Shown: one piece after another, positions 1 through 64,000 of the stretch
How the letters are laid out: every line of letters starts with the position of its first letter
Position numbering within the stretch: position 1 is the first letter of the stretch
DNA from: Tubulanus polymorphus
Lineage: Eukaryota > Animalia > Nemertea
Assembly (NCBI RefSeq): GCF_964204645.1
Contig: NC_134030.1
Location: 8,955,222-9,019,221, forward strand
Direction of reading: 5' to 3'
Length of the DNA stretch: 64,000 nt
Notes under the pieces: model-generated
What the model saw: the letters and a program-made list of their open reading frames with translations, nothing else
Database searches by the model: none
Told to the model about the DNA's origin: nothing
Position numbers and translations under genes: made by a program

Positions 1-454
1 TAGTACGATTTTGTGTATTTTCCCGAAAAGTCATTACATGGATGCGCCAAAAAAGTATTTGCAAACAAGGCCGCGAGCATCTAAACAGAATATTCATATT
101 TCTACTTGAACGGGTTATGAATGAATAGTATTATCAGGTGGGGGTATATTTTCTACTATACATAGTAGAAAGTATTCCAAATGACGTTATGACTTTGTCG
201 TTGCCAATTCACCACGCTGTTTGAAGGCCCACGTTCGACATTTTTCGTGGTATTTCACGTTTTTTTTTCCACGCAAACGTTTTCAATGGTGAATATCATT
301 ACGTATATATTTTACTATTCGAATCAATAAGGTTACTCCACGCGACATTAACCCTTTACTCTTCACCAGTTTCAAAGCGACGATTATAGTTTCTAGGATG
401 AAATTCAAATTCACATGTATGTACATGTACGTATATATGTATATTGTACCTATT

Positions 455-650
455 TAAGGTCAGGCGACCTTATATCTCTAATTGTAGTGAGTTTCACCAA
501 AAAATCAGAGTAATGTGAGACAAAAAACAGTATTTTGATAAAGAATTAATTAGAAATGGTTCTGATTTTGAGAGTATTTTGATATTTTTGGTAGTAGTTG
601 AGCGTTTAAAAAGTGTAGAAACTACTCTCAAATAGCAGTCATATGGTCAG
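455..650. repeat. Dispersed repeat with a reverse-orientation copy at ~36235-36390
   Basis: ATATCTCTAAT..GTTTCACCAAAA..AGAGTAAT and TTTGAGAG.ATTTTGATATTTTTG match the reverse complement of 36290-36380. Confidence 0.6.
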
Positions 651-834
651 GTATGTATATTTACTGTTCAAATGGAAAAAAAAATTTCCCAGCAACGGAA
701 GAAATTATACCTATTTCTCAACGTGTAAATGTAATACACGTTCATACATAGTCCTAGTCTACTGACTAAAATCTGGCAATAAGCAGATTCAGATTTAAAC
801 GTTAAAGTATGTTTGTAAATTAATGAAATAATTT

Positions 835-1060
835 GACATTTCAGATTAAACAATGTTGAAAATTTCAATTGAAATAGGGAGCGAAAGTCAGTGTTACTAG
901 TATGGCTTTTAATTAGCAAAATAAGTTACATTTCGAACTTAAAACAATGTTAAAAATTTCAAAATCGGTGAGAAAGTCAGTGTTGCTATTGTACGGCTTT
1001 TAATTAGTAAAATACATTGACATTTCGAACTGAATACAACGTCGAAAATATCAATCGATC
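835..1060. repeat. Degenerate tandem repeat, ~90 bp x ~2.5
   Basis: Recurrent ACATTT..AACAATGTT.AAAATTTCAA..GAAAGTCAGTGTT..GGCTTTTAATTAG. Confidence 0.75.
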
Positions 1061-1526
1061 GAAATAGAACATTTCCTCGAAGAGTCAACAACCGAGAATC
1101 GTAATGACACATCTCTAATCGAATCTGACAAATCGTCTTTGACGTGCGCGTCGTAGCTCCTTGTAGATTTGATTAATTAGCCCAATACGGTTTCTCTCAT
1201 TAAACACCTGGTTGTATCGATGCTCCTGGCGGCGGCGGCCGTGTGGTATACTGAGTGAACCGGTCGTTGTAGCTGATAATTCAATGATTTTCACTATAAC
1301 ATCAACTACCACGACGTATACAGCTGATTAGATTAATCTCTCGTAAAATGCTGACAAAATTCTGACGGTTTATTCGGATTGAGCTTGTTCGATTGAAAAT
1401 GGAAAAAATAGTTTTCAAATCCCACGCACAATCCATCGACTGTTAGAGCCTTGTTTGCGCTACATTATTTACGAACGGTCTGAATTTGGCCTGTTCCAAT
1501 TAAGTACGGACCAAGTAATGGTTTAA

Positions 1527-1783
1527 CCCTTTCAGAGCGTCTTCACCGCAATGCGGTGTATAAATCGGTGATAGATTTTGCTAGTACACCGCACTGCGGT
1601 GTATCGATGTAATTAGTAATTACTTTTATCTCTATTGAAAGATGGCAGCACCTATCATTACTAAGTGAAATATTAGTAACTAACGATACACCGCACCACG
1701 GTGTGGACTCGCTATAGTGGTATTCCCGTTATTCAACACATTCAAATTATCTCCAGGGTATTAATTAGTCAGCAATGAAAGGG
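1527..1783. mobile_element. piggyBac-type MITE, family A
   Basis: TTAA-CCCTTTCA...TGAAAGGG-TTAA: TTAA target duplication and CCC/GGG termini. Related copies at 3287-3569 and ~47378-47504. Confidence 0.8.
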
Positions 1784-3286
1784 TTAAGTGGATTGAGCCC
1801 GTTTGACGTTTGATGGAAATTGAAAAAATAATGTTTTCAAATCACACGCGGAACCCATCCATTGACTTGATGTCTGTACAATCTATTTGCCTTCGCAACA
1901 ATAAACGTGTCTGTTCAAGAGAAATAAACAACTTCAGGAGTCGAATCGAGTTCGATTTTAAGCGTAGCTACGTGAATAACTTTCCGGGATTCAGAACCTG
2001 GCAGAAACCTGTGCAATAACAACCGTTCACTACCCACCTCTAATACCCTGCAACAAGTATTAAAGGCAGGTGTTGCTAATAAGACGATGATTGATCCGGC
2101 AAACCTTTCTAAAGCTAAGAGAGAGTAGGGGTATTATTAAGAGAAGGTACCTCACGTTGCGGTGTACGACAAGCTTTGATTGTCACAGCGAGTGGGACCA
2201 GTTGGCTGTATCGAGCCATCCGTGCGATGATAAAAGCTAGCGACCGTTCCACACCGTATACTGAAAATGGCACCACTATACTCTGATGTGGTCGTCCATT
2301 ATTGTCGTGCGTGGGTCATGAAAGACCAGGATTATGCATATACGGATCAAGGTTAGATTTAAATGCCATTGGCAGTTACAAAGGGCGACCAGATTTCGCT
2401 CTTTTTGCAAATCCACAGAGTTTTCCTTGATATTTTCATGTGACTACACAAAATTACCTGAGCGAATCAGAGAAATATCTAAGATTTGAGTGTTGCAATT
2501 ATTCATTTTTCATTGAATCACGTATTGATAAAGAAACACGTGGTCAATAGCATTATCCCCGAGTTTTCCAGGTTTTTGGTAAAATTTCCCAATTTCCCTG
2601 ATTTTTCTGGTTCCTTGAGCTTTCCAGGTCAGTGGCCGCCCGGTTACGGTACTGATAATAACTAGTCAACTCCGATATGATTGCAAGAATATGGATCAAG
2701 GATTGATCGGGCAGTCATGCATTAAGAGTCAAGGTTGCCTGATGATAATGATGCCTGAAAGACAGACATCTTCAATATACATCAGTCGTAGTTCGATGAA
2801 TACTGGCCGCGACCGGGCGGATGCCAGCGTGTAGTCAAAATTTCAATGATCTGCCATTAAGCAACGCGCGAGAGCGACAACACCGGTGTTTTACTCTCGG
2901 TAATGGCCCGCCGATGGAGATGGTTTTTAAGTCGTAATGAGCTCAGATTAGCCGGTACGGTAGCTTGTCAGTCGGCGGTTGTTTCCGGTGATGGATCTCG
3001 CAAATCCGTCACCCGCCGGTTTCTTCGCGTTCGTCTCCCCTTTAATCTTCTTGCGGTGGTTTAAGCATCCGAGACGCGGAGGATTTGTCGTCGGCGTGTA
3101 TAATCATGGAAGAAAAATCTGACATCAACAGAAGCTTTGTATTTACAGAATCAAGTAGCAAAGAAGTCACTTCACTGAAACGCTAACAATCATAGGTCTA
3201 TAGACGAGATGACGATGATTTGTGATACTGAACCTTCTAAGATGAACCACAAACCTAAAGCCTGGTACACACTAGGCAATATTTAA

Positions 3287-3569
3287 CCCCTACAGTGCTA
3301 AATCATCAACACTCAAAAGTGCTGGAAGCAATTTGAAAATTTAAAAAAATATCACCCCAGTGTGTTGAATAACAGTATATCACTTCAGTACATCTACACC
3401 GTGGTGCGGTGTATTGCTAGTTACACTAATATTACACTGTTTGATAGGTGCTGCCATCCAATAGAGATAAAACTAATAACTAGTAACATTAGTACACTGC
3501 AACGCAGTGTACTAAGGTCCATCACTAATTTATACACCGCGCTACAGTGCAGTAGACACACAGAAAGGG
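3287..3569. mobile_element. piggyBac-type MITE, family A, opposite orientation
   Basis: TTAA-CCC...GGG-TTAA. The internal sequence is the reverse complement of 1527-1783 (e.g. GATAGGTGCTGCCATC). Confidence 0.8.
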
Positions 3570-3814
3570 TTAAGCTAAATTTCGATCTTCTACTTGCTTA
3601 CAGCCTCTTTACTGAAAACAAACGCTTGCACATTCTGCGACTGTGCATTATCATAAGAACAGGTATGAACTATTGTAGTGATTCACCTACCACCCTCTTT
3701 TTTACAGTTAACGTATATAACGATATGAATCATCACTCATGAGTCAAAAAAATTCATTCATTTTCAGTTGTTCAACAAATGCTAGTCAACGACGACAACA
3801 CAGTTTTTACATAC

Positions 3815-3961
3815 CTTCTTGCAGTATTCCAGAATTTCTTGCGGTGAATTTAAACAATCCGTAGACTCGTCTTTCACCCAGCCGAGCACAGTTCGATGCA
3901 TGGCTGGTTTGTTACACATAAATGCTACGCTCGGTTCGGGAATATCATCGTTTGCCATAGC
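3815..3961 (-). CDS. APP: APP-family gene, coding exon 2: N-terminal part of the E1 growth-factor-like domain
   Basis: TTTCAG acceptor and AAG|GTATGT donor enclose 147 nt (phase 0-0) encoding AMANDDIPEPSVAFMCNKPAMHRTVLGWVKDESTDCLNSPQEILEYCKK. This aligns by eye to human APP EPQIAMFCGRLNMH...GKWDSD...TC...EGILQYCQE, and the intron falls just before the VYP position as in vertebrates. Confidence 0.92.
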
Positions 3962-4870
3962 CTGAAATACACAATGCACCGCATATTATTGTTAACAAAC
4001 AAATTCTCGATGAAATGTGCCCAGCCTTCTCTTTCTATACCAACCAAATGTCAAATTCTATTTATTTGGTGATGAAGGCCAAACATTTTTAATGAACAAG
4101 GAAATTTTTTTTGACAATACGGCTAAGTTAGTTAAAAACAATTTATACGCTATTTAAGAGTCAATATTCAAATTTGTATCACCCTTACTGTATTCCTAGA
4201 TTTTATGAAATTACTATATTTTGCCTGAATTCGTATTTATAAGCTATTGCTTATAATGTATCTAAGTAAACCATTTATATCTAACGTATTTGTTATCTAA
4301 CAATAAAGGCGAAAATCTGTCTAATTCCCTTTTTTTGATTTTGCTGATTCCTTGCATTTTCCAGGCCAGTAGCCATTCTGTATAGGGTAACCTAACCCCT
4401 CTCTGTCGGTGACAAATGTCGAACCGACATATTTTTACACACTGGTCGCCGCGCCGAATCGCGCCGCGATCGTTCGGCATTGTTGGAGATTGAACCCCCG
4501 GTTGAATATCGATACGCATACACTCCACGATCGATACTCAATTACTGATCGTCGATCGTACGGTCGTTCCGACGAGCTTATAATGAACGCATTTATATTC
4601 GATGCATTTCTCGTGTACCGTACATCCACATTGTGCGTACTGTTATACACAGCACTAATATAATATAGAAGTCGACGACGAGAGTTGGGCCGGATCTGGC
4701 ATAAATTTCCGCTTGAAATCGCTATCGGTAACTTTGCGTTTCTAAAACGCATTAAAAAGCATCTAATCTCGACAATTTCGAATTCATTCATAAGATTATA
4801 CAAGTTTCTAAACATGGCTAGAAACGACTTTCCAATGATAGCTGTTACTACTGCAAGTATTACTAGGTGT

Positions 4871-5149
4871 TAGAACGATAACCACACTCAAACGTGGTGA
4901 ACGGATAATAAGATAAAAACCCACTATTTACAGATTAAAAGAATTTAAACACAAGAATTTATTCATTCAATCTAAAATATATATAAGACATGACATTTTG
5001 ATCTCACCCTTTCGATCTCACCCTCTCACACCTGACGATGATCTCTAGGGTGAGATCGAAACGTCGTGTCTTATATATATTTTAGATTGAATAAATAAAT
5101 TCTTGTTTTTAAATTCTTTTAATCTGTAAATAGTGGGTTTTTATCTTAT
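4871..5149. mobile_element. Penelope-like retroelement remnant with inverted arms and a minimal hammerhead motif
   Basis: Inverted arms of about 105 bp (4905-5010 / 5047-5152), flanked by a 13-bp direct repeat TATTACTAGGTGT (4858-4870, 5150-5162). Contains CTGACGA...GAAACGTC. Confidence 0.65.
5028..5069 (+). ncRNA. Minimal type I hammerhead ribozyme motif
   Basis: ACAC-CUGACGA-U-GAUCUC(UAGGGU)GAGAUC-GAAA-C-GUC-GUGU: intact core, 6-bp stem II, 4-bp stem I, palindromic ACGU in place of stem III. Confidence 0.6.
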
Positions 5150-5374
5150 TATTACTAGGTGTACTCGGTGTTGCTGTATTCAGATGATGTATTCACATTT
5201 GCTAATGAATAGATTGAAAAATAAACAAAGCGCCGTAGAAGTATGAAAAACAAGAAAATTCTTTCCCTTTGAAAATAGTGCGGGTAGGCTAGGCGACCGT
5301 GATTCACTAACCATCCACAGTCTGATTGACAAAAAATAATCAAGTCTACGCTAACAACACAGCAAGATTTCTGC

Positions 5375-5636
5375 AAAATTAAATAATCTGTCCCTATAAT
5401 GTCATTATAATGTGACTACTGATGCTGACAGTTTTCAAATTGGGGTTGTACCCATAAACTATATTTAGGGACGATTCTGTCATTGATATGAGATGATGAT
5501 CAGTAAAATTGAATAATCTGTCCCTATAATATCATTATAATGTGACTACTGATGCTGACAGTTTTCAAATTGGGGTTGTACCCATAAACTATATTTAGGG
5601 ACGATTCTGTCATTGATATGAGATGATGATCGGTAA
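5375..5636. repeat. Tandem duplication, 130 bp x2, near-identical
   Basis: AATAATCTGTCCCTATAAT...GAGATGATGATC repeats at a 130-bp offset. Confidence 0.95.
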
Positions 5637-7647
5637 CTGTATCGGAAATCTCGATTTTTTCTTTATTCAAAATTCAGACGTCATCAGCGATTCGCGTCGC
5701 ACCTGGCGGCAATCAGCTGACGACCGACGTCAATAACCGAGTTTACTAGTTCAATCAATGCGTAACCCTCGGAGGAGGAGGATACGCTACCATCATTTAC
5801 CCTCTGTCCCGCCGATGATGAGCGATATCATCAGGCAGCAGCTACTCCGGCGGCCGCTAAACCTTATGCTTCCGATTTTTGCAACAAGAGGTTCCCATGG
5901 CAACGTATTACCATCACCACACGTGTGCCCCCTCAGTTGCTTGGAGCGCGACGTTTATGCGTTTCTCTTCGTTCGCCCGACGACTACGACAGCGGCTCGG
6001 GAGGATGACGGCTCTCGGGGTGAATAATTTCATGATATTAAAACATCCATAATCACCAGAACATATCCGCGGGGAGGTGCGAAACAAGATTCAACGTCTC
6101 CGCATAACTAATGAAGCTTGCCGCAGTCAATGTACATGATATATATACAACATACTGGATATAAGGTTTTTAAGGAGGATCCTCAAATTTCGAGCAAGTG
6201 TCTGCATCGCTTTCATATTCCAATTACTTTAGTCTCCTACTACGTCAATTGGTACTGTTTATCTCGGGAAAACCGATAATTCAGTGGTCGTCTTAGTAAA
6301 TTTATATCATTTACACTATTAAACGCACGATTCGAATTCGGTAATCGCCCAATTGGGTGGTGAAAAATTCTTGGTCCCAGCGGTACCAATTTAGGCGTAG
6401 TCTACTGTACAACCTAAAATATTTCTCTTGTTGCCTATTTCTCAAAATCGAAGGAGTTTTGGGCATCTTACTCAAATCTAAGGCGTTTCAAGCACCTTTG
6501 AAAAGCAATTTCTGTCTAAAAGGAGTTTTTATGGAATCGTAGGGACCCTGACAACATAGTATATATTTTCATGATATTCTTTTTATTACGTTTTTTTACG
6601 AGATTAAAAAAGAAAAGGAAAACATCTAAAGAAATTCGAACAAAAGGGAATTACTACTATCAATACAACCCGGATGAAATAGGTTACGTGGTTAATACGT
6701 AGTTTGCATTCACTCCTTTCAGGTATTTCTTTGTAGTCGTAATTTCCATTTGCATTGAAAAGACCGGCTAGTGTAAATAACGACGACACTCTCGGCGTGG
6801 GGCCGCCAACAGGTCGCTTAGTCTCAGTACACACAATTACGGTCCTAATTGCGGTACCACATATCCAGCGCTTAAAGACAGCCGCGGAGGCCTCGCTTTT
6901 CTGAAATGTCTCGTCAACAAGCGTCGATGAGTGGTGTCTGTCGAGAATGTCAAAACCCTCGTCTAGAACGAGTTAAGGTTATAACTCGACACGGAAATAA
7001 TCATTCCACGTTTCAGACCTTCCCTAACTCCATAATCATAGGCCACACTCTCGCCTTATTTTGAAAGAACACTTCGACGTAACGTCTCGGCGTTTTTGAC
7101 GAAGAAACTTTTTTCAAAATGAAAACCATACTATTATAAACCATCTAATCGGCGAGGAGCTCCCGAGACCAATTTGAATACACTCTCGGCCTATTCATAT
7201 ATTTATGGACTTCGAAGTCTGGAAACGTACTGAAGTAACGAGCTAGCACGAAGAAGCACACCTTCAAGAGCTACAATTCACCTGAAATTGCGGCGTCGTC
7301 GATGGTTTTTAATAGTAGACAACGCGACGGAAGAACCGTCACACACCAACGGGAAATTCAGACGGCGGCGAGAGAGAGGAGAGAGAGAGGAGAGCTTCGT
7401 ATGACGTGCCAAAAAATACACTTCAACACACCTGAACACACACGTGTGAAGTCATCACCTGTGAACAACAAGCAACACATGAGATAAAAACTCAGTGATT
7501 GAAGTGATAAGAGTCTCACTTGTATTGCAGTTTCACAGGTGTCAGCTGAATCCGAACGAACATATACACAAATTATTTATTCTATTAATATCTGGAATTA
7601 TATTTATTTTTATTAATATCTGGAAAATAATCAAAGAGGCTTATGAT

Positions 7648-7649
<2 letters not shown>

Positions 7650-7732
<83 letters not shown>
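7650..7732. repeat. (AT)n microsatellite
   Basis: About 41 perfect units. Other (TA)n tracts at ~23095-23130, ~31085-31110 and ~32711-32782. Confidence 0.98.
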
Positions 7733-7735
<3 letters not shown>

Positions 7736-8398
7736 CTGGGTACATTGCTGATTAGGTCAGGAACCATAGTCATAAATGGAAATACATCGGCTTATCAGGT
7801 TTTTAATCCTCAAAATGTTTCCAAAATTAGGAGTCTAGAGTAATATTTCAAATTCACAGATTTTCAAGTGAGTCAACCGAGTAATATGAACCCTAAATGT
7901 CAAAGACATGACGTTTCTGACTTTTACGAGAGTCTATCGTCAGCTGCGGGTCCTAGTATATCATTGTGGCTAGTTTAATTAACCAAATTTTCACTTTAGC
8001 GCGTAGTACAGGGGGTACCATATTGCTAAAACATAGCTAAAATCTGTTATCATCCCGACTAGAATCAGGGATGAACGAAAAACCATTCTTTTTAAATGTA
8101 TATGTACAATATCATTTTTCACGCATACCAATGCTTCTAGACATAGTAAAAACAATGTTTATTAGACAAGAGCGCAGTTCTACTCCCCATATCTAATGAA
8201 GGCAATTTGAAAACATGAACACTGAAGAACCCTACACATCGCGACTAGTTCATTCTATATGCTTTAACAGATAATTACAATTTCTGCCAGCTGATACATC
8301 GACTGATCAAACTGGGACTTTGCCAAAATCATATTACATCGTAGCCAATGGTTCATTCAATATAATCACCCTTTAGTCAACTAAGTACTTCAAAGCAA

Positions 8399-8703
8399 AT
8401 ACAGGGAAGCCTCATCCGCCCCGGCAGGGATTCCAACCAGATGGGATCCCAAGACTCAGCCACGGTACAAAACCCTCCGCACTAAACTGGGTGCGCAGAT
8501 AGATGCGCAGGTTTGCCGCGGGTATACTAGCGGTACAAATCAGATTGCCCGTTGTATAATCGCAAAGGCAAACTTCGCGGATAAACCATAATTGGAAAAA
8601 CCTGGGTTAAAATAAAATGGGATTTCTGATTGGCTAATAATGACATCATCTGAGCTGCGCATTTGGACAAGTGTGGCAGGGTTTTGTACAGTAGCGAGTC
8701 TCG
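8399..8703. repeat. Dispersed foldback-like repeat, related copy at ~38445-38680
   Basis: Shared GGCAGGGATTC.AACC and AGTGTGGCAGGGTTT motifs, plus inverted TGCGCA-containing segments. Confidence 0.55.
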
Positions 8704-11700
8704 ATGCTGCCGGGGGAGGATGAGTAGTTTGTTCCACAGCGCCGAGACATGGCTACGACGACGATCAATTTCATTGGCATTCTGTGGATTATTTTCAGAA
8801 TCTAGAATCTAGCTAATTATTAATCGTTCGTACGTTATCGCCGCGACGATCGATGACCAATCAGAATCAGCCGCGGCGTGGATCGATGACCGACGAGATC
8901 GAAACCCGTCTGCTGAGTCAGATTCATATCGGGCGAATCTTCTTCATCGGAACGATTCTTAAATCCGGTTACGACTGACCCCGTCGTCGTCGATCTAACG
9001 CATCGCTGAGTCAAATTCGGTGGAAAAACCGATAACGAGGAGGGGAAGTCATCTATGAGTTGGAGAAGGGAAAGTGATCAATACCAGATTCGCTCAGTTC
9101 ATCCACGGACTCTAAAAGGTTCATCAGATATTACGATCACGCATTAGTTTATTAGCGTCGTCTTAAGTCAGTGGAATTTTCTTGACCAAAAATTATAATC
9201 AACCGGGCAAAAATATCATCGACTCTTCTTATAAGGGATCATTCATTTAATTTATAATATACGCATAAAATTTGAATTTTTCAAGCCCCATCGGCCATTA
9301 TGTCATACACATTAAGCATTACAGTGCAATTGCATTGAACCCTCCTCCTCTCCTAATGCGTACGTAATAAATGAATGCCCCCTACGAATACGTGATCTAT
9401 CATAATCTTTTGCAATAAAGTCGCAGTTCGCTTGAACTATTCATTTATTTTTGCAGGTTCATTGGAAAATTTGTCACGAGTTATGGTTTTAGTTAACATT
9501 TTCATCAATACAGGACAAGTGAAATATAAGGAGTTGGGAAGTCGTTAATAAGAAGGGAAAGTGATCACTACCGGACAGGCGAGATTCTCTCGGTTCATCA
9601 GATATAACAAACATCCATTAGTTTATTAGTGTCTCTCCTCGGTAAATGTAATTTCATCTGCTTTATAAGAATAAGTGATTTATTATCTGTTACGATAAAG
9701 TCGCAGTTTAGTAGAAATATTAATCTTCTTTTCAGATTGATTCAAAATTTAATCACGAATTACGGTTTTTCATTACTGATATAGAGTTATCAGTTTTATC
9801 AATACGGGGGCAACTGAAATATCAACATTATCTAAATCAAAGTCCATTGTGGGTAAATGCTAGGAATTGATTTTAATGTTATTACAAACCCAGCTATAAT
9901 CCCATATATGTATACACAGTATTTATATATTGATAGAATCAGCGTAATGAATCGTGAATTCCTATCATAAACCTAATATTGACAAACAGATGGCATATCT
10001 GAGTACCATCAGCTCGATGATAGCATAGTCAAATACTGGTCTGTTGCCATTTAAAACGCGAAAGCATCCAACAGAACGTCTTCCAGCTCCAGAAAGAGGG
10101 ATTAAGCTCATCTATCCAGATAATTTATGACGCGCGCCTCGTCAAATTTGTGGGAATCATTCCGGCTCTGGGTTTCATCCGCGGGATAAGCTATACAGAG
10201 ATTTATCAAGTTTCCGGAACAGCCGGCGTGGCAGGGAAGACGTTTCATTTATCAGGGACGCGAACGGCTGAAATAAGCTATTTACATCGGAGATCTAAGA
10301 ACCGTATTTGGATGATCATGAATTTTACTTATCAATGTATAACGGGGAATTTTCGGGTATAGTCAGATATGGATTTGTCAACAAAACTACGCGAGCTATT
10401 ATAGAAATGCAGATACGGTTTTAAGAGAGTTTGATCGTTGACTTTCAAGAATCAGCCTACACTATCAGGCTATAAACTGAAGTGATTAGCCAGTCTTCGC
10501 TATCATTACCTCTAACTAGATAAAAACAAAAACGTATAGATTATTCACATCCTATACTGTTTAATGAAAATTTGTCCATTCAAATTGCTATCGATGAACA
10601 TCATGTACCTTAGCGAATTATATAATTCAGCAAAATTAAGTCAAAGCATTACATAAAAAAAAAAAAACTCTATTCACACTTCACCCCAAGTCGTTTTGCC
10701 CATGGCTGTACTACATCAACTCCACCACAACTATTTATGGAATTTATTGACCATAGAATTGAATTTCATTCTCCTAAGCAGGGAAAACAAAGAGACCGGA
10801 AATCATAACATCGCAGTCTGATGGCAGTGAGCAAACATCAAGTGCCTGCTCTTTGTGCATGTCTGCTAGGAGCAGCTATATATACTGTCATCATTATTGA
10901 GCTGGGAACCTGGGAGCTCTCTCCCACTATCAGCTAATCACGAATCCATTTCATTAATGAAAAACATTCACAGCCCATATAAACTCGTTAAGAGAAGAAA
11001 GGGTTCGTCCGCGCGGAGGGGGACGCATTATATCAGTCAAACGGTAAAACGATCATATAAAACACAAAACGATGCGCGCCACACCTAGAAACAGATGAAG
11101 CGTGCTCGCGCGCTGCGTCATTGATCTTACGGGACTGGTTAACGGTTTGTTGTATATCTACGCCGATACAACGATAAATAATCGATCATATCGAATGACC
11201 TGCCAACATAACCTCCCTCATCGGTAGACAACGTCACCTTCCTATCAATACCCGAAATTGGAAAATCATCTCTCTGTGATAATAATCGAGAGGCTGATGA
11301 TGAAACTATCTCATCATGCAGCTGAATACTTCCTACACCATTAACATTTGACATTAAGTGATGCACGAGACGGAAGTCTGTCCAATTCAAGTCTCACTTC
11401 GAAACAGTACTTTTCCGCGCATACTATGACGCTCCAGAGGAGCAGCGCTTTCGAACTTAGTCTCGGCGTGGAATTACAGGGCTTTAAAAATGATATCACT
11501 ATTATCCTCATTATCATTATTACTAATAAATACCTGTCGGACAAATTTTCAAATTTCAATTCCACGACCACAATATCATCATATACATACCCGACTCGCG
11601 ATAGAATCGGAGATAACGAACAAAAGTAGATAAAACATAACCAATAAATCGTTGTAATCCATGATGATAATTCGAGGTTCTATAAGTAGGTGTAGACTAC

Positions 11701-12182
11701 GAGTCGAGAGTCGAAATCTAGTACTAAATCCTTTCGAATGAATCGGTTCGGTTTATATCCTCGCGAGTTGCTCTCCTACACACAATAATCCCCTATCGTA
11801 GACAATGTACACTTTGGAGCCAGTGTGGCGACGAGAATTAGCGGTTCCGTGAGTTAAACATCAATACAGATATATGGGGAAACCCTGTCCTCGGGGACGC
11901 CGCCGAGCTTTACCATCGTACAAAGAAACCAACAGCCAATCAGCTGGTTGTCACATCCATCCGTTTTGAAACGCGATATAAGTCCCCGTAGGGCAGACAT
12001 CACCGAACTAAAAACAACGACCTCGTTATACTAATTATGTATACGACCTAGTTACATAATCATTAGTTCGTCAATTGAGGCTCAATTTGTCGTATGACGT
12101 TTCACCCGCATTAACCTATCTTAAATGAAAACCTATAAATATAAATCTTTTGCCGAGGTAAATACCTTGTATATGCTGTTTG

Positions 12183-13280
12183 AGTCGATGTGCACTACAT
12201 CATCAATATTGGTGTCTATTTTGTAATTGAATATATTTCATAACTTGTATTTTATTGTTGATAAATTTGGATAATTATGAGAGGATGTGCACTATGACAG
12301 GCTGTCAGGCTGGACTGGTTGCCAGTGAATTCAATTCAATACAATTATCAATACATTCAAATCCAAAATGATATATCATTCATTGTGGACAATATTAAGC
12401 AATAAATGAGTTATTTTTCAAGGCATCAATAAACTTTTTCAGTTCGTTTTCTTGTTCAGGTTTTTTATAACTTTACAAGCTTTCATACGGTATCATCGAA
12501 ATAAAGCACAATGACGAGTTACTTCCGATAGGTTCAACAAAACCTCCCACTCGCAATTCTTTTTACGAGTAGCGGATCTTTTTAAAAAAAAATCTGAGGT
12601 CTTCGAGTCAAGTGTCCGTATCTGGGAAACGTTTTAGATGACGAGAAATACGATACGGGGGATAATGAATTTCTATCCGCCTTCCGAGGATAAAAAGATG
12701 ACACGATGGGAGCGCGTAAATGTCTCGTTTTTAAGGCGTCAATTTTTTTGACTACGATACGTACAAAATGTATAGATCAGTTGTAGGGAAATGAATAGCT
12801 ACTTTTTGTGTCGATAACCACAATGATTTCAGTAACCATCTCGAGTTAATCATTTTTATCGATGACATGAAAACCGTTACGATAATGTTTATATACATTG
12901 ATACCTAGTATGCGTTATTTAAGGGGTTCTGCGTGAGTTGATGTGCACTACATCATCAGTATCGGCGTTTCAAAATAACAAATACAATCGTAAATTTTGT
13001 CGTTAATTTTGTAATCAAGCATACTTCATAACTCCTATTTTATTTTCGATCATTATTTTTGACAGGATGTAGGCCTATGTCATCAGTATATCAGGGCTAG
13101 ACTGGTTGCTGGTCAATTCAATTCATTTAAATTACCGATACATTCAAATCCAAAATAACTTTATTGGTCTTTAATATTATATAATGTATAATAAAATTAT
13201 TCATTATCGACAACATTATGCGATATATTTGTTTCCATTCTCAAGGCGTCAATAAACTTTCAAGTAGGTTTTCTTGTTTA
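12183..13280. repeat. Diverged local duplication (12183-12460 vs 12936-13280)
   Basis: Shared collinear blocks GATGTGCACTACATCATCA, GACTGGTTGC, ATACATTCAAATCCAAAAT and TCAAGGC.TCAATAAACTTT. Confidence 0.8.
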
Positions 13281-16200
13281 TGCCAAACTCCCAACTGTTC
13301 ACGAAATGAAGTCATTTCATCAACATTCACGGCTTCTCCGGTTCCATACACTCGATAGTCTGTATGATTTATGCCGATGTTTAATCAGCGATGATAGACA
13401 ATTATGAGTCCCGAGTGCGAGATACACAGGACTAGAATGCAAACGAGGCATCACGCTCACATATAGCCGTTGTTGCTCAAATCGACATACCGTGAAGAAG
13501 ACTTTCATTAATTTCTGCATATAGAAAAGCCTTGTAAACGGGCCAACTAGACAGGGTTTCATATAATAGATGCTTTGACACTAAAGATATTCATATATGG
13601 GTACCGAAATATTGAAAAAGTCCCTCGTTAAAGGCCCCCTAGGTAAAAATTCCCACTCCGCGATCTATAAAGAACATTTCAAAGAAAAATATTTATCAAA
13701 TTCTATTAATTAATTACCATTTTTAGTGGGCTTCTGGCAGTAAAGAATATATGAACTTTTGATTCGTTAGATCTTTAAAATTCAAACTGTAATATATCCT
13801 AATAACGCCCTAGTTCATTTCTTAAACTGAACGATATAGATATCGAATAAGTGAATTCCCATTTTTACCAGAGATCACATCTTTTAGATCGTATAGTCAA
13901 GTCAGTTTACCGTCGTGGTAGAACAACCAAAGATCTAAAGGGAAACCGGGAAAGTAACTTTCAGGGCTCTAGTTACTGCACGCCTGATACCGTTGATCAT
14001 GCAATATCGTATAGTTAAAACGACTTCTTTCAAGTCGCTTTCTAGCCGTGCATGATTTATTGTCATTTTCAGCCGAACTTCAAACTACTATTATTTTCTT
14101 CATAAAAACAACCATCGGGAGAAACAAAGAACAAGCGAAAGCGCAGCGAGAAAACGTCGACGAGTAAACAGTTGTTCTGAAGATGAATCATAAATCGCTC
14201 CAAGATAGCCTTAAGATATTTTTTCATTACTCACAATGCATTTCATACTCTTTATATACAACGCATTAACCTTATTGTCAATTACAGCCATGACATATCA
14301 GTCGTAAGTGAAGTGCTGGTACGTTTCTTCTCTATATTTGTAACACCACTAAGATGTAAATGTTAAAACTTTTGAGATAAAAACCTTTGACTTCTAAATA
14401 AAATTTCTATATAGCATAGTTTATAGCCTAAGAACAGTAAATTTGATAGGGTAGCAGTGTTCGCCACAACAGGTATCATATTTAAATCAACCCTTCTGAA
14501 GATCAGCCACCCGTCATAAATATCTACCAGAGTGGATATAAATATTCTACCAATTCAGCTAAACGCCTTGAAATGTATTGAGCTAATGCAAAGAATAGAA
14601 GATTACACCAAAATTAAGCTTGATTCTCTGTATTTTTGGCGACATCGAAAAACTAAATACTGCAGCAGCCACTTAACAATGAATGAAGCCCCCTTAAAAT
14701 TCCAGCACGGAGAATACGGGGTAGTTCCATCATCTTTCGTAAATCATTTGCATTAATCAAAATCGAAGGTGTTTTTAAGCCGAAGACGGAGAAAATGGTT
14801 CTCTGATCATCGCAATTTTTTCCCCGCTTTTTTCCGCGATCAAAGGGAACAGCAAATATAGCGCTATTCTGACAAAAAACTTTCATAATTAACGTTCCCC
14901 GAAAATTACTTCATCAAGAAAGACGAGAGACATACGCTCGTAAGAAAGTTCAACTTGTTGAGAATCGTGCGAGCAATCATCATCGTCATCGTCATCATCA
15001 TCTTCGAACATTTCTTCCGTTATTAATGAAGAACGACGAAGACGACGCAGCAAGTGGTGACCATGGCAACGAAATTGTGGCAGAGGCGGCGGCGAAGAGT
15101 CGTCCCGCGTTGCGCGCGGCGAGTTCGTCGGTAGATGATTTATTAATGACGCACGAGAGATGATGTCGGCCGGGCCGACGACGACCGAGTTTGACGAGAG
15201 GAGTCTTTTTGCTCGTTGCGTCCGTCTGTCCCGTTTCGCAACAGACGACGACGACGACGAAGCGAGGCTCTTACGATGAATAGAAGAGTAATTGCGTCGC
15301 GATTCTGTAGCCGCCGCCGCGCGCTAACAAAAATAGACATCGCGGTACGTGATATCTACTCTCTCGACAAAAAAGACATCGTTTAAACGGCGGCGATTGC
15401 TTCAGACAAAAACCAATCCATTAGGCCTGCCGCGCTTTGAGAGTCTGCATACGAGTTAAAACATATAAAGCAAAATTGAACTACGAGTGTTTAGATCAAT
15501 TCAAAATGCGCTGAAAACAGGCTGAAGAGAAATCAAACGCGAAAGAAAAAATCTCTGGTGATTTCATCGAATACTCAATCTTGCAGCAGCTACATTCAAA
15601 GACTTTTCCTGAGATTTCCGTATTGGCACACTTGCCACGAGTCACTTCCATGAGCACAATTTTGTGTTAGCGGACATACAATTCTGCACAAACTTTGTAC
15701 AGTAGGGCCTACAGTTTTTGGCAGTGTGGAAGGGCCTGAATGTGGAAAGTATAGCCGAATAACTTGACAGATAAATAATTTATACGTGCAATGGGTTGAG
15801 ACTATCACCGCACTGAATTAATGATAAACACTGAAGATACATATCGGCGGAGGTGGTATACAGGTATTCATGCATCAAACATCGATTGTTCTGATCACAC
15901 ACTAATCCAGAAATCAATATATCAGTACTGGCGTGTACATCGTAGGCCTATACGAAAAGGCAAAATATAAAAACTAGGCCTATACGACCAGAGAAAAATG
16001 AATTAACGCTCCAAACTTATATTTCATAGTTTTTTTCAAGGGCAGATCTATTGCTTACTGTTAATCTAAGATAAGTTTAATTTCCTTAGCCTCCTAAGTG
16101 TATTAAATCTGGTGCTTGTCTCGGTTCAACCCTTATTCCAAAATGGGTAATCTAAACCAACGTCCAAGGGCCTACGAAATTTTTTCTTAGGATCTAACAT

Positions 16201-16633
16201 ATGGTAGGGCTAATAACCAATATATCATATATTCTAATGCTTAAAATATAAATTTGTAACGCTTCTTTTCCTCACATATACAATATGTAAAAAATGGGGG
16301 TATATATACAAGCTCTGTAAATAGGTATAAGCTCTGTATATAAGATAAATCTTTTTTACAATAATACACTTACAGAGCAGATACAAAGCTCTTCTCTGCT
16401 CTGTAAAAATGAATTGGCGGAACAATAAGTCCCAATCTTAGTTTCACAGGAAAAATATCAGTTAGGAACAGAAACAAAAAAGGTTTTAGTGAAAGCAGCA
16501 CCAACAAACGGCGTTCAGTAAGAATACGAATAATGAGTACCAGACAGGGATCGCCCAGCCCCAGTCTACCTTTTTTGTGATCTTGCAAGTTTAGATTTAC
16601 AATTATCGTAAATTTGAATAGACTATCACTTAC

Positions 16634-16687
16634 CGGTAAAGCTATGGCTATAATCACTGCTATAACGGACGCAAGTTTTGGCCCCAT
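16634..16687 (-). CDS. APP: APP-family (amyloid precursor protein-like) gene, coding exon 1: signal peptide MGPKLASVIAVIIAIALP
   Basis: CAAAATGG start context, 18 codons with a hydrophobic core, and a canonical CCG|GTAAGT phase-0 donor. It joins in frame to the exon at 3961, giving ...ALP-AMA|ND (plausible A-x-A signal cleavage). A short phase-0 signal-peptide exon 1 followed by a long intron matches vertebrate APP gene structure. Confidence 0.8.
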
Positions 16688-17303
16688 TTTGATGTTTGGG
16701 CTCAAAATTTCGAGTAATCACTCAAAATCTTACTTCAAGTGAACCAGGAAATGTCGATTCTGAGTGATGTCATTTAGTCGCTTTCGAGCCGGCTGAAACG
16801 AGCCGTCTGATTGGCCGAAGCAGATCTAAGTAGTTTGAGAAAAAGTGCTGTAGTAAACAATAAAAAGGAGAAATTACTGACAACGGAGATTTTTCGAATA
16901 CAGAATATAACTATTATTCGGTTTTTAGCGATGCAATATGGATTTGCGTGGAAGAACGGTGTAAACTTTGACAAGATTTAAGTCGAAGCGCTTAAAGTTT
17001 TTAGCCAATCACCAACTCGATTTCACATTCGACGAGCTGTCAATTCTACGCGCACTACCAATTACGCAGCCGGAACCGAGACATTGGACTATAATTTTCG
17101 TGAATTCAATATTATCGCCATGGAAAATTAGTTATATATTATAGATTGATTTTACAACACATGAATAGAAATCAAGTTTTATATAGCTTAAGATTATTTC
17201 AATAAATTCTAGTGATAAATTTGTCATTTAATTTTCACAAAAAAAGCTTGCGGTTGTGCAGCGTATACTTGGGGGCAGCACCATCTAGACATTAGACTTT
17301 TTA

Positions 17304-17626
17304 GTACTCCCAGTCTCGCAGGACGCGGCCAGTCTCCTTTACAAAACTCCAGTGAATTTTCCTTCCGGGGACTCAATGACCTGAGTATCTCCGATCTCAT
17401 TCTGAAAGATCCACAAAGTATGGGATAAAGAATTAATAGAATTTCGAACTTGGCCGCTTCACAGGGACAGAGACTTGACAGAAGGATTTCGACCCCAGTA
17501 TCCTGAGGTACTATATTAAAGTCTTTTCTATATAGTACCTAGGATACTGGGGTCAAAATTATTTTGTGTCAAGTCCGGGTTCCGCTTGATAGGGCGTTTC
17601 AGATCGTCTTGTGGGACTCTCAGTAC
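17304..17626. mobile_element. Foldback/MITE-like element inside the divergent promoter interval
   Basis: Imperfect terminal inverted repeats (GTACT..AGTCTCGCAGGACG / CGTCTTGTGGGACT..AGTAC) and an internal hairpin GACCCCAGTATCCT.AGGTACTATAT / ATATAGTACCTAGGATACTGGGGTC. Confidence 0.55.
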
Positions 17627-18039
17627 CAAAGAGTTTATAATTGTACTTTTTTGTCTCGTGTGCAAGTCAGTGTTAAAATAGCCTTACTCAGCTGGGCCTT
17701 ATTGCTGAATACAGATTGAACATTTTCGACGCTCGAACAGTGAATTTGTATTTGTTCTGTTGCCCTTGTATAGAAATCAGGATAGCTCCGAGAATATTCA
17801 CATCAGCTACGGGGCAAGGAATGAATCCAGCTACCGTCATCTAGCGCCGTCTAACAATCCGAATGAAATGTAGTCCTGTATCAAAACGCCGTGTAAACAA
17901 AACAAAAATACAAACGAAAAGACAGTGACATCGCAGCTTTCACAATATACCAACATTAAAGACACTTAATTGGTCTAGTAATCACCATTACAGAAGTAGC
18001 GATACAATTCTAGCTGATTTCTGTGCATATTTTCATCAG

Positions 18040-18149
18040 CACTATTTTCGCTCGTCTGTATTCTGAAGAAGGTGTTGTTAGGAAATAGCATGTTTCATTA
18101 GTTTTTAGCTCGATTAATCGTTAATTTCTAGGATTTAGAATAAGATTCA
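18040..18149 (+). other. Candidate non-coding first exon of the RhoGEF gene (5' boundary approximate)
   Basis: A strong donor TCA|GTAAGT at 18149/18150 lies upstream of the TTTCGTTTTCAG acceptor ending at 18989. The transcription start cannot be determined. Confidence 0.4.
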
Positions 18150-19046
18150 GTAAGTTCAATCCCTTAGAACTGTACACGTTAATAAAGTCCTCGTATCAAT
18201 ACGGATTGCTTTGAGCTGTACTGGCAATAAAACGGTTAAATTCGACGTCTCTACTTGACTTGTCAACATCATTGTCCCCGTCAAAATTTCTAAGAAATTC
18301 ATTTCCGGGCGTTTTTGTGTCTTGAATATTTTAAACGATTTCGTCCCTAATTGTCACATTCGGCATGATATTCTGTCCGAAAATTCCAAGGAAACATAGA
18401 CCAAAGTTAATTTGAGGAAGTGGATATTTTGCCAATGCGGCATTATTTTAGTAAAAGCTTTTTTGCCAGGGCAATATGTAATAAGGTATACTAATAAAAT
18501 ATGGCAATGAAATTGTAATATTGGGTTCAGGGTAAGGGTTTTTATGAAGTCTAGAGGGTTAGGGTGAGGTTTAAGGTCTGTTTTTACCAAAGTAAATAAA
18601 TTTTAACAATTCATTTTCATGCCTACCATTTACAATTATTTTGTTTTATGAGAAATTCGCATTCAACCTATAGGCCTTATGAGGTAGACGATTAAATGAT
18701 ACCCGGTAGCCTAGGCCTACCTGGTTAAGTTCAAAATGTGGGTCAATCCTCTCTGCTGCTGCCAGGATTCAATCCCGATTCCCATATACCATGGTTATAG
18801 GCTAAGAGATAACTACTAATCTGAATATTACATAATTTTAATTCTTACCCCTAGTATAGTTTAAACTAATTTAGACATTGGACAGGCACTCTACTTTAGA
18901 GTTTATGCTGCTCGTATGGTGTCCTAGAGAATTCGCTTGTTTTCTCTGATGATATTTGTTACATGGCTATGTATATCTTTCGTTTTCAGATTGAAAGCCG
19001 TCCAGCTGAGTGTTTGAATTTTTGCTCGACATGTGACCGGTTGAAA

Positions 19047-19108
19047 ATGTCTCATCACAAACGTGAAGACTCGAAACGGTTTTCAGGATTCTTTCCGCGC
19101 ACTGAAAA
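19047..19108 (+). CDS. ARHGEF12: RGS-RhoGEF (ARHGEF11/12, RhoGEF2-like) first coding exon variant A: MSHHKREDSKRFSGFFPRTE(K)
   Basis: Acceptor ends at 18989 (exon starts 18990), GAAAATGT start context, AA|GTAAGA phase-2 donor. In frame with the phase-2 acceptor exon at 52320. Confidence 0.65.
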
Positions 19109-19194
19109 GTAAGAAAAAACATGTTTTTTTGCATGCTTTAATTAATAGACTTCGGTACGGTCAAAGTATTGATCTAACATGGCACCATGAGAAT

Positions 19195-19440
19195 TCAAAA
19201 TATGAGCCCACAACTGAGCCAATATGAGCTCACAACTATGGCATGAATATGAGTCCAGATCTTGGCTTACACGAGCCCACAACATAGCTGACTTGGTCAA
19301 TATGAGCCAGTCTACAACTCATCCAATATGAGCCTAGTCTATAACTTGGCGAATTTGAGCCTACAATTACATCGATGTGAGCCCAAAACATAGCTGATTT
19401 GGCCAATATGATGAGCCGACAACTCTGCCAATATGCCATC
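19195..19440. repeat. Degenerate tandem array of AATATGAGCC / ACAAC motifs
   Basis: Repeated (CC)AATATGAGCC, CACAAC and ACATAGCTGA motifs. Confidence 0.7.
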
Positions 19441-22400
19441 GTTGCTTGTTCATTCGATCAGAAACTCATACTGGCTGAGTTGATGTGAGCCATTAGAAAT
19501 ACTAATCATAAATTTGATTTTTGATGTAGAAATATCAAGTGGCAGCTCGGGCTGGCACTGCAGAAGTCGGCTCACAATTCCGCCGATCCGAAAAGATTCC
19601 AATAGCAAATGAAGTTGCGCGAGAAATGCCACAGTAATTCAGTCGCCTGATGATGGCTAATAGTCGTTAGCCGAGACGTTAATCACTATTTTATTCAAAA
19701 ATTTTACATCTTTGGTTGAATTATTGCGGGATTTCTCTTGTATATTCATTTTACACGGATATTGCGTATCTTCTTGACTTATCAGTAACAGTAGTTTCTT
19801 TTTCATAACAATAATTCTTCGAAACATCTTAGTAGCTTTTCAGTGAGTGTCATAAGGCAAGCGCTGTGTGAAGTCCTAGTTGTACTTTATCGCGACTAGG
19901 TCTCGCCGACCTAGGTTTCAGCATTTTTACGCCGGAAAACGAAAATATTTTCGAAGCGTTCGAATTAAATGCGATCCATCATAATATTTAAGCTTGTCAA
20001 CGCAGCGATGATCCGTTGCCATAGCGATCAAAACTACGTCTACTAATCGGCGGACCGCGTGCGTAATTACGGCTGGCTTTTAATTCGAAGAATGCAGAAT
20101 CTAAAATCGAATTAATTCGCTCTCTGAAAATTAGTAAGCTAATTCGATTGATGGTTTCAATGACTATGATCGGAGTACAAGCTGACCAAACACTGCCAAT
20201 TGCGTTCGTAGCGTTTTATTTTCTTCCACATACATATCATTTTGTGTATATGATATGTGGCGGTTTAATAGGCTATCTATTGATCGCTTTTAGAAATGAA
20301 CAGCTTTTTAATTGGAAGTATCGGCGACGATGTAACGGTTAAGCCTACCAGGTGCTGCCATCTGTCGCGCATGTTTTTTTCCCAGAGCTCTGCGAATATA
20401 TTATAACCAGGCCTCCTGTTTGTTGTGACCGTTTATCGAAGTGATCGCAGTTATAGCGCAGCTATTTGATGGTGCACTTCAATTTTCTGATTAGATATTT
20501 GTTGTAGATGTTAGTGGGCGTTTTCGTTGTCTGTATATTTGAATGTACTGTCTCGGCTTCCCTACGACTTCTTCTAGTCCTTAAAAACTCTTTCTAAACA
20601 GACGATGCTTTTAAAGGTGCTCGAAACTCCTTCAATATGAGCAAATTGCCCGAAACTCCTTTTTAAAACTCATCAATTTTGAGAAATAGGCGATTGAAAT
20701 TTTTCGTCTAGTTTGTAGTTGTACAGTAGACTATGCCCAAATCGGTACAGTTGGGACCATGGTTTGCTTTACCCTATTAGGCAGTTACTGAATTAGAAAC
20801 CAAGTTCAGGTAGTAAGGATAAAAATGTGCTTACAAAACCTCTGAATTAATGGTTTACTGAGATCAACAGTACCGATTTAGGAGGAGTCTATAATAAGTG
20901 GGATATGATGATAAAGTGATGCAGACACTGTTTGTTAAACCATAACATCGCATTGAAATAGTTATTTCTTTATTTTGTCTTCGATTCAGAAAACTCAAAT
21001 TTTCACATGTCTTTTCATACGTTATTAGCAGCTCTTCTCTTTAAACTAATCAATCAAGGCTTAAATTCTTATTTTTGTCTCATGGATATTTCATATTTGC
21101 CGACCGAAGACGTGACGTCGGGCCGCGAAATATTCGTTTCCTAACGGGGACGATGTCGGCGTGTTTAATTCCGCCGGGTGTCATATTTCATTTCTCGTTG
21201 ATAGAAATAGTCGCCATTAGGTTATACCATTTACAGTCCTGTAGAACAAGGAAAAAAAAAATATTGAATGATGGTTATTGCTAGTTGTTCGGGCTTATAT
21301 ACCGCGAGCTGAAAGATATCGATATTGATTTCTGTTCGAAAATTAAACCCTCTCAACCTTAGGACTTTCAACTGTATCGTAATCAGAGTGGTCACTGAGC
21401 TGGAAAACCCAGGCTATCGGACAAGTCTAGAAAAAATCGGGGAAAAGACCTGCGAATTTGACAGATTTCGCGAAAATTCATGGAGGAATTTGGATACGTC
21501 AATAAGTACCGATGTTTCTTAATCAATTCATGAAAAATGAGTATATAGTAATATTTCAAAACCAAGAGGCCACCCTGATAGTCTTAACATTTAACCCACT
21601 GAATTAAAAGAAAAATTTAAATCATAGGGTTTTTCATTGTTGATCAATTGTTTATATTATAGGCTCGGCTTAGTATATTATAGTAACTCTTGGACTCTAT
21701 TGCTTACTTATACGATTCTTACTTTTTGATGCATGGTATTAAAGCAATAAACAGTGAAAGCAGTTGTTATTGCAAGTGTAAAGTATATGAAGATAATTTC
21801 TACCTATATACGCCAACCTGCGAACCTACCATTGTTTACGGGTGCTAGTTACTGTTAGTGCTCTGTTACTGCTGTGACAAAAACTCAAAACAGGGCATTT
21901 GTCTTTGATTTTGTTTGTTTTTAGCCAGGTTTCATTTCAAGTCTTGTAGTAATAATAATTTGTAATTCATTTCTTATATAGCGTATAACTAATACTTATT
22001 TATGCATTTGAACATAGAAATACACAATTGATACATATAAGTAAGCATGTAATAAAACAATAGGAGTAAAAAGATCAAGTTAAAAGAAAAGTTAGTTTGA
22101 AAATGTTCTTTTTTAAAAAGGTTAAAGTTTTCTGATTAGATTTAAAAGATTGGAAGAGACAGGTCTTAACAGAATCTATTTATCAATGAAGAATATTACG
22201 GTGTTTGATATAGATTGAAGCAACGCTCATTTATAGGCCTATATAAATTGTAATGATATGAGAGATTTCAACTCAGCGAAGTTTGCTGAAAAAAGATACT
22301 TGACCAAATGACCAGTGATTCTATCGGGACTATTCTTGTACGATATCGGAAATTCTATCGGGAAATTAGGTCAGCAGAATGGAGTTGAGGACAGAGTGAA

Positions 22401-24292
22401 TGAACTTTTTTCCATTGTATCGCATGAAATTCATTTTTGCCGGTCTATTATTCGGCATCTATAAACCGGCTATGGGGCAGCAGGGGCGACTCCGTGCACG
22501 CGTATTGTGTTTTGTACAGACATTCAATAATCAAACAGGCTCCACAGTAATGAGAATGTCACCAACCCCGTGCGGGACGTGATTTAGTGACCAGAGGTTC
22601 TTATACCTGAAACGATGCCAGAACAAGTCTCGTGCACTGACGATTTATTTTTTCGAATTTGACTTGAATTGTGGTATGGATTGTTGGTAAAATCGCAATC
22701 GACAGTGGTATTGCTGATACTATTACGCACATGGAATTCTATCTTTTTCATCTTTTGTTTGTATCTGTGGTACTTGTTCGCGATGGAGAATGTCACCACT
22801 TCTACTAGGCTCCGAATTCAATCATGCCTACATTGTCTCTTCGGTGATCCTTGATTCTAGGTCAGAGATTGATATATGGCTTTTAAACGTATAAGTAACC
22901 GGTTTCCCCGGCGTAGAATTTCATCGGATATTTCGAATTGTCGAAATTTCCCGATCATGTGACGACGATTAATCAGATTTGTCGTCGTCGATAATATACC
23001 GTTGTTTATCAGTTACGTACGTCCTACATGTCAGACTCGCGAGGCTCGAAGTTCACCGGTTTATTTCGCCATCGATAGTTTTAGTTGACACTGTATATAT
23101 ATATATATATATATATACAATGTATATATATCTAAGTGCATATAAAGTCAGGCTGTTTTAACGGCATTGGTTTTCGTTTCAAAAATGGAAACTTTGAAGG
23201 AATTTTTGCGAAAAACGATAGGAAGAGTAGGGATGAACGCTGTTCGGTATTGCGGATTATGAACGTAAATGATCACCGGCCAGTTGTCAATAGAGCAATG
23301 ATTGAGCATTGTTAAGTGGTTGAATGCTGGCATATACGCGGGGCAAGAGGAGATCAAATTCAAATCTTCCGATATATTCCGATTAAGTTATTACCGGCGC
23401 GATCGGCGTCGCTGCCAGATTCAAGCATTAATATCTCGCATCGTCGCGGTGTCTCCGTGAAGTGCGAACCGTACTCGGATTTATAGGCACTGCTCAACGT
23501 TATCATATACCTTTGTATCTCCAAAAGTGCTAGCTGTACTTGGGCTAACGGCAGAACTTCTGCGTTCATACCATTTAGGTATCCCTGAAAAGTGTTCGCT
23601 GTGCTTTCAGCTGTAGTTCTCCATTTACGGTATAGCTTTGTGAAGTGCTAGTCGAATTTTCAATAGTTTCAGCAACTTCTATTGTTGACATAGAAGTTCT
23701 AGAACTTCTTTATTTGGATCACAGTTACCTTCACTTTCTTTATCGGCACGGTGACAGTTTTCTCTTTCATCATTCGGTTGAATGGGATTAAGCAAGGCAC
23801 ACGCTTGAACTGCTCTTTTCATATTCCGGTCTGACTACGTGCGTGTCATATACGTCGTCGAATGTACTTTGATGTTCCGATATAGGCTTATATTTTGGTA
23901 AACAGGCCTCTCAGTAGACACAGTACAAGAAGTCGTACATTTAATGCGAACACTTTTTCACCTTGTTATAGTGCGCCGTGGTGCCTCGTTCGTTTGTTGT
24001 GATAGCGTCAAAGGTGAAATTCTTACGTTTTTTTTTTCATCGTTGCCTATTGTTTCGGCGATATCTGACAGCGGAAAGCCCCTCAGTACTGTTCGGATTA
24101 GTGTCTAATACGGTCAGCCTTCTCGACATTTAAGAAGATCCCTTGTTTCGCGTTGTTAAAGACTAATCAATGAATCGGAAATGAGTGGGCGTAATATTTA
24201 AGTGGAATAACGATGATTATCTTACGTATACCTATTACTAGGATTTGATTACTCCGGGATTTACGATTCGAGCGCTCGACCCCCCCTCGAGA

Positions 24293-24357
24293 ATGTCCGG
24301 AATTCGCCGAGCTTTTTCGATGAGGATCCTCGGATCGGATCATCAACAGAAGTACAG
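24293..24357 (+). CDS. ARHGEF12: RhoGEF alternative first coding exon variant B: MSGIRRAFSMRILGSDHQQKY(R)
   Basis: AGAATGT start, 21 codons + 2 nt, strong CAG|GTAAGG phase-2 donor, located in a CpG-rich patch. In frame with exon 52320. Confidence 0.55.
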
Positions 24358-25454
24358 GTAAGGATAAGCCATCTCGTCGGTAAGGAGTATTGGTATTATC
24401 ATCTTTAATTCCACAAATCCCTCCACGCACTTATACCGAGTTCGTAGTCTGACAGGGTTTAGTATGAATTCGATTTTTTCGAAAATCCAGTGATAAACCA
24501 ACCTATATAGTATCTCAACAACATGATCCTGTTTTTTTCCCCTCCAGGGAAAATCAGGGAATTCTGACTCTTTTCCTTAAAATCGAGGAAAAAACGGAGA
24601 ATTTGAAAAAAATAGCTCGGTCATTTTCTGAAAATCTGTTTTGATAGAAAATGCAAATCTACAGATCAGATGTAATGATTATAACGTCCTATTTTAGAGG
24701 ATTTCGAAAACTTTGATTAGAATTGAAATTCTCAAATGCCTGTAGCCTAATATTGTTTTCCCTATGATTTATTATCATCAATCATTTTCAATTTACTCGG
24801 TGCGCCGTTAAGAAAAATAATCAAAACATACCCGGGAATGGCTTCGTATTATTTCGCGATTCATGATTTCAGTACGCTTGATTATGATTCTTGATTATTG
24901 ATATAATCTGGTGATTCCATCCAATCAATGATATTCGAAAAAAGGGTCGAAGCTTTCAACGTATTTTTTTAATATTTGATAGAATCACCAAATTATCAAA
25001 ATATCTACAAAATTTTGGACACAATGATAATTCTATATTCATAACTATCTCTGATACATTGCTACCGATTAGGATGTTGACATCGGTGCATAACATTAAT
25101 TCAGCATTGTCACTATCTAAGTTAATTCCGTACTAGGCTCGCGTTAACTGTGTCCAATTTAAAAAATGTTCTATTACGGTTTTCGTAACGGTTAAAAATC
25201 AGTATCCGAAAGTATATCGGCACTGTTACTAAAATTGTGCGATAGTAATAATTTCCCCGATTGCCCTTATAGAGTTTGACCGGAGGTTTGCCAGAAGAGG
25301 TTTCATCGTTTTATGAAAATGAAGCGAACACATGACTTTTTCTGAGACAAATCTAATTCGCAAAAGTGGAGCCGGATTTATGTGGGCGATGGAAACAGCT
25401 TTTTGTGTTATTTCTGACTACACCATTAACGATATTGTCATGAAGGGCGGTGGC

Positions 25455-25950
25455 AGGTGGATGCGGTGTCTGACATGTGGCCATCAGGTTATGTCGACAT
25501 CTCGTGTCGCACCAAGTGATAAATCTCCAATTCAGGGTCTATGAGCATAGTACGATACCTCGTCGTTGTTGGGTCATTTTTTAGAATAACATTTTAAAAA
25601 ATATTTGCGATATATTCAGGTATCAAATGGATGATGAAATTTTCTTAAACATGGTCCCTATCACTCCTTGATTCCTGAAAACACTCCTTCGAAACAGTGA
25701 ATGCTTTTAAAGGTGCTTGAAAACCCTTGATTTGGGCGAAATGCCCAAAACCCCTTAAAAATTCCGGCAATTCGAATTTTTTTCGTCTAGTTTGCAGTAG
25801 TAGAGTAAACCTTGCACACCTAATGGATGTGGTGTCTGACGTATGGCCATCAGGTTATGTCAATGTCTTGTGTCGCGTAAGTGATAGATCACTAATTCAG
25901 GGTCTATGATCACGATACGTAACATTATCGTTGTTGGGTAATTTTGGTTG
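25455..25950. repeat. Local duplication (~25458-25590 vs ~25824-25950) separated by a family B fragment
   Basis: GGTGTCTGAC..TGGCCATCAGGTTATGTC..AAGTGATA.ATC..AATTCAGGGTCTATGA occurs twice. Confidence 0.8.
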
Positions 25951-28900
25951 AAATATGAATGAGCAAAGAAGTTTTTTTTGTTCTTTTTCTGAGAATGATG
26001 AAAACATTTTTTTGATTGTAGCGTGCCTGGATTCGAATATTCCAAGAATCATTTGTTTGGACATTTCCCTCCTTCAAAAAATGATTTTAAAAAATTTTTC
26101 ATTTCCTCTGGAATGATGTTTGAACAATCGTCTACGCGGTAAACCGAGCTATTAAAAAAAGTCTTATCAGGGACTTGATTTCTATTCAATCATCGATCGA
26201 TTAAATCGAATCTTATCTTTACAGCTTTAAAGTTGATGACGTAGGCCTATATAGATAGGTTCCTCGAAATATGAAATTAACTCCTTGAAAACTCTCTGTA
26301 TATCCACGAATGACTGATCTGTCGAGACGCTGATTTGCGTAGTTTAGCGTTTACAATCATTTCAATTATGAAATATTATCGATCATTAATTGCTCGTACG
26401 AACTGCCTGATATTGTGGTTTTTTGGGGGGATATGAGGTGATCAGCGACCTTTGAGTGTTAGTGACCCATTTTGAAAAGGTCGAATGCTACCGTAGAGAT
26501 GAGACTTGAGCCGCGTCACACACTACATTTAGAACGGTCTTGGCCCGTTCCAATTTGAAACGCGCCTAGCGAAAAGCCGTTTCCTAATTGGTACGTTCGT
26601 TATCAAACCGTTCCAATTTGGACCTTAAAAAGACTGATCCAGACTCCGGGATGCCTCACAAATTGGATCGATTTCATAGGTCCAAAATGATCACCAATTA
26701 AGCAGTGTCTTCAGTGACAACCTCCGAAATTGTGTGTTTTATTGTATTGTTTATAGTAAGCGGGGTAAAGAAAATATTTGTTGTTTTGATACTACGGCTG
26801 AAATGTGTTGCGTAATTTCATAAAACCTATGAAAAAATCAGTTAAGAAAGTTGGCCTTTTATCGTGGGCGTTATGTTGATGCACGTATTTCTATTATGAG
26901 CCGGCCGCTATGTAGTTCTATTTGTCTCTCACTAATTGAAGATTCAGATACATTCCTTTTATTGTGCATTATTGATAATGTCTCGGTCTCTGCGTCTTGT
27001 ATTTTATGTGTCTCTGAAATAAGCTATCTCTATCGTAATTGCTCGTTTTGTCGACGCCCTTATTTTCTAATTGATACTAGTGATCACGGGATAGATAAAA
27101 CGTGAACGGCTGGCTTTGGTTTGAAAAAAATTTTCATTTGTTCAGATAAATCTATATATATGTCATAAATGTCTTGTTTTTAGTCCATATGGTTGGGAGT
27201 GTCCACTATCTTATGTTATAGACTCACGGAGTCGGGACTGTTAATATAAAACTCCCTCATCCTCACAGTTCATCAAGTTATCACAATACTTATCTTGTCT
27301 ATGTTTTTTTATTGCGAACATGTATTTCCGTCCAATTGAATGAATAATTTTTTTCACTCGTTTTTAAATTGTTTACCTTTCTCCTGATTATCAATGCTTC
27401 TGCTTTTTGGTGAAATGAATATTGAATTGAATTGATGAAATTGAAATTCTATTTCTCCAAATTTTCATCGAGAATTTACCGACTGAAGGGCGGTTTTCTC
27501 AGTTGACCAGTTCTATTGGGTAAAAATGAAATAGAATAATGCTGTATAACGCAGAAAGCCCGAAGTAAAAGTTTTTACTGACTTAGGAAAAGTTTGAAAG
27601 GTCGGTTAGCCAATGACAGGTCAGTAATGAGCTTTGTGTCGTTCCATTTTACAGCTATTAGTCGGTACGGACGAAGCCGCATTTCCTCGTTAGCCGGCGC
27701 GACACCGTGGTAAATATTCCGATGTTCGTTCGTTATCTTTTTGATTAATTCGATTTAAAACGCCTTGTTTCACCTTCATTTGTTGCAGTTTATGCTGCTT
27801 TGTTTTATTGCTCAATTTTGTTGTTGACGTACCCGGCAGACATCAATTATCATCAGCGACTACCGAGACTCCAGCGTCTGCTTGTTCTATTCATCAATTT
27901 GAAAGTCTCTTGAGTCGAAGTGAAAATAAGCGAGGTTTCTTGTCAATGCCTTAATGTTGCTAGGTTTTTATTTCAGATTAGGTGTTCATATTCACCATTA
28001 ATAAGACACCATATCCGTGTTGATTATCTACAGAGAACCCCGCAATAGAAACGGAAAATACAGTCTTAAATGTTTCCTTGAACGAGTGGTTTATTCGACC
28101 TTTTGACTTTATTCTGATAGTCAACTTCCAATATTCCTGAAGATGACTATCAGAATATTTTCGTACCAGCATGGAATTAACTCGAGGAAACCTTTTTAGG
28201 ACTTTTTTTGACGCCTTATAAAACGTTACCATTATAAAACCTAAACAATGTTAACCATTCAGCGTCATTTTACAAACGACAACAGTAAATCGATGTGCAA
28301 AACGTCACAGGTTTATGTGTACACATACAAGCTATTTGGCAAAATATTATTGATAAAGATGTAGAATGGCTCCCTGTGATTATATAATGACCTCTATTTG
28401 AACGTTGAAATGTTATATTGCATTGAATATCATGATAAGACGAATTGTAATAGTAAAGGATGTATGATTATATCAGGAGCGGCAGGCATAAATAGAAATG
28501 ATAAGTAAATCGGATTATTCGGTTAAATGGCGGATGTATACACGATTTGGAAGTCTGATATAAAAGTCAGACCCTGACATGGGGATGCTAGTGGAATGAC
28601 GAAGCTATCTATGATCTGAGTAGGGCCGGCGTGAATTTCATCGGCGGCTACAAGCGGTCTATATAAAAACGTGTAAACAAATAATTTCAATATTCAAATG
28701 TTTTAGAAAATATGTTCGATATTAGGGGTATGCAAGTTTCATGAGATTAACAATCTATAATAGCATAGCTGTCATATACGGCTCCGCGTCCACTGATGGC
28801 ATGTGTATAAGGTGACAATTCAATTCAATACTTTATTGATCCTTATTACATTGAAATTACGGGATGAAATTCCCAATTTCAATAAAGTTACAAATTTTAG

Positions 28901-31461
28901 AATAAGAAAATACAAAATACAAGACACATGGGTAATTCATACAGAATAACATGAATAAGTTATTTAAATGACGATGTCTACTTCAACCCAGACTCAAGTC
29001 TAGGATATCGAGTGACAGCCAAACCCAACCGGGCCCAGGACCGGGCCGGCTGGCTACACGATATGCTCGAAATCATGATGAAGCAGACATCAGAAGAGCT
29101 CTTTCTTCAACCATGGAGGCAATGAAGTTGCAGACCAGCTTAGAGCAAAAGTGAATCGAAGTCGGTCACAAGTTGACAATTTTTTTTTTTAATTAGACCA
29201 GTCGAAGACTGTATCATCTACCCAATCGCCAAATCTCATAATTCCCCAAATTTCTTAAAACTTCGATTTCAAATTTGCAATTCCACATTAGCTTATCCCA
29301 GAAATTCTACATTTTTTCGCAGGCGTCAAATAATTTATTAAAGTTAATTTTCTTGTTCGTTATTTTTGTGGGATTCTCGTTATATGAGGTGACCATATTC
29401 TCCTGTTTATATCTCATTTTGTTGGGTGAATCCGTGTCAAGTGTATATGTCACGAAAAATTATTGATAATTCGTTGGAAGTCGAGCAATTATCGAGTCTG
29501 ATACGGCTGTAATTCGAAAATCTGTTGAGTGAAAATCTCCTCTCGGTCAGATTAAATACCATGGCAACTCTCCCTAGGCAGACTGTGGTACGTAGGCAGG
29601 TATTAAACTTTGCAGGGATATTACTCGCTAAAGGATGGGCAGAGCTGTTTCAGCGAGCAGCCCCCCTCCCCCTCGCAGTTTCCATCAATTCTAAATAACT
29701 TGTCGATTGACAATGAAAAGGTAGTCATTAGCCGACTATCACGCAAGCGTTTTTGGCCCGGGCCAAATTAAGCCCGGAACTATTCACATGGGTGCTAAAT
29801 GTACGATCAAAAATGTCGTCTATTTCGACGTTTATTGTCAGATGAGCGGTGATGAGATGTGAACGCGTATTTATTCGTGTGAATTATGTTTCACTTCAGT
29901 ATCGTACGAAAGAACGAGCTTTTAATCAGCTAATGCACTGGAAATTAAAAAAAGACAACCTAGGAGCAGGTATTTTCAGCAGTCAATACCTGATTCAGTT
30001 TTCCAACGGGCAACATTACTGGTTTATATAATATGTACGTTGATAATTTCGCGAGGTTTTTTTCCGATTTTAATCGCTTTCCCTGCATGGGTCTATTCCA
30101 CTCTTCCGCGCATCCGTACGCTGTGGATTCACGCTCCGTTGTGAAGCGTCCGGAATCGAGTTCAGATTTCTATATTTTTTCGGTTATGATAACGCGGGTT
30201 AACGATTAGGCGACCCTCCCCTTCCCTTTCTCCCCTGAATCTCCATATTGCGTATAAGTCAATGATTAATCGAGCGTAGCTAATCGTCTTTTAATCGTCG
30301 TCGATGGACGATGACTCTCGGCGAATGCTCACGTCGTTTTCGGCGCTCGTCTCTCTGCCTGCCCTTCCCCGCGGCGCACGCCGGGGCTGTTTGATCAAGT
30401 CGAATGCGAAATCTAAATGATTGATGTGACGTCGAAATAGATATCCAGGCCGATGTTTGGCTAATCGGGGTTTCTTGTTTGGTTTTGCCCCCTTATACAC
30501 CGTACACATAGGAACGATAGCCCCGACGTCTGCGGTAGTTCGTCTGCTTATCGTCAGATGGCAGCACGGATCCGAGTCTTCCGTCTTAATCGATTTTACA
30601 TCGAAGATGGGAGTTAATTCGAATTATCCTCTTCGTTCGTTGGAGAAATCGCTTTTCTTTATCTCCGTACGTAACGAAAATTATGATATCCGAAACAATC
30701 GAGTCCGTTCCGAAGAATGTTTAGGGAGAGACTTGGTTATCTTCACTTTCCGTTTCTACTCCTGTTCGCCCAAGAAAATAGTACAATCTGACAATTGTCA
30801 TTTTCGTCAATCGGGCGATGTAACCTAGTGGGCTATATAATAGTGTGCCACGGCGAAACAACCAATTTCAGCATATACCCTACTCATCCGTTTATGTAGT
30901 TCAGATGAATAATCATAATAGAAACACAATTTCAGCAATAAATTTCTGGGTCATCGGAACTGCACAGATATATATGTACGAGTTGATCGAGAATATACTG
31001 TTCGCTATTTGTACTGTTTTGCGCATATATAGTCAGATTTACTGCGCTAGGAGTTTTAGTTTTAGCCGTCGTCAGTCGCGTGTGTATATATATATATATA
31101 TATATGTATAGACCAGCTGCTGCGGCCTGCGACTGTCGGGGCCTGGCTGCTGGGCTGGAAATATATTTCGACGCCAAACTGTACTGTAATAATCAGCGGA
31201 CATGGTTTCGTACAGAATTCAACGATGTTGACAGGGCGGAAGTCGAAAAAATGCAAGGATCGCACGCGATACCTGATATTTGATACCTTTTATTCTGTTA
31301 GAGGATTTGCTTTGTTATAGGGATTTAGGGTTTAATCTCAACACTGCTTGAATAATATCGCTGCTTGTGGTGTAAATGCATTAGATATATTTGCAGTACG
31401 GCACAATTCGATAGTTATTCGCGACAGTCAAGTTTAACGCAGACGTCGCAAGAGAATCGCG

Positions 31462-32642
31462 ATGGATCCGCGAAGACGGCGCAAATTTTTCTACCGCCCG
31501 TCGGACGAGCGCCGATTTTTCACCGGTTCGTGCGAGGATATCTATCGAAACGATTCGGCGCAACGGTCACCGGATCTCGTCGACGACGCCGCCAGGAATC
31601 TGAGCGACGCCGATCGCCTGACGTTGGGCGAATATTATGCCGAGAGGATCTCGCGCGGTTTAACGAGTCCGACGACGGCGGCGCCATCGGGGGCACGACT
31701 AAAACATCGTCGGTTTCTCACCGGTGGCCCCAGCGCATCGGGTCCGACTTCGCTACGCGTACATCGTCGTTTGAACTCCGACCTGTGTCATTCGTGGTCG
31801 GCTAATTTAAACGAGCTTCACGACGACAGACGGCAGATGTGTTTCCTGCTAGCAGCTCAGCGGCGCCACGAGCCTGTCGGCAATAGTCACCCGGATGTAA
31901 CGGTTAACACGGATTCTGGCGTCGGCGTAGAGAGCCATCGTCACGAAGGAAACGGTACACGACGTCCTACGACTCGCCACGAACGTAGTAGTCCTTCGCG
32001 CGACGATCCGAGACAACAATCGGAATCCGATCGCGTCGAAGAACAATCGACTCCGACCGAAATCAAGTACCGGTCGTTCACGCTGAATCGCAGCGCGTCG
32101 CGACGATCGCGAGATTTAGACGGCACGGGGCGAATCTCGCCGAATCTGGGTGCGCGGGATCGCGCCAAAACGGATGCCGTCGGCCCGGAAGATTTCGAAA
32201 CGTACTCGCTGCGACGAGCGAACGCGATCGATTTACAGGGTAGTATTGACGACGAAGGCGACGAAAAAGTCGTCGGGTTGAAAAAAATGGAATCAACGGA
32301 ATCGGTGAAAAGTTTATCGCACGAAAGCGATTGTGATCGGTGTTCGGTAAGTCCGAGATTGGAAATCACGTTTGTCGACGATCATTACGCGAGCGATTAC
32401 GCCGACCGAACTCTCGAACGCAATTTCAATCGACCGTTACCGAAATATGTTCAAAAACGACGCCAGACGTCGGATCCGACTGGACCGCAGCGCTCCTCCT
32501 TAATGTCGCCGTCGTCGGCGCGATACGATCGCGTGCGGTCGATTCCGGCTGATTCGTACGGCCACCAGCGGTCGAGGTCTCACGATTTCCACGCCGAAAA
32601 TAAACAGGTTTATCTGCACAGATCACCACAAAGTTTCCGGCG
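31462..32642 (+). CDS. ARHGEF12: RhoGEF alternative long first coding exon variant C (393 aa, R/S/D-rich, probably disordered)
   Basis: The only long ORF in the window (400 aa, GC/CpG-rich), with an in-frame TAA upstream at 31435. A CG|GTACGT phase-2 donor lies about 6 codons before the stop, and composition then drops to AT-rich intron-like sequence. In frame with exon 52320 (...PQSFRR-LGSLSKD). Confidence 0.7.
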
Positions 32643-32705
32643 GTACGTAGGTATACCTAGCTGAAAATATTAACCATTAACCATTGTTTAGTCGGATTGA
32701 AAATC

Positions 32706-32765
<60 letters not shown>

Positions 32766-32845
32766 TACATACATATATATATTTGTATATTTCGCCAACA
32801 TTTTTTCCTCCATTAAGATGGGATACTGGTGCGCCCTCTGTGAAA

Positions 32846-33252
32846 CAGGGTCCATGTGACTCCTTGATTCCTTAAAAACTCTTTCTAAATCAAAAATGCT
32901 TTTAAAACTGCTTGAAACTCCTTTAATTTGAGCAAAGTTCGAGAAACTCCCTCAATTTTTGAGAAATAGGCAATGAGAAATTTTAGAAGCTGTACAATAA
33001 ATAGACGATGCTTAAATCGGTACAGTTGGGACCTGGATTTGTTGCCCAATAAGCCAAATTAAAAAGGATTGGAATTGGCTTACTACGTAACCATCAAATA
33101 AATGGTTTACTGAGATAACCATGAAATAATTGGTTTACTGAGATAAACAGTACTGATTTAGGAGGAGTCTACAGTAATTGGGATATCAAAGTGATGCAGG
33201 CGCTTCGAAAACTCCTTTTTATCCATGAATGACTGATTTGTAGGGGCCCTGT
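32846..33252. mobile_element. Dispersed repeat family B (MITE-like, CAGGGTCC / GGCCCTG ends)
   Basis: Shares CTTAAAAACTCTTTCTAAA...TGCTTTTAAA...GAAACTCC with 20570-20930 and similar segments at 25650-25810 and 26280-26330, and in reverse at ~6170-6550. Confidence 0.7.
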
Positions 33253-36200
33253 GAAGTTAAGACCCTTTGCATGTTTTCAAACTTTTCCGGGAAGCAATTG
33301 TCATAGATTGAATTATATGTATAATCATTGAACGGATTACTATTTTCCAGGTTCCTAACTTTCAATCTGTTGTCGTAACCTCACGTGAAATATCTTGTAC
33401 GGGTTAAAAATGTCTTTAATGCAATATGAATTGCGTAAATAGGGCGACATTCCATTTATAATACGTTGGGTAAATACCAGAGTCAGCGTCATATTAAATC
33501 ATTAACCCTTTCGTACGTTTTGACGCATATTTCTATAGCTTGTTGTCATTTTCAGTATTTGTCAAAGATTAAGTCCATTCATTTACTGATCAGAGAGATT
33601 TTTGTTACCTGTTAGCCACATTTTGATTGCAGCAATGAGTAGTTATAAGTCGTAGCTTGGTTGTAGTTATTGGTGGATGGTTGATAAAACCTGTTGCAGA
33701 ACGAGAAAGATACGGCAAATAATGAAAAATTCCGTGGTCGCGGTATCGCCAATTCGGTGGTCTCGGATGAATACGTAAAGCCATGTACCCAATAGGGGCA
33801 GCTCCGAGAATTTCCAAATCGCTGCATCCCTTCTGCTTTGGGTTGTACCGGTTACCTGGTTAATGGTTGTTTTTCTACCTGGAAATATGGAACTTTCCCT
33901 CTTATTTATTTGCTTGAGTGTTTATTGATATGATCTGATTGTTGTATCCCTAGAAAAAACACCGGGAATGAAAAAGGACGTTTGATTCAGACAGTGCAGA
34001 TATTGTCAAATGATCTGTTGAATGAATGAAATTTTAGATTGAAGTACATGCCCGTGATAGGAAATGTCGATGCCAGTTCATTTTTTGGTTGTTTTAACCC
34101 CCTACTCCCCAGTCGTTGCTCATTATTCTTTCATGCTAACCGTGACTATATATACTCTACGCTGATGAACAAAGGATATTTCGCAATTAATCACGAGTAA
34201 ATGGGATTTTCGGTTGACTAAACGTTCTCCGACGTGAGCGCCTGATATCTCTACGATCGATAACCGATCAGATCAATCAGCGATCATCGAATCGATACGT
34301 TTACTGTTTTGATAGCTATCACGGCCGGTTGATCATTTTCGTTTCCTCGACGCGTCGCTGCCCCGCGGGTCGAGCGGCGCCCCTTTAATCGACTTCTCAT
34401 CGTTCCCTCGCTCTCGAAATTAGTCTTCCGCTTCTATGATCCGGCGTACAATGTCTTCTCGTCGAAATATCGATTTGAATTTTAATCTGGTTTTTACAAG
34501 TATAAGATAGATAACCATCTAGTCCGCTGTAGCGAATGCAGTATGCTGTGATTGCGAGAATTCTAGCCTGCCACAAATTAGCGTCATGTCATCGTCAATT
34601 GATTGATTGATTGACTGATTGATTTGATTTGATTTGAGGAGAATTTGCTGATTTGGTATTTGTCGGCGACAAAATTTTTTCCCCATTCGGAAGCCACAGC
34701 CGTTTCGAGTCATTCGATAATTCTCATGTGTGAACACGACGCGCAGTGTTTTGTGTTCGTCGAATTTGCAGCAGCGTCGTAGTTGCCTGTGGGTTATTGT
34801 ACGACGACGACGACGACGAATGTATCCTATTACCGCTGTCAGCCGCAATCGTTTTCCATTTGATCATCGGCGTTAATCAAAAAAAAAAAAAAAACATCTC
34901 AATTCACGGTGACAATTATTGGCTTGTTTTACGCCGACGTCGGAATTCCAGATTTCGACCGGATCCCCCAACCCCCCTCGGGCTGCGGCGAGTAATTTCT
35001 CGAGTGGGGGACGCGCAGAGTTCATTTCGTGTTTACAGAATAGCGTGCTTCCCATTTTCACGCCGCCATCGATCATATCTCGGCCGGGATATACTTCGAT
35101 AAATCAAACGTTGTATATGTAACGCTTTCGGTCGTTAATGGCCGAAAAGGAAGAATTTAGATATTGGTCGCTTTTTTGCGGCCGCCGTCGGGTCGTCAAT
35201 CATTACCAGCATATCTGGACCGCGGAACAATGGGCGGCTGACGATATTCAGCTACTGTTGCGGTCGATAATTTCTTTTCTCGGGCAATCGGTGATTTGCG
35301 AGCTATCTTCTGGAATAGTTGGTATGGCGTTCCCATTCCCTCTTGATGATATTGAGCATCAGAGTGAAATGTCTGTGTGACTAGTGCTGCATTCACTCTA
35401 TAACTAGTTAATCCACCAATAAGTCCATTCTAATATGGCCCGTACCTGGACAGAACGATTTGAAACAGAGCAAATCAATGCTGCATGTTCGTACATCCGC
35501 TGTTAGAGAAATGGTCCATTCTACAATTTGGAACGGACCTGGGTCGGTCTTTCAGTTGTCTGAATAGATCTGCGCCGAAATGGAATTGAACAATTTAGAA
35601 CACACTTTTTAAGCTAATGTGGACGCCTGCGGTCCATTCTGAAATCTGAATAATGTATTAGGGTGAACACGGCATAGCTTTCCTGTGCTGCCACCTGGTG
35701 GTTCTGTGATTACCGGAGGCAAATTATCCGGGTATTAGAAACCTTGCAGAGTAAACACGCATAACTGAATGGTAACCACTCCTACGTTTCTGAGCTCTTT
35801 CCCCCCCCCCCGTCCAGTTGTAAGGAATCATTGATGGTAACTCACAATTCCGGGAAATGCTCCCGTATGGTAGTATTACCGGTGGAAGTTTGAACCAAGT
35901 TGCGAGATTTGTAGCACCTGTGAACGTGCAGGGGGTACATATTTCATCGGCTATATACACCATCAGTAAAACTTCCGAGAATTCTGAGCTTTGAGCTTCT
36001 TTGAGACGCACCACCACCGTAATCAATCGCAAAGATAGGGTAAGATTTGGATACAAGATGGCTGCCATTGTTGCGTTTCCCACATACTCTCTCAAGTACG
36101 GATTCATGATCTCGAGATTTTGTGTGTGACACTTTAATTTCTTATATCTAAGTTTCGTTGAACAATTGTATATCTAATTGAATAAACGATTGGTTACAAT

Positions 36201-36739
36201 ATGGTAAAACAGTTTTATTATCCAGATTTGGCTATGACTGCTGGGTATTTGAGAGCAGTCTCTACTCTTTTTAAACGCTCTGCTAACAAAAATATCAAAA
36301 TGCTCTCAAATCGTAGTTCATCTTTTCAAAATTACTCTCAGTTTTGGTGAAAACTACTATGATTATTAGAGATATCAGGTGGTGTGGACTGAATATCCAC
36401 TGAACTAAAGATATTCATTCATTTATACATACAAATATGACGTTTTTGCGCTTCAGGTCAAATCGACAAATATTAAGGTTCCTCATTAGTTGCCTTTTAT
36501 AAAAATGATTTGCCTCGATGTACAGACGTATGTACTTAATATGTATGTACAAACTACCTAAATGGATAAATATAGAGGTATATTTGTAATCATCGAGTTA
36601 TTTAGGTTAGACTCGACTGACTGTGGTCTTCATAACGTTCGTATGAATATGCATTGTGATATTTACTTATGGTTGGACTGAACTTTCCGTTTTGAAGTGT
36701 CTTCTTCACTTGTGTTGTAAGAAATTATTCTTATCATAA

Positions 36740-36856
36740 ATAGAGAATCCCACACTGATATGACAAAAGATAAAGTCCGAGAAGTTTCTTTACCGTACGG
36801 TAAGGAAACTTCCTCCTCTTTATCTTTTGTCATATCAGCGTAGGATTCTGTATTTA
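36740..36856. repeat. Palindromic hairpin element
   Basis: CTGATATGACAAAAGATAAAG / CTTTATCTTTTGTCATATCAG arms centred on TTACCGTACGGTAA. A diverged half copy lies at ~37935-38003. Confidence 0.7.
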
Positions 36857-39800
36857 TCGTCACAACACAGAATAGTGTTTATTCAATTGTTATTGTCATT
36901 ATCATCTTTACATTTTATGAGTGGCTTTGTCAGGTTTCGATATTTCGCAAAAAAATATTTGTCCCGAAAGTAAAAAAGACGGCGTAATTGTTATCGGCAC
37001 TAAACTACTCTTGTTCTGCTGCCTACTCGATGAAGACCTCATTACTGTTTTTGTGACCCGGGCTATGTCTGAAACCTATTCTCTATGGAAAACGTCTTCT
37101 TCGGAGACCATGTACAGAGCTCGGCGGACAAGATGGATTTCCAATTCAATCATGAAAATTGAAGTCGACTTTACCATTTGAAGACATCCATTCTAATTTC
37201 TTTAATGCATATTCTACCAATTCTTCGTTCGTGTTACTGATCATAGAATGCGGATTTGTGGAAAACGATCGCCGCAGATCATCATTCAATACGTCAAACA
37301 CGACTCGTTAAAAGCATTTTCATTACGTTTTGCCGCTTTAGAGATTGAAAGTTATTTGTTGTGAATACTCATTCCATACCGAAACCTTTCACCCGATTGC
37401 AAAACTTTCTTCAAAATGAAATCATGAACTTCGTTGCTTAGATTTTGAATTTAAGGGCTTATAGTTATGCGGATAAGATTCAACAGGTGAAACGTGTTAA
37501 TATACCTGTCATCCTTATCTCTATACCTCGTAATCATTAATGAAATTGATTAATCGAGAGTCTTACTTGATGGTCGGATTAAGACGCTAAGCCTCGGCTT
37601 AATAGCTCCAGCGGCGGTTGCCTAATCTACCAATTTCAGCTTTATTCCATTCGTCGGCTCGTAGGAACGCACAGTTTACGGCTTTCCTCTAACCTCCCAC
37701 CTTATAGTACAAACTGTGATATTTTCTTGGTGCTGACACCGAGCGAGCAATGAATGTAAAGACACCGAGTTAAAACAGATCAAATTCTAAATCTTCGAAG
37801 TGATAACTTGCGATTGCAGGCATTCGGAAATGTCCTGTTAACGTTTGGATTTCGCCGGATCATTTTGTGGACCATATAAACACACGGGATGCTCGAGGAA
37901 GATCATGATCTGTATTTGTATTAACCATGAAACACAGTGTTGTGACGAATTATAGAGAATTCCACACTGATATAATGAGAAAGATGAAGTCAGAAAAGTT
38001 TCCATTCAGCTTATAATTTAATGAGCTGTTTCAACTGTAACCTAATAGCAAAAATACATCCTCTTTATGTATTTTTGCTAATAGTCATCATCATGAATCT
38101 CATAATCTGTATAAATTGGAAATGATTAGCAGGAATTGCTGTCCTTCGCCATCACCGGTTGGCTCTTGAATTTAATGTTCATGTACTCGTTGAACTGTAC
38201 CGAGGTGTCATTACCTTACCTCTCTCCTGACCATTTCGTTTAATAAATGTTTATCTGTGTGTTAGGCGTTTCAACATGGACGTCTAATGCCTTTTTAAGC
38301 TTACCATCAATCTATCAGTCGACAAACCTCGTAAGAGCGAACTCATTGATGACCTACGATCCGATTATCCCACGCGCTGACACAGGCTGCTACAAGAAGT
38401 ACAAGTTTGGTTTTCAATCATGCATCGGATACGGTATACAGACCAGTGCCCAAACCTGCCCTGGCAGGGATTCGAACCCGATAGCATCGTGTAACAGCAA
38501 CATTATTAAACCCTGCCTGACTTGCGGTTTGGTCGATGTTGACATTAACCAATCAGAAATACCATTATATTTTAGCATGGGTGTTTCCATTTATGGTTTA
38601 TCCATGAAATTTGCAAACCTTTGCATGTACCTGCGCACCCGGTCTAGTGTGGCAGGGTTTCGTGCTGTGGCCGAGTCGATGCCAGGACATATTTTCATTG
38701 ACATTGTGAAAATGACCGATGCGCATGCTTATCAGGATATAATCAATTTTTATTGCAGCGCTCGAGGCGATCTCTTCTCGCCACTAACGCTGTGTGTCAA
38801 CTGTATGTATAAATAGCCATATTTGCAGTAAACGAAGTGGAAATAATCGACCCCTTGCTTCTCCATCAGCAGCGTCACCGCAGAACATCTCAGGTCGTCG
38901 GCTATCGGTTTAATGTCACTATTGCTCAATGCTTGTTCATTGGGTTTGGGAGAGGGGCATAATTTTGTCAAGGGAAGAAAGACCATGGTTTGCACCTTGT
39001 TTTTAGGTATAGGTATATGTAGAGCACTTTGAGAGCATACTACGCTGTTATGATAGCGAATATATACTCTTCTCTCCGCCTTCCTCCGTCTTCGTCTATC
39101 CCGGTATCTTTCTCACTCTCAGATGCTTCCATCGGGGAACGTTAGTGCATCGGTGGCGGCAGCTGATGTTTGGGAAAACAACAACGACTGAAGCAGCATT
39201 GGCGGCAGCAGCAGTGGTAGCAGCAGCATCGTTACTGACTGTATTAAAACCTTTTAAAACACTGCTCCTCTTCACTCTCTGCTCGTCGGAAGGTGCAAGG
39301 AATATTATGAAGAAGCTGTGAAGGATACATGTACACATACGCACAGACACGCATCAGTATAAACTGTGTATTATAGGGTATGAGAAGATTTCTTGTGCAC
39401 TCGGCGATCGAGAAAGTTGTTACACGCGAGTAGAGGAAACAGGTTTATGCATGGTAATATCGTAGATGATGATGATGACGAAGATGATGATTCCGGTTTT
39501 AAATTCTCCAGGCGGATTAAACACCGGTTTTCGGCGACGGTGTGGACGCGAGCTCTGAAACGTCGTTATTCGTCGATATTCGCATTATTTTATCGCTCGC
39601 ATGAAAAGTGGATTTAAACGCGCGTCAACGAATAGGATTTCGGGTGTAATTTGGTTTTGCGGGGGTCGGGTGGGTGACCGATCTTTTAATGCTGGCATAT
39701 CGTCGGGAATGAAAGTGGATCGCAACAACGCGAGAGAGCAAATATTGAATATTCTCTCCCTCTCGCGCCGCGCTTGACGATCAAATATTGAGAAATATTT

Positions 39801-42800
39801 TGTATTGATATATCATCGATGACGACGGGAATATTGCCTCGGTTGCAGCAGCGCCGAATACCGCGGCGTAAATGATAGGATCGTCTATAAATCTCGTGCT
39901 TTATTCGTTTGACTACGGAATTAGAGAGAAATTCAATACGGACAGATATGGCGCATCTGTTGTGGTAGATGTGGAATTGGTTCAACGGTTCTTGGTTGTT
40001 GATTAAACATGGGTTTTCAAAAATCTTGGGAAGTTTTGGAGACCGGGAATTGATTTTCAAGGCCCTGAAAAATCTATGGAAATTTAGTTTTGCTCTCTTA
40101 TTCTCTTTTTTTCTCTAATTCATAATCTGGATGTGGAAAAGGTATGGAAAAAATATGCGAAAATGAAATTGGGAAACCCTATAAGAATGCTGTGGAAATG
40201 AACTGCTTGCAACTCTGCATAGTCAAATTCAACCTAGAACTATTGAACCGAGATTCTCGATCAGGATTTGTTAGGAAAGAGTTCTGAAACCCTTAAGATA
40301 TTGTATTCGTATTCGTTTTTATTTTTAATGTGATCAGTTTTGCACTTCATTTGACAAATAGTTGAAAAAAAACTAAACATGCAGGTAAATTTGTTGAGTT
40401 TGCTAGATCGCGTGTAAAATCAAACAATTTCCATCTCTACCTTACGTATTTGCCTGTGTTAATTGATTAGATTCCGAGCAAGTCGACGTACATGTCAGAT
40501 TGAAACACAATCACAATCGTACATGTCATTGAAAAAGCAAGTCAAATTCATTTGGCCACCCTGGTTAATCTGATTGCGTTTTCAACGAGAAAAGAATTTA
40601 TTTTTCTAGTATAATGATTTATTAGTCGGCGGTTAGGTTCTCTTTATTCGAACAGCATGTATATTCGCAGTTTTGATCTTGAAATAGGGATTGTCCCTGT
40701 TATTTATTTGGTTGGTAAATTTTGTTTGATTTTCTGATTGAGTGTCCCTTACAGACCCACCACACGTGCCGGGAGCAAAACAGGGGGTTTGATTTTGAAA
40801 TCGGAAATCGAAGTACACATATAGTTGTGTGATCGGCGGTCGAGTTTGCATATTTTTTTGTTTAAATCGAAGTACATGATTGGGAAATTCGCAGTTTTAA
40901 GGGCTACGTTTGCCTGGCAATCCCCGAAATCTGCTGCAAAAGAGTGCAAGTATAGCATATTTCATATCTCTCTCTTTCTATGTAGTCGTAGTATCCGATC
41001 GCGCGCCGGGGAGAAGATTAATATTTTCATAAAAGAATTCACGGACGGACGATAAATCAGTATACAAAAGTACTACTCGGAAGACTCATTCTGCGCGCGC
41101 CGATAAAAGCGCTAAGTGATAAAATTGCCCTAGCAGTTATGATAATTGTATATATAAAGTAACGTTATACTTTACTTAACTTCTAACTAAAGCTTTAGTG
41201 GTTCGTAATACGATGGTTAGTTTTTTGATTTATCGTACAGATTAGCGTATCATCACGGTTTTCGTTTTGAATGGTAGCTGCGATGTTTTCTTTGGGAGCT
41301 GTAGACATCTATGAAGTGCCGAATGTAAAACCGATGAAATGGGGTTTTTTTAAAACCATCCTCGAAATGAATGTGGTTGACTAAACCTCGGTCCTGAAAG
41401 TCTCATGAGGTGATTAAAACCTCTCTAGGACTTCTAAAACTAGAGCATAAGCTTGTGGATTTTGAATCGGCCGAAGAACAAGTCAGTTATTGAGCATACT
41501 GCGGTATTATTTGCGATCAATTTCAATTTTATAGTCTCCTTGATATCTGTTTTATAGGCGTCTATGATAAGACGAGCATAATTCGTGATTTATAAGAAAG
41601 ATATCAGCTCTTTTTCTCGTTGTGAGGAAGTAGTTCATTTCAGTCACGTTACTTAGATTTGAAAATGGAAATGCCGTACGTAGGAATACCCGACTGAATG
41701 CTTTGAAAATAATAGCCCATTAAACAGGGATGAATCCAAGGGAGGGCCTAAGCAGGGCCCCTATTTTTTGGCAAGAGGATATTTTCACGACCGCGCTTAA
41801 GAAATTTACACTTACAGTGACAAATTTTTGTGGTCATTTTGTTCTGAAATCACTAAATGCTCAAAAAATGATCTACTTTTAAACTCCCCCCCTAAAGGAC
41901 TTTGCGCCGTCACCCCTCGCATTCAGGTGCCAAGAACGGGAATAGTGATAGTAATAGTAATTTGATTTCATTAGTTCTATCCATTTGATAAAATGTTCAA
42001 CAGCGCTTACCATTATGTTTGTAATATTACCCACAGCCTGTTCTAACCACAGACTCTAACCATTTATTATTCATCTCTCCATGGTGAGAAGTAACATCTG
42101 AGCTGCTGCTGTGCGCTCCAGAGTCATCCTAATAAACAGGGTTTGAACCCACGGCCTGACTTGAATCGAACTCTCTAACTACTCGCTCACACCGCTCGTT
42201 TACAACTAGCCCTTGGATTTTTTGCCCTGTATCCGCAGTTGCTGAAGAAAGCATGATCATGAGTAGAATTTATTCATTCACTAAAAGTGATCTGATCTAT
42301 CGGAGTATTGAAGCTTCAATCACCACCAGTGGTGAGGCCACTAACTACTTTGTTATATACAAACGATCATTATCTTACAATCATTAGTTGAATTTAGTTA
42401 ATCGTGCGTTCGTTAATTAGAAGCTTTCAGTACTCGGGTTGTAGTAGCAGCAGCGAGGTATAGGTATACTGGTAGTTATTTTTACTTCTTTTACTTCGGC
42501 ATGAGTAAAGCAGGTTCAGGTAGAAACAGATATTTCATCGGTGCGGTGCGCTATTTAACATTCGCTGAAGCTTCAATAATTTCCTGCATTTCGTGAAAAA
42601 AAATAAGTCGCCAGCGTGGTTTCATTATATGGATTGTTAGTCGTACATCCGTAGGCACTGTTAATCAATTTCCGGTACTTAGAAGCTCAGGTAATGTTTC
42701 GGGCGATGTCACTTTCTTTGATACTAGTCTTCGAGGAAAGATCGCGTTCTCGTTTGAAGTAGACTCGCGTCGTAAATCGCTGTTGACTGCTGCAGTGCGC

Positions 42801-44626
42801 GAGGGCTCTGAAAAAAAATAAGAAATCGTTGAAACGTTTTGGCTAGTGTTTCTCTGATGGCGCGCACCAACGCAGAAATCTTCATTTCGCATCGAATTTC
42901 CGTGAAATGGAAACCCGGGCGCCGCCGTTTAGCCTGGCTATTATTAGATATTGAAGTAGTGACCCAGCTGAGACATTCCCAGAGACGGCGCTCCAACTGA
43001 CTGCTAATTATTTTCAAAAAATAATTCCTAAATCCTGCGCTGATTGTTTTGAATGGTGTCTCCAAAAATATTCTTACCAATGCGATAGACCTCGAGATCG
43101 CTTTTAATGAACTATTTCATCGTTTTCCTAATTTATTTTCTTTTTGTGGTTTAACTAGTAAAACACCATGTTCGAGTTCCACAGTTGAGAGAGTTAAGAT
43201 CTGACTCAGTGTTTAATCATTGAAAATGAACAGATTTTAACTCAAGAGTTAACTCTTACTCGCAACTGTGGAACTATATCCATGTGTGCCAACCGATTGG
43301 TCTATGCGTACCAATGTATATACTAACCTCGGCCTTTAGAGTTGCCGGGATCCATCGGTCATGTATCTCTGGGTTTCTAGTGGGACGTTTCTATCTGCTG
43401 CTGCCTTGCTGATCGTTCTTACACCTAGAAGAGTTCGCGATGAGAATGACACAGCAACCCCAGTCGTCGCAAGCTCTACTGCTGGTGTAAGACCGATCGC
43501 ATCGCAGATTATTACGTCTATTACGAGTAATAGAAAATACATCTATTCGTTTACATGTGTCTACTCGCTGCAGGCTGATAATAACTGACGACGTTCACAT
43601 TCATCATCGCGAGAGATGCACGGATTTATTGGACAGTGAGTCGTCGTCTTACAGCGCTGATTGTTCTTTCGCCGCTGTCACTCCGTGCGAACAAGTGGTT
43701 ATTCGCTCTTCGCTCTTTAAATAACGATAAGCGTTGCGTGTTAATGGCGATGTCGAGTTGGAACGAGTGAATTTTTTGACATACACGATTTATGATGTAT
43801 GTATTCTTTTCGGATCAGATGTTGTAGTCGATTGCTGTACGAACGAATTGTGTGTAGGATTTTGGGTTCTACGTTCAGAAACGATGTCGGTATGTATAAC
43901 GTTTGAATCCGTCGTCGCCCGGATTTTTTTCGGTTATTAGACAGTTTGTGTATTCGTCGTTCTTTTTCGGTAATTAGACGGTTTGTGTATTCGTCATTCG
44001 TAGGAATAGCTTCTTCCTTTCGATTTGCCGCCCACGTTTTATTTATCACTTTGCGCAATACAAGTGAGATGATTGTCAATATACGGGGGATACACCGTGA
44101 CGAGATGGAAGGAGTGTTTGCTTGACAAGAGAATAGTGAACCCGCGAGAGCAGCGGTGGTAGCGGTGCGTTTATTGGCGCGGTGAACATTTCGAAGTTTA
44201 TTTTTAGGAATATTTCATCTTCGCGCGTCCGGTTTGGAATATTTCACAAAACTGTACAACAACCGTTTTGCTGTAAGGTTCTCATATATCGACTGTCAAC
44301 CGTCGTAATCAGGTTAACCTGTGTCAACGTTACGCGGTCGGGTTCTCGACGTATTTTAAACGAGCTCGACCTTACAGCTCACGTGACCTTGAAATTGGTG
44401 GAAGCATTTCGTATCGGTTGATCGGATTTAAGCGTGAACGCATTCGGCGCATTCGTTTTAACTGCAAAATCGCGGGTGGTAAGGCAGCCCGGTTCGATAA
44501 TCGCCACAACACTTCAGAACCGATCGATTCGCTTCTGACCTTGACACGGATTTGACCTAGTTTTTCGTGAGAGGGTCGTATGAAAAAGTAAAAAGCGCGC
44601 GTGCGCGTTACGATAAAGCGGCGCCG

Positions 44627-44889
44627 ATGTGTGCGATGCTCGGTTGGATTTTGTTGCAGCACTATTTCGGCGACGATGAGGCGCACATACTGAAACGGGA
44701 CGACGATGAAGATGATGAGAACATGAACGACGAGGAGGATACGAGTGACCGTCGATTGATCGATGTTTTCGACGACGTCGATGTCGTCGGGAATATAGTC
44801 GGCGACGACGACGTTTTCTTCGACATCGACGAAATCGAGGGCGCTTTGTCCGATTCGTCGGGCGACGATTTCCGTTCGGCTTCTTCAAG
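44627..44889 (+). CDS. ARHGEF12: RhoGEF alternative first coding exon variant D (87 aa, highly acidic)
   Basis: ATG-initiated ORF MCAMLGWILLQHYFGDDEAH...SDSSGDDFRSASS in a CpG-rich island, ending in an AAG|GTTTGT phase-2 donor. In frame with exon 52320. Confidence 0.5.
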
Positions 44890-47377
44890 GTTTGTATCCA
44901 TCATCTCTGATCGCTAATTCGAAGAAATGCCGCGTGTTTATTGGTTCTCGGGCTTCCGTGAGATCCTTATTGCCATAATGTCTGTCTGGCTTGTGTTTGT
45001 TTATCTGCGTGTCTGTCTTTCAGCTATTTAGCTTCGTTAATAGTGGATCGATCTTGATGAAACTGGGTACAATGTTAGTATGGGGGTCTAGTTGGGTGGT
45101 GCAAAGAATGGGTCCAGTGCACCACCTAGTGGCAGAACTAGGCAGTAAGAACTTTGTTCTTCAGTGACATGACCTTGATGAAGATGACATCATAACTGAC
45201 GAACGGGGTTGAAATTTCAAAAGTTATCTTCATATCCAAAATGCAATGGGAACTAATGCATTGGAATTTCAGAGTTCCAGTTTCTAGCCCGAGCCCGAGA
45301 ACCATTTTCGCCTTTGGCTTGTTATATTCTCAATTTTCTGAGAATGATTTCATTTTCTCGCAGATAGTTAGTTCTCTGTTAAAACAATTTGGATTTACAT
45401 TGGAAATTAAGTTGAAAAATTCCGTCGAACAAAACTTTTCATCATTTTCTTCTTCCTGCTGTAACAATCCATTACCGATTACCCAGTAATGTCTCAACTT
45501 CAACATGGCTGGCTTAGGTCTATCATTAACGACTGGAATTGAATTAACTGTCTCCAACTGGGAAATCATTGAAAGGATCTTCAGGGGCCCTGCGATTGGC
45601 AACTACATCAGCATTCTCCACAATAGGTTTTAGAGGGGTGGCCATCGATTTCTACATCCACCTCTCTGTAAATCAGCTACCCCTACCAAAGTCAGTATTC
45701 TATCAATGCTGATGCTTGCTTTGAAATGTATTGAGATGCGTACAATAGAAGATAATGCCAAAATTTCGCTTGATCTTCCGGCTATGCCATGATTTCAACA
45801 TTTAACAATGAATGACGCTGTACATTTAGAACCAGCTGATTCAAGCAACTAGCAGTGACACATTTGTTTCCAGTTGCGGGGACGTCTACGATTGTCAGGG
45901 ACAAAAACGCTGCTTCGCAGGTCGACCTGCGCCCCGCTCAAGGGTCGGCGGCATAAGTCGGCTTAAACAGCTGTGCGATGTCGCCGCAATTTTAAGCTAA
46001 CTCCCTTTTCTGAAACTGTATTTATTCGAATTGTCGTGTTTGCGTTCGTCCTGTAATGCAGAAGTCGTTATCGTTAATAGCTTGTCAATGGCTTACAGTT
46101 AGACGGTCGTACAGCGTCAGGGGGGAGAGTTCGTGCGATATTTTTCGACTCCACTTCGTCGCTGCGCGATATAATCAGGTGCAGCAACTCTCTCGACCGA
46201 GATGAAATCCGTTTAAGATTGCGTTAATTCCTCGGGTGTCTTACGACGACGTATGCTGCTTACGTTCGGTGTAAATTATCGGAAAGCTTGTTCGAAAAAC
46301 TACTCGCGCCGAAGAGAAAGAATTCGCCACTGGAGTCTTTTCGTTCTAATCATCTACATCATGGAAAACATGATGAACTTATGAGAATGTTTCGGCGTGC
46401 GAACTGTCGGTAGATTTGGGTACAAACTTCTTAAATTCCGATGAGCGAATGAGAGAATTTCCTACTGTTGCTTTAGCCTTATTTCCTCGGCGATGCTCTC
46501 GCCCGCAGGCAGTACATAATACATATCGTTTTTTGTTATGTCTTCTTCTCATCCGAGATATTCGCTATAGTGAATGACTTTACTTAAAACAGAAAACTTT
46601 GTTTATATACACAGAAATTTTGTGCATTGCTGCTTGTTTTGGCATACTGTCTCGTGTTATACTTAGTACATAGTAAGTAAGACCTTTGATGCGTAGAATT
46701 ATGCTTAGTTTTTTGTACGGTCCCTAAAAACGAGCTAGTACCTCTAATGTCGAATACATATCCTGTGCTAGGTTGGTTTGAAGCTATTAGGTCTGATCAG
46801 CGAAATGTAATGTTAGACACCAAAATTGAGGGTCTAGAGTGATTGGAAGCCGAGATATTGGAGATATACGTTTAAGCATGGCAGCCATCTTGAAAATCCA
46901 AAATGGCCGCCAATATGTCGTTTCCGGTCATGGCTCCTATAAAAAATTGAAGCTTGGCCCATCGGAAGCATGTAAAAAAATTTGGCCCTTTTGTCCGGAA
47001 CGTCCACGTTATTCTTAAATAATGGTATGCACCTAAGCTGCCTGGCTAGTGCTCATCGTAGTAAATGCTATTGTTTGGACCATAATGACCGCTGTTATGT
47101 AGAGGCCATTTGGATCATACCGGATTACGCTGCTAAATATTGGGTGTGTTGTTGGATGCTTTCCGTTTTCTCCAAAAGAGAATGCCAAATGCTGGGAAGA
47201 CGATCTGCATCAAAATGCTTTATTTCTACTCATTTTCTACAACACCGGCTACTTAGGCCATATATTAGAAATAGATGAGCGCAATTAGATGCTCCGGACA
47301 TCCCCTGGGCACCATGCACTTTTTAGACCAAAGATTACCATTTTAAGACTAATTTTGTCATCCAGCTGTTTGAAAAG

Positions 47378-47504
47378 CCCTTTCAGTGCTGACTAAATAA
47401 TACCATTTGTTGGAGATTATTTGAAAATTTTGAAAAATTCCACCCAGTGTGTTGAATAGGTATATACACACGGCTTTAGTGTACCAGTAGACACACTGAA
47501 AGGG
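47378..47504. mobile_element. Internally deleted family A MITE
   Basis: CCCTTTCAGTG...CACTGAAAGGG termini. Shares ACCCAGTGTGTTGAATA and AGTAGACACAC with the 3287 copy (the former with one extra C there). Confidence 0.7.
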
Positions 47505-47993
47505 TCAAACACCAGGCTTCAGATTCGAGATCACTTTTTGCAAGTAAGGACTTCACATCTGAGTCCAGGTACGTACTTGGGAATAGATTTTAATTAAACT
47601 GATGAATCTACTGAATCCGACGATTCGTTTCATAGTTCGAAAGTCATATTTCTCAAATCTGAAAGCATTGTTTACACAGCGTCTGGCGATCTGAAATACG
47701 TCGTTGCTCTCTAGAGATTCGTCTGTGGTTTGGTGTCAGATTGATGAATAACCACATTGACGGTCGCAACAACGGTGACATTAAACTTCCTCCTACTCGA
47801 TGTGAATGTCATGGACGTGAATATGTTAGACCGTATACCATCAAAATCTGATAAGAGTTTGAAGCCTTAAAAAGTATATAGAATTTTAGGCAGGGTTCCT
47901 TTATGCAGGTAGTATATCTAACTGTGTCCAGCCACCCCCCCCCCCCCCCGAAACCTTAGATACTTTATCATGTTTACGTTTTCTTAACATCCT

Positions 47994-48121
47994 GGGGCCA
48001 GTTGCTCAAAGGGTGGTTAAAGATAACCGGTGAATAAATACCAAAGTAACAATGGACTTCTAATTGTCACTATGGCAACTATCCACTGGTTAGGTTTAAC
48101 CAACTTTTGAGCAACTGGATC
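47994..48121. mobile_element. Short palindromic MITE
   Basis: CCAGTTGCTCAAA..GGTTAAA / TTTAACC..TTTGAGCAACTGG arms. Similar-style small foldbacks at 43175-43275 and 55982-56088. Confidence 0.65.
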
Positions 48122-49935
48122 CTTACTTCGAACAAAATTAAAGGAATGCTGAAAAATAATCAAATGTCTGGCTGAGGTGCTGGATTTATACTAAGGGTAA
48201 TGAATCCATTGGGATTTTCTACAATGTCTTTGGCATCTAGTTCTGATATATGGCTATGTTTGTCTAGGTTAAAACATAGAGGGTGAAGTGCGTAGAGATG
48301 AAACATTTTGTTGCATGTTGTCTTCCCATGTGGCCACCTACCTCAGTTGTACACTCCGCGGCCCATGTTGAGATGTGGTTTAACCTTGAATCAGAGAGCA
48401 TTCAACCACACAACTACATGCAAACGCATTACAGGTGCTCTTTGAGTTGTTGCCGAGTTCCTCTTACAGTTCAAAGCTCTTCGTATGAAGTAAAAAAAGA
48501 AATCTAGAAAAAAAATCCGATAATCCATGAAACGGAGCATACTCGATTGAATATGAACGAAGCTTCCAAATAAGCTGTATTTGATTATTGATTATAAGTT
48601 GTTGACGATTAGGCCCGGGCCAAATCGGCACGGATCAGGCCCGAAATGTGGTGCGTGCTTTATTAGAGAGTGCATTCACACGCAAACCACTCACTCGACG
48701 TATCGGCCCCACTCCGCGCGGTGGCGCCACCCCGCGAGATTTACGCGAAGCAGCAGAACACAAACACGGCCACTCTCTCAATTTTCAATGATAGAAATCG
48801 TGTGTGCATTTCAATTATTTCGGCTGTTAGGGTTTTAAGGCACAATATAAGTTGATGATGTGATATGGCGATGTTAATTAATGATAATTCCGCAGTGAAG
48901 CTAGTCACGAACGGTGCCGATTGAGTGTATAGCTGCCAAAGACACTGAAATGTGCGTAGTTGCGTAACTATTTGCAGTGAATTGCAGACGAAACATGAAG
49001 CCTTAACAGCCGTTAAAAAAAAAATTATACCAATCGCAATTGTAAAATAAAAATGAGATAGAACCTAAGTTAAAATTCTGGCCATTTCTAAAATGTTATT
49101 AATTATTATTACTAATTTTTAGTCAGTGCGGAACGTTTAGTTTTCCAACAATAATGAGGGGTGGTAGGTAGTCATGCAATTCAAGTCATCGTTTATTACA
49201 CGTTACTACCGTGTTGTTGAAAATCTTGCGAGTCCTGGATCAAACCCCATTGAACAATGTGATCTGTGTGCTGGCCACAAATGCACACAGATCACACTAC
49301 AATACCCATTACACACTCCAGTACCCACAGCTTTCATATATCCATCCAAATATTTAGTGGCTTTCTTCCTGGATACTAAACAATGCTCAAACAAAGCGAA
49401 TCGGGTCATTTCCGGAACCAGATGAAATTTAAATGCAATCATTTGTCCGTGTTGAAATTTGGCCCAGGCTTGGTCCGACGTTTTTGGTCGGGCCAAATTT
49501 GGCACCCGTATGAACAGATGTTCCGGGCCAAATACGCTTGTCTGATTATACACGGCTTAAGTTATCGAGTGCTTTTATTCATGTTTTTAAACCAATGCAC
49601 CGATTTACGCCTTTTATTTCGATTATTTGATGGCAACATATCGGATTAATAATGAAAAATTGTTTGTCTCTTGATTTTTATGTTTCGTCGACTTTGTGTA
49701 AAGATTATATTAAACGGTGGTAAATGCAGAAAGTCTGAGCTGGCACGTACTCAATCATCTGTATCTTGAGTCTGAAAACGTTATCATCGTCGCTGTTTAC
49801 TGAAGGCTTCTGGTTGAAACAGTATTTTTAATAATCGTAGCCATGCAAAAAGTATAGAATCGATCGAATTTTCGCGACGAGAGACGTCACGTTTCTCGGA
49901 ATATTTCTGTCTTTCCGCTAACTAGTGAACTTGCG

Positions 49936-50053
49936 TTCGAAAGGTAATACCGGTATCGACTTACTTTCTGGTTACCTTTCCGACCACTTTTCCCTTCGAA
50001 AGGTAATACGGTATCGACTTACTTTCTGGTTACCTTTCCGACCACTTTCCCTT
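49936..50053. repeat. Tandem duplication, ~59 bp x2
   Basis: TTCGAAAGGTAATAC(C)GGTATCGACTTACTTTCTGGTTACCTTTCCGACCACTTT occurs twice. Confidence 0.9.
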
Positions 50054-50899
50054 TCAAGAGAGTCGATATCGTTTTTCATCACTGACCGCCAGTTTTACGA
50101 TGTTGCTAATACATGCGCATTGTATTCTCCTTGTATTCTCCGGTTCAATCGCTAATACCGTAGAGAGAGGCGCGAGGTCAAATCGTTCCTAATATCGGCC
50201 TTGGTTTCTTCTTCATTCCCTGCAAACGATGAATTATAGTTACTTATACTTAGACATTCCACAGAGTCATAAATAACTTAGTACGGTTAACTCGTAAATT
50301 CTTGTCCGCAGAGCGCGTTTTAGATCGCTGCAATCCATTTTTTGCCGTGACGGTTCGACCTACTCGGAGCGCTGTCCAAACGGGAAGATAAGCGGATTTT
50401 TTTCATGAGGAAATGTCTCGTTTATCAACAAAAATTGTGCACAAGCATACATTATTATATTCAAGAGATTTACCGTCAAAAAACGGTCTGTTTATATCGA
50501 GGTATAAATCATCGGGAGAATGCTGTATTTTGATCGAAGGAGAGGGTGGTTTTTTGGCAGATGGATTCGTATTTGATTGCACAGCTGTAAGGTAAAACAT
50601 CAATCTCAGCCCAGTGAGTGGAGGCGGCCTACAGACATTCTCGCGTACAACAATGGTTCGAATGCTTCCGAGCAACTGTCCCGCAAAATGTGCTTTGTTT
50701 TTGTCTGAAAACTGTTGAGAAAAAATACAGGAAACAACATAAAAGCCTGGCGCAGACGGCTGACTGCCGATGCTGATTGCAGCGCAACTACCAATCAGGA
50801 GGCAATTTATAGACCATGAAGAAACCTGCAAATAATGTTTGCACGTTCATGCAACTAGCATAATATTGGGCGTGTTTGATATTTGTAGTCACATGGAGA

Positions 50900-51620
50900 C
50901 TATTTGGCACGAGCCAAATTGGCACGGATCAAGCCCGGGTCAAATTAGGCCCGTGTCTAATTAGAGAGCCTGTCCATGCACGTGAACCACTCACTCATAC
51001 TAAACAATGCTTAAGGCTGATTTTCACGTAGCTGATTCCTGCCAGCTTTTTCCAGCTACGTGAAAACGCCCCGAGCAACAACAAGCACGAATGTGCATGG
51101 TCACCCGGACAACCGAATTTCAATACCAGTGGCACGCGTTTTTAGGAGCGGTTTCCAGCCGCTGGACAAAAAAAGCTATTGCATGCAATAGCTGGAAATT
51201 GCCGCTGGTAGTCGGAAACCGCTTCAGCAGTTTGGCCGTTTTCATGAGCGTTTTTGGTGGCAGAGCTGGAAACCACTGCGGGAAGCATTTTTAAGAGCGG
51301 TTTCCAGCCAGCAATTTCCAGCTGAAAAATTTTGCAGTAGCTTTTTCCAGCTACCGCGTTTTCCAGCTCGGGGCCAATTTTTCGGTGTTTTCATGAGCGG
51401 TTTCCTGCGGCAGCTGGAAAAAGCTAGCTGGAAACCGCTCGTTAAAACCAGCCTTTAAACAACGCGAAGTGAGTCATTTCCGGAACCAGTAGCAATTCAC
51501 ATGCGATTATTTGACCCTCGCTAAATTTTGACCCGGACCAAACAGGCACGGGCACATTTGGCACCTGTGTGAACAGTTGTTCCGGGCCTAATTCGGCACG
51601 GGCCAAAAATGCTTGTGTGA
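50900..51620. repeat. Dispersed GGCACGGGCCAAA-rich repeat (family D), interrupted by the 51014 MITE
   Basis: Homologous segments at 48611-48696 and 49373-49546, plus a short fragment near 29740-29800. Confidence 0.7.
51014..51454. mobile_element. PIF/Harbinger-type MITE nested in another repeat
   Basis: Imperfect TIR AGGCTGATTTTCACG / CGTTAAAACCAGCCT, TTA target duplication on both sides, many internal TTTCCAGC/GCTGGAAA motifs. An empty site is visible in the homologous repeat at ~49373-49400. Confidence 0.8.
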
Positions 51621-52319
51621 TGTCGGCTATTGTATTGTATGAGATCAGCTGCAGTTGCATGAACCGGCAGATGAGCTGCGATTTTTAAGCAAGAAAATAG
51701 CCCATCTGCACCAGATTTAAAAAATGGACGAAAGAACTATCATTGTACTAGTGAATTTCTGCACAAATATCATGACATTTTAATTCTAGACGTTCTAATC
51801 GTAGTATTAAATTTGCCTGCGTATCTTTGATAAATGAGTAATCGCAACACATGAATTATTAATTGATTTAATGTAAATGTCCCTGACATATAGCCTTAGC
51901 TATCTCCAGTCTCTCTAAACCTAGAAAGTAAGCGTACACAATTTTTCCTTTACACCAGTTATTAGAGTCTTTTCTTCACAATTTACCTTCTGTCTTCATC
52001 CATGCAAACAGGATGTCACTTATTTGGAAATCAGGGAATGTAAAAAGGCTAAAAGTCTGGGAAATTAGATGAGATTGCTAGATCGGGCGTAAAGTCAAAA
52101 AGTTTTTCGTCTATGTCTATGTATTACCTATTTGACTGTGATTGGATTCTTAGTAGATGGGAAAACAACTTGTCAGGGAATAATCAGGGAAAAAGTGACC
52201 GTCTGGATCGGACCGTGACGTGCCTGTGCATTGACCACTATGGATTGGTCCGTGATGTACCTGTGCATTTTTTTCTGCGCCAAATATCTCATTACGTATG
52301 TTACTGTTATCTGTTTCAG

Positions 52320-52414
52320 GTTAGGATCATTGAGTAAAGATACAGATTCAACTTCGCCGAAAAAAGATAAAGATAAAGACGAAAAGCAGTTTGCCGATCT
52401 CAATAATTTACAAG
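52320..52414 (+). CDS. ARHGEF12: RhoGEF constant pre-PDZ exon (R/K)LGSLSKDTDSTSPKKDKDKDEKQFADLNNLQ(G)
   Basis: CTGTTTCAG acceptor and AAG|GTAAAA donor, 95 nt, phase 2-1. In frame with the PDZ exon at 54262. The start resembles the RLSSLSS segment of the ARHGEF11 N-terminus. Confidence 0.8.
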
Positions 52415-52569
52415 GTAAAAAGAATCGATTTTGGACTCTGTTTTAAGTTATGGTTCATATCCGGTATATAATGGGATAGTGCCCTGCTCGAAATTACATT
52501 ATGAAAAATGAGTAATTTGGCCATGCACAGTTTTCTAACCAATATACAATCCCTCGGTGGAGCCACCGT

Positions 52570-53060
52570 TAATCCACACAAACACCCAGTCCCTCTATCC
52601 CTGCCACTGTACAAGGGTAATCCATGCAAGCACCTAGACCCTTGATCCCAGACAGTTTACATAAGGGTAATCCACGCAAGCACCCAGTCCCTCGATCCCA
52701 GCCACTGTATAAAGGCAATCCATGCAAGCACCCAGTCTCTCGATCCCAGCCACTGTATAAGGATAATCCACGCAAGCACCCAGTCCCTCGATCCCAGACA
52801 CTGTATAAAGGTAATCCACACAAACACCCACCCAGTCCCTTGATCCCAGCCACTGTATAAAGGTAATCCATGCAAGCACCCAGCCCCTCGATCCCAGACA
52901 ATTCACATAAGGATAATCCATGCAAGCACCCAGTCCCTCGATCCCAGACACTGTATAAGGGTAATCCACGCAAGCACCCAGGCCCTCGATCCCAGCCACT
53001 GTATAAGGGTAAACCATGCAAACACATAGCCCCTCAATCCCTGCCGCTGTTTAGGGTAAT
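52570..53060. repeat. Minisatellite, ~48-bp unit, about 10 copies
   Basis: Unit GTAATCCATGCAAGCACCCAGTCCCTCGATCCCAGCCACTGTATAAAG. It explains the repetitive ORFs on both strands. Confidence 0.95.
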
Positions 53061-53416
53061 GCACATCCTAAATGTTCGGGTTTTTGGAAAGTAGATCATG
53101 TATCGAATTTGTGTCAGAATTTCTTGTAGTAAAAAAAGAAACATTTGAAAAAAATCTCGACATTCTAAGAGTGTGTGATTTGTCGATCGAATCTCTAAAT
53201 TTTGCGGTTTTTCCCTCGAACTTCATTCATGAAAGTGTTACATCGTCTGACAGTTGCAATCTCGCTGATCAATCAAACTTGAAATGTAGAAAATTGCATC
53301 GTGTAGTGCAAACATCTGGAATCTTTTTTAGAAAACACAAGAAATATCCCTTCCTAGCAAGCGTATTTTTCAAACCTTGTTACGTTCAATTCATAGCGTA
53401 TAAATGGACACCTTAA

Positions 53417-53901
53417 CCCATTAGCACTCAGGAATTGCACTATGTAGTGTCAATTACTCCTCAGAAAATTCAAGATGAAATCCAAGTTCATCACGATACC
53501 GAATAGCTCGTTTGCTGTTTATTTCCATGCACGACAAGTTAGTGTTATTTTGTAGTAAATAGCCGAGGCTTTCATATGATATAAGTTTGATGAGGTGGGC
53601 CACCAAAATCATGTCCTTTTGGCCCCCCGAAATTCATCCAAACTTACTTGGATTTGAAGTGGATTTGAAGCGCTCAGATGTGTCATGTTCAAACTCGAAA
53701 TACTCGAGAAATTGAAATAGGAGGATGTTGATTTCTGTTTGGTATTTCGAGGACATAGGTGTGTAGTTTATCATAAGCTATTGGGTTCGAATCCCACTAT
53801 AATCGTTTTCCATATGCTGCATGAAAAAAGTACCGGGGCGGATTCGGGCGGCTTGAGGAGTAATAGGCAGGACAGATACGGGCGGCTTGAGTGCTAATGG
53901 G
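53417..53901. mobile_element. piggyBac-type MITE, second family
   Basis: Perfect 14-bp TIR CCCATTAGCACTCA / TGAGTGCTAATGGG with TTAA on both sides. No substantial ORF. Confidence 0.85.
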
Positions 53902-53925
53902 TTAATTGATAATTAATCTTGATGA

Positions 53926-54151
53926 ATATCATTGAGAGAAACCCACAATATCAATTGTTTTTGTGAGTTCTCACATTTCGGGTGGAATCCTTCCACCCGT
54001 CTTCAGAGTTTATTTGAAAATGTTTAATCATTTGAATCAAAATAGTGAAAATAATCTATTTTCAAATTAACTCTGAAGATGTGTGGATGGATAAGAAAAA
54101 CAACCAATTACAGTTGTTCTAATTGATATTGTGGGTTTTTCTAAATGATAT
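53926..54151. mobile_element. Penelope-like inverted remnant with a degenerate hammerhead on the minus strand (53972-54006)
   Basis: Outer inverted arms share AAACCCACAATATCAATT / AATTGATATTGTGGGTTT. The minus strand reads CTGAAGA-C-GGGTGGAA(GGA)TTCCACCC-GAAA-TGTG, and a truncated plus-strand CTGAAGA copy starts at ~54073. Confidence 0.55.
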
Positions 54152-54261
54152 GGTATATGACGTATTTGTACTTCATTCTACTACATCAGTGCACATCGCG
54201 TAGTATGAATACCATTGAAATATATATTTACATTTATTGCAAATGCTACTCTGATTTTTAG

Positions 54262-54360
54262 GACTTATACAGAGATGTGTCGTGTTGCAACGTGATGAAC
54301 GTGGATATGGTTTGACTGTCAGTGGGGAAAACCCAGTCTTTGTGGAATCTGTGAAAGAAA
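54262..54360 (+). CDS. ARHGEF12: RhoGEF PDZ exon 1: GLIQRCVVLQRDERGYGLTVSGENPVFVESVKE
   Basis: Very close to the LARG/PDZ-RhoGEF PDZ start GLVQRCVIIQKD..GFGLTVSGDNPVFVQSVKE. TTTTTAG acceptor, A|GTACGT donor, 99 nt, phase 1-1. Confidence 0.95.
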
Positions 54361-54684
54361 GTACGTTTTGGATGACATTAAACTAAGCATACCTTTAAAT
54401 TTGATTATAACTTAGGCATTTTGTTATTGATAATGGCAAGCTGATCATTTAGTCTGAAAACGTTGAAACAGCATTATGAAACCTTTCATCAAAGTAACAA
54501 TTAAGGGAGTTTAAAAACTAGTAGAAACAGTTACTAAGACATTTGATTCAAGCATTGTTAAGCTTTATTTTGTTCATGTTTAGCACTAGAGGCTTTAGAT
54601 CTAAAAGGATACATAATTATTGAAGAAAAAGAGAGATTTTTGTGATTATCAAACTCATCATTACTGTTTTATATTCTGTTTTAG

Positions 54685-54734
54685 ATGGTGCTGCCCACCG
54701 TTCCGGTGTACGAGAAGGTGATAAGATATTGAAG
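54685..54734 (+). CDS. ARHGEF12: RhoGEF PDZ exon 2: (N)GAAHRSGVREGDKILK
   Basis: Matches the PDZ motif GAA.RAGV..GDRIIK. TTTTAG acceptor, AAG|GTAAGT donor, 50 nt, phase 1-0. Confidence 0.95.
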
Positions 54735-54846
54735 GTAAGTACATCGTGTCCATTTTCGTATTTTCAGAATCAAGTTGAACATTTTCATCTGAAATCTTTC
54801 TTCTAATCTATGTAGCCTATATGAATTTGTGATGATCTTTTTCTAG

Positions 54847-54904
54847 GTGAATGGGACGTTAGTTGCTGGTTCAAATCACAAAGAAGTGGTCCGGCTAATC
54901 AAAT
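54847..54904 (+). CDS. ARHGEF12: RhoGEF PDZ exon 3: VNGTLVAGSNHKEVVRLIK
   Basis: Matches LARG VNGTLVTHSNHLEVVKLIK. TTCTAG acceptor, T|GTAAGT donor, 58 nt, phase 0-1. The expected next exon (SGSYVALT-like) was not found and probably lies beyond 64000. Confidence 0.95.
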
Positions 54905-55069
54905 GTAAGTGTAAAATCCCTTTTGCGTGCCATTGTGAACTTATCTATAGATTGGGAGTCAATTGCCCATCAGGTGCAGTTGGTCATTTTGCCATTTTGT
55001 TTCTCCTTGTGCTTTTTCTTGTGGTGCCAGGACTTATGAACCTTTTGGTTTGAGCTTAGACAAGCTTAC

Positions 55070-55544
55070 ACTTCTGTCACACATGCTCGCCATGCGATGT
55101 TTTGATCCATAATTTTGTGAATATTCAGTTGGTCTGTGTATGTTATGCATCATTGTGTTTAGTGAGGATTTTGAATTCAGAATAAACAAAGAATTCACAT
55201 ACACTTGTTTTCATTTTCATTTATCAGCAATAGTTTAATGAGAATACACTCGCGTGATGCTGAAAACAGCTTCCACGGCCCGTGGTGCCACCTACTGTGT
55301 TTTGTTATGCTATTGAATAGGTAATGACGTCACAGCAACCTCTCCATTTTTCAGCACTACGTGTGCATATACCGGGTAATAAACTATCGCTGATTAATGA
55401 GAAAAAAAACAACTTTGGGTAAAATTGTTTAGTTCTGAAGGCAAAATCCTTATGAACAAATTAATGCAAAATAAAGGTAGATTAACTGATTATTAACGGA
55501 ATAATGGAACAAAACATCGCACGAAGAGCATGTGCAACAGTAGT
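55070..55544. mobile_element. MITE with long imperfect TIRs
   Basis: CACATGCTC..TGCGATGTTTTG.TCCAT / ATGGAACAAAACATCGCA..GAGCATGTG, with inner inverted segments as well. Confidence 0.65.
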
Positions 55545-57128
55545 TAATATAGGCATGTAGATGTAAGTACATATAATGCTATATGTACGCTGATACTGTT
55601 TTAACAAAAGATATTTGACTTGACTCGATATTTGAAGGTGACTTTTTTCTGCGCGAAATCAGTCAACAGCTCGCTCGAAGATAATGCCATAATTCTAACA
55701 GCGGATTAATTAGAAACCTCACAACTACAGCTGTATCCCGGAGCTCTATGGTAGGAGATGATATTGCAAGACCTAGGATTCAACCCGAAAGTATTTCTTC
55801 TGAGAATATCTCAGAAAGGTGTCAATGTTCTATCAGCCAACAGTGTCTGCTAGATGGTTCATAGAAATTGTGCTATCCAGTTACAGAGTAGCGTTTCTAT
55901 CTGCTGCATGTGTTTCAGACTTGTTTCTAATTCATTCTCAATTAACACTATTTTCAAAGAAAACATGGAAATGCTAATACCTGGGACCAGTTTCGCAAAA
56001 CAAATTCACGATTATTTGGTAATCACAACCTCATTCATTGAACTCAAGAATTGAAGTTTGTTTAACTAGCTTCGGGAAACTGGGCCCTTTTAGGCAGAAT
56101 GTTGTTGGACATGATAAGAACTAAATTCTCTGAACAGTTGCCTTTCACGATATTTCGTAGTTCATGAAATTATTATTAGATGGCAGCACTGAATAATGTG
56201 GATGCGGATGAAAGATATGCATGTTGATATGTTTGATGTGCTGGTAGTCACATTCAAATGAGTTATAGGCATAATTAGAGCCTCAGCCTAGTGCTCAATC
56301 TAGTAAACAGTATTCTCTTCACAGTTTTCTTTACTCTAGAGAGATGCAATGGCCCTTGTACGGTTTAGGCAGATGGATCTGTTCATCAAATAATGGTTTG
56401 TGGGGCAGCTGCATTTCTTGATCAGTGGAACTTCTCTGGGCTTCCTACCCCAATCGGGAAAGAGGAACCTCGAATATCGACCGACACTATTCACTCCCCA
56501 TCAAGTTTTGGCATGTAGACCTATAACAGTGGGGGTGTTGTCAAAATTTTTTTAACCAAAGTAAAAAAGGATAAAAAAGCCTGACAAGTCAAGAATTCGG
56601 ACAAGTTATTATGAGACGACTTATCGTCACTGCATTTTCACTGTCATGATATTTTTTGTCAAAGAGTGGCAGCGGAAACGTAAGCCAGGTATCAATTACT
56701 GGTTGGCTCTTTGGGCCCCATTACTGCTGCAGTATGGCCTGTAATTTTGTTCATCAGTTAGTCAACAAGTGGCTCTAGCTTTCCTCTCTGGTGCCTCTTT
56801 CTCTCGACTATTTTCATAACCATAGCAACAGCATATACTTCACAACAGCACGTATACCAATTATCGTAATACTAATAGTCTTTACGAATGTGACTTTCAC
56901 TCGATGGATCAGGACATTTCGTGGAACTGGTTTTTTTCATCGGGCGGCTCCGTGTGAAAATCGCCGCCTGCGTTGTCGTCGATCATCCGGCCGACCCGTG
57001 TCGTGAATGGAGCATCGATTGTGGTTAAAATTGTTTTGAATTATCAATGAATCTGTCTACATTAGTAGACTGGATGGATTTTTTCCGAATTTCTTGTCAT
57101 AGGCAAACTGAAAGTGCAATATACGTGT

Positions 57129-57444
57129 AAGCCGGGCGTAGGTCGGCCTTGCGACGGCTTGCAACTCACTGCGACGCGACTCACTGCGGCCGCCAGCGAC
57201 GATCGCGTCGCAACGACCAACCAACCTACGCTACCTTGCGACTGCCCCTACGCAACTACCTACGCAATGAGTCGCACATGTTCTACTTTCTGCGACGCGA
57301 CGCGACCATCGCAACCGATCTACGCGCTCTTGCGACTGGGAGCAACCTGTCGCACACAATCGCTGATAATCGCGTCGCAACCGACTTGCGCGGCCACTTG
57401 TGACGCAACGCGTTCGCGTCGCAAGGTCGACCTACGCCCGGCTT
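57129..57444. mobile_element. GC-rich MITE with ~28-bp TIRs and internal GCGAC/GTCGC repeats
   Basis: AAGCCGGGCGTAGGTCGGCCTTGCGACG ... CGTCGCAAGGTCGACCTACGCCCGGCTT (one mismatch). Confidence 0.8.
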
Positions 57445-60400
57445 TAGATTGCGTGTTCATTTCTTCTATAGGAAAATCATGGCTCTAGAATGCTATCTAT
57501 TTATTTGCTCTAGGCTGATAGATTTTCTGGTATCTCGTGTATGTGTGTTTCGCCATTCTCTAGCTCCTTTTCATGCGAGATGAGTCGAATTGTTTTTTGC
57601 GTTAACCATCTGTTGGTTAGGTAATTTCCTTTCGCTTTGGTAACTCCTAGAGTTCTATTTTACCGTAGTTCCCTAAGCATTCCTAGATATGCACATAATA
57701 ACCTTGATACCAACTTCTACCTATTCATCTTGAATAGGAATTATCTACTTCTTTCTATATTCTATCGTTCGCTGGGGCGGATCCAGGGTCAAAAGCAAGG
57801 GGGGTTGTCCACTCCGGAAATTTAGGGCCTTTTTCTAAGTTTTGCTGGAATTTCATCGTTCACATGCACAATGATGTTTTCGATCTTCTAGAATTGGTAA
57901 AACAGCTAATTACAGCTAGAATTTTGCTATTTTTTTCAGTTGTTCAATCATGATTTTGATTGTTCAATCGTAATTTCGATCTTCAGAAAATATTCAGCCC
58001 TGAATATTTGAGCATGGAAATTTTAAAGGACCTCAAAATAGACATCCCCCTTGATCCGTGACTGGGTTCAAAAGTTTCTGCCAATTCCTCCTCCTCTGTG
58101 ACAGTTGAAATCTTCTCTTGAGAAAAATATTCCGTCTTCCAGAAGCGTGCGATCAAAGAGGGCATAGCCATCAAAATGGCTAGGTTTTAACTGCGATGAG
58201 TGGTTATGACCGCCGCCTAGTCTCCTCCTCCCACTGACTACTGACTCCTTAACCTGGTATGTTTTTTTACTGACAGGTACAACTGCGCGGCTCACCTTCT
58301 CGGTTTGATCGCATTTTACCGATGTTTTGTGTTCTCGTATTTTCGATGAATATAGTTGCGTGAGTCAGGAGACAGTGTTCGAAATGTCAGGAAAACTGCG
58401 TACGTACACCGCCTGCGCGTACATACAAGATAGACAAATGAGTAAAAGATGATAGCTGATATTTAAGTATATGCTCTATAGAAACAATAGAAACAGTTAA
58501 TGTACTCATTCTAGAAGGAATTCTCCATTCGGCAAGAAAAATAAATACCAAAGGCCAAATCATTGACGCTTTCGTCTTGATAGGATGGTTGTGGCACTGT
58601 GTAGATGATTTTTACGGTTCACCGCGGTTTGCGGTAGTCTTTTTCCCTATATCCGATCAGAATTCCAGCGAGGTGAATTTTTATGTTTCCGCTCTCGTCA
58701 GAACGTCCGTCGTCGTGCGCTTGAGTTTAACGGGAATCAGAGACGACGCTATAATTCAGTTTTTCGTGTTAACATATCCCGGATTTAAGCTCTTGGCTGA
58801 AATAAAGCAGTGGTGGGTACGCAAGAGGGGTGTATTAGTCTGAAAGCTGGAGATCGATGATGTGATGATCGAAGCTGCAATAGTCGTTAGTCGTAACTTC
58901 CTTATACAAATTCTAAATCAGGATATCATGGATTCTATGATATTACTGTAAACATGGTTCCCACAGAACAGGGAAATTGGGAAAAACTTGGGAATTTTGA
59001 AATAATTATTCCCGGTTTGGAAATATTTGGGAATTTGAAATATTTTCCTCATATCAGGGAAATATTTGGGAAATTCATTACATTTCACATATTGCATTTG
59101 CCAAGGGTAACTTTCTTCAGCAGTTTCCCTTGAAAATCACCTTTATCAACCAGTCGCCGCTAAAATGTTGACTGTTGAACGACGATATGTGTTCATTTGC
59201 ATTTGGGAAAATTGAAAAATCACCCATGAAATACATGGGAAAAACTTGGGAATTTTGAATTCATATAACTGTTTGTTGGCGTATGTTTCGTCAGCGAAGA
59301 GTGATTGTCGAGTGATTCTATCGTTCTTCCGCGTTTGGAGTTTGCCAAATTCGTACTTGGCATCGCACCGTCGACCTAAAGGATTTTGAAAGTTACCTAA
59401 GCACTGCTGCCGATGTTACGATGATAACGTGTTGCCGAGTTATCGGAAGGAATATTCTGCTTCCATACATTACGGATACAGATGTAGATTGATAGTGCCT
59501 GGAAAGATTTATCGCGTTGTTCTCGGGGAGGGTCTAGGTGTAGTAGTTGGAATATATCACGGCCATTATCGAACAAGTTTTCGATGACAGGAATCGGGTT
59601 AATGTAGATTTCATCGCCGTACCTGGTTGTGGCTCGTGCGCGCGTGGAATGCCTGAACATATCGTTTCGTATCATCATTCGGAAGTTTTCAAGTTGGGAA
59701 GTGTCGGCGTCTTTTTATTCCGGGCATCTTGTGGTGTATAACGCTAGCTGCAGAGTCATATTGGGAGTTTGATGAGGAAGCGATCGGTAAATAAGTTAGT
59801 TGACTTGATAGTGCATGTTAGTAGGATGATTTAACTATTGAGTATTGTGACTGAGAAAGTACCATCCTAAAAGTTTTCAACAGTTACCCTAATGTACCTC
59901 AGAAGAAAAAGTGCTAAGTTGATAATATTATAATTCGTTGGATCGGGCGAGAGCGCAAAAAAGTCAGCACCTCACTCTGGATATCATAATTGAGTGTCTT
60001 ATGTTCTGTGAACTGAATGAGGTCATCTAGGTAACCTCTCTCGGTTCTCGTAGGCTAACCGTTATCAAAAGGCACACACAAAGTAATCAGTAATCGTTCC
60101 CTGGGTTTTAGTTCATCAGCTATGTCAATTAAGATTATACTGGTTTAGGTAGTATTATTCTGTACTATTAACGGGTGGTGCTACATCAAAGTTCAAGTGC
60201 TGTTCACGCAGTTAATTCAACGCGCTTATTCCCCGTACTTCGACTGACTTCGATGATGATGATGACGCAGTTTGATAAGTCCGCTGCGAAAATTCTGTCG
60301 ATTTTTCGTTAACCCATTTTGGGATTTACCGAGTTGACCAGACACTTTAGCCAGAGGTTAGAATACCTGAAAATAATACGATTGATATCGGCGCTGGTTG

Positions 60401-61693
60401 CTGTCATAACAGAATATAAAAAATTCAGATCGCTATCAGGTCTACACATCAACGAAGACGTCGAAGGAGAATTGCAAAATTTTTTGGAATATCTGTTACC
60501 TCTCGCTTGTGTTCCTTCGTCCGAATAAGTCGCTAGTCCAGTAAAGTGGATTTGTCAAGGAGGGCTCGCAGGTTTAAACGTGAATAAGTTCTCGTTTCGG
60601 TAATTTGACCGAACTAGCAGAAGCGTATCAACTGCAAACGTTTCACATTTATCATCATCATCATCATCATCGATGTTCAGCGATACTAGAAATAACTTCC
60701 TTTCCGTCAAGGTTTTCATCTTGTTTAACGTGGCTCTCTCTGCATGAGCACTATATACTGTACGGAGTAAACTAGTGAAGTTAGTTATTGTTTCATGCGT
60801 ATTGCACAAATGCTGAAAATAGTCCGGAACGATTCGCGCAAAATTTCTGATAAGTTTTGAAATTGCGGACGGGTTAGGATATTCACACCGTGGTAAATGA
60901 ACACATTTCGTCCAGAAAAAGGTTCTTAACGATACAAATTTATCGAAGTTGCATTCGTAGTACCTCAAAACAGTTTGAAAGTTCACTGGATTCTTATACT
61001 GTTGGAGTTAAATCGAGGTATTCGGTTATAGCGCGCGACATCAAGTTTTTTTAAAAGCGTAGACGCGTATGATATATTTCACCGGAAATGATAGCTACGA
61101 ACGCTGCACTCGTGTTGATTACTTGTATTGTGCGAAGGAAACGCGCGATCGCTACATCCTGACTACGAGTCGCGAAAGTTGTCTGGAGAAAAACAAGAAC
61201 GTGTTCACACGAAGACAAAAACGTTTTTCTTATAAACTTTTACTTAGGCTGTGGAGTATCGTAATACGGTATCCTGATCCTGAAGTGCGATCTTGGTGAC
61301 AGAAGATTCCGTTATGCTACACGCAGCGCAATCTCTTTTCGATATTGTTTTCTAGATCGAAGAACTCCCTGCGCGCAGCTTTAAAAGAATATAGGAATAT
61401 TTTCCCACGTATACCGTCCGTACTGCCGAGCGTTTAGTACACGATGTATATATAAGTGTGTTGGTGTATTAGCGTAAAAAACGAAGTATCTTCACCATCA
61501 ACAACAACGCTTTTACAGGTGTTTTGTTACCGGCGTATATAGATTCACCAGACAACAAGTATAGTCTTTTGCGTCATAGTCCGTGGCGGAATTTTGTTTA
61601 CCCGCAGATTAGTGTCGGCGTTAAATCGAAAAGTAACCTTTTTCGATGGTTTGAAATCGTCTCAATTTGGCCGCGAATGGATTTATCGCGAAA

Positions 61694-61850
61694 ATAGTTT
61701 TATATAGATTTCTCCGATCTCTGATACAGTAACACCGTGTATATGTAATGTAGTTGAAAGCTGTGTTATAGTTTTTATATAGATTTCTCCGATCTTTGAT
61801 CGCTGATACAGTAGTACATGTACATGTGATGTAGTTGAAAGCTGTGTTAA
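61694..61850. repeat. Tandem duplication, ~75-80 bp x2
   Basis: TTTTATATAGATTTCTCCGATCT...ATGTAGTTGAAAGCTGTGTTA occurs twice. Confidence 0.85.
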
Positions 61851-62000
61851 AATACATACAATCGGTTGATTTAGTTTTATCTGATACGGAATACGGATCA
61901 TGGCAGGCTTTAAGTCGAATTTAACAGCGGATTGAAATTTTCCGCTGGATCCGGAGGAATTTTATCGCTACATATCTCATTTGTTGTCATCGTCGTCGTC

Positions 62001-62205
62001 ATGAGAACGAATACGGCGGGTACGGCGAGCCCGAAAATGGCGGCCGCGTCGAAAACGTCGACGTCGTCCCCGGGCTCGAAACACAATCGCGGTCATAGTT
62101 TTCCGTCATCAAATTCGGGTTCGTCATCGCCGAGTTCATCGTCGAAACCGAGCCGCGGAAATAGCCTGACGACGCATTCGGCGCGCGAAGTCATGAGAAA
62201 ACTTT
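62001..62205 (+). CDS. ARHGEF12: RhoGEF internal alternative first exon (68 aa, Ser-rich) predicting a PDZ-less isoform
   Basis: GTCATGA start and a Ser-rich ORF in a CpG-rich island. The T|GTAAGT phase-1 donor has the same phase and last base as PDZ exon 3. Confidence 0.6.
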
Positions 62206-62269
62206 GTAAGTATTCCAATTATACTACTATAATGCGCTACGACTCTTTTCTACTTTTCGAAGACCTCGA

Positions 62270-62505
62270 CAGGGTGGCCGCTTACTTTGGAAATCAGGGA
62301 ATAGTCGGGGAATTTCGTGAAATTGCTACAAATCAGGGAAAAGTCGTAGAAATTTGTTGAGATTGCTACATTGAGCGTAAAATCAAACAGTTTCCGTCAT
62401 ATATGTCTTGTTTGGATTCTTAGCAGATCAGATGAAGTCATGGCATACAATGTGCATGTCAGGGAATAGTCACGGAAAACACATCAAATCAAAGCGGCCA
62501 CCTTG
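62270..62505. mobile_element. MITE family C (CAGGGTGGCC termini)
   Basis: TIR CAGGGTGGCCGCTT / AAGCGGCCACCTTG with internal CAGGGAA motifs. Related degenerate copies at ~52008-52204, ~21384-21577 and ~2380-2643. Confidence 0.7.
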
Positions 62506-64000
62506 CTTGATTTTTATGGATGATAAGTTTTCATCGTAGTGTGGTCGATCAACTCAAATAACGAGTGGTTCTAACCAGCCTTTCTTGTTAAGTTTGGTCG
62601 GTATGCGTATTCTTTTCTTTAAGTGGTTCGCGTTGCCAAAAAGTTCGTATTTACTTTTAATCGATTCCTTGAGATCGTCATTGAGATCTGGAGGTATGGA
62701 CTTTTCCAGAAATGATGGTGCCTGTAGATATCGCTGTGATAACCACCAACCCGTTAAGCGTGATTAGCCTGATTTTCAAAGAACCAAACATCCGGTAAAT
62801 TTGATGAGGTCATAGAAGGTGCCATCATTGCTGTTAAGGTTCTTGGTTTTGTTTTGGCATTGATTTTTATGCCGTTTTTTAACTTTTCATCAAAGATGCT
62901 AAGAAATTGGGTTGGCTCTAGAAGTAGATCTGTAAGTTGGGTAAGGATGGACTCGCGTTTTGAAAATACCTAGAATTTGCTGATGAATACACGGAAGTGT
63001 ACGTAGTAGGTAGCTTGTACGTATAGGAATGGATTACAGGTATGGTTATCAGCTGTTGTAAGCAGAATGAGTTGGAATTCTTGCTTTTGCTCCGTAGAGC
63101 GCATGGTTTAGATACACTGTTAATCCGGCATTCTTGCTCGGCTGTTTCGCTTCGAACATCAGCCGTGTCAGCATCAGTCAAACTGTATCATAACCGGTAT
63201 ACAACACCTGTACATCATTATACACGTAGTGGGGTAAGGTTTATACAGGCTAATAGCCCCCTTTTCAACAATCCTCATCGAATAAAAGGTAGTTGAATGG
63301 TTGATTTTAGCATCTTTAACTGAAGGTCGGGGCCTTGAAATTGCGATCAGTTGTTAAAAAAGCTGATCTGAAATGAAGTCAACAATAAAAAGAAAAATTG
63401 GGATCACGTGCCTGATGACAGAACGATGTTCGCTTAGTTTTATGAAATTTGTCGTCGCGTTGAAGTGAAGCAGGGTTCTCTTTCAGCGCCGGTATCGGCC
63501 TGTCATTCTTCGCGTACTCCGTACTCCACGGGCGATTAGATTTACATTTGTAGATTAATGCATCGATTGAACACTCTCTGAAATTGATAAAGCGCTCGTT
63601 GCTGTTTAGATTTGAAATCCAGTTTGTCAATATTTCAACCTGTTCGTTCGTACGAACGCTGAAATCAAAACAGTTTCGAACAGCGTTTGATTTTAGAATG
63701 ACGACCGAAATTGATCGGGATTCAGACGGTTTTCCTGCCGCTTTTTTGCGACGAATGAATATTTAGTGCTGTTTGTCCATATTTGATTTAGGTGTAATTC
63801 AATTAACGCGCTGTTTACTCGCGGAAGTGGAACCCGGAGAGGTTTCTCCTGTACGTACACGTTCCCATGAACGGATGAATTTCTTCGAAGCATTCATTTT
63901 GGTTGCTTATTCATGATTATTCAGATTGATGAGAATAGGCTATATTGAACCTGCGAGCGACCATCTCGAGATCATCCGTAGATTGAACAAAGTTCGTTAC

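Follow-up and report, generated by a model that had tools for sequence, protein, structure and literature searches.

Which exon provides the start of the protein encoded at this locus? Within the window, i.e., the whole analysed stretch of 64,000 nucleotides of Tubulanus polymorphus DNA, an exon devoid of ATG precedes the PDZ-encoding exons of a RhoGEF gene, and the original prediction had placed an array of four unrelated, alternative first exons upstream of it.

Gene identity and domain organization

Judged from its predicted domains, the gene whose 5' part lies in the window can be identified as an orthologue of ARHGEF11/12 (PDZ-RhoGEF/LARG) and as the only PDZ-RGS-DH-PH RhoGEF gene of the genome. 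The earlier assignment to the RGS-RhoGEFs is borne out by PDZ, RGS-like, DH and PH_16 domains ordered on one strand and by the presence of the sole PF09128 locus of the genome; the domain identity is a direct observation. The features of the gene body are as follows (a slash marks the splice site here and below):

54262..54360, + strand: PDZ exon a, GLIQRCVVLQRDERGYGLTVSGENPVFVESVKE; ARHGEF12/11 PDZ matches
54685..54734, + strand: PDZ exon b, GAAHRSGVREGDKILK; splice sites tttag/ and AAG/gtaagt, read directly
54847..54904, + strand: PDZ exon c, VNGTLVAGSNHKEVVRLIK; splice sites ttctag/ and AAAT/gtaagt, read directly
C6:9058147-9059180, same strand: DH domain (PF00621), after the RGS-like exons
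C6:9059604-9059852, same strand: PH_16 domain (PF17838; E 4.6e-23), after DH

PDZ exon a (54264-54359) has its best solved-structure match in the PDZ domain of ARHGEF12 (E 5.5e-13), with that of ARHGEF11 at E 5.8e-8. The RGS-like domain (PF09128) is represented by two exon matches above the curated cut-off on the same strand (C6:9049179-9049644), 30 kb beyond the window end, and a profile search of the whole genome revealed no second locus. The RGS-like, DH and PH_16 exons are located 39–50 kb downstream of the PDZ exons, outside the window; domain order and shared strand suggest that all four domains belong to one transcript.

The RGS-RhoGEF family includes vertebrate ARHGEF11 (PDZ-RhoGEF) and ARHGEF12 (LARG), Drosophila RhoGEF2 and C. 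elegans RHGF-1. The present gene resembles its members in having an N-terminal PDZ domain of the ARHGEF12/11 type, followed by RGS-like, DH and PH_16. RHGF-1 is composed of PDZ, RGS, C1, DH and PH domains (PMC6611649), whereas a C1 domain was looked for in the present gene and not found. A further difference from the family is a candidate 393-aa arm ahead of PDZ, described below, for which no counterpart is detectable in any database protein.

The shared exon at 52320

Upstream of the PDZ exons lies what would be the first shared coding exon:

52320..52414, + strand: common 'hub' exon, 95 nt, no ATG; encodes (R/K)LGSLSKDTDSTSPKKDKDKDEKQFADLNNLQ

The hub exon is preceded by the acceptor tgtttcag and has a codon score of 0.32 bits per codon. 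It needs two bases in front and leaves one base behind, the latter forming, together with GA at 54262-54263, the Gly codon that opens PDZ exon a; its frame follows from uninterrupted reading into that exon. Since the hub exon lacks an ATG and opens in phase 2, each mRNA must take its ATG from an upstream exon. The requirement for an upstream coding exon, as originally proposed, is therefore upheld.

Two long first-exon candidates

Candidates for this upstream exon are the four ATG..GT segments of the original prediction, all of which were found at their predicted positions and leave two bases each, i.e., the phase needed by the hub exon. These coordinates and phases are direct observations. 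The products also agree with the prediction: two short basic peptides, a 393-aa arm predicted to be disordered, and an 87-aa acidic arm (net charge -24). The long arms are unrelated to each other (BLASTP of arm versus acidic exon, best E 8.5). The two longer segments are:

31462..32642, + strand: arm, coding first-exon candidate, 393 codons + 2 bases; donor GGCG/GTACGT, phase 2
44627..44889, + strand: acidic exon, coding first-exon candidate, 87 codons + 2 bases; donor CAAG/GTTTGT, phase 2

Codon usage in 12 long open frames of this genome that bear domains served to train the model by which coding potential was scored, and 243 control open frames yielded a mean of -0.16 (sd 0.12, maximum 0.204). 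Over 72 kb, no other open frame scored as high as the arm and the acidic exon. The arm ranks first with 86 bits (0.219 per codon), its other five frames reaching 0.04–0.10. The acidic exon ranks second with 0.272 per codon, compared to -0.06 and -0.13 in the other plus-strand frames and 0.15–0.17 in the minus frames; it is of low complexity, and its antisense frames also score positively. Open frame 48606-48788 (0.18 bits per codon) was set aside, as it lacks both an in-frame ATG and clear splice sites.

The arm lies in an open frame of 408 codons with its ATG near the frame start, and among the donors near the frame end that at 32642 alone has the phase required by the hub exon. In case of the acidic exon, the ATG is close to the beginning of the open frame, within which 44889 is the sole donor matching the consensus in at least 4 of 7 positions. 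An acceptor scan found no pyrimidine-rich YAG acceptor ahead of either long exon. The most likely reading of the arm is that of a genuine, alternative coding first exon, and the acidic exon is probably a real coding first exon as well. The latter could instead represent a 318-nt cassette exon starting from a weak in-frame acceptor (GAG/) at 44572, the 18 codons ahead of its ATG (44573-44626) being coding-like (+7.1 bits).

The arm peptide is basic and rich in R, S and D, and its AF2 model (mean pLDDT 40.7) points to disorder. It is single-copy, matching itself alone in the genome. No homologues were found among 1.84 billion cluster representatives or by protein word search, collections that possibly do not include the source genome's own records, and metagenome contigs contained no confirmed loci. 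The exact 400-aa open reading frame (31462-32664) yielded no record either, its missing self-match being uninformative given that the source genome's records may lie outside the collections. Exons were searched singly, and all exons of the gene except the arm encode less than 110 aa; the word search covers proteins of 0.55–1.75 times the query length, full-length orthologues being beyond its reach. Pfam searches with all arms, the short exons and seven other open reading frames of the window gave no meaningful match.

The short segments and a candidate further upstream

The two remaining segments and one additional candidate are:

18990..19108, + strand: segment 1, ATG at 19047, 20 codons + 2 bases; donor AAAA/GTAAGA
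24293..24357, + strand: segment 2, 21 codons + 2 bases, MSGIRRAFSMRILGSDHQQKY; donor ACAG/GTAAGG
15026..15130, + strand: candidate further upstream first exon, 35 codons (MKNDEDD...AASSS); phase-0 donor GTCG/GTAGAT

Segments 1 and 2 do not exceed what chance would produce, and that they are further starts is unproven. Upstream of the hub exon, 1046 phase-2 ATG..GT segments exist, 36 of them with a donor matching at least 5/7; 15 of these 36 also comprise at least 20 codons. The codon score of segment 1 is -0.02 per codon (19047-19106) and that of segment 2, uninformatively, -0.06 per codon. Of the four proposed first exons, codon statistics support the two long ones as coding sequence, but not the two short ones.

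Segment 1 may not be a first exon at all: a strong acceptor (ttcgttttcag/ATT at 18989/18990, phase 0) with the frame open through it suggests a possible internal exon. A suitable partner may be present at 15026-15130, which would join this acceptor in frame. With 16.7 bits (0.48 per codon) it has the top codon score of the 636 phase-0 ATG..GT segments counted over the 39 kb preceding 18990, and no CpG patch ahead of the arm is denser than the one around it (56 CpG per 400 nt). Its donor matches the consensus in 3/7 positions only, and the exon that would receive it scores as non-coding at its 5' end (18990-19046, -5.2 bits). An additional upstream coding first exon at 15026-15130 is therefore put forward as a hypothesis only.

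CpG-rich patches had been predicted around three of the four segments and do surround segment 2, arm and acidic exon (o/e 1.4–1.9), while the surroundings of segment 1 reach 0.77; such patches are weakly telling, however, since similar ones occur every few kb and the overall CpG o/e of the window is 1.23. A scan for core-promoter motifs (TATA, Inr, DPE, DRE) gave no signal over window background.

Competing gene models

With about even confidence, arm and acidic exon are regarded as genuine, mutually exclusive first exons of the single RhoGEF gene with separate promoters, the short segments being unproven. A pair of alternative first exons, both coding, is likely; an array of four is unproven. 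That all four segments are promoter-specific first exons, each spliced straight to 52320, appears improbable. All are ATG-led, in phase 2 and equipped with usable donors, segment 2 having the best donor of the four (6/7 consensus), no earlier ATG in its open frame and an A at -3. Segments 1 and 2 also encode hydrophilic peptides, in contrast to the other listed chance segments. Yet 15 segments upstream of the hub equal them in donor and length, the codon scores of both are about zero, and segment 1 combines its strong acceptor and open frame with CpG-poor surroundings. Rather unlikely, too, is a serial arrangement in which some segments act as internal or cassette exons (15026-15130 joined to 18990-19108, and cassettes from 24292 and 44572 of 66 and 318 nt, respectively). 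It would account for the phase-0 acceptor at 18990, the first rank of 15026-15130 and the coding-like codons ahead of the acidic exon, and both cassette acceptors would be frame-keeping after a phase-2 donor, with exon lengths divisible by three. Both cassette acceptors, however, are of the GAG/ type, G at -3 being the least favoured acceptor context, and this arrangement is weakened further by the non-coding 5' part of segment 1 and the poor donor at 15130.

A shade less credible still is the presence of only one real upstream coding exon (arm or acidic), the other being a chance or decaying frame, or the arm being an orphan gene nested in a long first intron. The lack of arm homologues in cluster-representative, word and metagenome searches is consistent with this, as are the closure of the arm frame 7 codons past the donor, which makes it also a free-standing open reading frame (31462-32664, 400 aa), and AATAAA/ATTAAA motifs 336–437 nt downstream; moreover, with 29 open reading frames of at least 90 aa in the window, the length of the acidic exon alone is not significant. 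Against it, arm and acidic exon outscore all 243 control frames in a frame-specific manner and both end at a donor in the phase needed by the ATG-less hub exon, and closure of the frame soon after the donor is also expected of a real exon.

According to the favoured model of two mutually exclusive first exons, separate promoters would drive arm and acidic exon, either of which would supply the ATG and be joined via its phase-2 donor to the hub exon at 52320. The gene would thereby produce a predicted RhoA activator in two forms, identical except for the N-terminus, that may differ in function.

Relation to known designs and implications

Variable exons of the clustered protocadherin and UGT1A arrays are paralogous and encode folded domains. 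The present locus would share with them that several 5' exons, scattered across tens of kb, join one constant acceptor, but the arms are mutually unrelated and disordered by prediction, with at most two of them supported. Paralogy among the variable exons was not observed, the arm matching neither the acidic exon (best E as above) nor any other site in the genome.

Alternative promoters with coding first exons are a very common design (PMC13082882), so the finding mainly refines annotation. The likeness to such genes is that first exons, each with its own ATG, fit in phase to a single common second exon that lacks one; the difference is that exon use is here deduced from sequence statistics alone. 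Also, the arm (393 aa) is unusually long compared to the 'few dozen residues' typical according to a review. In the literature searched, arrays of N-terminal isoforms are not described for RhoGEF2, PDZ-RhoGEF or rhgf-1.

Should both long exons be in use, the animal would produce two or more forms of its only predicted G12/13-to-RhoA exchange factor, distinguished solely by the disordered N-terminus immediately ahead of the PDZ targeting domain, which would be either long and basic or short and acidic. This would provide a handle on how the sequence preceding PDZ tunes localisation or autoinhibition, and one may speculate that first-exon choice diversifies localisation. A more far-reaching scheme, in which four or five promoters place unrelated, fast-evolving disordered arms, among them a lineage-specific basic one of 393 aa and an acidic one of 87 aa, before one PDZ-RGS-DH-PH body as promoter-selected regulatory or targeting modules sharing a phospho-switch, is very improbable.

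As a side observation from reading the junctions by hand, the leftover bases of the four segments (AA, AG, CG and AG), followed by G, would each restore a basic residue before LGS. The would-be junction sequence K/R-L-G-S corresponds to an RxxS-type site.

Hub exon and reading frame

The original prediction proposed that four alternative first exons, namely two short ATG..GT open frames (segments 1 and 2), a 393-codon exon (arm) and an 87-codon acidic exon, feed one constant exon (hub exon) of an RGS-RhoGEF gene. All four segments are present at the predicted coordinates and, by sequence reading, each leaves 2 bases ahead of its GT donor.

Exons of the 5' region (window coordinates; slash, splice site; codon scores in bits per codon)
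19047-19108, + strand: segment 1, 20 codons + 2 bases, donor AAAA/GTAAGA, codon score -0.02
24293-24357, + strand: segment 2, 21 codons + 2 bases, donor ACAG/GTAAGG, codon score -0.06
31462-32642, + strand: arm, 393 codons + 2 bases, donor GGCG/GTACGT, codon score +0.219 (86 bits in total)
44627-44889, + strand: acidic exon, 87 codons + 2 bases, donor CAAG/GTTTGT, codon score +0.272
52320-52414, + strand: hub exon, strong acceptor tgtttcag/G, no ATG inside, codon score +0.32
54685-54734 and 54847-54904, + strand: further PDZ exons, downstream of the first PDZ exon

After one leading base, which closes the split codon, the hub exon encodes LGSLSKDTDSTSPKKDKDKDEKQFADLNNLQ, and its last base, joined to GA at 54262-54263, completes the Gly codon at the start of GLIQRCVVLQRDERGYGLTVSGENPVFVESVKE. 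Since the hub exon lacks an ATG and its frame is fixed by the join to the PDZ exon via this shared codon, the ATG must indeed come from upstream and the donor must be in phase 2. The split codons formed with the hub (read by hand) are AAG, AGG, CGG and AGG for segment 1, segment 2, the arm and the acidic exon, respectively, i.e., each junction, if made, would put K or R ahead of LGS. Little weight is given to this, since the AG/ donor consensus alone accounts for two of the four.

An in-frame ATG is located in the intron directly 5' of the hub exon (52240-52319) with no stop before 52320, and would yield the leader MDWSVMYLCIFFCAKYLITYVTVICF if transcription began within the intron. At -0.55 per codon, this open leader scores very poorly and thus probably represents just a translated polypyrimidine tract. 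The intron directly 3' of the hub exon contains a 48-bp minisatellite (52570-53064; ~10 copies, 81 % matches) with a higher-order period of 198 bp and long spurious ORFs on both strands.

Gene identity

The first PDZ exon matches PDZ domains of solved structure, namely those of ARHGEF12 (E 5.5e-13) and ARHGEF11. The sole RGS-like (PF09128) locus of the genome is found on the window's strand at C6:9049179-9049644 (C6, the contig of the window, which spans C6:8955222-9019221), 30 kb beyond the window end, and further domain exons are as follows.

C6:9058147-9059180, same strand as the window exons: DH exons
C6:9059604-9059852, same strand as the window exons: PH_16 exon (E 4.6e-23)

The RGS-like/DH/PH_16 region of the gene, 30-41 kb beyond the window end, yielded no C1 domain. 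Judged by its sequence, the gene is the genome's single PDZ-RGS-DH-PH RhoGEF, and order and common strand suggest that all domains reside on one transcript; the RGS-RhoGEF assignment holds, with an ARHGEF12/11-type PDZ followed by PF09128, DH and PH_16. A second locus with DH and PH_16 matches, without an RGS-like domain (C5:21688265-21689823), probably encodes a GEF-H1/p114-type RhoGEF; stops within the matches suggest introns.

Coding potential and products

Short ATG..GT segments arise by chance, as the original prediction had cautioned: the + strand upstream of 52320 harbours 1046 ATG-led open segments ending at a phase-2 GT, 36 of which agree with the donor consensus at 5 or more of 7 positions; 15 of these 36 reach a length of 20 codons or more. 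Phase and donor alone are therefore insufficient support for a short segment. Codon usage was scored by a log-likelihood model trained on 12 long open frames from this genome that carry Pfam domains (~7,000 codons), with the non-coding sequence of the window itself as background; the control set, 243 open frames with 60 aa or more, averaged -0.16 bits per codon (sd 0.12, maximum 0.204). The arm and the acidic exon are the top two open frames by score over the 72 kb that extend from 20 kb ahead of the window as far as the hub, and very probably real coding exons. The arm's five alternative frames score 0.04-0.10. In case of the acidic exon, the remaining + frames score -0.06 and -0.13, and the coding evidence is weaker because minus frames reach 0.15-0.17. 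For segments 1 and 2 (-0.02 and -0.06) the test is uninformative; their peptides are more hydrophilic than those of the remaining chance segments, which is only a hint.

The two long products are unrelated to each other by pairwise comparison, as predicted. The arm protein is R/S/D-rich (net charge +8), has no match in Pfam and appears disordered, AlphaFold2 without alignment yielding only few low-confidence helices (mean pLDDT 40.7), while the acidic arm carries a net charge of -24 over 87 residues. The arm is single-copy in the genome, and no relatives were found among 1.84 billion cluster representatives, by protein word search or in metagenome contigs; since these collections may lack records of this genome itself, the result merely indicates that other species have no detectable homologue, as may be expected of a disordered region. 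An (AT)40 microsatellite (32711-32790) starts 69 nt past the arm's proposed donor.

First exons versus internal exons

As the original caveat held, some of these exons could be internal. Segment 1 follows a strong acceptor at 18990 (ttcgttttcag/ATT), across which the frame stays open in phase 0, and may be an internal exon. Segment 2 and the acidic exon have only weak GAG/ acceptors. The one at 24292 would turn segment 2 into a 66-nt in-frame cassette. The one at 44572, sole candidate for the acidic exon, would keep the frame after a phase-2 donor and yield a cassette of 318 nt; the 18 codons that precede the acidic exon's ATG score +7.1 bits. The arm's ATG lies 8 codons into an open frame with no pyrimidine-rich acceptor ahead.

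CpG-rich patches, part of the original argument, are weak promoter evidence, since CpG o/e is 1.23 across the whole window, which is dotted with patches of 20-40 CpG per 400 nt; the surroundings of segment 1 are even CpG-poor (o/e 0.77). Scanning upstream of each ATG for TATA, Inr, Inr+DPE and DRE motifs revealed nothing exceeding background. The arm and the acidic exon probably serve as alternative first exons, with about an even chance for the pair. Segments 1 and 2 are unproven as first exons, and the full four-exon array is quite improbable.

Variable exons of the protocadherin and UGT1A arrays are paralogous, whereas the arms described here are unrelated. No paper on such an array in RhoGEF2, PDZ-RhoGEF, LARG or rhgf-1 was found in a limited library, and absence is not claimed. 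The architecture belongs to a well-known kind, alternative promoters with coding first exons being very common (PMC13082882).

Upstream region

Among 636 phase-0 ATG..GT segments upstream, the following has the best codon score (16.7 bits).

15026-15130, + strand: candidate exon, ATG-led, 35 codons, phase-0 GT

Its frame would fit that of the acceptor at 18990. A weak donor (3/7 consensus) and the non-coding score of 18990-19046 (-5.2 bits) speak against this link, which is a lead only. In the 20 kb ahead of the window, the only coding-like frame is one of 100 codons on the minus strand (window coordinates about -16765 to -16466; 13.7 bits), which may be an exon of an opposite-strand neighbour gene. 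The candidate at 15026-15130 is located in the most CpG-dense patch ahead of the arm (14800-15400; 56 CpG per 400 nt). This patch contains codon-like repeats (CATCGT, GACGAC), has open frames on each strand, and may represent a further promoter or first exon, belonging either to the RhoGEF gene or to a divergent one.
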